Positions 1 through 64,000 of a DNA stretch of 64,000 nucleotides are shown here, in pieces. The notes under the pieces were generated by a model. The model worked only from the letters and a program-made list of their open reading frames with translations, was not told where the DNA came from and did not search any database. The translations under genes and the position numbers were made by a program. Every line of letters begins with the position of its first letter. Positions within the stretch are counted from its first letter, which is position 1. This stretch comes from Spironucleus salmonicida (lineage: Eukaryota). The DNA lies in NCBI RefSeq assembly GCF_000497125.1, contig NC_090603.1:310001-374000 (forward strand). Reading direction: 5' to 3'.

Positions 1-119
1 TATCCCTAATCGAAACGCATGCATTTCTGGGCGCCGTTCGTGTACGGCGTTCAAATCTGCACGACGGCGTCACGCTAAATTTTTGCGTTGCAGTGCGAAT
101 TCCCACGGCGCTCTGTCAT
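1..119 (-). pseudogene. Degenerate cysteine-rich membrane protein (MTECRVNSHC family) pseudogene, 5' part; runs off window start
   Basis: Reads MTERRGNSHCNAKIQRDAVVQI*TPYTNG from ATG 119. It aligns with MTECRVNSHCKEGQYCDTGKKMCTPCQDG (15161) and the 29928 copy, with several Cys lost and an in-frame TGA at 51-53. Confidence 0.7.
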
Positions 120-879
120 TCTGATCAGAAAACAGCAATCAGGGTCGTTGTTGTACTTACAATATAATAGTAATGATCATAATATCGATTTGGGGTTCAT
201 GGGGGTATTTGTCACAATAGTGTATAATATCTTGTTTTGAAATATTAATTTGCAAACGGAGGCGGCGGTGGCGATAAAGGAGGTAAATTATGACTACTCT
301 CAGGTGACTAGAATAGAGAGTTATAGCGGATAAATTCGCAGTGTTAAGGCGAGCCTGATCAAAAATAGAGACTGCAAAGCTCAGTTTGGCGTAAATACGC
401 TTAATTCACGCATTTTAAAGCGTATAATTGCGATTCAATAGTTAATAATTGTGTTTTGGTCAAAAAGGAAAATGAACATCATATTTAATTGTTAATTTAT
501 TATATAACATATAATATATTATTTACACTCGAAAATGTAATAAGTCTTAATAAAAATAGATACAAATAAACCAGTCTACATAAATGAAGGGCTTTCTCTA
601 AGATTATCACATGTCTCAGGAGAGCCGGGATCGCACCTATCTATGCAAGTTTCCCACACGTGTGAGTTCAGCGACCCGTTTTGTGTCGCGCGTATATCTT
701 AATCAGGATATTAAAAGTTAAATTTAGATGTGGATGGACCATATATTCTCAATTTTATTACCAATAAGCCAGTTTTGCTATATGGAACGTTTGAAGACAT
801 CAAAAAATGATTATAACCACTTATTATATTATATATACCTATTTTTAACATTTCCCATTCCATCTTTCACTTTACAAGA

Positions 880-2814
880 ATGCCTAACACTTAAACTATT
901 CCATTTAGAAAATCTGGTGTTTCATAAACCCGTACAGCTTAGACAGTAAAAAGATTAGCTATGTATCGTGAAAAAGCTACACATGATGCCAAAGGTAAGG
1001 TTATTAAACAGCGTTATCACTCCTCTACCCCTGAATCAGACGGTAAAATAGTAGGAAATCGTAAATATTTCGCCAATACTAGAATTGCTAGCCAATCAGA
1101 TCTCGAGCGTATGCGTGAGGCAGTAGCAAAAGCTAGAGATCCCAATACCTTCCTTTTACGCGACAAACGCCTCCCAACCTCTCTTATTACCGAGCAAGAA
1201 GAATGTCAGGTTAAAATTGAATAAGTAGAACCATTTGGCCTTACTTTTGGTCCTAAATCACAGCGTAGAAAGGCAAAAATTGCTTTCTAAGCTGATGAAA
1301 TCGTCAAAGAAGCCACAAAGCTTCAAAATGAGTACAACATCGACAACGACATCAATATTTAACAGGCAATAGACAAGAAAACTGCTTTTGATCCACGCAT
1401 GATTCGCGGACAAACTCACAGAGTTTACTCAGAAATCTACAAAGTAATCGACTCTTCGGACGTCCTTGTCTACGTTTTGGACGCCAGAGATCCCGAAAAC
1501 ACGCTATCAAAGTCGATCGAAAAGTATCTTCTCCAGGCCGAAAACCAGCACCGTCATCTCATTTACGTCCTGAACAAGGTCGACCTGGTACCAACGTGGG
1601 CCACGAAATCCTGGATTTTGAAGCTCCAGAAGCAGCACCCAACGATCGCATTTTGTGCAACCGCCAAAAAAGCCTTCGGAAAAGCCGAAATCATCAGCGT
1701 ATTCCGCCAATTCTCGCTCTTGCACAAGGAGCGCCCAAACATCTCAATCGGCTTTCTAGGCTTCCCAAACGTCGGAAAAAGCTCCGTTATCAACGCAATT
1801 ATCGGAAAATAGGTCTGCAACGTAGCCCCGATTCCGGGCGAAACGAAAGTCTGGCAATACGTCAATTTGACCAAAAAAATCTTCCTAATCGACGCACCAG
1901 GTGTCGTTTTCCCAGACAAAACCGCTGACGAGAACGCTGACGACCTGCGAATTTTGCTCTAGGGCGTAATTCGCACAGAATACGTCGAATACCCCGAAAA
2001 ACTCGTTCCTTCGATCCTGAAAAAAGTGCAAAAACTGCACGTCCTAAAAACGTACCAAATTCGCAATTACGAGGACGAGGAGGACCTTCTGGAGCAGCTG
2101 GCGTACAAGTGGGGCAGAATCCTTAAAGGCGGCGATGCGGACAAGCGAAGCGTCGCCAGGAAGCTCTTCGAGGACTTCGTGCGGGGGAAATTGCCGCATT
2201 TCGTCGCTGCGTACCAGAAAGGCGAAATCGACGCTTTCAAGCGCTCGCTGGAAGAGCAGAAGAACAAGTGGAACCGCGCGAGCGATTCTGAACTCATTCT
2301 GTTCAAAAATCAGCAGAAACTGAAGGCTGCCGGCCAGGCGTTCGAGTACGAAGAAAACGACGAAATGAAGCAATTTGCGGACGATAAACTTGATCGTATA
2401 GAGGAAAAAGGAGCGGAAAAGAGCGATTCCGAGGACTCTTTGCAGGAGTTCGAATCCGACGATTTGGACGGCGCTTTCGAGCCCGAGGCGTTCGAAATGC
2501 CCAAAAAACGCGTCAAGGCCTCAGAGGTCGACGTGGACGTGAACGTGCAGCACAAAAAGGCCAAAATGGCCTACAAAACCGGAATTCAGAGGGCCACCAG
2601 AATCAACAAAACGCGAAAACGGGACCTCCTCAGGGCCGCTGCTAGCGGCGTTGTGGACGAAAAAGACCTAAATTTGGTCATAAAAGAGAAGAAGTTGAGG
2701 AGCCGAAAGGACAGGCAGGGCGGTGCTAAGGGCGGCAAGACTGGCGACCAGTTCTACGCCGAAGCTAAGGCCAAAAAGGAGATCCTGAAGAAGATTACCG
2801 GGAAGCGGATGTGA
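880..2814 (+). CDS. NOG2: Nucleolar GTP-binding protein 2 (circularly permuted GTPase), 644 aa
   Basis: One ORF in code 6. N-terminal [12 protein letters not shown] and RKYFANTR, then VLDARDP, NKVDL (G4), GFPNVGKSS (G1), PGETKVWQY and DAPG (G3). Confidence 0.95.
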
Positions 2815-2922
2815 CAGAATTTGTGGTTTATGCTATAAAATTGGTATTATTATATATAATAATGATAATAATATGTAATTTTTCCGCTCCAATATTGACA
2901 TTCTGTCAGGCCAGCTTCAGCT

Positions 2923-3060
2923 TCAGCCGATGCGCGCCTGCCGCCGGCGGTGGAGATAGCCGTCGAATGCGACGAACGCAATTACCAGGACTACCGAAAC
3001 GGCCAGGTAGACGAGCGTGAAAACCTCCAAAATGGACAGCGGGGCGCTGTCGACGATCAT
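2923..3060 (-). CDS. Small single-pass membrane protein, 45 aa
   Basis: MIVDSAPLSILEVFTLVYLAVSVVLVIAFVAFDGYLHRRRQARIG*: one hydrophobic helix and a basic tail. A C-rich upstream motif (ttccatcccaccggcctccatttt) precedes the ATG. Confidence 0.6.
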   Translation of the reverse strand: MIVDSAPLSILEVFTLVYLAVSVVLVIAFVAFDGYLHRRRQARIG

Positions 3061-3550
3061 AAAATGGAGGCCGGTGGGATGGAAATGCAATAATAATTGT
3101 TTGGCGATATATTTTTTAGGCAAAAATGAGGTGATGAACAACAAATTATGCAGGATGAAACTAATATGCATCTAAGCGATTCGGGCCTACTGGAATTTTT
3201 TTGATTTATCTGATATAACGAAGTAGTGAAATTCTTAATTTATCTGATATAACAAATTAGTGGAGTGGCAATAACGAAGAAAATTGCAAATAAAAAGTGA
3301 CGTTATTGGTGATGAAAGCAGTTTATCATATCTGCAAATTCGGGTTTAGACGAGCTTTATTCTTTGTTGTGGTTGAACGTGGAGGGGATAGGAAGGAAAA
3401 CTGGCTCAGTTTGCGCAAATTGCTAGTAAAATCAGTTTAATATTTTTAAAATATTCCTATTTCACCCACTTCGATAATTTATATAGTATTTGTTATATAA
3501 GTATATAATAATGTTAATTATATTTCTCCTTTCCGAAAATTGAGCACAGG

Positions 3551-6500
3551 ATGAAGCCCATAGACACCACGTTTGCAAGGTATCACAATGGCAACAAGTT
3601 TGTGCGCGTGGGAATGGACTATATTTTTGACAAATCCAGCGTCACATAGTTCATCATCTAGCTCACGAGTCTAAGGGACCTGCGGTTATTTCACGAATTC
3701 GTTCTTGAGCTGAAGCAGCTCCGGCACGTGCAGCACAGATTCATCGTCCTACAACGTTTCAGTTTCAATTCAAAGTGCGTTTCCGAGCTATGGGATAACT
3801 AGGGCATTCTGCTTGCCAACCTCGGATTTGGTGTTATCAGTAAGCTGTTCGCCACGTATGCGGAGGACCTGAAACACGAGGTTCAGACTACCACCCAATT
3901 TTGCTATTACTCTTGCTTTCCTGCTCACGACTACGCTGCGAGAGATAGCCAGCTCACGCTGCACGAAATTTCTCCTTTGACCACTACTGTCAGCCTTACG
4001 CAGTACGCGCTAGGTTGTACAGATGTGTTAACACACTTTCTGCCACTGTCGCTCGCGTTGAGCGCCTGTGCGCTCTTCGCTCCATTTTTAATTGCTTTAC
4101 AGTGGCACAACAGTCGGAATACGTTGGATAAATTGCGTGATTTGGATGATTAGAATAATCTGAATACTTCTGATAGTTAAAACAATGCCCAAACTATACA
4201 AAACTTGCGAAATGCACAAAACATCCAAAAGCTCCACGATATACTACTACACTCATCTAGGCTTTACAATGAGCCTAACTACCACTCCTACAGCCAGTTC
4301 ACCCTATACTGTCTGGAAAATGCTCTCCACATTCCGCTCCATTTTTTCGACCATCTTGGTCCAATTGACGCTGGCGAACATTTTTCCTAGCCTTCCAATT
4401 CGACCTCCGATCCAGCACCTCCCCTCCCGCCTCTCCTACGCAAGCGCCTCTTCGCGCTATCATTCCTATTTAAAGCTGAGCATTTCGCGATATCCGCAGC
4501 GCTCCAGGACACCCAAAACGGCGTTTTGGCCGCACCCTCCAAATCAGGCAAAAGCACAGCGCTGCTTACGACATACTACTTCCTGAAGCTTAGTGGCATC
4601 GCGGTGCCGCTCTACATCAACGGCGATCCCCGGCGTGAAATTTCGAGCATTTCCGCGAATATCTGCCTGTTCCCGCTAAAGAAGTCCATGGACGTGCGGA
4701 ACTGCAGGGAGAACATTTAGCACTTTATGCGCGAAACGAAGAGCTATTATATCACTTTGAAAAATTGCAAAGCACAGATTCGTGCCGCGATGCGCTAAAA
4801 CAGCGCGAATCCGGTCACCGGCCACGAGATATTTTTTCTGCCATTCGCGAATAAGCATATTGTGAATGTGCAGGTTATATTTTAAAGTCTGCTGCGATAA
4901 TGTGGGGTGCAGGAGGGTGGGAATGGTGGGAATAACGATAATAATGATAATAATGATAATAAATCAAAGACCCCGGAAATCGCATTTTAGTGTCTTCTAA
5001 ACGACGATTTTGATCAATTTTAAGCCCTAGAAAACGTCACAATCGACGATTTCCGATCGCATCCTCCCAATAACTGCAATCCTCAAGATTTATGCTCCCC
5101 GCACGGCAGAAATTGCCAAAAATCGCTCTCCGAACAAGCACGGATCTGGCAAGGCTCTAAAACGTCCAAATCGGCAGCTTGCGTCCTATTATCCGACGAG
5201 GCGCTGCGCAGCGCCAAGCGCGATTTCCGGGAAACGGTGCATTTCGTCCACGGGCTAGTTGAGCAGTATTACACGCTCCTGGCGGCCTCCAAACAGAGCT
5301 TACTGTAATTTTCATCCGCACCGTGGCCTGGGCTGCTCGATTTGATCGTTTACCAGAGCCCGGCGATGGCGAATATTCGACGCCGGACGAGCGTTCAGGA
5401 GGCGTTCAGGAGGGCGTGCGGGCCGTTTCTGGACTCCAATGACGAAAAAACCGTCAAATCGTGCCTGTTCGGGTTCGTGCTCGCGCTGTTCAATCCGCGG
5501 AGCATCGAGTGCATTTTCTGGCGGAATCTGTCGTTGTCTGGTTTCGGATTTCTCGAGTTTTAGGGCGAAAGTTACATTTAGAGGATATATGGTGAGTATT
5601 TTGAGGGATAAAATGGACAATTTGGAGAGTTTTCAGGCGAAATGATTGAACAATTTCAGGTTAAGAGCATCTTCGCGGGCACGGATATGGTGATGTACGA
5701 TTTTATTGCCGAAAATGAGTATACGAGGGGAATTCTGTTTTCTGAGATTTTTGAGCAATATACGCACGCAACACTATGTGGGTTGCCTTAGCTGCATCCG
5801 TCATTGGTCAAAAATCAGTATCTGGCGAATTCGTTATTGTCCTAGTCCGTTTCAGCTGGTAAGATATTGCTAAATTCTTAATTAAAGAAGTAAATTATGG
5901 ATAGTTTGCTGCATTTTGATTTGTATGTTTTGTACATTTCTGTTCTGCCAGAGTATATTAAAAATAGTTAATTTTACTGTCCGCTAATATCTCCATAACT
6001 GTATATTTTGGACACCCGTGCTTCAGCGTAGTAGTTAAATTTTGAGAAGATTAAGTATTCATATAATTTAGTGAAATCTTACCAGGTGGAGAATAAAATG
6101 ATATAATTTCAAAAATATGATAATTATTTTTAGAATTAGTTTAAAATAGTTGTGACTGAAGTATCAGACAATTAGGCTTGCAGTACAAAAAGAAATTATT
6201 ATTTAGGCAATACTGAAATTATAAATCTAAAGATAATTTCGAGCTCATCTTCTGTTGTAAATATGCATGCTGTATTTTATTACAACTATTAAATTGTATA
6301 AAAATTTCTGACTTAGTTAGAATAGATATCATCAAATAGTTGCTTATAATAATAGCAGTATTAATTGCTTTATTATTATTTTAAAGAGTAAGAGATCTAA
6401 GAGATTAATTACTTGATATATTTTATACTATCAATAACTTCAAATATATAAACAAAAATTTTTGAATCATTATTTAAATTCTTTAAAGTTAGCCAATTAA

Positions 6501-8509
6501 AACTCTGCTATGCAACAACTGTTATATAGAATGTTAATATATAGCTATCTAATGATGAATTTTCGTTATTATTACATGGTGAAAAAGAATTGAGAGATGT
6601 TTAATTTCTGTTCTTATAGTAACCATTCGATGAGATTATATGTGATAAGTAATATGCTACAAATGCAATTATTTTATAATAGGCTATAAATACTTCTAAG
6701 CAAGCTTACGAGTTTTTTAAATTGTATATGAGTAATTATAAACTTAAACTCATTATAATTATAGTTACTGATATTGAGTAGCTCAATAATTTAGTACAGT
6801 TGAAAGAAAAACGATCAGATTTTATTATCACATTTCATGGTATTTAGTTTGAGTACATAAATAAGTATATTAATACGTATGATGACGTTAAATACTTATA
6901 TTATGAATCTGGATCACATGACCATGTAGAACTTCTATAAAAATCATAAAACAAAACTATTGTACAAGTAGGTTAAAAGATCGGCACTGTTATTTATACT
7001 AACTTGCAGAAAACTGTTTAAATTAAATCATATTAGGAAATTAATTTAACATTTTTATTTTATATTAACTCTTACTTATAATTTAATTTGGCTAATATTT
7101 CAGATAAAAATAGCGAATTTATTACACCAATAGTTAGTTCTTAGTAACTGTAAATAACGGAGTAAGGAAAACTTTAGTCAAATTAAAAATATATTAATTT
7201 TTAGTTTAAGAACATAAATTATAATTTATACTTTGATTTAGCAATATATTAAAAATAGGTCTACTTAGATGTAAAATCGTAATATTTATTTTTCAAAGCT
7301 AACGACAATGAAAATATTGATAAGTATTTAACCACATTATTTGATTATTCTTTTGTGAAAAAACCTAACTATTATAATCTTAAACTGAAATAACAACTGG
7401 AAAATAAATTAATAAAAATATTTGATACTAATGTAAAGTTAATATAAACAAAAGAAAATCTAGCGACTATAGATTTCAGTTATTTTTTGTCTTCTATATT
7501 TAGGGTATTCGATCATCACTGTTTATACATTGAATGTGCTACTATTATCGATGTTAAATATTTTCAGCTTTTTTGTTCTAAGTTTGATTATCAAATTTAG
7601 ATAGCACAAGATATATATATTAAAATTACTAACTATAGTGTAACAATAATTGAAAAATTTATTGATTTTGGTATAATTTTAATGAATTTTTAAGATCACA
7701 GCAATAATCAATTTAAGTGTATTTCAAAAGATAACTACTTTATAACTTTTCCATTCTATTTCTAAAATATGTAATAGCTATTATGTTTGAATCATTTTGA
7801 AATTACTATCTCTGAATCATGTTATGAAGACTATAGCTTTACACTTCTGAATTAAAATAAAACTAGTTCAGCTTCATGGTAGAAATTTGAATTTCATTGT
7901 TATTTTTATACTTTACAGGCAAGTTTATTATAATTGCACAAAGATAATAAATTAAAATATATTTACTAACATTAAAACTCACCACTTAAAATATGTTTAG
8001 ACGATCTATTAGAGGAAATTTTTACTTGCAATAGTATAGTATATAAAATTTAAGATGATGTTATTTAGTTAGTTAATCTTAATCCGTAAATTGGTAAACT
8101 TATAAACATTAATTCCAATATTATTCATTCGTTTTCTAAAAGCGAAAAAATATATTTAAATTTACTGAAAAATTCTAAATTCAACAGTTTACCTCAAAAA
8201 GACGTATAATTTTTATTATTTTTATCTATTAGAGAATAGTTTATAGAAATTAAGAAACTTTTATTAAAAACACCAAATTTTTTAAACAAATCAAAGTTTA
8301 CATATCGCTTTTACTATACTGGCACATTTTAAAACATTGACCAATAAGTATATTTTGGACTAAACGAGCAATTTATAATTTCTTACGATATAAGTAGCGC
8401 TAATCTATTAACATTGTTTAGTACCTTGAAAGCAGTTGCTCTTACTATTGAATGTTATGTGGATAGAAAAATAACTGTAGAATTTGTGAAAATGTGTTTT
8501 TTCAAGTGA
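3551..8509 (+). CDS. Large hypothetical protein (~1652 aa) with a Walker-A-like motif
   Basis: Frame open in code 6 in all stretches I translated, from ATG 3551 to AAG-TGA 8509. Contains VLAAPSKSGKST at ~4523-4558. The 5' part is GC-rich and the 3' part very AT-rich. Confidence 0.7.
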
Positions 8510-8874
8510 GTTGCTTTACATAGATTTAGTATATAAAAACTTAAAAGTATGTTTGTTGATACTATAGTATGATTTTTAACTTACTGCTGATAACTATTTT
8601 TCATTTGTCTTAATAAACAATTAATACCGATAACTCTACTGCGTTACTTATATTAGTACCTTCCTTTTAAGTAATATTCTTTAACCAATATTTATTATTT
8701 CTAATACACTCTTTCATAGTACAAAAATCTATTTATAAGTCTTTCGCTACTAGTTACACCAATAGAAACAAACAAATATTACGCACTATACGGCGCACTC
8801 AATGCCACATTCTAATATTTTTATATTATATATCATATTATATTAATATTACATAATCGTTCCGCGTAATTTAA

Positions 8875-10389
8875 ATGCACCCATTGCAAACCCATTTACA
8901 CCTATTTTCGGACCCGTACGCGTACTCAGGCCCCTACAAAGGCTAGTTTCCACATGGCTATGGTACACATCAGTAAAATGATGAAATCTACACAGGGGCT
9001 CTTTAACAGGGTCTGCGGCACGGATACGGGCAGCTAGCAGCGCCAGCATATACGTACTAGGGAGCGTTTCGCGCTAACGCACCTATCGGCGAAGGGAAGC
9101 TGCTGACAGCAGATGCGGAAATTCGCGCAAATTTCGACCGTGACTTCACGGCAGCAGATGCTGTGCTACGTTTCCGGAGCGGCGAAAATTTCATCGGTGA
9201 TACAACAGGCGGCCGCGTCGGCAAATCAGGGAAATACCAGGGTTTCGGCGAGTTCTATGACGGCGACTTCGCGTGCGGCCAGTTTTGCGGTCGTGGAACG
9301 CTAATCTGCGACCAGTTCTCGTACGAGGGGGATTTTCTTAACGGTCTGCGGCATGGGAGTGGAAAGTTGAATTGTAATTCCAAAAATTTGACGTACGTCG
9401 GGAGCTTCAGAAACGACTAAAAGTGCGGTTTTGGGGTTGAGAAATGCCCAGAATTCGAGTTTCGTGGCGAGTTTCGCAGTGGCCAGATGCTTTCTGGGAC
9501 AGTTATGTACCAGGATGGCAGCACGTATGAAGGTGCATTTTTGGACGGTTTGCGCTGTGGGCCGGGCGTGATCCGAACGAGCTAAAATGTCCGTCTTGAG
9601 GGTGAGTTCTAAAAGGACGAAATCATTTCTGGGGAGGTAACTTGTGCACAGTATTCTTATCGGGGCGCATTGCGCGATTTCTAGATGAATGGTCAGGGTG
9701 TGTATAAGCGAAATAGTGAAATCTTCACTGGGAGCTTTAAAAATGATGAAATTGTATCAGGAACATACCGAAACACTAAGGAAAACACGTTCTATACCGG
9801 TTAATTTCGCAATTTTCGCTTTAGCGGCAAGGGCGTTCTCCAGACGTTAAAGGGGACACTCACTGGCACATTTTCAGATAACAAAGCCCAGGGATTCTGC
9901 AAATTTAGCTCGTAGGACCAGAAAATTAGGTTCTAGGGGCATTATAGGGGCGGAAAGCGCAACGGTGAGGGCTTTCTGGAACAGCCAGGCTACAGCTACA
10001 CGGGACAGTGGAAAGATGATTTCTAGAATGGTTACGGTGTGGAAACTAAGACTGGAGGGAACGTATTCCAGGGCCAATTCGAGCATGGAGACCGCGTATA
10101 TGGTGTCGGAAAGAAAGAGGTTATTGACATCAGTCCAGATCGTATTTTCAGTCAGGAATCGAGGCCGCAGAAGGCAAGTTTTCGCAAAATGAGCTCTTCA
10201 CGAGACGTTTCGAATTTATCAGTAAATACGAATTGCAATTCAATTTTTCACTCCGTAAATAATTTGTCCCAATGCTCACGTTTTCGCTCTAAAGTTCAGC
10301 CCAGCAACCTGGCGCTGATGCCGCAGTAGAGTGTCTGCCCGGGCATTTCGGAGGTGAAATAAACGGCAAAGCGGTGGCGTCGGCAGTGA
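8875..10389 (+). CDS. MORN-repeat protein, 504 aa
   Basis: Many repeats such as YEGDFLNGLRHGSG, YTGQWKDDFQNGYG and YEGAFLDGLRCGPG. Ends CAG-TGA. Confidence 0.9.
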
Positions 10390-10397
10390 TATTTTCC

Positions 10398-10886
10398 TCA
10401 CTCAAAAGCGGCCTCCCAGTCTACTGTCCCTTCGCAAATTGCGTCCTTGAAGAGCGTGCGAATTCGCAAAAACGCCTTTCCGATAATATGTTAGTCGACT
10501 AAAACATAGCAAGTTTAACTGTAGAAAAAAGAATGGAAAGGAATTGAAAGTGGAGTGAAAAGTGATGTTATTATATTCTCTATAGAAGAAAACGGTGTGG
10601 AAAACTGAAAGGAAATTGCTGGAGTAACTGACGAAATACTGAGCTTTACACCATGTGCAAGATCTAGAAACTGCTATAGTTAAGGGAATTAAGCGAAGTG
10701 TATGTCGATAATGTTAGATTTAAGGACTAGTTGGTCGGTTTCGATGCCATTTGACTTGATAAAAGTAGATAATTGACCAAAAGCAGACGCCCTGATCAAT
10801 ATTTTCGGTGCAGTAGTAATAAAAATCTTTAAAGTCTTCTGGGAAGCCGATGAAGGTGGACGCTACGATTTTGCAGATTTTAGCAT
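10398..10886 (-). CDS. Hypothetical protein, 162 aa
   Basis: Open frame MLKSAKSQRPPSSASQKTLKIF...GTVDWEAAFE*, with a GAG-TGA stop convergent on the MORN gene. Confidence 0.65.
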
Positions 10887-11019
10887 TTTAGAAAAATAAA
10901 AATTCTATTAACTATATAATAAACTGTGATAAAATAAAGGTATAAATACATATTTAAATAATAATATGATATTATATATAATATTTTTGTTTTTAAATCC
11001 ATTCCCTAATACTTAAGAA

Positions 11020-12576
11020 ATGTCTGAAGAAGGACCATCCAAGTCAGCATTGAAAAAAGCATAGAAAGACGCTGAGAAGGCAGCAAGAAAGGCAGAAAAT
11101 GCGGTAAAATAAGCAGCACAGGTCTACTAGGCACCAGTTTTAACTATTGATCAGCTCCAAACTTCCACATTTGGTGATCTTCCTCTGCACCAATCCAACT
11201 ACCAACTGGACAAACTTTCGCCATTCCCATCTGAAGCTACTGCTGAGCCCATCTCTTTTCGTGCATATCTTTAAAACTCGCGTGGTACTGGTAAAACATT
11301 TTTTGCGGTGTTGCGTTAACAGTCATAAACCATTTAAGCCGTTGTATTTGAAGATAAAGATCTTATAAAATATGCTAGCTCTCTATCTAAAGAGTCATAT
11401 GTCCATGTTACTGGAGTTATAAAATAAGTAGAGCAGCCTATCACATCTTGTACTATTCAGAATTTAGAGGTATAGATTACTAAGATATTTGCTTTGAGTA
11501 GAGCACAGGTACTTCCTTTGCAAATTGAGGACGCTTAGAGACCTGACAGTTAATTAAATGAGAATCCAGCTCTTGTTCGTGTTGGTCGTGATACATTATT
11601 TGACAACAGAGTTATCGATTTAAGGACTACAACGAACAATTCTATATTTAAAATTAGAGCTAAAATATAGTAAGAGTTCACTAAGTTCATGGTAAGCCGC
11701 GATTTTTTGCAGATCACTACACCAAAAATCATTCCTGGAGCCAGCGAAGGTGGCGCTAGTGTGTTCAATGTATCATACTTTAAAAATGAAGCCTGCTTAG
11801 CATAGAGCCCTCAGTTGTACAAACAAATGGCTATAAGTGGTGGCTTTTAAAAGGTGTTTGAGGTAGGTCCAGTGTTTAGGGCCGAAAGTTCTCATACCCA
11901 TCGTCATTTGTGTGAATTTACTGGATTGGATCTTGAAATGGAAATTTAAGATAACTATAGAGAAGTTTTAGTCTTTTTAGATAGTTTGATGAAGAGCATC
12001 TTCAAGAATGTACTTCATGATTGTGAAAGTGAAATTGAAACAGTTAGAAAGTAATTTGATATGTAAATGCCTGAAAAACTCGTTTGGACAGAAACTCCAG
12101 TCATTATTGACTTCAGAGAAGGTGTAAAAATGCTTAGAGAATCTGGATTTGAATAAGGCGATTTAGATGACTTAAGTACCGAGACCGAGCGTTAGTTAGG
12201 CAAACTTGTAAGAGAAAAATATGGAACCGACTTCTATATCTTAGACAAGTTCCCGATGAGTATCAGACCATTCTATACCATGCCAGATAGCTAGGATGAA
12301 AATTATAGTAACAGCTATGACATGTTCATTAGAGGCTAAGAAATTTGCTCAGGAGCTCAGAGAATTCATAATGCTGAATTCTTGCTTGAGCAGTTAAGCA
12401 AAAAGCAGATTCCTATTGAGCCCTTAGCCAGCTATATTAACGCTTTCAAGTACGGCTGCCCTCCTCATGGTGGCGCCGGCCTAGGCCTTGAAAGAATTAT
12501 TATGTTGATGCTGGGCATCCAAGATTGCAGATAGTGCTGCCTCTTCCCAAGAACCCCAGAAAGGCTCACCCCCTGA
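11020..12576 (+). CDS. DARS: Aspartyl-tRNA synthetase, cytosolic type, 518 aa
   Basis: [13 protein letters not shown] leader, [26 protein letters not shown] (motif 2), SGAQRIH and [12 protein letters not shown] (motif 3). Confidence 0.95.
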
Positions 12577-12587
12577 AGTGATAATTT

Positions 12588-12821
12588 TCACTGTATTTTA
12601 TCTGCCGTTGTAGCCAGAATTCTGCAATGCAAACCGCGTGAATTTGCATCCACTAGCTCATCTCGCGGGCCCTGACCTTAGAAAATTTTGGCGCATTCAG
12701 GACAGTGCTGCTGGCTTCGCACCCATTCCGCCAAATTTTTGTCCGGAAAAACTCCGGGAAATACCGCCCCGTCGAGCCGGCCGTTTCTGAAATTTGAAAA
12801 CTGCCAGTAGCGCAAATCCAT
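12588..12821 (-). CDS. Small hypothetical protein with CxxC, 77 aa
   Basis: MDLRYWQFSNFRNGRLDGAVFPG...QHCPECAKIF...LHCRILATTADKIQ*. Fills the GC-rich gap exactly and ends CAG-TGA. Confidence 0.4.
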
Positions 12822-12828
12822 CAAAACG

Positions 12829-14334
12829 TCACTCCCAGCTGCTCACGAAATAGGTGTGCAAAACGTCGTGCACGCTGTCGCCCATTTCGGCATACACAGC
12901 CTGCACGCCCTCGTTCTCGCAGCAGCTCTTCCACGCCTGCTAGCTGTCCTTCAGCTCCAACCCCTCCTTTCGCTTCTCGACCAGCTCCTTTTTCAGCTGC
13001 TTTGGCTGGCCGCCCCCGCCAATGCAGCCTCCTGGGCACACCATGACCTCCACGGCGTCGCACGGGACCTCCTGCGCGAGCCCCACGACCTTGTGCGCAG
13101 CGAGGCCGCCCTGCGCCACAAGCACTCTGTAGGTCTGGTCGGCAGTGAAGGAAATGAGGCTAATTCGGCTTTTAGAGGGAATATCCTCAAAAACGACCTC
13201 TGAGGTGATTTCTGAGGGCGCGGTGTTCGTCGTGTGGAAAATGTACCTCGCGACAGCCTCTGTGACGCCTGCAGACTTCCCGTAAATGTACGCAGAGCCG
13301 GAAAATCGGTTGTACGGGGCCGAATACTGCGCGGATTCGTCATTTTCGAGCTCGGCCTCCCGCGCGACGCTGAACTTTTGGCCCTTGAAAAGCGTCATCA
13401 TTTCGCGCGTAGTGAGCGACAAATCGCAGTCCTGGACGCCGTCGGTCGCCAGCTGCGGCCTCGCCGCCTCGAATTTCTTCGCTGTGCAGGGCATGAAACC
13501 GGCCACGAACAGCTCTCCGGGCCGCTTCCCGAGCGACTTCGCAAACTGCTTCTTGATGACGCTGCAGATCATCCCATGAGGGCTCCTGGCGGTCGAAAGG
13601 CGCGGAATCAGCTCCGGGTACTGCCGCTCCACGAGGTTCACCCAGGCCGGGCAGCAGCTCGTGAAACAGGGCCCGGTGCCGGCTGCCTTGTGCTTCAGGA
13701 TCTCCTGCGCGTCCTCGCGAGTGGTCATGTCCGCTCCGAACATGTTGTCGAAGACGTAGTCGAAACCGAGGTTTTTGAGCGCCTGGACCATCTGCCGTTC
13801 GGCCGAGGAGCCCACGGGCATCCCCATTCCTTCAGCGATTCCTACGCGTGTGGAAGGGGCGATAACGGCGATTTTGACAATTTCCGCGCACTGGAGCTTC
13901 TCGGACAGCTCCTGGACGTTGTCGCGCGGCTGCAGGGCACCTGTGGGGCAGATTTGCACGCACGCGCCGCAGCCCACGCAATCAGTGCATTCGAGTGTAA
14001 AGCGTGTTTCATCCTTCAGGACGTCGCCCCTGGAGTTGACGAAGGGATACACCTTCACAGACGATTTTTGGAAGATGTTGAAATTTTGGTGATCTGAGCA
14101 GGTTTTCGCGCACATTTAGCAGCCCACACACTTAGCGTAGTTGAGCTGTATGGCGGTGTTCTGGTCAAGCGGCTTGTCAGCAGTATCGATTGAGCTCTGT
14201 GGTGTGAGCACGTAGGAGGAAATTTAGTCGGCATGCTGTACATGCTTTAATTCTGGTTCTGGGATCTTTTCGGGTTCGGGTTCTGGGAAGTTGATGAGTT
14301 GGCCCTGTACTACCTGCCAGCGGAGGTTTTTCAT
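12829..14334 (-). CDS. hydA: [FeFe]-hydrogenase with two [4Fe-4S] ferredoxin-type motifs, 501 aa
   Basis: H-cluster motifs TSCCPAW, MPCTAKKFE and EVMVCPGGCIGGGGQP. Ferredoxin motifs CVGCQMCAKTC and CVGCGACVQICP. Confidence 0.95.
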
Positions 14335-14516
14335 TTTTGCGGAAATGAAGTAAATATTATTATATTCTGATATAATTTTTGCTATTTCTGCAAAAACAAT
14401 GTCAGTGCAAGTTACTGTGATTATTTGGGTTTGGTGAGAGGTTAAAATGATAGACTTAACTAAATAAATAGTAGAAAATGCATTAATTTACGTTTACATA
14501 ATTGTAATTTAATCTA

Positions 14517-15161
14517 TCACTTAGTTTCAAGTAAAATTGGATCTCCATTACACTCTTCTATAATGCCTTCTTCATCTTAGTTTTATTTTCTGTTTCTCCA
14601 GATAATATAAATTATTAGCAGTATAAGAAGCAATAAGAATAACAACGACCCTATCACAATTCCAGTGATTTCCCCACCTGATATGATAGAGTTTGCCTCA
14701 TCCTTTTGTCCAGGAACGAATGGATCGTTTGGATCCTGATTAAGATCAGGAAGGTTAGTACTTAACGTACAAAGTGATCCAATCTGCGTATAATTTGCAT
14801 CACAAATTAAACATTTTTAATCAGTATCTTTTATATATCCTTTAAGACATGTACCACAGTCATTGCTTAAATTATCACAAGTTTCACAATTTAAGCCACC
14901 ACCACAATTACAAGGAGTGGTAATATTTAATTAGCATGCCGTTGCGGCACCGTCTTTGCAATGAAAACCTTTTTCTAATGCAGAATCGCATTAATTAGTA
15001 CACGTACCATTAGTATTTAATATTTTTCCAACAGGACAACTGACACAGAAAGTCGCAGACGCACATACTGTGCATCCATCCTAACATGGGGTACACATCT
15101 TTTTACCAGTATCACAGTATTGTCCTTCCTTACAGTGCGAGTTGACTCGGCACTCTGTCAT
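14517..15161 (-). CDS. Cysteine-rich membrane protein, 214 aa
   Basis: MTECRVNSHC..., CxxC repeats, SGGEITGIVIGSLLFLLLLILLIILII transmembrane segment, WRNRK and an acidic tail. Ends AAG-TGA. Confidence 0.9.
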
Positions 15162-17307
15162 TATATAAAATATAATCGTAACTGTATTAATGTAAACCAA
15201 ATTTATGCACAGAATTAGTTTTATTAGTTTTTCTATTTTACATAATAATATTTAGTGCTGAAATAAAGTGAATAAAAGTTATAGTTGATTGATTTAAAAT
15301 TTTGCTTAGTTTATGTGGTTCATCTTATTATAGATATTAATTATTATTTGATTTTCCAAATTTAGTTTAAGATATTATCCATTTTAATTGATAATTATTA
15401 TAAAATATAAGTTAGTTTATAAATAATTTAGTTTAATATTAATTTCATAATAAAATTGATTACTATTCAATTATTACCACAAATTAATTTATTTCTTGAA
15501 CGAATTAAGTAGCTGTTATTATCAAGAGAGATTAATTTTTGATTATATATACAAGTTAAAAGTAACCTTATAATATAAAATTAAGATAAATATAGTCAGT
15601 AAGATGATATGGCAGAATTGTAGTTGATAAATATTTTTTAATTATTACGCATTTGCTAATAAAAATTGTGTTATTTTCTGAATATTTATTAAATAATATT
15701 GATTGATAATTATATTGGTTTTCCAATAGAAATTAATCTTACTTCAACTCTAAAAGCAAAGTTATCATATTAAAAATTATTAATAGAAAACACAACACCA
15801 CATTATATAATAAGAGACTAGTAATTATACGGTTATATGAACACTTATATTTATTGTTAGTATTATGCTTTTGCTGAACATGATGGCTTATTTACTGGTA
15901 ATTTCATTTGGTACTTAAATTTTATCATAATCCGTATAAAAAAATATACTATTAATTAAAAGTTAGAATCTATAAAGATAAAATATACGTTAGATAACTA
16001 TTTATACAATTAAATATTGTTTGTCTAAAACTGTATATATTATCACACAACATACTATTTAAAGATGAGTGATACTATATAATATTATTGAAAATTAAGT
16101 ATTTAACAAGTTACATCAAAATAGATGAATCTTTAGTGTAAATAAGTAATAAGAACTAACAATTTCAATATATAATTTTCTTCTCGTCATTTTGGATGTT
16201 GTATTTAAGTATCGATAATAATATACATTACAATCTAAGAAAATGATAGTTATTATAGGTTCGTAGATAAACCTTTGAAAATGCTTATGATGCTAGCTCT
16301 TCCAGATCTAGTAGTATTTAATACCACATATAGCTTTGATACAACTAATTTTGACTAAGTATTTATCCTATCTGACAAATGTAACTTTCTATTTCCAGCT
16401 AACAAAGAAAAAATAAAAACATGCACCCTAGATAATATTCTACACACTGCCAAATAATTGGGATTATAAAACCTTAAATGGGTAGTGTATACAGAGGAAA
16501 ATTTATTACGCAGACAACTTATTCACTAAAGTTTTAACGATCTTTCTAGCATTTTCAGTACAAAAATTAAATAATATTAGTGAATTATTGTAGAATCACT
16601 AACATAAATGCCTTATTTTCGCAATAATATCATCATTTGAAAATAGTATAACTGGTGCAATACTCATAACCCCCATCACTGAAGATACTTTTTCACAAAA
16701 CTATTAGATTTATTAGTATGAGTCACTTACTTTTTAAAAAATAAACTTTGGTGTGCCTGTTATCGAAATTCTTTGAAGAAATGATTCCCTTTATTCCTTT
16801 TTAAGTTCTAATTTGTAAAACTGAGAATATATTTTTGTAAAAAGTTGATCAAAAAATCTTATTGTCATATGTGGAATATTATTATTAAAGACAGTAAATA
16901 TGTAATAAATTTTTTTCTGCGATTAGTACTGTGTTTTAGATTTATTTAACATTTTAATTTAATAAAATATTATTATCTGCAATAAATTACGATATATCAA
17001 CAAAATCAATACTATCTACACTTTTAAAATGAAGTAGAAGTTCTTGATATCGTTGTGAAAGAAACGGCTCAGGATATAAAGATATTACTACCGATCTCAT
17101 TTTTATTTTATTTATATAATATTTTAACATTATATTATTTATTATTAGAACAAGATTTTAAGTTATTCATATTGAGAAGTAATATATCTTTATATAATTT
17201 CTTATAATTAGTACTAATTCTTACAAAATATGTTTTTCAGCTCATAATATTTTAATAGTTATTATATAAAATATTTACATTTATTAACCGCTCCATTTTG
17301 ATACATC

Positions 17308-18357
17308 ATGTCATCAACAGTGACTAACCCTACTGTCTTAGATTTTTTTAAGCAATTTACTGCCTATCATATTATGCCAACATCAGCTAGAACACTTGCA
17401 ATTGACTCGGATACTACTCTTTATAAAGCCTTTCGTATAATGAATGATAATTTGGTATCCTCATCTTTTGTATGGGACAGATCTTCTGAGCTATACACAG
17501 GAGTATTAACATCGACGGATATCATGAAAGCTTGTATCACATTTTATCATGCATTCTAATCTTCTGAATCTAAAAATGATATTACTAAGTTTGGGCTGGG
17601 AGATAACCCATCATTGGCTGAAATTCTCTCGCACGTCTCGATTTCTTCTGTTAAAACTAAGTAATAATTATGTTATGCATAGACTACAACTACACTTTTA
17701 GCCTCTATTAATCAAATGATGGAGAATAACGTACATAGACTCCCAATAATTGATAATGATGGTTCAATTATAGCAACTTTAACTTATCGCTCAATTTGTA
17801 GATTTTTAGTTTCTAAATTCAGATTTGAGTCGAATATTCTTTCTAAACCTATTATTGAAACTCGGGCGGTTTCTCGCTTAATTATAACAATACCCTCCAG
17901 CTATACTGTATTAGAAGCGACTTAAGTGTTAGTTAAACATTCATTATCCGTTGTTCCTGTCCTTAATGAAAATAATGAAATTTTAGACGTTTTCTCTAAA
18001 TATGATTTCTCCAATATGGCTACAACAGCATTAAACATGCAGACGAAAATCACTGAAATTATAGCCTCTAGACCGCCGTAAATGGAGGGTTTAGTCACAG
18101 CAAGTACCTCCAGCACAGTAGGGAGTATATTGCGTATGATTGCGGATAAAAATTTACATAGAGTGATCTTAGTAGATGATGAATAACCTGGTATCCCAGT
18201 GGCCGTTGTTTCGCTCAGGCACGTATTGAAGTTCCTGTGTGTAACTGACGTTTATGCCGAAACTGAAACTAGGAGCAGAGCCGGAAGCTTGGAGCACGAA
18301 ATTCAGTTAGAAGACGACTCGAATGAACACTGGCACGTGTTTAGTGGTTAGTAGTGA
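17308..18357 (+). CDS. SNF4: AMP-activated protein kinase gamma subunit (CBS-domain protein), 349 aa
   Basis: CBS motifs VWDRSSELYTGVLTSTD, NVHRLPIID, SVVPVLNE..LDVFSKYD and LHRVILVD. Confidence 0.88.
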
Positions 18358-20844
18358 TGTTAATTTCTCAAAGTTTATTGGCATTAATATCGATATTGCT
18401 TTGCAGTATAGATGTCAAATATGTTTTTCATTATAAATATTTCTGCCTCTTTACCAATCCCTTAAGTATAAATTACCAAAATCAAATTTGCTACCTTCCA
18501 GCACACACAATTTATAGCATTTTTAACATAAGTAACGTAAACTCATTTCAGTCACGTTAATTATCAATCATTGCAATATTCTCTCGCTAAAGCATATTAA
18601 CTTCATCAAATCTTAGATAACCTATTCCCACTTGGTTTTAAATTTATTTAACCAAAATTACTATTACTCACCCCTTTAACCATAAAATAATTTTTTTGTA
18701 TTATTATGATATTTGAGATTTACATTTGTAAAAGGTTATTCAGATAAGCATAAATATAAGTGTTTCATAAAACTTTAGCCTAAACTAGCTTTAAACTTCT
18801 AAATACTAATAATTATTAGGTAAATATACTCACTAAAAATCATATTTAACTTTATAGACTGTTCTCATCTTCACTGAATATTTAGTTAATAAATTCTTAA
18901 AATTCTTCCTTATAATCTTTTTGACTCCAGTCAGATAGGTCTAATTATACTGAATCCGATGCAAAACTATGATATATATTTTTTAATGGAGATAATGAAA
19001 TATTAGTAATTGGAGTAGCAAAAGCCTTTGATTTAGGTAATATTTAGGAATAGTTTTGTTTTTTCTATGTTTTTTTCTCAATCTTTTTCATTTGAGGAAG
19101 GGAATCCAGTATTGATATATTATGCAGTACTTAGTATTCTATTTTTATCTAAATAAAACCCTAAACATATTTATATATGTGTATATACAGACTATGATTA
19201 CTAGTTATATTAAACTGTATTATTAAAATGTAATACTAATAATTGGAATAGTTCCATATAAATATCTAGTGAGTTCTATAAAAAAGTAAACAAACTTAAA
19301 ATTTATATCAGCACATCTTATGATTAATTGATCAGTATACTTTTTTAAAGCGACAAATCAAGTCCTTTAATTACGAGTAATAGCTTTTATAAATGTACAA
19401 TTCTGAGATAGAATAGTTATCATCAATAATATTATTGAATTTTGTCATAAGTAAGGTTCATCTAATCATGCATTCCAAATTTATAGCTTAATTGCTGCTG
19501 AAAGTGGTCATACTACGTTTTGAAACACAGTTTGCATCATCAAGACAATAAATTTTGTATTTAACTCAGGTAGTTAATCTGGCATGTTGTATAAAAACTT
19601 CATTATAGAAAATTTCACATTTTTGTATTTAAAAATTAATAAAATTAGTATACAGATAAATTTAAAGCGTAAGTAAAGTCATATTGATTATTAGCTCACT
19701 GAAAATAGTCTTTTAAATTATTAAATCATTATTGATAGGTTTTAGAAAAATTTAATGCTAATCTTATTTTATTAGTGAATGCTCTAAGCCTTTCGCAGTA
19801 CTAAGTGGTTTATATTAAGCTAAGATACAATTTAAGAGAATATAAAGTCTATTATACTTTAGGATCTAAAGTTATAATTACTCTGTTGACAATTTAGCTG
19901 CTGCTATCATTTTATCATATAATAACTGTTAAATAACATTAGACTTGCCTATAAGTTACTGAATCACACAGATAATTACATTATCTAGTGTTTATTTTTA
20001 TAAGCTTCTGCTTATTCTGCTAAAAATATAGTATTTATTACAAATTAAATTCTATCATTTTTTAAGTAATTAATATTAAAAAACTAGATTAATCTGATAT
20101 AAATTATAAGTATAATAGTACTTTTGGTTATGACTTTAATTAATTTGTACAAAATTTATATCTGATGCATTAAAATTCCCAGTATTTATTACAATATGTT
20201 CATTCAGATTTTACTTTTCCATTATTAGGCTCTGCTTAACTTAGATATAAAACCTTATAAATAAAAGGTGATAAGTGTAAAGTATAAACTATTTATGGAA
20301 TACTGGAATATATGATAAAATTTTTATTATTGATTGTAGTATAATTATGCTCAAAGTGTGTTCAATTGTAATTTTGTATAAATTTTATTGAGGTAACCAG
20401 TATCAGTTTATGAAGATGGCATTTTATTATTTTGATATCAGTTATTTTTGTTTTTATATTAAAAGTATATAGCGGTAATTTCTATAAGTTGTAATTTCCT
20501 AAAATACTTCATATATTTAGTATTAGGATAATTTTATAATTTTGAGTACATATAATTTTTATTAACTTATATTATCTATTTTTATACGAAATTCAAAGTT
20601 TGAAATATATTAATCTATAATAGAATAAAACAAATATTATTTATTTCTCATTTCACTAATATTAATAACTTATTTTAGCTATAATTGTGGTAGATTTGCA
20701 TATGTATAATAAATAAAGTAATTTTGAATTTCTATAAAATATTTTAAGTATATAAATTGCTATATTTTTCTGATATTAATATATTTAATTAGTCATCGCC
20801 AATATAAAGTGGGAAATGATAAAAATAGTAAAGTCAATATACAA

Positions 20845-22563
20845 ATGTAACCGTTTTCCGATCGAAATTTATTGGGAAAAGTTAAGGTAATAAATACAAA
20901 AGGATTATAATTTCATAAATTTGAATATAAAAACCATAGATATCCGTTTGGAATCTTATTATATTGTATAAAGTATGTGATTTATTTCCATTGTTCTTAA
21001 ATGAACATATAATCTAAAGTGCAAAAAGTACTAATTCCTGATTCTGTAGATCCTAAAAATTTAATATAATAGTTAGAAAAACTTTAAAGTATTTCAGTAG
21101 TACTATCTTTTAGTTTTAATATAGATTAAAATCATGTTACCATAGTCAATAATTTTTACGACTAGACGCTTCTAGATTATAAAGAATAAAATTAAATATT
21201 TGTTCTATTAGAAGCTATACTAATATTTATCAAATGCACACTGGCGGGATATCAAATAGCTTAAGCTGGACTATTTTTTGGAGGATATGATCTAGATGAC
21301 TTTATTATTAGATAAGAAAATGAAAAAATTTAAATCCAAATTAAGATTAATATAGAAAGAATGATAAAAGTGCTATCTAGAAATAAAATTTATACACATT
21401 GGGATCCTCCTGAACTGTTATTAGGATTTATTACAGAGAAAGCAGATTTTTGGTCATTAGCAAGTATATTTAGTAGATTACTAGCCACAGATTATAAATT
21501 ACAAGACTTAAAAACTTAGAAAATGACTCAAATATAATTTCTTTAATCATTATCTATATAGAATGTATTGATTGTAAATACTATGCTAAAGGCCTTTGAA
21601 CCCAATCCAAATTTAAGGTTAGGTTATAAAGAGTTCTTAGAAATCAATGAAAAACATATGACACCAATGATAAAATTCTTCAACAATCTTCCAAGTTCGC
21701 ATAGTTCAAGTATGGAAGAATATTTTGAAGAAAGAGGTTTCAATAACTACTAATTGATAGGGAAAGGATCTTATGGTACAATATATAAAATAGTAGATAA
21801 AAATGGACGAGTTTATGTAGTTAAGGGTATTTTGGTAAAAAATTAAAACTAAATGAATATTGCATATTCAGAGGTTTTTTGTTTGTTTGGGTTTGCAGCA
21901 ACATTAAACATAATAACGATTCAAGATGTGTAAAAACTTTAAATTGGTGATTTGACATATGTAATTCTAAGGTAAGATCATGCATACTATGGTGATTTTA
22001 GATAATTTATGAAACATTTTTAGTCTTAACTAAGTCCAAATTAGGTGTTACGATTTTTTTATAGCATATCAAAGGCGTTGTACAATTTAAAAGTGAAAGG
22101 GATCGTCCATAGAGATGTAAAACCAGATAATATATTAGTTAATGCTGATTTTAGGGCCTTACTAGGAGACTTTGGTAGTAATGAAATTGTTATCAATGGT
22201 ACAGTGTCCTAGAAATTTGTAGGCACTATAGGATATATTGCTCCGGAAGTAATAAACAGCGGCAAAATATCGTTCCCTATTGATGTTTGGGCTATGGGCA
22301 TAATGTTAAGAGAATATGTGAAAGACTGTCCAATAATAAATGAATGTCTAATTGAAGACCCTTAAAAGCGAATAACTATCGAGCGGCTAACATACTATCT
22401 CAGTCGCTACCAAAACGTAGAAATTGATGTAGACGACACAGAAGCGCGTGAACAGATTGAAAGTGGAACATCATCAGAAGTAAATTCTAATACACTGCAA
22501 AACAGCTACATTGATATTCAGTCTGGATTTAGCTTTTGTAATATAGCAAGCCTAAAATGGTGA
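20845..22563 (+). CDS. Ser/Thr protein kinase with an N-terminal degenerate kinase domain (start may be 21001)
   Basis: C-terminal domain has GKGSYG, VVK, HRDVKPDNIL, DFG, GTIGYIAPE and DVWAMG. N-terminal domain keeps only HWDPPE, DFWSL and PNLR. Confidence 0.88.
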
Positions 22564-22713
22564 TAAGCAGTAATTGATTCATTTTAGTTTTAAATTCTAT
22601 ATTATAATCTATAATAATAAATTAACTATTCGAGTTTATCAAAATATATTCTCAACTAATTCACATAATAATGAATTTTATTTGGATTGAAAACCATTCC
22701 CAAATTTTAAAGA

Positions 22714-25593
22714 ATGAAGTCTTTCTCATTTTCATCGGAAACCCTCTCGCATTTATGCCAGCCAGTCTACGTTTCGTCAAACACACTAATTGCGATATCA
22801 GCCAAGGACAATTGCCTGTACGAGCTTACGATTCAGCCGTTCTAGTCGCAGCCCCCCGTTCCGATCAAAATTTCGGCTCCGTTCGCCTCAGAGATCTTGT
22901 CAGTCGCCGCCCTGCCACCAGGCTGCGCTTCCGGCCCGTCTTCAGCCGCGCAAACGCCGTCTTCTCAGCCGAACAGCAAATCGCCATTTTAGCTCAGCAA
23001 AACGTCTAATTCGGGCGATTTCGGCAGCACAATCATCGCCTTAGGCGACCAGAACTCTACAATAACATTCCTGTACTGCGACATCACGCAATCGCAGTCA
23101 GCGCAGAAAATTCAAATTCGACGCCAAAAAGAGTTCAATTTGAAATCGCACATCACAATCGCCGAAGATACAGCCCCAATAACCTCTCTGCACCTCGTTC
23201 AGCCGCGTGGAAACGCGCTAATTTGCGGCACGGAAACCGGCCATTTGGCGCTCTTTACGCTCACGTCCGGAGCCTTCTAATTCAAGCAGCAGCTCAGATC
23301 CGACGTGCAGGCCCCAATTCACGCGATCGTGTCGCTGGAGAAGCAGCGCGTCGCATTTTCGTTCAAAAACAGCCTCCAAATCGTCCATTTGGCGCGTCCG
23401 AATTCGGTCGAATTTCAGTACAAATCGCCCGAAAATTCGTCCATTTCGTCGCTGGCCTTCAACGGTCAAAATCTCGCGATTTGCGCCGAGCACTGCGGAA
23501 TCGTTTTTCTGGACGAGCAAAATGTTGAAATTTCGGCGTTTCCGGCTCCCCAAAATGACGCTTTTGTCGACATTTCAGTGAGCCAAATCGGCCAGGAATT
23601 CGTCGCTTCGACTCGTAGGGGCGAGATTTTCGTTTTCAAGAAAAACGGCATTTTGAGGTCAATTTTGAGCGATAACGAGGGCGGCAGAATCGGTGGAATC
23701 GATTCTGTGGCCTGTACGAGCCAGGGAGGCCAATTCGTCGCTATGGGCCATTCTGGCGTTCTTGTTGGCTATATATCGCCCTAGCGCGTCAATTTGGGTC
23801 ATATCGTGTGCGAAGTGCAAAATCTGAAGAAGCTGAAATTCACAGATAACGTCTGCATGATTTCTGACGTTTACACGGCTCCAGAACCGGTTTTGGGGCT
23901 CTTTTCGACCAAAAATACCACTAATACGTCAATTTTGGCGGTCACGAATTCCTCAATTCTGCTTTTTAACGTTCCGAGCGTCAAAAAATCGCTGGAATTG
24001 AGAAGCAACGAGACCTCTGCGACTTTGCGCACGTAGTGGATTTCTGAGCCGATCAGAACGCAGTCAATTTCTGAAAATCAGCCCCAAACGGCTGTAAAAC
24101 CCCAAGAACAGGAGAATTCGCACGTCGTCGGAGGCGTCGTTTTCAACTCCTTCAACTTCCAAGACGCCAAATAAGACGTCAATTAGGACCAAATTCAATA
24201 CAACAAATAAGCGATTTTCTTGCGTCACAACATCGTTTTTTCTGTCATTTCTCAGAATTACATTCTCCTTCAGGATATATCTGGTGAATGTCAGATTTGC
24301 AGCAAGCAGAATTTGGCGCTCATTTACACGCTTTACAACGGAAACTGCACTCCTAATCAGCTCTGTCTGACCGACGATTTTCTCGTTTTTGCGGAAGGGA
24401 ATTCGCTCCGAATCACCGAAACGAAAAGCGGAAATTACTACATAAAACAGCTCACGCACCAGCGAAAAGTCATAAATTTGGGCCTCAGCAGCCAAACGAG
24501 CTAAAACGTGCAGCAGACAAATCAGAATTTCAATTTTATTGATAATTTGGTCAACGTGGGAATCGCGCAGCAGGAGCAGCCACAGACCCAGAAACTCGCG
24601 CAGTTGCCTCTTCTCGCGTTCATTGACTCGAATTTCGCAGTTTTCACTCACTAACTTTAAGCGCAAAATTACTACACAAAAACGTCCTCCACGCAGTCGT
24701 ATTTCACACAACTTCCGCTCCCTTCCAAGGCCTTTTCGCTCCTTTTCCCACCAAATTCGCAAATTTTGACGCTCGTAATTCAAGATTCTGCGCAGATTCC
24801 GCCAGCGAATTCCTATTTGGGCCAAGACACACCTGATATAACGCAGAAACTGAGAATTTGCACAATAAGTCATTTCAATACTGATTTTTCACTCCCAATA
24901 CCGATTTTCTACGGCTAAACCGGAATCAACATAAACCAACTTTTGCGCCACGTGAGCAACATAAACTACGACGAAGACATCGAAAATAACAACACAATTT
25001 AGTTCAAATTGCTCCAAAGAAACGTCGATTTCGAGCTCATTTACGTCCAAAAAACGCTCCAAAAAGACGAAAAACTCTCAAATTTCACGATGGCCACAAA
25101 CTGTGTCGTTTCGCTCTTTTCGTCGCTAAATCTCGTCCTGAATCTGCCCGAATTCGCGTTCATTTTGGAGGAAAATAGAGCGAATTTGGCCGTTTGCATG
25201 CGACTTTGCAGGTACTTGAACGTCAAATAACTTTGGAGCCAACTGATATAATACGCAACAAAAGCTTCGAATTTCGAGGTTTTGCAGCAGGCGCTGGCGG
25301 CGATCGGGCAGGTCCCGAAGGCGATTTTCAGCGAAAACGGCGACGTGGAGGCGCTTTTGCGCGATAACAAAACGATGAAAGCGGTGTCGATTTGCTGCGA
25401 TTTGTGGGATTTCGAGCGCGCGAGGGAAATCGTCGGAAAGGACAGGCGCTGCGGGCCGCTTTTGGTGTTTTTGAGGAGGAAACTGCACCAGGAGCTCGGC
25501 AGCATCGCTGACGAGAAAACCGAGCCCTGGAGCGGGCTCGTGAGGGAGTTCGGCGAGAAGGCGAACGAGAGCTGCTTGTAGGGGGCTGAGTGA
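22714..25593 (+). CDS. WD40/beta-propeller-like protein with helical C-terminus, 959 aa
   Basis: Continuous code-6 frame. Beta-strand-rich units such as ITSLHL..NALICGTETGHLALF and ISSLAFNGQNLAIC. Ends GAG-TGA. Confidence 0.75.
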
Positions 25594-25646
25594 GGGGAGA
25601 GTTTTTGATTAAAAAATTTTTGAGGGAGTGGAAAGTTGAAATTGAA

Positions 25647-25748
25647 TGAGAATTGAGAAATGAGAAATGAGAATTGAGAATTGAGAATTGAGAATTAAGT
25701 GTAAGAGTAAGTGTAAAAGTAAGAGTAAGAGTAAGTGTAAGTGTAAGA
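25647..25748 (+). repeat. Short GAGAA(T/A)T and GTAAG(A/T) tandem repeats
   Basis: Visible 7-mer and 6-mer tandem units directly upstream of the GATATT array. Confidence 0.85.
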
Positions 25749-25750
25749 TT

Positions 25751-26098
25751 GATATTGATATTGATATTGATATTGATATTGATATTGATATTGATATTGA
25801 TATTGATATTGATATTGATATTGATATTGATATTGATATTGATATTGATATTGATATTGATATTGATATTGATATTGATATTGATATTGATATTGATATT
25901 GATATTGATATTGATATTGATATTGATATTGATATTGATATTGATATTGATATTGATATTGATATTGATATTGATATTGATATTGATATTGATATTGATA
26001 TTGATATTGATATTGATATTGATATTGATATTGATATTGATATTGATATTGATATTGATATTGATATTGATATTGATATTGATATTGATATTGATATT
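25751..26098 (+). repeat. Perfect (GATATT)n hexamer microsatellite, ~58 copies
   Basis: Directly visible, followed by degenerate GATATA/GATTAT units to ~26172. Confidence 0.98.
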
Positions 26099-26691
26099 GA
26101 GATATGAGATTGAGATAGATATAGATATAGATATTGATATTGATATTATGATTGAGATTATGATTATGATTATTGGGGGAGGTGGAAATAAGAGTTTTAG
26201 CGTTTTTGAAGAAGGAGTGAAAAGTCGAATTGTAATCTGAATTATGGTATTTAGTGCTAAATTCGCATTATCGTGTTAGTTTTGGGTGTGGTTAGAAAAT
26301 TGGGGGTTCCGCGGGAGTAGTGGATCCAATACTGGGCCAGTGTAATTTTCAAGTATGCGGGAGCTGGTTTTGTATCTGGAGCTGCCAAACGGGGAATAAA
26401 TTGCCCTATATGATATAAGAAAGTTGTACGTAGTAAAGTAATAATAATGATAGGATAGCCGCTTATTGATTAATACGTTTCATATGGAGTTTTACGCGAT
26501 GACCTTCGGTAAAATATTGAAAATTATATGTTTTGTAGTATCTAATTTGATATTTTCACTATACCAGCTTCCCAAACAATATAATACTGCGCGAAACATA
26601 TTCCTTTAGTTAAATTTATAATATTAAATTTTTCCATTACATATATTATTATATACTATATAAATATATTACTACATTCTTTCCTTTTTTA

Positions 26692-28296
26692 ATGGAAATA
26701 TTCGAAACGCTTAAAGCTGTCCAAAAAGAGCTAGAAAAGGAAGTAGATGAAAAGAGACCGTTCGACCATATATATACAGCAATTAAACTGCTCGAGCCGC
26801 TTTTAGCTTCAGAGAACTCCCTAGACGCGTACGCAGCCGCCTGCCAATTAGCTAAGCTCTGTTTCGACTCCCAGGAGATGAATTCAGCCCGAAACCACTT
26901 ATTCTTAGCCAAAATATAAGATAGCGATCCGGAACTCTTCATCGAAAGGCACCCATTCCTTCTGCCAATGTATCTCTTGAAGACGTCAGTTTAGGGCCTA
27001 ATTTTGGCCCAGGCGCAGGAAACAGAGACTGCTCTTGACATCCTCTCCACCGCGATTTCTCTAGCCGACAAATTCCTCCAAAACACGGATGATGTCCGGC
27101 CCGTTTTCCGCTCAGAACTACCATTCCACAGCTGCGACTCGAACACAATCTCGACAAGCGACGCAAGAAACTATCTAATTCTCTGCAGCTTCTACGGTGC
27201 CCAGTGCGCGGGCGTCCTAAATGAGAGCGAAAAGTCAGCATTTCTGTGTGAGAAAACGCTGAATTTGCAGCAGGAAACGCAGCAATACGACCGCGCAGAG
27301 TGGGCCCGGAACGCGGTCGATCTGCAGCGCTACTACGCAGTAAATAACGACTATAAAGCAGCATTTTCCTGGCTCGAGCGCGCTGCAAATTGCGTTTTAG
27401 GAACGGAAAATCAAATTTAAAGTGAATTTCCCAATTTTCTGCTCAGCCAGTCGCTGCAAATATCAAAACTACAGCAAACTGAGGACACGGCAGGATTTTT
27501 AGAGGCGCTTTCGCGCACGCTCGTGCAGCTCATTTCGCAGTGTTTCGCGGCCGGTTTCCGGGCGAATTAGGCCGGAATTTGCGAAATTCGCGAGCTGGAA
27601 ATCTTCTAAAAATCGTCCCAAAAAGACATAAAAATCGAGTTTCTGAGGGCCGTTTTCGCTCAAATTTGCGTCAATTTCGACCACGTGCTTCAAGTTTACG
27701 CGCTGGATTCGTTCGCCTCGCAGCACGTCACCTGCGCTCTGGACTACTCGCAGGCGCTGCATTTGGCCGGAAAATTCGGCCTGGACCGGCCAGGGAACGA
27801 GGCGCGGCGCGTGAGTATGCTAAACGTCATCGTTGAGCAGCTCTCCGACAACCACTTCTACGCGCTCTATTCGCAGTGTTTGGAGCATTTGAGCTCCGCG
27901 AAAGTTGCGCTTTTCGAGCTCGAAAATAGTGAGAAAACGGCGTCAAACGCTCTGGAGCAGCTCCAAAAGTACACGAAATTCATTGAGCGGAACGCGCAAA
28001 AACGCGCTCAAATTGAGCTAAAAACCGTAGAAATTCCCTTCCAAAGGTGGATCAAGTTTGTGCATAAAGATGAGATATCATCATATATAGATGCGTGTTT
28101 CAGCACATGTGGAGTGTTTTCGAAATTCCCGGGAAACTTGAAACCCATGCTTCAAAATGCCGTTAACGGGTATGTTTACGTGGAGGCGCTGTGGGACGCT
28201 TTTGGCGAAATCGGCGACGGGGACTACAAGGAGAATATTCGCCTAGTGCGCGAAATGAGGAGGCTGTTTTAGATAAAATTGGATGCGATGGCATGA
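26692..28296 (+). CDS. KIFBP: KIF-binding protein (KBP) homolog, 534 aa
   Basis: CSFYGAQ...EKSAFLCEKTLNLQQETQQYDRAEWARNAVDLQRYY and YALDSFASQHV resemble the KBP C-terminal domain consensus as I recall it (LYYLAQ..HYCHSTLKRQ..EWAINAATLSQFY; F.LDGYVTDHI). Confidence 0.75.
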
Positions 28297-28725
28297 ATTC
28301 GAGTGAGAGGCGTAATTTTTGACAATGTGGTGGTAGTGATTGTAGTTGTAATTTGATGGATTTGAAATAAGCTTTATTTCGTTTTTAAGCTTGTGCTGAT
28401 CGTAAAAATGGGTTAATTAGAGGGTTTCAGATTGTCGGTTTTACCTAGTGTGGATGGAAAAGATCGCTTATAGAGTAAAGAGTTTGTATTAAATTTAAAT
28501 ATGATGAATTGGTGCAATTCTCGTAGTTATTAGATAAGAAGTTTATAGTGGGCATACAAAAGTATAAAAATGATGTAGTGGCAAATGTAAGATAGTAGTT
28601 AGTTATACGATAGTATATTTTACTAAAATAAATATTGAAAAAGTAGTACTTCTGTACTTTTAAATATAATTAATTGTAATGAATGAAATTGATTAATTAA
28701 GATGTATAGAATCATTAATAAAACG

Positions 28726-29055
28726 TCAGGAAAATAATTTAAGCCCTTTAAGTTAAGGAAATGAAGTTCTATTAGTAGGGAAAGTAGCTATAGCAACCGG
28801 TACATTTTCAGGTTGCTCAACCCACATATAACTTCGATCTTAAATATTTACAAAAACAGCTCTTAGCTCCTCTTCACTTCCTACTTTTAGTGCGATTTTA
28901 GTCATGTTTTCAGTGTCTTTTAAATAATTTTATGTATCCTCAGAGTTAATAGATTTATAAATCGCTGCGACAGAAGCATGTGCTATATTTACTGCTAATG
29001 CTCCTTTAGAAAATTTAAGATCCGTACGAACAATAATATATTAAACTAATGCCAT
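28726..29055 (-). CDS. PTRHD1: PTH2-superfamily peptidyl-tRNA hydrolase (PTRHD1-like), 109 aa
   Basis: MALVQYIIVRTDL..SKGALAVNIAHASVAA...MTKIALK...WVEQPENVPVAIA. Confidence 0.85.
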
Positions 29056-29256
29056 TACGGAATAAGATAATAATTATTTATTATATATTAATTATAAGAG
29101 TATTATTCAATTTCATAGAAATAATTAATAGAGGATGAGTAAATATGATTCTACATTATTCTAGTTTAAATGTATTGTTGGAACGTTGAATCAGGATAAT
29201 TTGACAATTATTTGATACATTAACTAGCAATTAAAAACCAACAACTATTCAAATTG

Positions 29257-29928
29257 TCACTTCACATCCATCAGTACAGAGTCATCATTTTAATAAGCAA
29301 TATTAAGCTGTACTATTTCTTCTTCTTCAATTTTTTATTTTCTATTCTTCCAAATAATGTAAATTATTAACAAAATAAGCAGCAGCAAAAGCAGTAAAGA
29401 CCCTATGACAATCCCACTGATAGCACCGCCGGATATATTAGCTTTTACCTCAGAGTCTTTATCCTTATCACCTGCTCCTGGCGTGAAAGGGTCGTTAGGG
29501 TCCTGGTCTGGGCTTGGTATGTTTGTACTTAGAGTGCAAATAGTACCGATTTAAGTATAACCAGAAGTGCAAATTAGACATTTTTAGTTTGAATCTTTAC
29601 TGTACCCTTTCAGGCACGTTCCACAGTCAGTACTGAGGCTGTCGCACGTTTCACAATTGAGGCCGCCGCCACACTCGCAAGGGGTTTTTATGTCTAGCTA
29701 ACAGGCTGTTGGAACACCGTCTTTGCAGTGATTTCCTGATGTCAAGGTGGGAGTGCAGTCATTGGTACAGGAACCGTCAGTGTTAGTTATTTTTCCTGCT
29801 GGACAGCTAGCACAAAATATTGCAGATGCACATACTGTACAACCATTAAGGCAAGTTGTGCACATTTAGGTAGATGATTCACAATACTCACCGATCTTAC
29901 AGTGTGAGTTTACACGGCATTCTGTCAT
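29257..29928 (-). CDS. Cysteine-rich membrane protein, 223 aa (paralog of 14517-15161)
   Basis: MTECRVNSHC..., shared CGGGLNCETC, DQDPNDPF and SGGAISGIVIGSLLLLLLLILLII. Ends AAG-TGA. Confidence 0.9.
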
Positions 29929-31095
29929 TTTGGAAGGAAAACCAGAAACTAAAAAATAGACATAATATTGATATCTTAGCGAATTGTAGAAATATTGAAA
30001 AAAATGAGTTTTAACTGTAATTCTGTAGAAATATTAAAATATTAAAATAATAGCAATATTGGTAAAATAAAAAATTTAAAACCTAATATAAATGATTGAT
30101 ATTCTATTATAGTATATACATAAAAATTGTTTCGAATTTGGAAGATAAATAATTCTGGTAAATACATAGACTTGTAATATTTAACATATTTAACAAAAGT
30201 TAATATTATTGTATACTGGTAAAAATAGATCGTTAGTAAAGTTGCTAGCTTATTGTTATTATTTATTTATTTATAGTAATTATTTTATCATAAATTCTAG
30301 CCTATAATCACACATATATTTTAAAAACTAGAGTTAAGTAAAAAGTATAATACTCCTCGACATTTGCTATTTTATTATAACGATATAAAATAAAATTATT
30401 TTAATCTACATTTAAAAGCATAATAATCAACAAACTAAATTTTTAATAAGAAGTAAAATTATATGATTGTTCATTATTATATTCTAAATTATTAACATTA
30501 TATTTATAACATATAATCATTATAAATTTGAATATTTAATAAGATTTTTACTATATAATAATAATAATAATAATAGAATAGAATATTTTTAGGAACTCAT
30601 TATAATAAACAGGAGTAAATTCAATATAAAGTAAAATATTTCAATAAAAAGCATTTTTAGTAATTGGGCTCTAATATGACTGTTAAATTTATAGTAATTT
30701 TGATATTATATAACAGGAAGCTAAAATTTACACTAATTTTCTGAAGTTATTATTAGATACTCCTTTGCACACATTATTATACTATTCTCGTATTAATTTT
30801 GAATATATATTTAAACCTTCAAGTAAATATATTGTTACCGATTTTATTAAAAATTTAAGAAAGCCTATATTATCCGCAAACTCTTCTACAGATTAGCAAT
30901 ATCCAATAGTAATCACTACTAGTTATAACAAAACATAAATCACAATAAAACAATATTTATTTTATTCAAAACTATTACTCCTTATATTTTATTATTTTCC
31001 TCGATGATAAGTTATTAAGTATTTAAATAATATTGTATAATATAATAAATATTATCTGCGATTCCACTTCTTACCCATTTCTTTCCCCCTTAAAA

Positions 31096-33129
31096 ATGAC
31101 ATTCATGGCAGAGCGTATCGCTTACTTTGAAGAATTGAAAGCACTTTATCCCAAGCCATAGGCAGATGAATCAATTAAAATTACTGTCACGTTAAATGGA
31201 GAGAAGATTGAAGCTTCTAAATTTACTTGTGTTTTCTAGTTACTCCCTAAAAAGCATTCATTTATTGCATGCATTATTAACGATGTGGTTTCAGATTTAT
31301 CTACCCCACTTTCTGACGCATGTAATGTTGCAACTCTCACTTTTGAAGATCCCCGTGGTAAGGAAGTTTTCTGGCACTCAGCTGCGCATGTCCTTGGTTA
31401 CGCTTTAGAAACTCTATATGAAGCAAAGTTAGGACATGGACCAGCTTTGGAAAATAATTTCTTTTACGATGCTGAAATTAGTAATCATATTGATTTAGAA
31501 ACCCTACCAAAAATCGAGGCACATATTGCTTCTTTGGTTAAAACTGCACAAAAAGAGAGAAAATCTCGTTTTGAAAGACTTGAGATCTCTAAGGTAGAAG
31601 CTTTGAAGATGTTCGCTCACAATAAGTTCAAAGTTGAACTTATCACTGAGCTTGTAAAAGATGGAGAGACTTGCACAATTTATAAGTGCGCTGATTTTGT
31701 AGATTTCTGCAGAGGCCCTCACGTGCCAGATCTTTCACTTATTCAAGCCGTTAAGCTTTTGAATTGCTCTGCAGCATATTTCAAAGGCGATTAAGCCAGA
31801 GAATCTATGCAGCGTGTATACGGTGTCGCTTTCCCCTCTAAGAAAGAGCTAGAAGTTTACTTAGATAATATAGAGGAAGCCAAGAAACGTGATCACCGTA
31901 ACATTGGCAAAGAAATGGACCTTTTCATGATGCACAAGTTCGCCCCAGGCATGCCAATGCTCTATAACAATGGAACCAAGATTTATCGCCGTTTAGAAGA
32001 TTTCATCCGCACCCTTCTCCACAAATATCACTATTTGGAGGTCTTGACCCCCAATTTCTTGAACACGGAAATGTGGAAAATCTCAGGCCACTTAGAGCAC
32101 TACCAGCAGAACATGTTCCTGTTACAGCAGAACTCGCCATCTGACCCCCTTTTCGGCCTCAAGCCGATGAACTGCCCAGGCCATTGCCTCATGTTTGCCT
32201 CTCAGCACCACGCTAAAACAGAGCTCCCAATCCGCATGTCGGAATTCGGCGTAGTGCACAGGAAGGAGGCCTCCGGCGCCCTGGGCGGCCTCACGCGCGT
32301 CCAGCGCTTCGAGCAGGACGACGCGCACGTCTTCTGCGCCCCGGATCAGATCCAGGCGGAGATTCAGCAGATAATGAACTTCCTGGTCGAGGCCTACGCG
32401 CCTTTCGAGCTGGAATTCAAGTTCGGCCTCAGCCTGCGCCCCCAGGACCGCATTGGCGAGGATTCGCTCTGGGACCAGGCTGAAAACGCTCTCAGGACCG
32501 TTCTGCAGAATTCTGCGTACGAATTCGAGGAGTTTCCGGGCGAGGGCGCCTTCTACGGCCCGAAAATCGACGTGCACCTCAAGGACGCTCTGAACCGCTT
32601 CCACCAGTGCGGAACCGTCCAATTGGACTTCAATCTGCCCCAGCGCTTCAATTTGGAGTTCGCAGAGACCGTGGACGGCAAGCAGCAGTACTCGCACCCG
32701 GTAATGATCCACAGGGCGATTCTGGGCTCAATCGAGCGCTTCATGGCCATCCTGATCGAGCACACGGCTGGGAAGTTCCCGTTCTGGGTGAGCCCGAGGC
32801 AGATTCTGATCGTTCCCGTGAACCAGGAGTTCGACGCGCACTGCAGGGCCGTTTGCGAGCGGATTTACCAGGCCGGTTTCGACGCGAAATGCGACTGTTC
32901 GGACGAGAAAATGAACAAGAAAATCGCGCGCGGATTCGGCGAAAAATGGAACTTCGTGTGCGTCGTCGGCGCGAAAGACATCGAAGGAAATGGCGTGACC
33001 GTGCAGGGGAGGAGCCTGGGCAAAATTCAGGGTGTAGAGGGCAAAGGCGATAAGCTGAGCAAGTTTTACACGGTTGAGGACTTTATAGCGCTCTGCGGGG
33101 GCTTGGCGGGCAGGAGAGACAATGTGTGA
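31096..33129 (+). CDS. TARS: Threonyl-tRNA synthetase, 677 aa
   Basis: FWHSAAHVLG, DFCRGPH, RDHRNIG, KPMNCPGHC, GLTRVQRFEQDDAH, GAFYGPKID and HRAILGSIERF. Confidence 0.97.
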
Positions 33130-34547
33130 GCGTCTTTTTAACGTTTTTTGGGCCAGTTCGGTTTTTCAGTTTTAGAAGGGAATGTGAATAATAGAATATA
33201 ATAATGTAGATTCTGGAAAATGCTGGAGGTAAGTTTTTGGCGTAGTGGGGGTTTTTGGGGTGGGCGAGGCTGATTGACTGATAGAATCTACGATTTAATA
33301 TGATAAGTTGTAAATATAGGTGTTATAAGGAATAACATATTTTAGTGCTTGTAAATATAGAATAGTTGGTTTTCTAAGACATAGAATTATTAGATTATCA
33401 AAAAATTTAAGCTCACTAGCTTGTTATAGCGGGATGAAACTGTCAGATTGCTAAAATAAAATAAAATTTTAGTATTAGTTTGTATGTGATCAGTTCCTAT
33501 AAACTGTTATAGGTGTAAGCTGATTAAAGTACATAAGTTAAAGAAAATTTGCTTTTTAATGTTAGGAATTATAGTTATCAGCTCAACTAATCATTTAGAA
33601 AGGTATATTATAGCATTTAGAGCAAAATACTAAATTAACTATTTAAAAATGCTTATCCTCTATAAAACGAAGTAAAAGGCTGTACACCTTTTAAAAATTT
33701 TATAACCTAGGTAATAAAAATGTATTCCCTATTATACTTACAAATATTTATTATAAATCAAAAATCTGTCGTGAAATCCACATCTCATTATAGTTTTACT
33801 TACTTTCTAATATAAATTGATTATTGAGTCAATCTGGATAGTATTTATATAGATAAAGTGAAGTTAGCTTTAAGACAGTTTAAACTATTACACTTTTCTT
33901 ATTATCATTTATAATAATGTAATTGTTGTAATACAATATTTATTGGTTTATCTCTATCAATAAATACATACCTTAGAAGTACTAATTATACTTAATCAAT
34001 TTAAATGAACTCATACATAACTTGGCAAATAGATTTGTGAAATTTATTTAGCATAACAGAAAGCTAATATTCGAGAATATGAATGAACTTCTATCTATAT
34101 TATTTACAAATTTAAATTCCGCAGACTGTTAATAAGAATGTATGATTAAATTTTTAGTTACGGGTTCACTAAACTTGATTACCATAATGCTTATTCAATT
34201 TTTTAAAATAATGTTTAACGCAAGTGTTGAATTAATAGATAATAAAATAATCTATAAAGAATTAAATAAAGTTATCTACTAGATTAGAATGCTAAATAGA
34301 GGTTGTCTCATTATATAGCTTCTGTGTCCTTTAAAAAATTGCAAAGTCACATTATATGATGAAATTATTAAAATTGATATTTAAATCAGTTGGCACAAAT
34401 TTAAAAGGACTAAATATATAGTAAATACACTGAAAATCCTTTATTTGTATATTATTCCTCTTGAGAATAACAACACCTCTGGTTAAAAAGTTCTTTACAT
34501 CAACTCTGTTATAATAAAGAACTAAATTCATTCATATACCTATATAC

Positions 34548-34769
34548 TCATACTTCTGAATCTGAGAGATCTAGAACAAGAAGGTTGATAAGACCAGGAC
34601 CATAATCTTTTACTAGATCCAGAGAATCTGAAAAATCAGTATACCGATGATATTAAGATGAACTAAGTGGTTTTTAAAGTTCATCTCTTGATAGAGGCTG
34701 ATATGAAGATGTGTTAAGACTAAGGGGCTACCTGAAAGCATGCTGGCGTTTGCGGACAATAGGCTTCAT
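34548..34769 (-). CDS. MKPI-type microprotein, 73 aa
   Basis: MKPIVRKRQHAFRQPLSL...LINLLVLDLSDSEV*. Confidence 0.6.
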
Positions 34770-35920
34770 TCGATAAGGAATGTATTATATTATTTTTTAT
34801 ATTTTATAAATGCCAGTTCTGTCTAAGGAATGGAGTGTATATATCATTAGTATAGTAAATATTAATATTTAGGGAAGTGATTCCGGGATAATTTGATTTT
34901 GAAATTATAGGTTTACACATTCCTTATAATAAAAACTTTCTATCAGTATGATAAATACGACAAATCATATCATTAAAGTATTTAGTGTGAATAAACTCAA
35001 GAGGATAACCTTTTTTCCAAAAAATCATAAAAAATCAATATAAGTTTGGTAACATTGGTGGAGAACATAACTCAACCATATTTTATTAAGATAAGTCTTT
35101 ATGATATAAAATTATAACATAATGCAAAACCAGTTTCTTGTAGCTATTATTTGAAACTCATCAAATTTATAACTTTGATTTAAGCCTATCCTTGTCATTT
35201 GAATTTATATCTATAATCTAGATCTGCTTAATTATATTCATTAAATTAGTGTTGAATGAAAGGTTTATGTTATAAGTATTGGATAAATTTTAATAGTTTT
35301 TTGAATAATAACAATAATTTCACCTAATAATACTATATAATGTATGTTTCCCTTGTTTTCAGCTTATATAACCTAAACATTTAGACTAGTTAGTTTGATA
35401 ATTATACGTGTAAGCTAAAGTTTAACTGGTTATAGCGAAAATTAATTTTTATAATTTTAGATATTTAGCTATATTACAACTATGTCAAGTTAGCAAATGA
35501 ATATATGCTTTAATATTTTCCCTTTTATTACAAGACTAACCTTAAATTACTATGCAGAAGTGTAAATTTTATGACCCTGAGAATAGATTTATAATTAGAA
35601 TATTAATTTTTTATACTTTATTAAATGGCTTAATTTGAAAAATAAAGTATACGCTATTTTTATTGCTTTCTTAAAAACTCTATTAACCTATCAAAAATCA
35701 TACAATCCTTTATTACATTACAACGCGTTATCACAATAGGGGTAACTGTAAAATCATTATCTATTTAATTACTGTAACTACTAAATTATATAAAACGGGT
35801 TTGAAGTTAAAACACAGATGTTTTCAAAACTATATATAATCAGAAATAATTGGGAAAAATATAAGAGTTGGTTCTCAAAATTTCATTATTATCTGAAATT
35901 TACATTAAATAACTACTAGC

Positions 35921-36133
35921 TCACTCAAAGTCTAATCTGAAGTCATCTTATGATATTTATAAAGAGTCGCTCGCATTATTACTATAATTAGATTTTTATC
36001 CATATTCTATGAATAACCGTGATGCTGTTTAAATCGGTGGTAATATTCCAATACTACTGTTAATATTACGTGGATGCCATATTTAGACCTAAGATTATTA
36101 TATACTACGAGAAGGCCTCATAATAGGCTTCAT
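35921..36133 (-). CDS. MKPI-type microprotein, 70 aa
   Basis: MKPIMRPSRSIQQSQ...ILPPIQ...SQDDFRLDFE*, ending GAG-TGA. Confidence 0.6.
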
Positions 36134-36762
36134 TTTTAAATAGACCAGTCGCTAAAAAATTATATATCATAATTTGTTTATAAGTATGATTAAAATAAAA
36201 TTTTACTGTAAAACATAATGCCTTCAAATTGACAAAATAAAAAAGAATATGTATATATTATAAATTTTTTATATTTTATAGTAACTTTTCATACATTTTA
36301 GTTATTTATATAAATATACTTTGAGTATCTTTAGTGATAAATAAAATTACAATACTGCAAAAAGATTCTCTAAACCCATCCATAGCTATTATTTCTAGTG
36401 AATTATGTTTATTTGTGGCACGTATTTACACTTGAAATTTCAACCAATAAGCAAATTACATTATCATAACTAAATAATTATAGCATTATACTAATCATAT
36501 TTATAAAGTTACAAATATCTATTGTGGAAGGAGCATTTAGCTATATATCAAATTAAAATTTATTAACTACTAAGTAGTTTCATTTTTTCTAGGGTGAAAT
36601 ACATTTACTAATAAAATTTTAAAATTTTATTCAGTTAATATTTAAGGAACGTTTCTTAAATAAAATTATTTAATATATTGTATTTAAATTTTCTATAGAA
36701 ATAAGTTTCTGAGTTTGAGTATAGTATTTACAATATATTAAAATAAGAAGCTAGTTTTATAA

Positions 36763-36984
36763 ATGAAACCAATAGTAAAAAGAATTAGAGACAGTGCTCT
36801 CCAACGATATAAAACCCATACTCACATTTAATCCTATAGTTTGCCTCCTATTTACAAGCATTAAAGAACTTTATTATAATTAAGTGATTGTTTTGACGAC
36901 GAAGAATTAGTCCAGAATAATACGCTGTAATACTTAGATTATGATGTAGATATCCTTCGGGAACTAATAAATGACAGCATTTGA
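36763..36984 (+). CDS. MKPI-type microprotein, 73 aa
   Basis: MKPIVKRIRDSALQR...SLPPIY...YLDYDVDILRELINDSI*. Confidence 0.6.
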
Positions 36985-37382
36985 TGTTCTTTAAGTGAGA
37001 TAATAGTTCCTGTCAGTTCTTTTACCAAAACTTTTTAAAACCCACTTAAATTTTAATTTTCATTATTGTGTTATATTTTATCTTTTAATGATAAATACTT
37101 AACCGCTTAAACTCCTATTTTTAGAATTTTTTCAGATTACATATGAAATAAAGTAAATACATTTTTTAATTTCCAAAAACCAACATTAGATATCATTATA
37201 ACAATATATAAATATCTTTTACCGTTAAAAACCTATTTAAACTGAAAACAGTTACCCCCTTCAAATTATAATATACTAATATACCTATTAATCACATAAA
37301 CTTGTATACAAAATCATAGAACTACAATAATTCTATTCTAACTTACATACAATATTATACAATATTAATTATAATAAACATT

Positions 37383-38696
37383 TCACTTCTTTTTTAACTT
37401 TGTTTCTTCCAGCGTGTCTTCGTACTTTTTCAGTCTATCGCTAGCCTCATCAGACCTCACACAGCTGATTCCGCTCTCGAACAGCTACTTTCGCTCCATG
37501 TCAAGCATTTAGATCCCATTCGCCGCTATCTGCACTTATTTAACCATTTTAGACTGCTTTTAACACTTTTTCTTATACTTTTCGTTCTGTTATCTGAGAA
37601 CCTCCTTTTCATTTTACTCTAGTACGATTTTCTACTACATTTCATTTATTATATTTTTATAATTATCTTTTTCTTAAATAAAACTTTCCACTTCTTTTTA
37701 CTAATCGTTCATAAACTTGAAGTATTTTTGGTTTTGCGTGAACTAAATCGTCTGAATTTCGAGCTTAAACTGCTAATTTTCTCCTTCAAATACCTTGCAT
37801 TTCTCCTTGCACTGGCTCAGTTCGCTTTCCATTTTTTCTCGCTCAAAATTCAACTTTTGAGTATTTAATTTGTCGTTTTACTCAATTTTCAACATTTCGT
37901 TTTGAAATTGATTTTCCATTCCTTTTACATGCTAATCGCGATCCTCCAAATTTTGTTTTAAGCCCAAAATATGTATTTTCGACTCATTTTCGCTAATTTT
38001 CAATTCCTGAAGCTCTTTTTCGTTCTTCTTATTTCTGTCTTCTAGCAAACTCACTTTTCGCATCAATTCCTCGCTCGGCTGATATGTGAAATTCTGCTCA
38101 GAAGACGATTCTGAGGGTTCTGGAATGTTTATCGCTGTTTGGTTTTGGAGCTGATTCGACAGCTCCGAAATCAGCTTTTGCTGTTCTGAAACTTTCATTT
38201 CTGCAACAAAAAGTTTCGATTTCTGCTGCTGCAGCGTCGTCTCGTACTCGATGATCTGAAGCTGATTTTTCGTGATCAGGTCAGTTTAAGAATTGAATTT
38301 ATTAATGCTATTATTATATTATTAAGAGAGTATATTAAATTTTTACTGTAGAATATCGTTGGACGAATCAGGAAGCTACTGAATTTTCTCATTCATCTGG
38401 ACGACTGCGTGCGAGAGAACAGAATCTGATGATTTTCGTAGACGCTAGTTTTCAGCCATTAGGCGTTTGATTTTGTCTAGTTATGTTTCTATTGTTTCAG
38501 TGGTAGTGTTTATAAGTGTTTCGGCCTCTTTAAGTTTAGATTTTAGGGTATTATTTTCATCAATTTTATACTGGCTCTCAGCCGTCAGATTTTCATATTG
38601 CTATTGTAAATTATTATACTAATGATTAATACCAGCTTGCTCAGATAACTACTACTCTAAGCTCCTTATCATGCCTAACAGATCTGCTCTTTACAT
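37383..38696 (-). CDS. Coiled-coil protein, 437 aa
   Basis: E/Q/K/L heptad-rich frame from MQRADLLGMIRSLEQQL to AAG-TGA. Confidence 0.8.
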
Positions 38697-38771
38697 TTTT
38701 AAAATTTTACCTACACTGTCTTTAATTAGTATAATAATATAAATATAAAACCACTTCAAATTTCTTTCCAA

Positions 38772-39905
38772 ATGGAAGAAACGAGTGACTCATATTATGC
38801 TGAAATAACAATTGAAGAATCAAGCAAGTCAGAATCTTATTCTGCTGAACCAGATACGTCAATTTATGCTTCAGAATCTATATCCCTTCAGGAAGACCCA
38901 GAATTTTTATAAAAAATTGAGGAGATTAAAAAAATGCAAAAAGAAACGATCAAGGAAGAGCATGCTTCTGTACCATTTCCAATTATAGAACCTAAGTTGT
39001 ATGACGAAAAGTTAACTTCGATTAAGAATATACCAGCTAGCAAACCTGTCGATTAATAAAATTGTAGCGAATTGCATTTATCAACTTCATCACCAGAAAA
39101 CTCAATAAATCCAGATGAACTTACTTTAGAGTAGTAAACTGAATATTATAAAAAATTAGCCGCTTCGTAATTACGTTAAAAAAAAGAAAAAGTTTCCACT
39201 AAACTTCATAGAGGTGAAAGAATTCGTATGAAAAAATAGCAATAAAAATTGTCAGCCGAAAAAGAGTTTGAAGATGTGAAAGGTTAAATTTATTAAGAAG
39301 AAATACCAGAATTAGCTAAAATTTATAATATGAAGCCAGAGCAAATTCAAGAAATGTTAGAATAAGCTTTGGAATTTGAGGCCGTCAGCTCTTTAAATGA
39401 AGATCTGTGCTAAGAAATAGAGAAACTATAGAAAAGATTAGCTCGCGCTAATCCAATCAATGAAAAATTCATTGAAGATATTGGTAGAATTCAATTTAAA
39501 TACAAAGATCAGGAAAAGCGCGATTATGGACTTTCAACTGAAGATTTAATGAGTTTACCAGATAAAACTTTCCAGTGGTTATGCTTAGATTTGGCAGAAT
39601 TTGATGGCCTAGGTGATGTAGATATTGGATTCTATAAAGAACTATAGAAGGCTGGTGCCATTATAGGAACACGAAAATATACTGATGAAGAAGCAAGAAA
39701 GTAAAGCCTCAAATTGGATGATATCAGAGAAGATGTTATCGCTAAGTATCCAAAACTTTATTAATAGAAAAGAAACTTTTAAAGTGGTGAAAATATGAAT
39801 AGTAATAAAAATTAGCTAAAATAAATTAAGGGAAGGAGTTTGGAGATGAAATTAAAGAAAAAAGAAAAGAATGAGAGATAAAAAGCAAAGAAAATAGGTA
39901 AGTGA
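38772..39905 (+). CDS. KRI1: Kri1-like ribosome biogenesis protein, 377 aa
   Basis: Acidic N-terminus and basic C-terminus. QFKYKDQEKRDYGLSTEDLMSLPDK resembles the Kri1 C-terminal motif (FKYR..P.DFGL..EIL.ADD). Confidence 0.65.
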
Positions 39906-41517
39906 AGATTTTATTAGCATTGGGTAATGTACATAAATATATTTAAGGTGAATATATGATATGTTCGCTAATTTCTGATACATTTATTTGTAAATAATTT
40001 TAATAATCAACATGTATAGCTTTTAAAAATGAATTAGTGAATTCATGTTTTGTCACTAGAAAATATTACTCAAAACAATTTGTCTAATAATTTATTAGTA
40101 GTTTTTACTAGGAACATTAAATTTGATAGATACCGAATCTTTAGATATGGATTAATTTGAAATAAATATACGCTATATACTTCTAAATAGTAGTTTTTAA
40201 TCTTTATAGGTTAAAAATATATTATATTTGTTTTATAAATATATTATTCGTTGCCTCTTCTATTCGAACTAAATTTATAAAAATATGAATATCAGATTCA
40301 AAACTCATTCATAATTGAATTTTCCATACTATCTGACAAGTTAAAATTAAGTAAGTCATGAGTTATTGGTTAAAAATCTACCAATTCTAAAGTAACATCC
40401 TCTTTTAAATAATTATATTTATTCTGGCTATAATTTTTAATAGTACTATTAGACATTAGCTTAGGGATAATATTCTATTTTTTACCCCTAGATGATAAAA
40501 ATGCTGGGGCCACCACATGTTAATATAATTACTCCATTTTTAATTAAAATAAAGTTTTATAAATAATATAAATAACGTTTTTAAGTTAACATAAACTTTA
40601 AATTAAAATTATCATAACTTTATCTATCAATATAAGAAATACTATGTTTATATAATATTTTGTAAATAATATCGAATCAATTAATAGATAAATTGTAACA
40701 ATGTTACTTAATTAGTTTCTGTATAAATTGAAGTAGTATAATATTTATTATACGATAGTATACGATATTAATCAATGAAAAATATAATATATATAAATTA
40801 TTACTGTAAGTTAATTTTCCCCCAACATCATTGAACCTATCAAAATATCTTATTTTATCAAATAGTTTAGTTCAATTAGTTGTAATTACAATAATATACA
40901 ATTTATAACATTAATTTAATATCAAATAATAAATATCAATAATTTATATTTTATGTTCAATATAAGTTAGTGGTATGAATATAAGGTGATAAATTAAATA
41001 TAATTAAAAGTAAAATGATGTGAGTTATCAAATGTTATTCTAGTGTTGACAAAGACTTTTAATCCAGTTATTCATTATATATTATTAATTAACTTTAACA
41101 ACTAACGATGACAATTAGATAATAAAGTAAAATGATTTCTACAACTAAGTATAGTTAGAAACAAACTAATATATTAGTTTTTTGAAAGCAATATAACAAT
41201 TAAAAAATTCCCTTATTCCATAAAGCGATAATTTGAGAATTTAAAATTTACATGTACTCATTAAACGAAAAACTAACTTAAACCCATCAACTTTATCAAT
41301 ATATGTATAAATTAAAATTTGATTTGGAAATCATTAATTGCTATTTGCATATAATATTAGATAATATATTAGTTTAGTCTAATTTCATAACTAATAATCA
41401 TACATACTATTTTATTTATAATATTTTCATATATTGATTTTATTTTTTATACTAACTAATATTCTATTATTAAAAGTAGTATTACATATATATATTATAA
41501 CTTTTATTTATTTATAA

Positions 41518-42603
41518 ATGGGTTGCGCATCACCTGAGACAGTTATGAATATAGTAGACAAGTAAGCACTAGCATATTCATGTTCTGACAAAGATAAATA
41601 TTATCTAGTTGGAGAAATAGAAGGAGCAAAGATCAGATTAGCATTTGTGAAAAACTAAAACATTATGGCTAAAGGAAGATATTTAATTGACGAACATCCT
41701 ACAATTGTTACAGCACTTTTAAAATTTATGAAAAAATACGATATTAATAAAGTTAATTATTGTTGCTTGGCTCTAGCTGGATTAGTTGAAGATGGTACAT
41801 GCGAGATGACCAACGAGCATACGAATTATGTATATGACTGTTAAGATTTCTCAGTCGAACTTAACTGTCCAGTCAGTTTCATAAACGACTTCGCGGCCAT
41901 CGGTTGCGGGATTCAGTCCCACTTCTGGGACCAGATTCAGAAGGAGCAGTTCTCGAGGTCCGCAGCGGCCTCGGACACCGCGGTCTATCTGGGGGCTGGC
42001 TCCGGGCTCGGGTTGGGGTTCATCGTGAACGGGATGGTCTACCCCACCGAGGGCGGCCATATGCGGTACTCGGCGGCGTCGGAGGTGGAGTTCGCGCTGG
42101 TCGCCTACCTGTGCCATGACCTCGGCACCAAGCACGTCTCCTTCGAGCGGTTGCTGTCTGGGGCCGGGATCGGTGCGCTGTACGACTTCTTTTCAGGCCG
42201 GCCGATCTCTGCGCTCGCGGCGTTCTGTGGGGTGGAATCCACCGACGCGCGGGAGGTGCGGGAGGTCCTGAAGGCGGACATGCGGCACAACCTGAAGGCC
42301 CGGTACATCTCGGAGCAGTCCCACTCGTGCGAGGTGGCCGCGCTCGTGATGCGCGCCTTCCTGACGGTGCTGGCCCGCTTCATCGCGGAGGTGGTGGCGC
42401 TGTTCGACCCCGCGCGCGTGATCATCTGCGGGGGCATCGTGGCGAAGAACACGCACCTGCTGGACGCGGCCATGGTGGGTGTGCTGACGGGGGCCTGCGC
42501 CGGCCGCGAGCTGACCCTGGTGAAGGACGAGGAGGTGAGCCTCTTCGGCTGCTTCGCGCACATCCAGCGGCTGGATGCGGGGGTTACGAAGGCTCCCCAA
42601 TGA
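41518..42603 (+). CDS. glk: Glucokinase-family protein, copy 1 (degenerate phosphate-1 motif), 361 aa
   Basis: ALAG, MTN, INDFAA, GAGSGLG, PTEGGH, SFERLLSGAG and GGI motifs are present. The N-terminal motif reads VGEIEGAKIRL. Starts MGC. Confidence 0.9.
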
Positions 42604-44009
42604 GCATCCCCGACTTCCTGCTGGCCTGCGGCGACAACGACGTGTGCGGCGTGCAGCGGCTCTGGCGCCTCCGCAAGACCCACGACGGCCGCTTTTCCGA
42701 CGGCGCGCGCGTCTTCGAGGGCTTCTTCGGCATCCACTACGCCTGCGCTGGGAGCGCCCTGGGCACGCTCGCCGTGCTGCTAGCCAAGTGCTGCGGGCAG
42801 CTGGTGCAGCGGCCCTTCTTCTCGGCCCGCGTGACGCTGCGTGGGCGGCCCGTGCCGGAGGGGGCCGACTGCCTGGCGGTGAGCGTGTACGCGGACTTCC
42901 TCGACGGCGCGCGCTGCATCATGCGCTTCTACGACGCGGGCGGGATGCGCTACCCCTTCGGACGGCAGCTGGGCGCGGTGTGCGGGGCGGTAGCCAATCA
43001 GACCAGCGCGGCCGTGCTGAGGTGGGCAGACGGCGAGCGCGAGGGGAGCCTGCTGGAGTGATTCGACTTGCGGACCAATCTGCGCTCCAGGGGCGCACTC
43101 ACATATCCTCTCCCCGCGCCGGTCCCAAATAGTATACCCAGCGGAAGGCACTGCTCGGGCCGGAACCACCTCCTAGACATCTGCAGCATGATCAGCTTCA
43201 TCCACCCAGTTCCCGTAAATCCTCCCGCCCGCGAAAGCAGGCATTGCCAGATGACGTTCCCTGGCACATGCCCGCAAAAGTAGAAATCTGGGCTGGTAGA
43301 AGACCTCTCGCAGATGCAAGGATGCTGAAATCGCACAGGACAGACCCCGCCATGCAGATCTTCAGCACATGTAAAACATAAGCACGCATCCGGCTGGTAC
43401 CATATAGCCAAAAGTACAATCTGGCCAATTTAGAACTTTTCTCCATCCAAGCGCAGCGCATTTCCTCCCACCATACAAATTTATATAGAAAAAATAATGT
43501 TCAGTCCAAGGCCAAACTACCAGCTCTGGTGCTGGCATTGTTGATGGCTGCAGTTCTGTTCTTCCTCAACTCCCTCCAGGCGAGGACGCATATGGCGCCG
43601 AGGGCAACCACGGTGGCGATGGCGACACCGGCGATCACACCGCCGCTAACGGACGCCTGGAGGCAGACGTCATCGGAGGCGTAAAAGTCCAGCACGCATA
43701 ACGAGCACTTCGTAGCAGACGTGCACTGCGTGCAGTTCTCCTTGCAGGGCACGCAGAACTTGCCAGACTTGAAGAACGCGACGTTGCAGACGTCGCACTA
43801 TCCCTTGGCGCTGTCGTAGCTGGTGCAGTTCTCGCTCAGCTTCGTGCAGAAGTTCTCCGCGAGCTCGTAGCCGCCTTTGCAGGCTGCGCATTTGGAGCTG
43901 TCCGTGGCATCGCAAGTTTAGCAGTTCACGTTGTTCTTCTGGCAGGAGGCGTCGGACCCAGCGGCCACGCAGGCGCCACTATTGAGGTTGAAATTATCGT
44001 TGCAGGTTT
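41860..44009 (+). repeat. Left arm of ~2.15-kb inverted duplication
   Basis: Reverse complement of 59359-61510 (paired coordinates sum to 103368), with only scattered substitutions. Confidence 0.97.
42600..43061 (+). CDS. Ankyrin-repeat-like protein, copy 1, 153 aa; ATG overlaps glucokinase TGA
   Basis: MSIPDFLLACGDNDV...GFFGIHYACAGSALGTLAVLL. The five differences I found versus copy 2 are all synonymous. A homolog lies at 57105. Confidence 0.8.
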   Translation: MSIPDFLLACGDNDVCGVQRLWRLRKTHDGRFSDGARVFEGFFGIHYACAGSALGTLAVLLAKCCGQLVQRPFFSARVTLRGRPVPEGADCLAVSVYADFLDGARCIMRFYDAGGMRYPFGRQLGAVCGAVANQTSAAVLRWADGEREGSLLE

Positions 44010-44073
44010 TGCAATTTTCGACCTTGCACTCAGCGGGTACCAGACCGGGCAGCTTGGCGTTGGACTGAACATG
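43501..44073 (-). pseudogene. 5'-truncated, frameshifted CRMP copy
   Basis: 3' part nearly identical to 58788-59867. It has a 30-nt deletion between TGCAAAACC/TGCGAAACC microhomologies, and the nearby ATGs (44072, 44084) are out of frame. Confidence 0.7.
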
Positions 44074-45002
44074 ATTTTTATCATATTATTATTTAGTTAT
44101 TTATCATTAGTAATATAATTATTATTACTAAAATAAAAGTTTGTATAGATATTTTATATTAAAAATTATTAATAACAATAAATAATATTAAAGATGGAAA
44201 TCCTAAAATTAAAACTGAATATTAAGGTAAAATTGAAAATTACTTATACATATGTATATTTTCTGTATAGTAAATAATCTTATGAATTTACCCTAATTAT
44301 ATTACTTGTTTTATCAGATTTATGTTAAAAAATAAAATATCATTCTCTTATTTAATTATATAAATACTTAAAATTTTAGATATCTTCCTATTGCTATTGA
44401 GTAAAATACATTAACTAAATTTTCATTGTTAGAAAATAACTAATAAGAAAACTAATCACAAAAATATTTACGAAAAGTAGATACATTTTCAACCAAGGTA
44501 TATTTATGTTACTAAATTTTCTATCTAAACTATATCACCAATAATGTATAATTATATAATATACAGATGAATTAGCTATTAAATATATCTCTAATATTCA
44601 TAATTGCCTGATAAAATTCGTTACGTAATAAATTTTTATTTTTAATGCTAATAATATATAGTTTCTATATTAAATTTATATTAAATAGTTTAATAAGAAA
44701 TCTAATTAGTTAACAGAATCCTGCTAGTCTCATTTATTAAATTTTTGAAAGAATTACCGAGCACTGGTTGTATTATCAATCTTTAATAAATTCAACTTAT
44801 ATTTTTATAATATAAAAATTAAATCTTCATTATTTTTTATAATCCAACCATAGCTTGAAAGAATAGAACAAATTACAGTTTGATCAATTTATACAAAATT
44901 ATTAACTAATTTTTATATGAATCTTAACATTATTACACTAACTCAGATAAATTCGAATATAGAAAAAAATTATATAGTTAATTCGCTATTTTAAATAAAA
45001 GA

Positions 45003-45941
45003 TCACCTTTTACTCTTCTTAATGAAATAAAATGCTACTCCACCGCCAATTGCACCAACTAGGGCTAAAACACCAATTACGATGCCAGTAACAGCTCCAC
45101 CAGAAAGGTTGCTACCTGGGTTATCCGGTGCAGGTAAAAAGCATAAAAATCCGATTTTTTCAGCTTCATCGGTGCAATCCGAACATGTATCACCCTTGAG
45201 CTTGAAGCCAGGCAGGCAGGAACCGCAACTCTTCTTGTTATCCGAACATGTAAGGCAGTTAATCACATTCCCGCACTTGCAGCTGGTAATCTACTCCTCA
45301 CTGCCACACGCCCTAGCTGAGCCTCTCACGCACGCTTCTCCCTCTTTCTCCACAACTTTGCACTAATTTTAGCAGCCGTGGTGAATCGTGATCGTCTGTG
45401 GAAACTTGCATGTATTGCAGATCCCGCTACCTTTGGAGCAGGTCTTGCAAGACGACTAACACTTTTTGCACTGCGAGTTCTCCTTAAAATAGCCGTCCAC
45501 GCAACCCGTGCAGCTTCCGGCCGCGTCGATTGCAAATGGAATGAGGCACAGCGCGCATTTCCGTGTCTCTGAGCTGCTGCAGGTCATGCAGTTGAGCGAA
45601 TCTCCACATTTGCAGGCATCTGTCTGGCCATCGGTACAGGCGAAGCAGAAGGTTCCTGATAGCTTTTTACCGTCGTCGCAGCTTTTGCACTGAGAGCTCT
45701 CGGATCCTGTGCAGGTGCTACAGGACTGATCGCACCTGGCGCAGCTTCCGTCGCTGCTGAGGTAGTACCCAGGATTACACCCCTCGCAGGTCGCTGTGTT
45801 TGCAGAATCGCCCGAGCAGGAGGCGCAGTTTTCTTTGCAGGCGATGCAGGAAACTGTGACTTATCCCACGTTACTCGGGCAGAAGCTGGTGCCGACGCAC
45901 TTGTTGAAGGAGTTGGAGCATGTGTTAGTTGCTGACGCCAT
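45003..45941 (-). CDS. Cysteine-rich membrane protein (CRMP1-type), 312 aa
   Basis: CxxC repeats, LSGGAVTGIVIGVLALVGAIGGGVAFYFI transmembrane segment and a short KKSKR tail. Confidence 0.92.
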
Positions 45942-46565
45942 TTTAGTTAATAGTGGAATGTGATGGGTATAATATAATTATGGATGTGGGATCATAATGT
46001 TAAAATGATAGATTGGGAACTGTGATGAAATATGGTGATTGCTGGTAATATAGAATGTTAAGAAACTGGGGCTGATTTAAAGATTAATTCGGTATTCAGT
46101 TTACCACCAAGGTAAATTAAGAATGAGAACTGTCTTTATATTTTATATCTGGTGATAATTAATAATAAGAAAATAAAAAGTAGTGTAAGTTGTATACTTG
46201 AAAATGTAATGATTGGTAATATATAATAATGCTAAGTTTAGTAGAAGAAACTATCAGAATATTGCATTAGTTTCGCTACAGGTGTGGTGTACTTCAGCTA
46301 ATTTTTAGTGTAACCCAATGCTAATATAACAGTCCGAAAACCAGTAGCTAAGGGGAGAATTTGCTTAGCGTGTTATGTCATTGACCACAAATGAGATCAT
46401 TTTTTCTTCAAGTATCAATAAAACGAGTATAACTTATATTGTAATTACTGTAATAAAGTCATTATTACATGAACTCATTATGAATGGAGTTCTATTATTA
46501 TAGTCCATTCATGATAACCAGAACTTGGCATTATAGTTAAAATTAGCTATGTAATACTGCACTAA

Positions 46566-46727
46566 ATGGGTTTATTTGCAGATGAAACCGCAAGCTTTGC
46601 GCGTCTATTTCACCAATGCGCGCATTCGCGATTGCTTGCACTCCAAACTACCAGCGATGCTAATTTGACAATTTCGAGGGCGCAGAGTGTAGCTAAGCCC
46701 GCCCTGCCTAGATAAGTGCATAAATGA
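46566..46727 (+). CDS. Possible small ORF, 53 aa
   Basis: MGLFADETASFARLFHQCAHSRLL... occupies a GC-rich patch and ends 3 nt from the convergent stop. Confidence 0.3.
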
Positions 46728-46730
46728 TCA

Positions 46731-49700
46731 TCACTTCCTGGACTGGATTCCCACGAGCTGCACTCTTTCCAAGTGGCTAAGGCCCGCCATCTGCTCGTCG
46801 GTGACGTCCACTTTGCACTGGATCTGGTAGTAGAGCTGGCAGTACTGGCTGGTGCCGGCGAGGTTCAGCTGCGCGAGGCTGAGTCCGTCCGGGGTAACCA
46901 GAGAGAAGAATACGCTGAACACGGCATAGGCCTCAAGCTGGCTCGGGGTGAACGTACTGAGCGGGATGCTGGAGCAGAAGGGGAAATGACTGCATCTGCT
47001 CGCCGTCAGGTACTCCAAGATCGCGAAGAGCAGCTTGGCCGCGTTCTTCGCGTACATTTCTGCGTTGAAGAGCGTCTGCAGCGGCTGGCTGAGCGTTTGG
47101 TAGATGGCGCTGTAGACGACCCTGCTTTACGCGGGACCGCAGGCATGCTTGTAAGAGATCCTGGCAAATTCCCGCATGATGAGCTCGCCGCTGTTCTCGA
47201 GCTGGAGCAGGTAGTCGACCGAATGCGGGGCCTGCTTGTCGTCCTGCGAAAACTGGCAGAACAGGTCGAAGGCGGCCTGGTCGCTGATGGCGAGCTTCCG
47301 CCCAAGGCAGCCAGCGTAGTTGAGCAGGTACGGCGTGGGGGCCTTCTGCAGCTCGGCCATGGCATCGAACACCCTGAGGTTGAAGTTTAGGTTCTCGTTG
47401 TTGTAGACCTTGCCAAAGAAGAGCAGCATCGCGTCGGCTGACTTCTGGCAGTTGTTCTTCAGGAGGTCCAGGAAAATCTGCTCGTACTGGGGCTCGACCA
47501 TGGCCTTCTCGTAGAAATGAAGCAGGATGAACTGCTTGGCATCGGTGGAGGATCTGATGTAGAGCTTGGAGATGTACGCGCTGGATACATTTTTCTGTGA
47601 GAAGAACACCTTGATAAGTGCCTTCAGCACGGACATCGGCATGGGCTGCTCAAAGAGGATCGTAATGTCTGCCTTTGGGTCGACGCGGAGCTGGTTGGAC
47701 ATGCGCTAGGAGACATGGACCGCCATGGACGTGAACTGGAAGAAGTTCATCATGGCGTGGAGCAGGGCCAGAGAGTTGGATGCGGTCGTCATGTTGGCCG
47801 TGACCTGAATCTGCTTGAGGAAAGGCAGAATGTTTAACTCGGTCTTAATAGCCTTCTTGGAGAATAACTGCTCGTAGAAGGCCTGGTAGTGTTCCTGGCA
47901 GTCGAGCTTGACCGGCACCAGCTTCTGCAGAGACTTCGCCTGCTAGGTAACTACGGCAAGGAGCTGAGTGTGCGAGGCTATACCTGTCTCATACATGCGG
48001 CCCGAGATAGTAAGAAGACGCACCGCGAGTGTATGGAAGTTCAGCATGCCTTGGATCGGAAGGTCGACCCTGCTGGTATCGTACATCCCCACCATCTGGA
48101 CAAACCTGTCAACGAGACGCTGGATCATGTCCACGTTGATTTTAACGCACGTCATGGTAGCTGGTTCGCTTGTGACCACGTCAAAGTTGATCCTTGAGGC
48201 AAATGCGTTGCTGACGTACTGCTGGTATATCTGGGCTGGCATGTAACTCTTTCTGGCCAGCTTTTGCTCAAGATCCCGGACGCGCTTATCTTCTGATGCT
48301 TAGAATCCTATGACGGGGCTTATAGTGATAGTTGCCAAGAGCTTTCGGATGAGGGTGGCATCAAGAGTTTGGGCGTCGGTTTTCTGCTTAATAAGCTGTA
48401 TGTCGAGCATCTTTTTCCCAAGGAGGTCCACGACATCCATCACCCAGGAAAAGAAGGTGTGCTGGTAATTTGCGGACGCGTCAATGCGCTGTATGATAGC
48501 ATCTTGCAGCTGGGCCTTGGTTGAGCGGCGGGCATATTGGGCGAGCGAGAATATGGCAGTAACGCCATTCTCGGTGATAGAAACGTGCGCTTGGTCAAAT
48601 TTTAGCTGGTCGGAGATTAGGGCGGGGACGGTGGCTGATACCTTAGCGTGCGAATACTAGAGCCCGACTATCTATTACTGGAGGGCGCGAAGGAACTCAC
48701 ACACCTACAGGGACATCTCCGCGGGAATATCGTTGACGGAGTGGAAGGTAATGAGAAGCTCAAATATGGTGCTGGGAAGACCTGTGACGAGTGGCTTCGC
48801 ATCCGCGGTGGCGCGGTAGAGGGCGGAAAGTGGGCCCACCAGCCTCTGGAGGTGGGGGGCTAAGGCCTGCTTCAGTTCCGCGCAAAGGGCCACGAATAGG
48901 CACACGACCTTGGAAAGCGGCGCGGCCTGGAGCAGCAGCAGCTTCTCCTGGGCGACCGAGGTCTGCTGGACCGCAAGCATGAAGTAGCGGGCGGCCCGGG
49001 AGAGGAGGTTGAGGTCCTTATGGATGTATCCGGCCGCGAGATAGGCGGTGACGGCGGAGTAGCGCTGGTCCGAGTTGAAGAAGCGGGACTTCTTGTTGAA
49101 GAGCGCGTACTCCACCACGTGCTCCGCCTTCTCCTAGATGAGTGGCACCTGCTCCAGCTTCTCCGCGCTCCCGGGGAACAGCAGGGCGTCCATTACGGTT
49201 TGCAGGCTGGCCTTGGGCTCTCCGGTCATCCGGGCTCTGAGCTGGCGAAGCGCGTGGGGATCAAGAGTGATGTCGCTGCTTTGGCCACTGAGAGACTGGA
49301 AGTATACCATGCGGGCTGCCTGGTCGCAGCCGTACTTCTTGGCGGCGATGTAGTGGCGCTAGTCATCATGCAGATATTCAATCTAGTCCGGGCTATAGTG
49401 ATCCAGCAGGTCCACGCGGCACAGAAACTTTTTGATATTGTGGCCAACGTCCCCCGATTCAACTATGGAGAACTCATTCAGAATATCTAGCTTGTACAGC
49501 TTGGCGTAGATGGTATCGTCCGCGTCATAGGTATACCTGGCTAGCTTCCCGGCCTGCAGCATCTTGAAGGTCTCAACTATCTTTTTGCTGGGGACCTTCA
49601 TGTCGACCAGCCACTCGTGCTCGAGCTTGACGCTGTCGTACACGGCGGTGAAGCGCGCGAGCTGGATATGCTTGGAGTTACTCGTGAGGAACTTGAAGTA

Positions 49701-50177
49701 ATTTACCATGCGCGTGGCATTCTCGTGGCTAGTGGTGGCGCCAGAGGCTGCCAACTCGGCCTCTGCGCGGAAGACCTTCGCGTCCGCCTGGAACAGCTGG
49801 AAGATGACGTCGCCAACCAGCTGGGATTTGTTTCTCGGTGCCTTTCCTATGACCAGTTTGCTAAAGTCATTCTGGCTGAAAAGGTCGTAGGCCTTCGCGA
49901 ACTCCCCTTGGTCCATGGCCTGGGCAAACAGCACTGGTGGCCTGGTGGCAGCTGCCAGCTCACCAGCAAACTGTGTCTTGAACACCTTGGCAAGCGTGTT
50001 GGCGCGCTTGTAGATGTTATACACTGGGTGACAGAGGAGCTTCCTGAGGGCTTCTATGTTCTTGTGCGTCCTGATGGACCTGAAGAGTCTAGCGAGGTCG
50101 ATGTCTATCGGGACAGAATCGGATGCCAGGATGGCGTCGACAAGTCTGGTTTGCTCTTCAATGCTCTAGATCATCAT
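46731..50177 (-). CDS. Large hypothetical, probably alpha-helical protein, 1148 aa
   Basis: Six track fragments fall in one minus frame joined by TAG/TAA codons. Starts MMIQSIEEQTRL, ends AAG-TGA, with strong GC3 codon bias. Confidence 0.85.
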
Positions 50178-50594
50178 TTTTAAGGTGAAATGGATTATAT
50201 GACGGGATGATATTATGATACAATTGCAGCACATGTTCAATAAGGGCGAATAAGGAGGGAGTTGCTGTTACATTAATACAATACCCAGGTATGTTCGGTT
50301 TCGTCACGCGACCTCCAGATGCCTCTTGTCTCACGCCTAGGCCCAGGCGGACTTCAGCCCAGGTATTTATCCCCTGGCCAGAAGGTCAGGCCGCGCACGG
50401 CCATAGGGCAGGAGTGCAGCGAGGGTAATATTTTTAGGAACCCGTGCACGCCCCCAGTGGTCTGCAGAGAGCCACCCGGGCTGCCCACCGCAGGCTCGCT
50501 GGGCAGGATACCAGGGCGCATTGCTGCCAGCTCGCAAAATATTTTTGCCGTAATATATGGATTGGCGCACCCCCGCCATTCCGCAATTAGCAAA

Positions 50595-51755
50595 ATGCCC
50601 CCCAAAAGCGCCCAGCCGGTGCAGCCGCCCTTCTACTCCACGGCGCTGAACGTCGCGAACTTCGGCGCCTCGCAGGCCAAGTTCCCCATTGCCCTCGCCC
50701 CCGAGAAGCTGTCCAAGCAGAAGCTCTTCTTCGACTGCTACCAGCAGGTCTGCGCGGCCTTCAACCTCGCCTTCCTGCCCTGCTTCGCAAACCTGCTGCT
50801 GAAGCCCCAGGGCCAGACCACCAGCGTGACCATCCACTCCGCGATCATGGACCTGCCCTCCTCGCTCGCCATCGGCCTCGCCCTGGCCGAGTGCGCCGAC
50901 GTGGGCAGCCTGCGCATCATCGACTGCCAGTTCCCCGGCAACACGCTGCAGAACGTGCTCCACTTCACGCAGAACGAGAGGCAGATCCACCTGTCCTTCG
51001 AGCGCATGGCCATCGGCCCCCAGATGCTGGACTCGCTCGCCTTCATGGGCTACTTCAACCGGATGTCGCTCCGCTTCACCGACTGCACGCTGGACCAGCA
51101 GGCCCTCCAGCGCGAGCTGCAGCAGGCCCAGGCCCAGTCCTACCAGTTCCTGGGACTCACCCGCTGCGCCGTCGACCACGCGCGCCTCCTCGCGGCGCTG
51201 TACGACCCGGCGCTCTACAACTTCTCGCTGAGCGGGATCGAGCTGTTCGACGCGCCGCCCCAGCACGTCGTCCCCACGCTCAACGCAATCGTGGCCGCCA
51301 AGGCCGGGGCGCACTTCATCACGCTCGCCAGGCGCAGGTTCACGCTCGCGCTCTTCACACCCGAGTTCCAGAACCTGCGCTTCTTCGACCCAGCGACGAA
51401 GAAGAAGTACCAGCAGATCAGCGCGTACGCGGTGAACCTGGTGCTCTACGTGAGGCAGCAGCAGCACATTTTCCAGACCACAGACGCCGAAAACGGCGTG
51501 AAGAGCGTGATTGACGGGCTGGTCAGCAAGTTCCTCACCAGCTTCGCGGTGGACGACGAAGAACTCGTGGACTACCTGGGCATGAACGACGTATTTGTGG
51601 GATTCAGCGGCGCGGACGGCAACTTCTGCATGCAGAGCAAGCTTGAATATATCGGCTGCCAGGGGAGCGGCGAGGATGCGATTCTGCTCGAGGGTAGCGT
51701 GAGAGCCTGGTTCGACGGCGAAAGGCTGCTTGAGCGGGAGAGTGAGGCGTTATGA
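50595..51755 (+). CDS. Hypothetical protein, possibly leucine-rich-repeat-like, 386 aa
   Basis: MPPKSAQPVQPPFY... after a C-rich motif. Loosely LRR-like units such as SLRIIDC, MSLRFTDCTL and FLGLTRC. An in-frame ATG also exists at 50319. Confidence 0.8.
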   Translation: MPPKSAQPVQPPFYSTALNVANFGASQAKFPIALAPEKLSKQKLFFDCYQQVCAAFNLAFLPCFANLLLKPQGQTTSVTIHSAIMDLPSSLAIGLALAECADVGSLRIIDCQFPGNTLQNVLHFTQNERQIHLSFERMAIGPQMLDSLAFMGYFNRMSLRFTDCTLDQQALQRELQQAQAQSYQFLGLTRCAVDHARLLAALYDPALYNFSLSGIELFDAPPQHVVPTLNAIVAAKAGAHFITLARRRFTLALFTPEFQNLRFFDPATKKKYQQISAYAVNLVLYVRQQQHIFQTTDAENGVKSVIDGLVSKFLTSFAVDDEELVDYLGMNDVFVGFSGADGNFCMQSKLEYIGCQGSGEDAILLEGSVRAWFDGERLLERESEAL

Positions 51756-51881
51756 TTTCGCGGGTTCGCAAATTTGCTGATAGTTATCGGTTCTAGAGTA
51801 CTAATTATTATGCGAAATCTGGCTGCAAAGTTTGCATAAAATGCTGCGAAATAAACGAAAAATTTAAGTCAGAATTATGCG

Positions 51882-52985
51882 TCACCACTTCTAGGTGATT
51901 TACTGGCCGCTTAGTATGGATTTAAACGTATCTACAATGCTCCCTTTCTGAAGCTCCTTCCCAAGCCAAATTAGGCTATTTTCTCTATTTTCATATTTGA
52001 CCGCCAGCCTTTTACCATCAACAATGATATTCCCGTCTAGATCAGTTATTTACTCTTTTTTGCCTTTTGCAACAAAATAAACTAAATCATTGTTTCTCCC
52101 AACTATTATCGTACCTTTTTTAACGCGTTTGCGCATGTTTTTGACGTAACTATAAGAAGAAAAACACATTGGGTGCCTCATTGTGTAAAGTTGTTAAATG
52201 ATTTATACCAATGCTGGCACAAATACCATAAATTGCATAACAAGCTATAAAACATTATCTATGTTTCCAACTGCGTAAAGAATAATTGCGCTAGATTTGT
52301 ATGTAAATTTTTCAATAATAGCCATATCATGTGACGGAAATGTTTAAAAATGCCACTAAAAGGTAGCTATGGCACACGTAGAATAGAAAATCATGGTTAT
52401 TCCAGATAATAAAAATAATGACAATACAATAATAAAAAATGGTATTTTATTGCTGTTACCAATGTCAGACGCTACCCAAGGACAAGTATGGTCGTATTAA
52501 TAAACACAACCATATGAGCCGTGATAAACATGAGGATAACCATTTAATTAGCAAATCTCGCATGCCCCAGAGTGAATTGATACATTATCCTATTTAGGCA
52601 TAAATGAAGGTTTTGATATTATTAATTTATAGAAATTAATTAAAATCGATGTAAATAATATTAAAGATATTGCAGAAATTAACGGTGATCTTAAAATAAC
52701 AGGTGATGGTTAGCGTTGCTTATCAAAAGGAACAGAAGCAACGAACTATTGACAAAAACCAACACATTACGGAGAATATTTCGTTGTATTAACAATCGTC
52801 ACTGTAGTAGAAATAAGGTATACAAGTAAGAAAAATGGAGGGATAATTTACTTAAGTTTAAAATTTATAAAGCACTTAATATAAATTGGATATGTAGACT
52901 TGGCCTTCTATCTTAGTATGCTTATTATTATTTTAGATAAAATTAAGGCAGCAAACGAAAGAATAATAATTTTATACCCTTTCAT
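51882..52985 (-). CDS. DHHC-family palmitoyltransferase-like multi-pass membrane protein (DHTC variant), 367 aa
   Basis: Hydrophobic helices flank CEICQLNGYPHVYHGSYGCVYQYDHTCPWVASDIGNSNKIPFF. Confidence 0.82.
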
Positions 52986-53435
52986 TTTAAATCAAAATTA
53001 ATATATCAATTTATAATATATAAATACTAATATTTTAGTTGGTGAAATTTTTCATTTCAAGAATAAATCATTTTTAACACATTGTATTTTTAGTCTATAA
53101 ATAGAAATAATTTTATATTTATATAATTTAAATGATTAAATTTACATTTTATACTAAATTTTATATCTAGTTAGGTATCCTATTAATCTTATATATTATA
53201 TTATTTCTGTGTAGACATTTTTAAAATAGACCACATAACTTCTAGCCAAATGATCTTATAATATATAATTATAGCAATAAATTAAATGATCAGCATTCAA
53301 AAAAGTTCAACTGTAGATATTCATCATCGAAAATGTATTATAATCTATTACTACTCAATATTATTTCATAGAGAAGTTATCTGATCAGGAGCATATCCAG
53401 GTATCTTTATATTATCCTGCATTCAACTTCCCAGA

Positions 53436-53636
53436 ATGAGACCCATTAAATCGCTATTGATGAAGAAAGGCAAGTTTACAAAACTGATGAACAAAAGCTA
53501 TGGCATGCGATCGTTTCTGCGGGTAGGACAGTGCTACAACGCATCCGAGTCATTCGAGCTGCACCTCATCGACACCAAGGAGGTCATGACGCTGCTAACA
53601 CTCGACATTCCAGTCGAAGAGCTGATCCGGATTTGA
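53436..53636 (+). CDS. MRPI-type microprotein, 66 aa
   Basis: MRPIKSLLMKKGKFTK...EVMTLLTLDIPVEELIRI*: basic N-terminus and acidic C-terminus, like the 34.5-37 kb trio. Confidence 0.5.
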   Translation: MRPIKSLLMKKGKFTKLMNKSYGMRSFLRVGQCYNASESFELHLIDTKEVMTLLTLDIPVEELIRI

Positions 53637-53660
53637 TGCAGATTTCAAGTGAGAAATTAG

Positions 53661-54593
53661 TCACTGACGCCCAACGCGTATTTCCGCGAACGGGTTGCTC
53701 GCAAACGCCATGCTACGCCGTGTATTTTGCGGCCTGTCGCCGCTGTTCTGCATCAAAAATGCGCTGAGGCGCTCGAAAAATGCGTTCCCAGCATCTGCGT
53801 CGCCCTCGACCGCCTGGTAGCCCTGCACGAACGCGTAGATGTCGTCCCCACTCACGCCCGAAATCCGGAACTTCTGGCGCTCCTGAAGCCCGAAATTGTT
53901 GCCCTGCCGCAGCACCTGGATGCGCACGCCGGAGCCTGGCTGGAAGAACACTTCAAAGGGGCCAATTTGGACCGTAGAGGCACACTGCACGTGGTCGTTC
54001 ACTATGCGCTGGTAGGTGTTGCGCTGGAACTTCGTCAGGCAGAGCGCCCGCAGGGCCTCTAAATCAGCACCCTCGCCATCGAAGGACTCACTTAGATTGG
54101 CGCTGTTGCTGTGCTCCAGGTTGAGCAGGTTCGGCACTAGGATCTGCGTCTGCAGTGACGTGGGTGCGACGAGCTGCGTCTCGAAAATGAAGCCCAGGCG
54201 GTCGATTTTGACACAGAATGGGTCCATCTACCCCTAGTTTAGGAGGGTGTGGATGTAAGAAACGAGGTCCGCAAACGTAGCGTCGCTGACTGCAATTTGG
54301 GCTATCGATAGGTCGTCAATTCGGAGCAAAAGCTCGTCCTGAGAGAGTTAGACGGCCTTCGAGAATGATGTTACCTTTACGAGCTTAAACGGGTTCGTTA
54401 GGGAGTCGAATACTTGAATCTGGCGTTTTAGGGCAAAAATCGAGCGAGAGGCTAGCTTTTTGCTGAGGAACTTGGATGGTTTTTTCGTAATGAAGACTAC
54501 TAAAAGGTTTCGGGATTCAAAATCTAATTTGTAGGTGCTTAATGGAAATTCTGTAAGGTTTTTCGACTAAATATCGTACTAGTAAATTGTCAT
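53661..54593 (-). CDS. Hypothetical protein, 310 aa
   Basis: Open code-6 frame MTIYQYDIQSKNL... to CAG-TGA. Confidence 0.75.
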
Positions 54594-54641
54594 TTAATTG
54601 TAAAATAATTAATTAATTAGTATTATTATTATTATATAATA

Positions 54642-55115
54642 TCACTTTTCTTCATAAAATAAAAATTTTAATTTAAGGTCTCCTATGACTTTGTCGCCGT
54701 CTATTTAGATATTTTTAAGCTTTTGAGCTACCTCGTCTCCGTTAACCATATAGCCGAAAATACTTCCTTAATTTTTAATTTTGTTGCTTAATTGAACATA
54801 AAAGCCACTACCTATTCGATATTCTAGACCAGTTGCTGCTAGGGAATATTTAAACGGAGATGTGAGTGGACTTTCTGAATATAAATCCCCATGCGAGCAG
54901 AAACCAGTTCCACATTTAAAATCTCCTGACTCTAAGATATAATTTGGTTTATATCGGTGAATTTAAAGATCATTGAAATTTAAAACCGAATTCTATAGAA
55001 AATTATAAGATAACACTGATTAGTTATCATAAGTAGCAAATGTTATATTAGTTAGTGGTTTATTATTATATTCACATGAAAATTTTAATGTATAAAACTA
55101 AATTGCTACTAACAT
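54642..55115 (-). CDS. Divergent cyclophilin-type PPIase-like protein, 157 aa
   Basis: IHRYKPNYILESGDFKCGTG, YSLAATG, IGSGFYVQL and IFGYMVNGDEV follow the cyclophilin order FHR..F..QGGD..G.GG / LSMAN / NGSQFFI / VFG.V..G. Confidence 0.75.
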
Positions 55116-55379
55116 TTTTTATTCTACTAAATTATATGAGATTATATAATATTGAAAAATTATTTTGAAAAACATATGTAACCCAGTGAAATTTGTTAGA
55201 ATTTAGATAAACTGGTTTTATTCTAAGAATAAATAATAGCATATAATAAATAATACTATTTTTACTAAATATCGTTTACTTATTTATATCGTATATTAGG
55301 AATATTTTTTCGAAGCATTAGGGTAAAATTTAATTAGTAATATTATTATATTATCTTAAGTATGTAGGAATTTTTATAA

Positions 55380-55994
55380 ATGAATCATCATAAGTGGTCG
55401 GACGAAGAGATTGAAAAACTATATTCTGCTATAAAAATCTATGGCTTAGATTGGAAATAGATACAATAGAATTATTTTCAAAATTTAACACCTCTAACAA
55501 TAAAAAATAAGTATTATAAAAAAACAAAATCTAAGCAGAATGTATCAATTAAAGAAGAACTAGAAGTAAACTTTGAAAGCTCAATTTAGCGCTAAAGATA
55601 GTAAAGTAAACCGCAAAGTAGTAGTTATTAAGATATTTAACAAAGTATTTCCGTACCACCTGGAATACCCAGTTTTCAAATTTAACCAATACCAAATATA
55701 CCTTATATTTAGGACTAACAGAAACTACGAGAGATACCTTAATTTGTATAGCCTCCCATAATTTCCGATATACCATGTTCAAATAATTTATCAATAGAGT
55801 TTAATGGTGCATTAGCATCCCTTCCTTGGACAAGAAATCACTCTTTGCCATAAACAAATGAACCTAGTATAGTTATTGACGATGATAATATTGATAATAA
55901 AGATTTTGTTAGTTAGCTGATAAATACATTATAGTAAAGAAGTAATATGATGTTCTCTCCATTAATGAGCCCTGGTGAAAAAAGTGAAAATTGA
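55380..55994 (+). CDS. Myb/SANT-domain DNA-binding protein, 204 aa
   Basis: KWSDEEIEKLYSAIKIYGLDWKQIQ...TIKNKYY followed by a P/Q/S-rich region. Confidence 0.88.
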
Positions 55995-57104
55995 TATTAA
56001 TTCTATACACTATTTATTATTTTGAGATTTAATAATTCATTTTTGATTTCATTTCTTATTACTGTATATTTAAGCTATTAATAAACTGGCACTGGCTGAT
56101 GCTTATATAGACTGTAATCAACTCTATAATCACTTTATGTATTTCTTAAAATAGGAACTAGCTTTATTTAATAAGCTTAAACTCATCATATCTAAGTTTT
56201 AGTATAAAAACATCAATTCAATAAAAATTAGATTTTGGAATTTTCTTTAATTATTAATTAGACTATATTTAATAGAATAGCTATTTTTATATAGATATTG
56301 CTAATATTTCCATCAATAGCTTAAAATAGTTAGGATATTAAATCCTATAAATATTTATGAAGGCACTGATAATATTGTAAAACAAAATATTATTATTTTC
56401 TTACTAGAATAGATATTTTAGCTACATAAGCAAAATTTTACAATAAAACATAAATTTTATTTAACAAGTAATCGTAGTTTATATAAAATTATCTTGCTTG
56501 TAACCCATGTAGTCCTTTTTTTGGTATTATTATAAAGTGTATGCTTTTTATTCGTTGATTTTTTTCTAATAACCCGATTATTATATTCCTATGTTTTTAA
56601 CTACTGCTATCTTATATTTTAATTTTATTTAAACAAATTTGTTTTGAACTCTGTATGGTATATTTTTCAGATTCTTCTAAAAATTTCATGCTATTTTCAT
56701 TTTATAAGGCTAGCAATGTTACTATTTTAATATTAGACTAGTTGAATAACGAGATGCAGAATAATTAAATTTTTGTGTGATGCATTGTTAAATCATTAAT
56801 GATATTTATTAGTCACGTATCTAGTGTTGCATAGAAACTAATTATATAATTAGAATAATAATATTGATATATTTAATATAATTTATTCTCTCTGTTTAAA
56901 CTGTACGTTTCTTATATTTTTTTAGAAAAATAAGAATGTATTTTAATATTTTTACTACAGAGAAACTATTAATCGCAATAGAAATTACCATAGGACTCTA
57001 CAATTTACCTCATTGGTTTTTTATAGTAGTCAATATTACATTTTTTTTAATAATATTATAGTTATTATATACTATACTACAAATTATATTAGCTTATATC
57101 TAAA

Positions 57105-57617
57105 ATGAACTAAAAATAAAAAATATCTCTAATAAATTCAATTAAGTAAAATGATTATTTTCAACTATAGAAAATGACAACAATATAACTAAAATTCTAT
57201 GAGAAGCGTAAATTTTCATAAGCATGTATTTATCCTGGTTTCTTACCTATACATTATGCTTGCGCCTTCAAATCTATATAAATTTTAGAATTACTTTTAA
57301 ACACTTAAGTAAATTAACTTTCAAAATTTAATTTTTTTAGTTCTAAATATCAACTTTTTGGTTACCAAGTAAAGTCTAAATTGGATGCATTATAAATATG
57401 TGTTTTTGGTGATTTTTAAGAAGGAGCGGAGTTAATAATTTCGTATATTGTTGAACATAAGATGATTTATAAAAATGGAAAAGGACTTGTAGACTGCTGC
57501 CTGTATGCAAATAATTTTGTTGGAAATTGGATGCTAGATAGTGGATTTGCATGCTAATTTATGTCAAGTTCAGTTCGTGATGATTACAAGGAGGTCGGAA
57601 GGTTTTTAGGTAGCTGA
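57105..57617 (+). CDS. Ankyrin-repeat-like protein, AT-rich stand-alone paralog, 170 aa
   Basis: YPGFLPIHYACA..ILELLL..FFSSK...LDALQICVFGDFQEGA aligns with FEGFFGIHYACA..TLAVLL..FFSAR...ADCLAVSVYADFLDGA. Confidence 0.8.
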
Positions 57618-57881
57618 GTATATGAAATAAGTATGTATGATGAATGTGATTGATTTTTATTATTAATTACTAAACTGTGAGATATACTTTACTTATATAT
57701 TATAAAAAGGTATAATCTATTTAGATCTTTTTATATATTAAATTTAATTGCTAATATTGATATTTAAGTTATATTACTAACTTATATATTGTAAAATATA
57801 TATAAAAATAAATTTTTAATAACTTAAAAATAAATAGTACGTGCATATAGTTATATATTAATTTATAGTTATATTATCAAA

Positions 57882-58046
57882 ATGATGCCAAAATAGAATA
57901 CTGTTGCAACATTCGAAATAGCCTTTTCGATTGGATATTTACTTATTACAGCATTTTTTGCTAGTTTCATACTATACTAACTTTTCAAAGGTGCTAAAGT
58001 CACAAAAAGAGATTTAGGTTTTGAAATAATAGATGACCTTATCTGA
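57882..58046 (+). CDS. Small single-pass membrane protein, 54 aa
   Basis: MMPKQNTVATFEIAFSIGYLLITAFFASFILYQLFKGAKVTKRDLGFEIIDDLI*. Confidence 0.55.
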
Positions 58047-58787
58047 TGATTTATTTTTATGAGCATTTTGATATTAGTTTCTTAGCAGTAATCATTTACT
58101 AATAATTGATGTCTACTCTTTGGTTTTACCAATATTTTATATAAAAATAAACAAATTCATATTATTAAAATCAAATTGTTACACCTGCAATATTTTAGTG
58201 TATCTTCAAGTTGAAGCAATTTTTATGTTGAACCTAATACTAATGGGGAGTAGGTATTTTTATTTCTACATAGTAATCTGCCATTAGTTCATATCTAAAT
58301 CAAGTATATTATATTTATAGACTAGTTAAATATACTTTATATTATTTTACAAAATTTGCTTCAAGAGAAACTTATAAATTTAGATGAAAAATGCAACTAA
58401 ATCACATTTAACTTATGTCCTATCATCTATATCTCCCTGAATAAATTGAAACCCAGTTTAACCAAATTATTTCATTTACTATTACTATTAAAATTGTATT
58501 TGCTTCTTACCTGATAAATCCATCTTTTTCGTAAACCAGGTTATATTTTATATATTATTTTAAGTTCCTGTAAGTAGACTCAGAAAAAGCGTAAAATTGT
58601 ACAGATGAATTTTTAGTATTTACGAACAAATACGTATTATTACTGCAATTACTTAAAAGTAGTGTGTAAATTTGTGATTTACATTTACTACTAAAATCAA
58701 AGATAAAATGTACTACCTCAAAATTATTACCATAATTGGATTATTTTATCCTAATCACAGCAATAGTATTATTTCATTTCAATCAAA

Positions 58788-59867
58788 ATGTCCTGCCATA
58801 CCGATAAAACAAATTGCTTACTCTGCTCAGATGATACCCAATCTGGAACTTGTTCGTCCTGCAACCCAGGTTATACCCTCGCTACAGACGCCTGCGCAGA
58901 CTCCTGCGCCCTTATAATTCTCGTAGACGGATCCTGCAACGCTAATTCTGACTGCACCGACACCAAAAACTGCGAAGACTGCTTCGGTACTGCTGGAGAA
59001 TGCAGAAAGTGCAAAGCACCGTCTACGCTCGAAAATAACGTATGCGCCCCAGCAGTCGAAGACTGCAAGACAGGGTCTACTCTGATTGAAAATTGCAAAA
59101 CATGCGACTCCTCAACCCCAACTACCTGTGCAACCTGCGAGGCCGCATTCACACTCTACTAATAAGTTTGTATCGCAAATGAAGCCTGCAAAACTGATAC
59201 TAACTGCAAAACCTGCGACACTACCGACCCGAAAATCTGCAAAACCTGCAACGATGACTCCGTGCCAGAGTCTGGTGTCTCCTGCCCAGTGCCCGTCCCA
59301 GCTGAGTGCAAGGTCTAAAACTGCAAAACCTGCACCGCTGGAGACCCAAATACCTGCGAAACCTGCAACGATAATTTCAACCTCAATAGTGGCTCCTGCG
59401 TGGCCGCTGGGTCCGACGCCTCCTGCTAGAAGAACAACGTGAACTGCTAAACTTGCGATGCCACGGACAGCTCCAAATGCAAAACCTGCAAAGGCGGCTA
59501 CGAGCTCGCGGAGAACTTCTGCACGAAGCTGAGCGAGAACTGCACCAGCTACGACAGCGCCAAGGGATAGTGCGACGTCTGCAACGTCGCGTTCTTCAAG
59601 TCTGGCAAGTTCTGCGTGCCCTGCAAGGAGAACTGCACGCAGTGCACGTCTGCTACGAAGTGCTCGTTATGCGTGCTGGACTTTTACGCCTCCGATGACG
59701 TCTGCCTCCAGGCGTCCGTTAGCGGCGGTGTGATCGCCGGTGTCGCCATCGCCACCGTGGTTGCCCTCGGCGCCATATGCGTCCTCGCCTGGAGGGAGTT
59801 GAGGAAGAACAGAACTGCAGCCATCAACAATGCCAGCACCAGAGCTGGTAGTTTGGCCTTGGACTGA
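58788..59867 (+). CDS. Cysteine-rich membrane protein, 359 aa
   Basis: Many NCKTC/CxxC repeats, VSGGVIAGVAIATVVALGAICVLAW transmembrane segment and a cytoplasmic tail. Confidence 0.92.
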
Positions 59868-61510
59868 ACATTATTTTTTCTATATAAATTTGTATGGTGG
59901 GAGGAAATGCGCTGCGCTTGGATGGAGAAAAGTTCTAAATTGGCCAGATTGTACTTTTGGCTATATGGTACCAGCCGGATGCGTGCTTATGTTTTACATG
60001 TGCTGAAGATCTGCATGGCGGGGTCTGTCCTGTGCGATTTCAGCATCCTTGCATCTGCGAGAGGTCTTCTACCAGCCCAGATTTCTACTTTTGCGGGCAT
60101 GTGCCAGGGAACGTCATCTGGCAATGCCTGCTTTCGCGGGCGGGAGGATTTACGGGAACTGGGTGGATGAAGCTGATCATGCTGCAGATGTCTAGGAGGT
60201 GGTTCCGGCCCGAGCAGTGCCTTCCGCTGGGTATACTATTTGGGACCGGCGCGGGGAGAGGATATGTGAGTGCGCCCCTGGAGCGCAGATTGGTCCGCAA
60301 GTCGAATCACTCCAGCAGGCTCCCCTCGCGCTCGCCGTCTGCCCACCTCAGCACGGCCGCGCTGGTCTGATTGGCCACCGCCCCGCACACCGCGCCCAGC
60401 TGCCGCCCGAACGGGTAGCGCATCCCGCCCGCGTCGTAGAAGCGCATGATGCAGCGCGCGCCGTCGAGGAAGTCCGCGTACACGCTCACCGCCAGGCAGT
60501 CGGCCCCTTCCGGCACGGGCCGCCCACGCAGCGTCACGCGGGCCGAGAAGAAGGGCCGCTGCACCAGCTGCCCGCAGCACTTGGCTAGCAGCACGGCGAG
60601 CGTGCCCAGGGCGCTCCCAGCGCAGGCGTAGTGGATGCCGAAGAAGCCCTCGAAGACGCGCGCGCCGTCGGAAAAGCGGCCGTCGTGGGTCTTGCGCAGG
60701 CGCCAGAGCCGCTGCACGCCGCACACGTCGTTGTCGCCGCAGGCCAGCAGGAAGTCGGGGATGCTCATTGGGGAGCCTTCGTAACCCCCGCATCCAGCCG
60801 CTGGATGTGCGCGAAGCAGCCGAAGAGGCTCACCTCCTCGTCCTTCACCAGGGTCAGCTCGCGGCCGGCGCAGGCCCCCGTCAGCACACCCACCATGGCC
60901 GCGTCCAGCAGGTGCGTGTTCTTCGCCACGATGCCCCCGCAGATGATCACGCGCGCGGGGTCGAACAGCGCCACCACCTCCGCGATGAAGCGGGCCAGCA
61001 CCGTCAGGAAGGCGCGCATCACGAGCGCGGCCACCTCGCACTAGTGGGACTGCTCCGAGATGTACCGGGCCTTCAGGTTGTGCCGCATGTCCGCCTTCAG
61101 GACCTCCCGCACCTCCCGCGCGTCGGTGGATGCCACCCCACAGAACGCCGCGAGCGCAGAGATCGGCCGGCCTGAAAAGAAGTCGTACAGCGCACCGATC
61201 CCGGCCCCAGACAGCAACCGCTCGAAGGAGACGTGCTTGGTGCCGAGGTCATGGCACAGGTAGGCGACCAGCGCGAACTCCACCTCCGACGCCGCCGAGT
61301 ACCGCATATGGCCGCCCTCGGTGGGGTAGACCATCCCGTTCACGATGAACCCTAACCCGAGCCCGGAGCCAGCCCCCAGATAGACCGCGGTGTCCGAGGC
61401 CGCTGCGGACCTCGAGAACTGCTCCTTCTGAATCTGGTCCCAGAAGTGGGACTGAATCCCGCAACCGATGGCCGCGAAGTCGTTTATGAAACTGACTGGA
61501 CAGTTGAGTT
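59359..61510 (-). repeat. Right arm of ~2.15-kb inverted duplication
   Basis: Reverse complement of 41860-44009. Confidence 0.97.
60307..60768 (-). CDS. Ankyrin-repeat-like protein, copy 2, 153 aa; ATGA overlap with glucokinase
   Basis: Protein identical to 42600-43061. Confidence 0.8.
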   Translation of the reverse strand: MSIPDFLLACGDNDVCGVQRLWRLRKTHDGRFSDGARVFEGFFGIHYACAGSALGTLAVLLAKCCGQLVQRPFFSARVTLRGRPVPEGADCLAVSVYADFLDGARCIMRFYDAGGMRYPFGRQLGAVCGAVANQTSAAVLRWADGEREGSLLE

Positions 61511-61838
61511 ATTTTGAAAATTATTGGCTGTCGTATATATAATTGGTATTTTCATTCGTCATTTCGCATTTATTAGCCTCAATAGGTCCAGCTAATGCCA
61601 GGCAGCAACAAGTGAGATGCTTGATACCATACTATTTTAAAAACGAAATTATGGCTGAAACTAGTGTGGGGTGATCTTCTGTAAGATAGTTAGCCCTAAA
61701 TATGATGCTACCATCTTTCATTAATGCTAATCTGAGATTTGTTCCGCCTATATCGCCAACAATACAAATGTGCGAATTCAAGCCCTTTTGCGATTGCGGA
61801 TGAGCGATAATAATCTACGATTAGTTCACACAGCCCAT
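60765..61838 (-). CDS. glk: Glucokinase, copy 2 (intact motif), 357 aa
   Basis: MGCVNQ...IVGDIGGTNLRLAL...ALAGPI...MTN...INDFAA...GAGSGLG...PTEGGH. Confidence 0.93.
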
Positions 61839-61992
61839 TTTTATCTGATTCTCCTTAATATAAGTTATATACAAAATACATAAATACTTTGTATACTTAA
61901 ATTATCTATTTAATTATATTATATATATAATATTATAAAATAAACCACCACAATTTTTACTATTATTATATACTAATTGAAATAATTGAAAT

Positions 61993-62784
61993 ATGGGATG
62001 TGGAATCGACGCCAAAATTTTTTTCGACTCTATAGACCACGTTCCAGCGTATTTAACCAAAAACATAGCGTCCCAGCAGCAAAACGCCGCGCGCCACCCG
62101 CTCCCCCGCACATTCACGTCCTTCCAAATCGATCAGCACCCCGTCCAGTTCCAGCCTTTCAAGGCCCCAGAGGTGAACGAGGAGTTCTACAAGCTATCGG
62201 GCACGCAGAAGCTGGGATATTAGCGCTTTCTGGACGTGGTGCAGGCCAAGTTCATTCACGTGCGCGTGAAGGAGCTCGCTGAGTACGTTTTCAGCTGCAA
62301 GTCCTTCAGCGACCGAGCGAGCTACTGCACCAGCTACAGCTTCGTCACGAAGCCCATTTCGCGCGAGGAGTACGTCCAGATCCAGTACGTGATGCACCAC
62401 TGGAAAATCGTGCAGCTGTACCCGATTCTGGCGCTATTTCTGATCGCAGATGTGCTGCACCAGTACGCGATAACGTACCAGGAGCTCCTGAAGGCGTTTT
62501 AGGCACATTTCGGCTCCACCGAGAACGTGTTCATACGCAACTTCCAGATCTCGAAGAAGCAGCTGCATCATAAGGGCACTATCGAATTCAAGGCCCTGCT
62601 GGCCAAAATAGCCGAAATCAGCGAGCTTTTCCCGGAGCAGAACCCGTTCCAGGACGAGAGCTGTTACAGCGATACGCTGATGCGGGCGTTGGACAGCGAT
62701 ATGAATTTCCCGCTTGTGAGCACCCTGACGCGCCTGGAGCCGCTCGCGGTCGGTGTGTGCAGCAAGGAGACCAGTGCGGAGTGA
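61993..62784 (+). CDS. Hypothetical protein with N-terminal MGC, 263 aa
   Basis: Three track fragments joined by TAG codons. Ends GAG-TGA. Confidence 0.8.
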
Positions 62785-62801
62785 ATATAGTACAAAACGC
62801 C

Positions 62802-63194
62802 TCACTGGAGCCTCTGGAGTGTGTTCCAGCAGGCTTTTAGAACGTCCGCGGCGCGGTCTGGCGTCACAGCGTCCTGAATCTCCTGGGCCCGCTGCTGAAT
62901 CGCTTGAATCGGCGAGTTCGGGGCTTGAAGTTGGGCAATTTTGACGTCGTTAGATGCTGATCCGATTTATGCCTACGACATAAGTTGGTTTATCTCAGAA
63001 ATGCAGTGGGTCACATGGGCTTCTAGCTGAATTATCTGGGGGTACTTTTAAATGCAGGCGTCAAGAGTTTTCTGTGAAAATTACGACATGCCGAGCGTCT
63101 AAGCATAGGCCTTCTAAATCTTTTCGTCATGCTGCTATAATGGCAACTGTGTTGTGGCTTGCTGCTATGGTTGCGCTAATTATGTCTAGAACAT
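62802..63194 (-). CDS. Hypothetical Gln-rich helical protein, 130 aa
   Basis: MFQTQLAQPQQQATTQ...KACWNTLQRLQ*, ending CAG-TGA. Confidence 0.7.
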
Positions 63195-63269
63195 TATTAT
63201 ATGAAATTTATCCTATTCATATTATTTTAATATAATAATATATATTATTTTCATTCCTTAAATTTTAAA

Positions 63270-63926
63270 ATGATTCCATTACAAACCCTACAGGCTATAC
63301 TTCCTGCTACACCACATCTTATCACTGCTCACTAGTACAAAAATTAATTTGCAGCCGCCTGTTTAAACATGATCTATATATTTGACGACTTCTAGTTCAA
63401 ATTCACAATCGCTGTACCTTCAAAACCAACACAGCTACTTTTCAGTGAGAACCTGCTATACATCGCTACTGAATCTGGTTTTTATGGTGAATTTTCGGTC
63501 CAAACCCAGCTTTTTGTCTCTAAAAAAGATTTCTCTCAAAAAATCACAGCCCTCACAAATAAACACATTTTCCTTGGTAACGTCCTAGTTTTTGAAGACG
63601 AACACATGCCACTATCCACATCAATCAACTTTGCTGTAGAGTTTAATAACAATTACCTATTATTTGATATATAAGGTAATATGTTTGAATTAAGAGAAAA
63701 TAAATTGAGTTTACTCGCAGAGTTTCGGCCAATAATACAAGTAACCGCAAACAGTCAATTCCTTGCTATTTTGACGGATCAAAATCACGTTTTGCTCATA
63801 AATGACCAGTTTCAAGTCGTCAAAGAGCTAACAAAATAAGGTGTCGTAATCCGGTCCATTTCACTCAACCAAATTAATGATATTTTGTACGCGGCGGAAA
63901 ATGAGATTTTTGGAATAATGGAGTGA
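63270..63926 (+). CDS. Hypothetical beta-strand-rich protein, 218 aa
   Basis: Open code-6 frame MIPLQTLQAIL... to GAG-TGA. Confidence 0.7.
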
Positions 63927-63947
63927 AAAATCATTTTAAATTTGCAA

Positions 63948-64000
63948 TCACTTAAAAGTCATTTTTCCCCAGCATTCTTCGGCGATGTCCAAATCGCCGT
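63948..64000 (-). CDS. 3' end of a gene entering from the right edge
   Basis: ...GDLDIAEECWGKMTFK*, ending AAG-TGA. Confidence 0.45.
   Translation of the reverse strand, partial: GDLDIAEECWGKMTFK

What the first reader, a model, noticed from the sequence alone, without database searches (positions are those of the whole stretch)
42598..43061. Operon-like ATGA stop-start coupling of glucokinase to an ankyrin-like ORF in a eukaryote
Seen: glucokinase ends CAA-TGA (42601-42603) and the next ORF's ATG (42600-42602) overlaps it, identically in copy 2 (60765-60768). The downstream ORF looks real. All five differences I found between the copies (CTC/CTG, GAG/GAA, CCC/CCG, GGA/GGG, GTA/GTG) are synonymous, and a free-standing homolog exists at 57105. 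Unlike nearly every other gene here, it has no AT-rich promoter tract upstream, only GC-rich coding DNA. Glucokinase lacks the AG-TGA end seen on about half the genes, while the ankyrin ORF has it (GAG-TGA). Known: AUGA overlaps drive translational coupling in bacteria and termination-reinitiation in caliciviruses. Inference: a dicistronic mRNA translated by reinitiation or a -1 frameshift fusion, giving a kinase plus adaptor module.
Basis: partly seen in the sequence, partly recalled or inferred. Interest (0 to 1): 0.8.

Follow-up and report, generated by a model that had tools for sequence, protein, structure and literature searches.

The report
Glucokinase and ankyrin gene overlap (ATGA)
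In a diplomonad protist, a real small ankyrin-repeat gene starts on the stop codon of a glucokinase gene and has no promoter-like DNA of its own, so it may be read from the same messenger RNA, though only RNA data can show that.

Summary
Glucokinase (41518-42603) ends caA-TGA, and a 153-codon ORF (42600-43061) starts on that A. An inverted copy at 60307-61838 has the same junction. The ORF is a real gene. Its GC3 is 0.94 against GC2 0.52. It is 31% identical (E 2e-19) to the free-standing paralog at 57105. It is related to named Hexamita and Trepomonas ankyrin proteins. All 5 of 5 differences between the copies fall on third codon positions.

Two corrections weaken the case. The two copies are one recently homogenised 2.25-kb GC-rich inverted repeat, so copy 2 is not independent evidence. 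ATGA junctions between long ORFs are also common by chance when TGA is the only stop (8 among 193 ORFs).

Context favours co-transcription. The ORF lacks the AT-rich tract found upstream of all 24 other genes I accepted, and the CATT[TC]C motif found upstream of 15 of them. Glucokinase lacks the AG-TGA end that 13 of 24 genes have, and the only AGTGA downstream is the ORF's own stop.

No RNA or protein data exist, so dicistronic reinitiation stays unproven (about 0.4). A frameshift fusion and a bacterial-operon relic are disfavoured. Overlapping genes are already documented in diplomonads.

The parts
41518..42603 (+). Glucokinase copy 1 (361 aa under code 6). The 5' third is AT-rich and the 3' two-thirds are GC-rich.
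   Evidence: Pfam PF02685, E 1.7e-37. The C-terminus is complete against 14 relatives. GC3 is 0.24 before 41863 and 0.90 after it. The ATP motif reads GEIEGA where relatives have GDIGGT.
42600..42603 (+). ATGA junction. ATG of the ORF overlaps TGA of glucokinase by 4 nt.
   Evidence: Read directly.
42600..43061 (+). ORF153 copy 1, a small divergent ankyrin-repeat protein (153 aa).
   Evidence: GC1/2/3 are 0.69/0.52/0.94. E 2e-19 to the paralog at 57105. E 7e-09 and 2e-05 to named Hexamita and Trepomonas ankyrin proteins. The family profile hits solved ankyrin structures, best E 4e-26. The model has pLDDT 73.6 and four helix pairs, and the listed top fold hits are ankyrin-repeat domains or proteins, though weak, E 5e-3 or worse.
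43057..43061 (+). AGTGA at the ORF153 stop. It is the only AGTGA on the + strand between 41500 and 43600.
   Evidence: AGTGA is the proposed poly(A) signal overlapping the stop codon in Spironucleus (PMC3916229, passage read).
43062..43500 (.). 439-bp spacer between the convergent stops of ORF153 and the cysteine-rich gene. G+C is about 37-59%.
   Evidence: There are no differences between the copies here. No homology to longer ankyrin relatives. No Rfam match.
43501..44103 (-). 5'-truncated fragment of a cysteine-rich membrane protein gene. It has no Met anywhere in the frame.
   Evidence: Stop-to-stop frame of 200 aa. It matches the C-terminal part of the full-length copy at 58788-59867.
41760..44013 (+). 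Arm 1 of the inverted repeat. The near-identical GC-rich core is 41863-43883.
   Evidence: BLASTN gives 98.0% over 2255 nt. The core has 8 mismatches: 3 in glucokinase, 5 in ORF153 and 0 in 43062-43883. It is the only repeat in the window.
59355..61608 (-). Arm 2 of the inverted repeat.
60765..61838 (-). Glucokinase copy 2 (357 aa from the Met at 61838). It keeps the GDIGGT motif.
   Evidence: Pfam PF02685, E 1.7e-43. The identical 357-aa protein is in the public protein set (P0063). Its 5' third is an old paralog of copy 1: pS 0.70 and pN 0.32 over 108 codons.
60307..60768 (-). ORF153 copy 2, with the same ATGA junction at 60765-60768.
   Evidence: The translation is identical to copy 1.
58788..59867 (+). 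Full-length cysteine-rich membrane protein, convergent with ORF153 copy 2.
   Evidence: One search shows CXXC-rich repeats, a hydrophobic C-terminal stretch that I read as a transmembrane segment, and a short tail. The start at 58788 was chosen from upstream context.
57105..57617 (+). Free-standing AT-rich paralog ORF170. The public protein set holds the form starting at the second Met, 57174.
   Evidence: P0007 (147 aa) equals residues 24-170. It has 12 in-frame TAA/TAG codons read as Gln and 88% A+T upstream.

Best explanation
Two real genes of a Hexamita/Trepomonas-like diplomonad abut with a 4-nt ATGA overlap. One is a bacterial-type glucokinase and the other a 153-aa divergent ankyrin-repeat protein. 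They sit inside a GC-rich 2.25-kb tract that has recently been copied or gene-converted between two old glucokinase paralogs lying in inverted orientation 17 kb apart.

The ankyrin gene has no upstream region of its own, and glucokinase lacks the usual AG-TGA end. I therefore think the most likely expression route is a single transcript that starts at the glucokinase promoter and ends after the AGTGA at the ankyrin gene's stop. On that transcript, ribosomes finishing glucokinase at UGA would restart at the overlapping AUG (termination-reinitiation).

Shown: the overlap, the reality and constraint of both genes, the missing promoter-like features, and the stop contexts. Inferred: co-transcription. 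Inferred further, with less support: reinitiation.
For: Reality of the ORF:
- GC3 is 0.94 against GC2 0.52.
- Homology to the paralog at 57105 and to named ankyrin proteins.
- Its Met1 aligns with the relatives' N-termini.
- 5 of 5 inter-copy differences are at position 3. P is 0.004 if sites are uniform, or 0.016 if weighted by G/C sites.

No promoter-like features of its own:
- 33% A+T in the 60 nt upstream, against 57-92% at 24 of 24 other starts.
- The maximum A+T in any 20-nt window over the 400 nt upstream is 0.45, against at least 0.80 for 24 of 24 others.
- 0 hits to a CATT[TC]C-type motif that 15 of 24 other genes carry at -7 to -31. I defined that motif by eye, after seeing the sequences.
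- The bases before the ATG are cccca, where many genes have aaa.

Spacing: ten other same-strand neighbour pairs are 150-1170 bp apart (my subtraction from the coordinates). This pair is at -4.

3' ends:
- AG precedes TGA in 13 of 24 genes, against 9.8% of internal codons ending in AG.
- Glucokinase has caaTGAg and the ORF has gagTGAt.
- The next AGTGA after the glucokinase stop is the ORF's own stop.
- AGTGA is the proposed poly(A) signal in Spironucleus (PMC3916229, passage).
Against: - There are no transcript or protein data.
- In eukaryotes studied so far, restart after a long ORF is inefficient without a special upstream element (recalled, not from a call). The 161 nt around the junction fold no better than shuffles, z -0.16.
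- AGTGA is not depleted inside coding sequences: 17 seen against 19.8 expected from codon shuffles. The pentamer alone therefore may not set 3' ends.
- 6 of 24 genes lack G before TGA, so glucokinase is not unique in that.
- In S. salmonicida ESTs, poly(A) tails sit about 13 nt after the TGA with only weak context (PMC1805757, passage). Glucokinase mRNA might therefore be cut inside the ORF's first codons.
- A+T richness upstream of other genes may simply be intergenic background.
- The papers I read report overlapping diplomonad genes as a feature of compact genomes and do not describe dicistronic mRNAs.
- The synonymous-only differences could have been imported by conversion from another family member.
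Confidence: 0.4

Rival explanations
1. These are ordinary overlapping neighbours. ORF153 has its own monocistronic mRNA, started from a cryptic promoter inside the glucokinase coding region that is not AT-rich. The ATGA is simply the first TGA that the glucokinase frame meets.
For: - Short overlaps between neighbouring genes are documented in diplomonads. There are 47 cases averaging 38 bp in S. salmonicida (PMC3916229). Six ORF pairs overlap by 1-101 bp, four of them co-directional (PMC1805757). In G. muris 441 genes (9.5%) overlap by a mean of 21 bp (PMC7641422).
- Under a TGA-only code, ATGA junctions arise easily: 8 among 193 ORFs.
- 9 of 24 other genes also lack the CATT[TC]C motif.
Against: Nothing resembling the upstream context of the other 24 genes exists within 400 nt. 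The window is not compact, since other same-strand gaps are 150-1170 bp, so packing pressure does not explain a zero spacer.
Confidence: 0.3
2. ORF153 is a passenger. It is transcribed as part of the glucokinase 3' region but is not translated, or no longer translated. It is kept intact for now by recent copying.
For: - It has no promoter-like features.
- It is absent from the public protein sets searched.
- Arm 1 shows decay around it: the cysteine-rich gene is truncated and the ATP motif in glucokinase copy 1 is degenerate.
- The two copies are too similar for much decay to show yet.
Against: - GC2 stayed at 0.52 while GC3 rose to 0.94. Protein-level constraint therefore lasted through the compositional shift.
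- 5 of 5 recent differences are synonymous.
- The frame is intact in both arms.
- The C-terminus still aligns with the paralog's.
Confidence: 0.17
3. A -1 ribosomal frameshift or a sequence error makes a single glucokinase-ankyrin fusion protein.
For: The ORF153 frame is open upstream to at least 42327, so a shift anywhere in the last 270 nt of glucokinase would give a fusion.
Against: - I see no X XXY YYZ heptamer before the stop (read).
- There is no exceptional structure at the junction.
- The ORF starts with a Met that aligns with its relatives' N-termini.
- Glucokinase ends where its relatives end.
- 0 of 16 glucokinase relatives of 198-632 aa carry an ankyrin domain.
- An identical 357-aa glucokinase ending ...KAPQ is in the public protein set.
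Confidence: 0.04
4. The ATGA pair is a relic of a bacterial operon acquired together with the bacterial-type glucokinase.
For: Glucokinase is of the bacterial type. The nearest non-self relatives are bacterial, mostly cyanobacterial, at 27-39% identity. ATGA overlaps are typical of prokaryotic operons (PMC6728339; only the start of the abstract was seen, in the listing).
Against: - 0 of 80 bacterial glucokinase loci (up to 3 kb either side) encode a relative of the ankyrin family, by tblastn at E 0.01 or by an HMM of alignment A2.
- The ORF's relatives are diplomonad proteins.
- Its paralog uses TAA/TAG as Gln 12 times.
Confidence: 0.02
5. The arrangement is an assembly chimera of AT-rich protist DNA and GC-rich foreign DNA.
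For: There is an abrupt switch from about 30% to about 68% G+C inside glucokinase at about 41863.
Against: - The reading frame and the homology to glucokinases run straight through the switch.
- The same mosaic occurs in both arms, with 8 differences between them.
- Inside the GC-rich repeat there are in-frame TAG/TAA codons read as Gln: 3 in the cysteine-rich gene (4 in its whole GC-rich half) and 1 in glucokinase copy 2.
- Other genes in the window show similar within-gene G+C shifts.
Confidence: 0.02

Closest known systems
[quoted passage not shown]
   Same: Same lineage. Co-directional ORFs overlap by a few bases, and the stop codon doubles as part of the 3'-end signal (PMC7641422, PMC3916229 and PMC1805757; passages read).
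   Different: Those cases are reported as a feature of very compact genomes. Here the neighbouring gaps are 150-1170 bp, and the upstream coding DNA is 67% G+C with no promoter-like tract. How the reported cases are expressed was not described in the passages I read.
Prokaryotic ATGA / TGATG translational coupling by termination-reinitiation
   Same: The same 4-nt stop-start overlap of co-directional cistrons (PMC6728339; only the start of the abstract seen, in the listing).
   Different: This is a nuclear eukaryotic gene pair. There is no Shine-Dalgarno system, and a shared mRNA has not been shown. The bacterial-relic origin was tested and not supported (0 of 80 loci).
Viral termination-reinitiation (calicivirus VP2, influenza B M1/BM2)
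   Same: A stop-start overlap after a long first ORF in a eukaryotic translation system (PMC3035654; only the start of the abstract seen).
   Different: Those systems need an upstream RNA element that holds the ribosome (recalled). No exceptional structure is seen here (z -0.16). Complementarity to 18S rRNA could not be tested because the window holds no rRNA.
Conserved bicistronic nuclear loci of green algae
   Same: Two proteins from one nuclear mRNA in a eukaryote (PMC11892635; only the start of the abstract seen).
   Different: Those use leaky scanning past the first AUG. That cannot work after a 361-codon first ORF.
Multi-gene transcripts in compacted eukaryotic genomes (microsporidia, nucleomorphs). 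Recalled, not from any call.
   Same: Transcripts run through neighbouring genes when the signals lie inside adjacent genes.
   Different: There, downstream ORFs are thought to be translated from other, shorter transcripts. The genome here is not compact.

Membership tests
Bacterial-type glucokinase (Pfam PF02685) | Profile match above the curated cut-off | tested here: met
   129.6 and 149.3 bits against a cut-off of 22.1.
Bacterial-type glucokinase (Pfam PF02685) | N-terminal D-x-G-G-T phosphate-binding motif | tested here: inconclusive
   Copy 2 has GDIGGT. Copy 1 has GEIEGA where 13 of the 14 other aligned sequences have D/G/G/T-type residues. Copy 1 may be inactive.
Bacterial-type glucokinase (Pfam PF02685) | Complete C-terminal conserved block, neither truncated nor extended into the next gene | tested here: met
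   The last conserved block aligns, and only 9 residues follow it, against 0 to about 8 in relatives.
Ankyrin-repeat proteins | The protein itself passes a Pfam ankyrin model | tested here: not met
   ORF153 matches 0 families at E up to 1. The paralog ORF170 reaches only E 0.012, 16.5 bits, below the cut-off.
Ankyrin-repeat proteins | Significant homology to proteins that do pass ankyrin models | tested here: met
   E 7e-09 to P0035 and 2e-05 to P0059. Both pass Ank_2 (39.5 and 36.0 bits against a cut-off of 27.3) and are named ankyrin proteins of Hexamita inflata and Trepomonas sp. PC1. A profile of the five aligned relatives hits ankyrins and DARPins in the PDB, best E 4e-26.
Ankyrin-repeat proteins | Stacked helix-turn-helix repeat fold | tested here: inconclusive
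   The model has pLDDT 73.6 and four helix pairs plus a hairpin. The listed top Foldseek PDB hits are ankyrin-repeat domains or proteins, but E is 5e-3 or worse and TM is at most 0.48. ORF153 alone against PDB sequences gives nothing relevant.
Translationally coupled ATGA cistron pair (termination-reinitiation) | 4-nt stop-start overlap between two real co-directional coding sequences | tested here: met
Translationally coupled ATGA cistron pair (termination-reinitiation) | Both cistrons on one mature mRNA | not testable with these tools
   Only indirect context is available.
Translationally coupled ATGA cistron pair (termination-reinitiation) | Downstream translation depends on upstream termination | not testable with these tools
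   This needs reporters or ribosome profiling.
Viral TURBS-type reinitiation | Upstream structured element complementary to 18S rRNA | tested here: inconclusive
   The fold of 42500-42660 has z -0.16. There is no rRNA in the window to test complementarity against.
-1 programmed frameshift fusion | Slippery heptamer X XXY YYZ before the stop, plus a downstream stimulator | tested here: not met
   I see no such heptamer in the last 60 nt of glucokinase (read). The fold is unexceptional.
Diplomonad overlapping gene pairs | Neighbouring annotated or real genes sharing 1 to a few hundred bases in a diplomonad genome | tested here: met
   A 4-nt overlap. Diplomonad identity is inferred from code 6 usage, an Fe-hydrogenase, VSP-like cysteine-rich proteins, and nearest named relatives in Hexamita and Trepomonas.

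The most novel reading that the evidence does not exclude
A nuclear gene pair of a free-living diplomonad is expressed as a true dicistronic mRNA. The second cistron is translated by AUGA termination-reinitiation after a 361-codon first ORF. Relatives of this organism normally initiate translation next to the cap on almost leaderless mRNAs (recalled). Such pairs could be more frequent but hidden, because gene-calling pipelines discard ORFs that overlap another call. ORF153 itself is absent from the public protein sets I searched.
Probability: 0.3. Interest if true: 0.75.

Novelty: new member of a known kind. Interest (0 to 1): 0.4.

Why it matters
If one mRNA really yields both proteins, this would be a cellular, non-viral case of stop-start reinitiation in a deep-branching eukaryote with a pared-down translation apparatus. 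It would be a handle on how such ribosomes recycle and restart. It would also argue for re-annotating diplomonad genomes with overlaps allowed.

If instead the ankyrin gene has its own transcript, the pair is one more overlapping-gene case. The lesson is then about promoters that are not AT-rich.

Either way, the locus adds an apparently unannotated gene. It also shows a clear mosaic of ancient paralogs and a recently homogenised GC-rich tract, which is useful for studying gene conversion and G+C heterogeneity in this expanded genome.

Tried and rejected
- Binding test of glucokinase with ORF153 (complex prediction). The 'kinase plus adaptor' idea therefore stays unchecked.
- The listing of cluster members. 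The database was switched off. Whether ORF153 exists verbatim in public sets rests only on the negative searches.
- First structure model from a 2-sequence alignment. pLDDT was 43.3, so it was unusable and was replaced by the model.
- The protein-atlas search. The best score was 0.88 with low recognition. It gave only weak ankyrin leads and was not used as evidence.
- The idea that the 439-bp spacer is the decayed C-terminal half of a longer ankyrin gene. tblastn with five relatives found nothing beyond 43061 better than E 0.09. ORF153's C-terminus aligns with the paralog's. I rejected the idea, although 43062-43200 keeps a weak G+C periodicity in the ORF's phase (0.49/0.54/0.76).
- Rfam and tRNA scans of the whole window gave 0 hits.
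- Depletion of AGTGA inside coding sequences, as a test of whether it acts as a signal. None was found: 17 seen against 19.8 +/- 4.3 expected.
- Bacterial-operon origin. 0 of 80 loci.
- Intron joining the two ORFs. I see no GTATG-type donor or CTAAC-type branch motif near the junction (read). The motif forms are recalled.
- Literature searches for dicistronic or polycistronic mRNAs in diplomonads. Among the listed titles and abstract starts, none reports them. I did not open the unlisted papers.
- Collections of eukaryotic, metagenomic or viral contigs were not available. Synteny of this pair in other diplomonads is therefore unchecked.
Full report
**What the window is**

Under code 6 (TAA/TAG read as Gln) the window carries intronless genes. 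These include an [Fe]-hydrogenase, class II aminoacyl-tRNA synthetases, MORN and CBS proteins, and VSP-like cysteine-rich membrane proteins. The nearest named relatives of the ORF under study come from Hexamita inflata and Trepomonas sp. PC1. I therefore treat the window as nuclear DNA of a Hexamita/Trepomonas-like diplomonad. This is an inference about the organism group only.

**The observation**

- Glucokinase copy 1 (41518-42603, Pfam PF02685, E 1.7e-37) ends CAA-TGA. The A of CAA begins an ATG that opens a 153-codon frame ending GAG-TGA at 43061.
- The inverted copy has the same junction at 60765-60768 and encodes the identical 153-aa protein.
- The two ORF copies differ at five sites.

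**Is the downstream ORF a gene?**

Yes.

- G+C by codon position is 0.69/0.52/0.94. The protein was therefore under constraint while silent sites drifted to extreme G+C.
- It matches the AT-rich free-standing ORF at 57105-57617 at 31% identity, E 2e-19. That paralog has 12 in-frame TAA/TAG codons.
- A profile of the two proteins, searched against 1.84 billion representatives, found the paralog's public form (P0007) and otherwise ankyrin-repeat proteins.
- Two of the hits align over the whole N-terminal 120 residues and pass Pfam Ank_2. They are named 'Ankyrin_repeat protein 1 [Hexamita inflata]' and a Trepomonas ankyrin protein.
- A five-sequence profile hits solved ankyrins and DARPins, best E 4e-26.
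- An AlphaFold model built with that alignment has pLDDT 73.6 and four helix pairs. Its best fold matches are ankyrin-repeat domains or proteins, though weak.
- ORF153 itself passes no Pfam model. It is a divergent member of the family.
- Its Met1 aligns with the relatives' N-terminal Met, and its C-terminus aligns with the paralog's. It is therefore a complete cistron.
- It was not found in either public protein search. The exact look-up could not be made.
- Passages I read on the annotation pipeline of the published H. inflata genome say that extra Prodigal calls were added only if they overlapped no GlimmerHMM call (PMC11787283). A pipeline of that kind would drop such an ORF.

**Is the ATGA more than chance?**

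By itself, no.

- With TGA as the only stop, 8 ATGA junctions occur among the 193 ORFs of at least 100 aa.
- Six of these are not the glucokinase pair. Three lie antisense to supported genes. Two have an AT-rich upstream partner in what I take to be intergenic DNA. One lies in unsupported AT-rich DNA. This is my judgement from position and composition, and I did not run Pfam on them.
- The chance that 153 codons stay open in this tract is 0.22 from the TGA rate (40 in 4038 codons) and 0.32 from 5000 shuffles.
- What is not chance is that both partners are real genes.

**The two copies are not independent**

- The only repeat in the window is an inverted pair, 41760-44013 against 61608-59355, at 98.0%.
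- Its core, 41863-43883, has 8 differences: 3 in glucokinase (1 synonymous, 2 not), 5 in ORF153, and 0 in the last 822 bp.
- Upstream of the core the two glucokinases are old paralogs, with pS 0.70 and pN 0.32 over 108 codons.
- The left edge of the core coincides with an abrupt switch from about 30% to about 68% G+C inside the gene.
- On the right, arm 1 ends inside a cysteine-rich membrane protein gene. That gene is full length only in arm 2, at 58788-59867.
- So a 2.25-kb tract was recently copied or converted between two ancient glucokinase loci. Agreement of the junction in copy 2 adds little.
- The five synonymous differences are still informative (P 0.004 to 0.016). They could, however, have been imported from another family member.

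**Context that bears on expression**

I fixed the probable starts of 24 other genes from Pfam alignments and upstream composition. These starts are my choices and are not validated.

- All 24 have 57-92% A+T in the 60 nt upstream, and a 20-nt window of at least 80% A+T within 100 nt. ORF153 has 33% and 40%.
- No window exceeds 45% A+T for 400 nt upstream of ORF153.
- Fifteen of the 24 carry a CATT[TC]C-like motif at -7 to -31, and many have AAA before the ATG. ORF153 has neither. I defined the motif by eye, so the count is descriptive.
- The arrangement resembles the TATA-like tract, C-rich motif and A-rich initiator described for S. salmonicida (PMC3916229, section 10 read whole).
- Ten other co-directional neighbour pairs are 150-1170 bp apart. 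This is my subtraction from the coordinates, and unrecognised genes may lie in the larger gaps.
- At the 3' end, AG precedes TGA in 13 of 24 genes and G does in 18 of 24. The corresponding shares of internal codons are 9.8% and 24.6%.
- Two of the six genes without that G have an AGTGA within 12 nt downstream.
- Glucokinase has caaTGAg. The next AGTGA on its strand is the stop of ORF153, followed by T.
- AGTGA overlapping the stop is the proposed poly(A) signal of Spironucleus, with tails about 13-14 nt downstream (PMC3916229 and PMC1805757, passages).

Evidence against reading too much into this:

- AGTGA is not depleted inside coding sequences (17 against 19.8 +/- 4.3).
- Glucokinase is not the only gene lacking the G.
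- The EST study found only weak context beyond TGA.
- A+T richness upstream may be mere intergenic background.

**Mechanism**

I rank four routes.

1. One transcript runs from the glucokinase promoter to just past 43061, and ORF153 is translated by restart at the overlapping AUG (0.4).
2. A separate mRNA starts from an unconventional site inside glucokinase (0.3).
3. ORF153 is an untranslated passenger (0.17).
4. A frameshift makes a fusion protein (0.04).

For the fusion, I see no slippery heptamer (read) and the junction fold is unexceptional (z -0.16). Glucokinase is complete, and none of its 16 relatives of 198-632 aa carries an ankyrin domain.

I tested a bacterial-operon relic directly. 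The closest bacterial glucokinases are mostly cyanobacterial. None of 80 loci has a relative of the ankyrin family within 3 kb.

An assembly chimera is unlikely. Frame and homology run through the G+C switch, both arms share it, and TAA/TAG Gln codons occur inside the GC-rich tract.

**Comparison with what is known**

- Short overlaps between neighbouring genes are on record for diplomonads. S. salmonicida has 47 cases with a mean of 38 bp. An earlier survey found six pairs of 1-101 bp, four of them co-directional. G. muris has 441 genes (9.5%) overlapping by a mean of 21 bp (passages).
- In four literature searches I saw no listed title or abstract reporting dicistronic mRNAs in diplomonads. 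The long-read Giardia study uses 'polycistronic' only for kinetoplastids in its text, plus twice in titles in its reference list.
- The locus is therefore a new member of a known kind, overlapping diplomonad genes.
- It has an unusual feature. The downstream gene lacks any recognisable upstream signal, in a region that is not gene-dense.
- The bolder reading, cellular AUGA reinitiation, is open and testable.

**What stayed unchecked**

- Any RNA or protein evidence.
- Synteny in other diplomonads, since no eukaryotic contig collection was available.
- Exact-sequence look-up in public clusters.
- Supplementary tables of the genome papers, which I did not open. They may list overlapping pairs.

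Noticed in passing
41863 (copy 1) and about 61505 (copy 2); also 3551-8509 and 31096-33129: G+C content switches sharply inside genes. Glucokinase GC3 goes from 0.24 to 0.90 at the repeat boundary. The 1652-codon ORF at 3551-8509 is about 41-47% G+C up to 6000 and 21-27% after that. The threonyl-tRNA synthetase rises from 37% to 57%. GC-rich islands do not follow gene borders. The cause could be GC-biased conversion among paralogs or import from GC3-rich donors, and this is unresolved. One literature search found nothing on this in diplomonads.
   Followed up: partly
41518-41640 (glucokinase copy 1, N-terminus): Copy 1 has GEIEGA where copy 2 and the bacterial relatives have the ATP-binding GDIGGT motif. 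Copy 1 may be a catalytically dead paralog, although its 5' part shows pN well below pS against copy 2.
   Followed up: partly
43501-44103 (-): This is a fragment of a cysteine-rich membrane protein gene with no Met in its 200-aa frame. It is cut off near the repeat boundary. The full gene is at 58788-59867. This suggests that arm 1 is the derived, partly decaying copy.
   Followed up: partly
-7 to -31 upstream of 15 of 24 gene starts, e.g. 856, 11000, 22695, 45960(-), 63252: A CATT[TC]C / TTTCC motif is followed by an A-rich stretch before the ATG. It resembles the C-rich promoter motif described for Spironucleus salmonicida. I defined it by eye and did not test it statistically.
   Followed up: partly
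Stop codons of 24 genes across the window: AG precedes the TGA stop in 13 of 24 genes and G does in 18 of 24. Two genes without it have AGTGA within 12 nt downstream. Yet AGTGA is not avoided inside coding sequences.
   Followed up: yes
42600-43061 and 60307-60768: ORF153 was not found in the two public protein searches, whereas the neighbouring glucokinase and the paralog ORF170 were found. It looks like an unannotated gene.
   Followed up: partly
41518-42327: The public set holds a 270-aa form identical to the first 270 residues of glucokinase copy 1 (P0064, 2 member sequences). It ends at a point where the window has no stop codon. The reason is unknown and could be a partial model, a contig end or a variant allele.
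   Followed up: no
43062-43200: The 139 nt after the ORF153 stop keep a G+C periodicity in the ORF's phase (0.49/0.54/0.76). The frame stays open for 88 more codons. No homology to longer ankyrin relatives was found.
   Followed up: partly
25647-26159: A long microsatellite, (ATTGAT) x 68.5 at 97% match, is preceded by two shorter arrays of 7-nt and 12-nt units. It lies between two genes.
   Followed up: no
41937-43244 (-) and 60124-61431 (+): A 435-codon open frame lies antisense to glucokinase and ORF153. It has no Pfam match, and its composition is that expected opposite a GC3-rich gene. I take it as spurious.
   Followed up: partly

Follow-up and report, generated by a model that had tools for sequence, protein, structure and literature searches.

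The two glucokinase genes in the window (the whole 64,000-nt stretch of Spironucleus salmonicida DNA that was analyzed) encode bacterial-type glucokinases and are old paralogs of a code-6 diplomonad, and their near-identical C-termini are the result of gene conversion. One of the two, copy 1, has lost the invariant residues of its phosphate-1 loop. Judging from the sequence, the chances appear slightly better than even that copy 1 is a paralog in use which is non-catalytic or strongly impaired, the pair being homogenized by conversion and carrying an N-terminal Met-Gly-Cys (MGC) signal. The two genes are:

41518..42603, forward strand: glucokinase copy 1, 361 aa under table 6, with three TAA codons read as Gln; putative non-catalytic paralog.
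60765..61838, reverse strand: glucokinase copy 2, 357 aa, with six TAA/TAG codons read as Gln; all catalytic motifs kept.

Translation followed NCBI table 6, in which TAA and TAG encode Gln and TGA is the sole stop codon. The first ATG in the frame of copy 1 lies at 41518, downstream of an AT-rich, TATA-like stretch. Both proteins score above the curated cut-off (22.1 bits) of the Pfam family PF02685 (Glucokinase; ASKHA fold, EC 2.7.1.2), copy 1 with 129.6 bits (E 1.7e-37, the profile covering residues 30-317) and copy 2 with 150.2 bits (E 9.2e-44), and both match E. coli Glk (1q18 versus copy 2, E 5e-21). The copies are 86% identical over 332 gap-free residues (BLASTP). It had been predicted that the pair combines near-identical C-termini with divergent N-termini, and this was confirmed, well beyond chance expectation: from LNCPVSFINDF to the C-terminus only three codons differ (166, 240, and 270 of copy 1), whereas 42 of the 86 aligned N-terminal residues are identical and the N-terminal extensions of 29 and 25 residues cannot be aligned past MGC.

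The shared C-terminus is thus real. What the original prediction had overlooked is that it belongs to a 2.15-kb inverted repeat with two further genes, at the ends of which the two glucokinase genes point outwards. The parts of this repeat are:

41863..44013, no strand assigned: arm A of the inverted tract, containing ORF-X between the last 741 nt of glucokinase copy 1 and a remnant of a gene for a cysteine-rich membrane protein (CRMP).
59355..61505, no strand assigned: arm B of the inverted tract, containing ORF-X between the 3' end of the full CRMP gene and the last 741 nt of copy 2.
42600..43061, forward strand: ORF-X, arm A copy, 153 aa, no known family.
60307..60768, reverse strand: ORF-X, arm B copy, encoding the same protein as its arm A counterpart.
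43501..44103, reverse strand: 5'-truncated CRMP remnant at the inner end of arm A, no Met in frame.
58788..59867, forward strand: full CRMP gene, 359 aa, its 3' 513 nt within arm B.

The arms show 14 mismatches over 2151 nt without a gap (99.35% identity) and are separated by a spacer of 15,341 nt. At about position 41863, identity steps up from about 60-80% to 100%, and in the flanking non-coding DNA outside the tract the alignment is lost. Arms of more than 99% identity therefore lie beside old homologous flanks: dS is 0.005 within the tract versus 1.67 (saturated) in the glucokinase 5' parts, which identifies the near-identity as gene conversion between old paralogs. The tract spans the last 246 glucokinase codons, corresponding to the large domain, in which the catalytic Asp and the EGGH, phosphate-2, and GGI motifs reside. 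Since conversion ends at codon 116, one tract edge is intragenic, the enzyme pair is a mosaic, and the N-terminal ATP-phosphate-binding lobes have long diverged. We propose that non-allelic conversion between the arms would hold the 2151-nt tract near-identical. Base composition changes at the same place, with a GC3 of 0.90 in the tract versus 0.24-0.33 in the 5' parts and the switch within ~60 nt of the tract edge; low-to-high GC3 gradients also occur in genes of the window outside any within-window repeat. The amino acid make-up of the C-terminal glucokinase part is GC-driven as well (GARP 0.31 and FYMINK 0.20, versus 0.22 and 0.33 in the paralogs P0122 and P0270). Primate X-chromosome palindromes, for which excerpts of PMC8981503 describe GC-biased arm-to-arm conversion, likewise have arms that are more than 99% identical and GC-richer than their flanks; unlike these, the arms in S. 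salmonicida measure only 2.15 kb, have an intragenic tract edge, and show an extreme contrast in GC3.

The ATG of ORF-X in arm A overlaps the TGA of glucokinase copy 1 (ATGA), and at ~42600 the GC3 periodicity moves to the frame of ORF-X, where GC3 reaches 0.92-0.96. All five arm differences in ORF-X are synonymous third-position changes, and its stop context is AGTGA. Both the CRMP remnant (E 4.7e-4) and the full CRMP gene match the Pfam family VSP weakly, below its curated cut-off; contigs of the sequencing runs described below start at 58769-58805, near the start of the full gene. A DHHC-family gene is located in the spacer between the arms.

The N-terminal lobes differ most tellingly in the phosphate-1 motif, for which both predicted variants were found:

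41611..41631, forward strand: degenerate phosphate-1 motif GEIEGAK of copy 1 (D33E, G35E, T37A).
61737..61757, reverse strand: phosphate-1 motif of copy 2 in its canonical form, GDIGGTN.

The D-x-G-G-T phosphate-1 loop serves Mg-ATP binding. Its D, G, and T occur without exception in the homologues (148 of 148) and in copy 2; copy 1 alone departs from the pattern, reading E-I-E-G-A. Of the two copies, only copy 1 has also replaced P89, in a column that is Pro in 138 of 149 homologues. At the 36 columns with at least 85% conservation, copy 2 equals the consensus at 30, and none of its six misses falls in a catalytic motif; copy 1 misses the same six and, in addition, D, G, T, and P89. In its residues, copy 1 thus resembles a pseudo-enzyme, with three invariant loop residues and P89 changed and with the core columns and the family profile kept. 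The Asp of N-D-F, E-G-G-H, the phosphate-2 motif G-[TS]-G-L-G, and G-G-I are present in both copies. Following the literature on E. coli Glk, we take the Asp of N-D-F to be the catalytic base, EGGH to bind glucose, and GGI to contact adenosine. Although NDF and EGGH are retained in copy 1 as predicted, they lie inside the conversion tract and were copied from copy 2, so their presence provides no evidence of selection on copy 1.

With Glu, Glu, and Ala in place of the invariant Asp, Gly, and Thr, copy 1 would most likely be unable to bind or position Mg-ATP. Its large domain, in contrast, is copied from the active enzyme, so that folding and glucose binding should be preserved. The motif loss is in line with the predicted lack of catalysis in copy 1; the sensor role proposed alongside it is one that we infer. 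For copy 2, we likewise infer a working enzyme that would perform ATP-dependent phosphorylation of glucose, a qualified statement because both copies lack ~12 residues near the C-terminus, including the conserved KGR/Phe segment. In this they differ from the other members of the same bacterial-type (group A/B) PF02685 family considered here, namely E. coli Glk (PDB 1q18/1sz2) and P0122 and P0270 (both named "Glucokinase [Spironucleus salmonicida]"), just as copy 1 differs from all of them in the D, G, and T of phosphate-1.

Loss of a motif may reflect a changed function or decay, and the unconverted 5' part of copy 1 is informative in this respect. A dN/dS comparison of the 5' parts, which had been suggested before, gave 0.34/1.67 (near 0.2) and thus a value below 1, with dS saturated and the ratio being an average of copies 1 and 2; a rough split by hand arithmetic, without a fitted model, puts omega near 0.3 for copy 1. 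The 86 N-terminal codons contain no indels despite ~40% nucleotide divergence, and columns of the structural core are kept in copy 1, L30, I34, L41, F70, C83, A87, G88, T98, and N99 among them. From these data, the 5' part of copy 1 still looks constrained.

Copy 1 also appears to be transcribed. Contigs of four runs from one study contained 0.96, 0.95, 0.90, and 0.70 of the 115 words sampled from copy 1; the part shared with copy 2 comprises 741 of its 1086 nt and could yield only ~0.68 of the words, a level that run X4 (0.70) does not surpass. The runs bear no RNA label on record, and their RNA nature was read from two features, namely loose contig ends in which poly(A) or poly(T) stands beside Illumina adapter sequence (44080, 46721, 53650, and 54629) and contig cover that tracks the genes. 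At sites of the shared part that differ between the arms, the letters of both arms are present in the contigs. The run contigs break at 41863, and among the pieces listed none shows the 184 nt specific to copy 1 directly. A silent copy 1 would have spoken against the original prediction; finding the gene in poly(A)-type contigs of four runs argues against such silence, with the copy-specific 5' piece absent from those listed. Apparent transcription and the seemingly constrained divergent part together lead us to read copy 1 as a used paralog.

We regard it as somewhat unlikely that copy 1 is instead a functionless, slowly dying duplicate, whose promoter still fires, whose 3' two-thirds are repaired by conversion, and whose ATP motif was lost by decay of the unconverted 5' third. 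All four conserved-column changes specific to copy 1 do fall in the unconverted part, where copy 1 has evolved faster, with 14 unique changes versus 3 in copy 2 (outgroup P0122, p 0.013) and tree tip lengths of 0.14 versus 0.003; the excess is seen with five of seven outgroups and missing with two, in one case reversed (7 vs 10). The open frame noted in the original prediction is indeed there, but it is weak evidence with TGA as the only stop, as 7.5% of the shuffled versions of its first 115 codons contain no in-frame TGA. Moreover, the CRMP remnant on the same arm is a clearly dead fragment that conversion keeps alike. These points are to be set against a dN far below dS, the lack of indels next to non-coding flanks that have become unalignable, and the presence of the gene in contigs resembling poly(A) RNA. 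Decay would also have had to spare the core structural columns, with three of the four losses confined to one 5-residue loop, and to leave MGC in place through synonymous changes in both codons next to an otherwise unalignable extension.

Constraint on the 5' part would also suit a copy 1 that is still a kinase, either because the odd loop is tolerated or because a loop with two Glu and a Lys suits another phosphoryl donor or sugar, amounting to subfunctionalization. Diplomonads are known to use uncommon phosphoryl donors in glycolysis, PPi among them. In copy 1, the catalytic Asp and the EGGH, phosphate-2, and GGI motifs are intact, though held by conversion. An ADP-specific glucokinase is listed for S. 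salmonicida (PMC3916229). However, the invariance of D, G, and T across the homologues and the two additional acidic side chains, which should repel phosphate from the phosphate-binding loop, make a kinase activity of copy 1 improbable. In Arabidopsis HXK1, of the hexokinase family, the residue G104 presumably sits in the equivalent phosphate-1 loop. The HXK1 substitution G104D, which like G35E in copy 1 exchanges a glycine for an acidic residue, is reported to abolish activity in excerpts of PMC6306471.

In the tree, the window proteins fall within the diplomonad clade as sister to P0122 and P0270, with which they share only 32-37% identity, on a long stem branch (0.8). It is highly improbable that the shared C-terminus arose through misassembly, as a chimera, or from contaminating bacterial or recently transferred GC-rich DNA. 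Such an origin might be suggested by the sharp rise in GC3 at the tract edge and by P0003, an earlier database record of copy 1 that ends at residue 270, where the arms differ. Yet the 14 arm differences exclude a collapsed repeat, contigs of independent runs carry the letters of both arms, and both the frame and the alignment to the family continue across the boundary. The proteins in full length join the glucokinases of Hexamitinae (SH-aLRT 99) apart from bacteria, their C-terminal part carries features specific to the clade, EGGHxR[FY] and G-x-x-G-C among them, and the best bacterial matches are only ~30% identical.

Returning to copy 1 as a used paralog, a further indication comes from its N-terminus:

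41518..41604, forward strand: N-terminal extension of copy 1, 29 residues with a Met-Gly-Cys start, of which only MGC is common to copy 2 and P0270.

As predicted, both copies have an extension that opens with MGC, whose Gly and Cys codons end in different bases in the two genes (ATG GGT TGC in copy 1, ATG GGC TGT in copy 2). The PROSITE-type myristoylation pattern requires a small uncharged residue (S/T/A/G/C/N) at position 6; copy 1 with Pro and copy 2 with Gln both fail it, and P0270 with Ala is the only one of the three paralogs to fit. P0270 also starts with MGC followed by an extension and is the single case among 326 other homologues (1/326), which supports an N-terminal signal. Upstream of both ATGs we found a TATA-like stretch and A-rich bases, as described for start sites of S. 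salmonicida (PMC3916229), and MGC thus stands at what appears to be the true start. Excerpts of PMC4863580 report dual acylation of alpha-19 giardin in Giardia and predict a similar signal in annexins 3 and 12 of S. salmonicida, both of which localize to flagella. The likeness to the glucokinases lies in the N-terminal Gly-Cys signal within the same group of organisms; the differences are the P or Q at position 6, where the consensus has a small residue, and that the glucokinase signal would sit on a glycolytic enzyme, a class for which those excerpts report no Gly-Cys signal. Taken together, MGC most likely represents a lipidation or targeting signal. Cys3 may be S-palmitoylated, with or without N-myristoylation of Gly2, and the predicted membrane anchoring of both copies would follow from this.

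Sugar kinases that have given up catalysis are known from other systems. Some plant hexokinase-like proteins are catalytically dead but sense glucose, and TbHK1 and TbHK2 of Trypanosoma brucei have intact ATP motifs and differ chiefly at the C-terminal end. To our knowledge, no signalling role has been described for any PF02685 protein. Arabidopsis HXK1 G104D is catalytically inactive yet signals glucose (excerpts of PMC6306471), and G104D and S177A are both cited as having lost catalysis while keeping glucose sensing (excerpts of PMC6306471 and PMC8256278); in contrast to copy 1, the dead glucose-sensing hexokinases are engineered mutants or eukaryotic hexokinase paralogs. TbHK1 and TbHK2 are likewise near-identical sugar-kinase paralogs of a flagellated parasite, one of which, as a recombinant protein, is inactive by itself and functions, with changed kinetics, in hetero-oligomers; part of TbHK2 is reported to be in the flagellum (excerpts of PMC8256278). 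They belong to the hexokinase family rather than to PF02685, and the window pair differs throughout the N-terminal lobe, ATP loop included. Overall, our analysis suggests that copy 1 probably serves as a partner or sensor without catalytic activity, which might act as a glucose-binding subunit or regulator, either paired with copy 2 or alone. The MGC signal would place both copies at a membrane, possibly that of the flagella.

The two glucokinase genes are located on opposite strands and are open when translated with genetic code table 6, in which TAA and TAG encode glutamine:

41518-42603, plus strand, glucokinase copy 1 (P0001), 361 amino acids
41611-41631, plus strand, GEIEGAK sequence of copy 1
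60765-61838, minus strand, glucokinase copy 2 (P0002), 357 amino acids
61737-61757, minus strand, GDIGGTN sequence of copy 2

Both proteins score far above the cut-off of the Pfam Glucokinase profile (PF02685), and copy 2 matched E. coli Glk (1q18) with an E-value of 5e-21. A gap-free alignment of the copies spans 332 residues at 86% identity. From LNCPVSFINDF onward there are no more than three codon differences; of the 86 aligned residues before this stretch, 42 are identical, and the N-terminal extensions (29 residues in copy 1, 25 in copy 2) have MGC alone in common. The original prediction of a shared C-terminus, of GEIEGAK in copy 1 versus GDIGGTN in copy 2, and of an MGC start followed by an extension in both proteins is correct in every described detail. 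Its interpretation as a pair of active enzyme and pseudo-enzyme is partly supported; the main amendment is that a gene-conversion tract underlies the shared C-terminus.

We found that the common C-terminus belongs to an inverted repeat and makes up one of its ends. The arms of the repeat (arm A, 41863-44013; arm B, 59355-61505) extend over 2151 nt with 14 mismatches and no gaps (99.35% identity) and are spaced 15,341 nt apart. Identity in 60-nt windows is 60-80% until approximately position 41860 and 97-100% thereafter, and the tract includes the final 741 nt (246 codons) of either glucokinase gene. Nei-Gojobori estimates with table 6, split at copy-1 codons 30-115 and 116-361, gave a dS of 1.67, which is saturated, and a dN of 0.34 for the first part, and a dS of 0.005 and a dN of 0.004 for the second. 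This difference in dS implies that the 5' parts are old paralogous sequence and that the remainder was recently homogenised. Judged from the sequence, the process is non-allelic gene conversion, single or repeated, between inverted paralogs. Conversion would end where the sequences are too unlike to pair, and the edge of the tract may in part be held by selection against overwriting the copy-2 loop with the dead one. The NDF and EGGH residues retained in copy 1 are inside the conversion tract; being copied from the other gene, they provide no evidence of selection on copy 1.

Beyond the glucokinase sequence, each arm holds an additional open reading frame, termed ORF-X, and sequence of a cysteine-rich membrane protein (CRMP) gene:

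42600-43061, plus strand, ORF-X of arm A, 153 amino acids
60307-60768, minus strand, ORF-X of arm B, 153 amino acids
58788-59867, plus strand, full CRMP gene of arm B, 359 amino acids, with its 3' 513 nt inside the tract on the strand opposite to glucokinase
43501-44103, minus strand, CRMP remnant of arm A, without a start codon

The ATG of ORF-X overlaps the TGA of glucokinase (ATGA), the periodicity of GC at third codon positions (GC3; 0.92-0.96) shifts into the ORF-X frame at approximately 42600, and all five differences between the arms in ORF-X are synonymous third-position changes. The stop codon of ORF-X stands in an AGTGA context, described as a stop and poly(A) signal in the available part of PMC3916229, while that of glucokinase (AATGA) does not, which suggests that one common mRNA may carry both. 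ORF-X has no family in Pfam, a search of the ESM Atlas, where recognition was low, gave nothing above 0.88, and its single-sequence AlphaFold model reached a mean pLDDT of 44.9. Two longer ORFs, of 497 amino acids (42575-44068) and 691 amino acids (58718-60793), were rejected, since we take them to read GC-rich coding DNA out of frame or in antisense: they are rich in Arg, Ala and Pro, have the wrong GC3 phase and contain residues altered by the arm differences. A loose contig end with poly(A) and adapter at 44080 (plus strand), 14 nt past a TGA at 44066 (44066-44080), indicates a plus-strand transcript antisense through the arm-A CRMP remnant. Elsewhere in the window, a 12-nt unit is repeated in tandem more than 30 times (25640-26163) just downstream of a 959-amino-acid ORF (22714-25593).

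The tract also differs in base composition. GC3 is 0.24 and 0.33 in the 5' parts of copy 1 and copy 2, respectively, compared to 0.90 in the shared part; the shift is located no more than about 60 nt from the tract edge, and GC3 is about 0.8-1.0 in all three coding regions of the tract. The protein follows the DNA in both parts: the C-terminal part has GARP and FYMINK fractions of 0.31 and 0.20, compared to about 0.22 and 0.33 in P0122 and P0270, two further S. salmonicida paralogs, whereas the N-terminal parts have an amino-acid make-up like these paralogs. Similarity to P0122 is likewise lower in the C-terminal part (72 of 224 residues) than in the N-terminal part of copy 2 (44 of 92). An origin of the GC-rich part by contamination or recent bacterial transfer was rejected on the basis of the homology searches and the tree described below. 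The pattern is compatible with GC-biased gene conversion and resembles that of primate X palindromes as reported in the available part of PMC8981503. However, at least three other genes in the window that take part in no repeat within it, at 31096-33129 (plus strand), 880-2814 (plus strand) and 12829-14499 (minus strand), likewise start with a GC3 of about 0.2-0.35 in their 5' region and reach 0.75-0.9 toward the 3' end, which argues against a simple conversion reading. In the part of Andersson et al. 2007 (PMC1805757) available, the GC-rich, high-GC3 regions of this species were left unexplained; the present locus bears on that question, as a single gene here switches from a GC3 of about 0.3 to about 0.9 where a conversion tract begins.

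An exhaustive HMMER search (E up to 0.001) returned 5282 relatives, among which the only close one was P0003, a database version of copy 1 that is 270 residues long. The next was P0122 at 37% identity, which, like P0270, is named glucokinase of S. salmonicida in the database. No relative with the GEIEG variant was found: searched against a 90% cluster database, the N-terminal part of copy 2 matched the two proteins of the window alone. In a quick IQ-TREE phylogeny (40 chosen rows of 387 collected proteins, LG+G4, SH-aLRT support only), copies 1 and 2 grouped together (100) behind a long stem branch of 0.8, sister to P0122 and P0270 (83), in a Hexamitinae clade (99) and, more widely, in a diplomonad clade to which Giardia muris also belongs (95). 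This placement marks the glucokinase gene as an old resident of the lineage and not a recent bacterial import. The single-stop code, AT-rich spacers, A-rich bases before the ATG and CRMP genes of the window agree with the available text of PMC3916229, in the searched supplements of which glucokinase appears only in pathway and family lists.

Copies 1 and 2 were compared in an alignment with 149 homologues, namely the top 150 of the 5282 relatives without P0003. At the phosphate-1 loop, the DxGGT motif for Mg-ATP, D, G and T are present in all 148 of these that cover the loop and in copy 2, while copy 1 has E, E and A; copy 1 also carries L at a position where 138 of the 149 have P. Among the 36 columns conserved to at least 85%, copy 2 departs at six, all of them in common with copy 1 (W to Y, T to S, A to V, L to A, one deleted F and P to E). 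The four further departures of copy 1 (E, E, A and L) all fall in the unconverted part, three of them in one five-residue loop. Both copies lack about 12 residues near the C-terminus, including a conserved KGR segment. For the active and pseudo-enzyme reading, the loss of D, G and T in copy 1 only stands, while the retained sugar-site residues are explained by conversion.

The rates point to faster change in copy 1, depending on the outgroup. Over codons 30-115 and with P0122 as outgroup, copy 1 has 14 unique changes compared to 3 in copy 2 (p 0.013); two other outgroups gave 13:2 and 12:3, and the remaining four gave 11:5, 10:5, 9:6 and 7:10, none of which is significant. Tip lengths in the tree are 0.14 for copy 1 and 0.003 for copy 2. 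In favor of a use of copy 1, its 86 codons are free of indels while the upstream DNA cannot be aligned, core hydrophobic and structural columns are retained, and Gly2 and Cys3 are conserved in spite of third-position differences in both codons and of the unalignable 25 residues that follow. The proposed dN/dS comparison of the 5' parts gave a dN of about one fifth of dS, a ratio that is limited by the saturated dS; splitting dN roughly by the 14:3 ratio yields an omega of about 0.3 for copy 1, which is arithmetic on saturated values and not a fitted model. The open frame of copy 1 is weak evidence, since 7.5% of shuffles also lack an in-frame TGA.

Expression was assessed with 115 sampled words of the copy-1 coding sequence in four runs of one study, which are not on record as RNA. 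We took the runs to be poly(A) RNA, because loose ends of the contigs over 41679-61678 (44080, 46721, 53650 and 54629) carry poly(A) or poly(T) adjoining Illumina adapter sequence and because contig cover follows genes. The fractions of words found were 0.96, 0.95, 0.90 and 0.70; as the part shared with copy 2 amounts to 741 of 1086 nt, three runs must carry the majority of the words specific to copy 1. The contigs are interrupted at 41863, the point of divergence between the two genes; every run has two records that extend past the ends of 41679-61678, which lie in the copy-specific parts, and at the arm-differing sites 42015, 42326, 61042 and 61132 in the shared part the letters of both arms were seen. 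The 184 nt specific to copy 1 were not directly seen in any listed contig piece. Uncovered parts of this 20-kb stretch were not used as evidence about any gene, and depths cannot be ranked. The deepest cover over 41679-61678 belongs to a 1180-amino-acid ORF without a Pfam family (46731-50273, minus strand), with the poly(T) end at 46721 just past its stop. At 51341 (plus strand), contigs of all four runs leave the window sequence and continue with 66-173 other letters beginning GTGAGT, and contigs with small indels occur at 50452-50496; these features could stem from strain variation, from a paralog or from a joint resembling a splice.

Both MGC start codons are the first plausible starts and lie behind TATA-like, A-rich sequence. 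In P0270, too, MGC opens the protein and an extension of 21 residues comes after it; the start of P0122 coincides with the first strand. Of 326 other collected homologues that begin with Met and have the loop motif, 5 start with MG and one with MGC (P0270). The conservation of the N-terminal Gly-Cys despite divergence to about 35% identity indicates a function. The PROSITE-type myristoylation pattern has a small residue at position 6, with which Ala of P0270 alone agrees, Pro of copy 1 and Gln of copy 2 being misfits. It is possible that Cys3 is palmitoylated only, or that the transferase has a divergent specificity. According to the part of PMC4863580 available, dual acylation was reported for Giardia alpha-19 giardin and predicted for annexins 3 and 12 of S. 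salmonicida, two proteins with flagellar localisation. The spacer between the glucokinases contains a contig-covered gene of the DHHC palmitoyltransferase family (51882-52985, minus strand; PF01529, E 1.7e-10), in which DHTC replaces DHHC and few of the usual flanking cysteines are present; we treat its position as a coincidence. A third MGC start of the window belongs to a 263-amino-acid ORF without a Pfam family (61993-62784, plus strand), divergently oriented to glucokinase copy 2 with 154 nt between the ATGs.

Overall, the sequences suggest that copy 2 is the working glucokinase and that copy 1, with a large domain identical to that of the enzyme and an ATP-phosphate loop that has two extra acidic side chains and no Thr, most likely binds glucose but not Mg-ATP. 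Copy 1 might then act as a non-catalytic paralog, namely as a regulator, pairing partner or sensor, and both copies are probably lipid-anchored; we infer the steps beyond the lost motif. In the most far-reaching reading, copy 1 could be a lipid-anchored, non-catalytic glucose-binding subunit that pairs with copy 2 at a (possibly flagellar) membrane and tunes or reports glucose phosphorylation, with conversion keeping sugar site and pairing surface matched and selection holding the tract edge at codon 116, which would keep the dead ATP loop out of the working gene. We consider this joint reading rather unlikely. The closest functional analogues come from the available parts of two reports: recombinant TbHK2 of T. 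brucei is inactive alone, active in hetero-oligomers with TbHK1 and partly flagellar (PMC8256278), and AtHXK1 mutants that are catalytically dead and signalling-competent parallel copy 1 (PMC6306471). However, these proteins belong to the eukaryotic hexokinase family and the present pair to PF02685, for which the narrow set of literature searched described neither a non-catalytic member nor an MGC-glucokinase. We file the finding as a probable pseudo-enzyme sugar-kinase paralog in a new family, with a mosaic structure made by conversion.

If the joint reading is true, copy 1 would be the first pseudo-enzyme of the bacterial-type glucokinase family and the pair an example of partner matching maintained by conversion. 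Here a sugar kinase would have separated naturally into one form that works and one that does not, the latter unable to drift from its partner because two-thirds of it are continually overwritten. This would offer a clean system for roles of the glucokinase body without ATP chemistry, such as sensing, regulation and scaffolding; S. salmonicida is transfectable, and glycolysis is central to its energy metabolism. In addition, the presence of MGC on three glucokinase paralogs suggests that the first glycolytic step is placed at a membrane in this flagellate.
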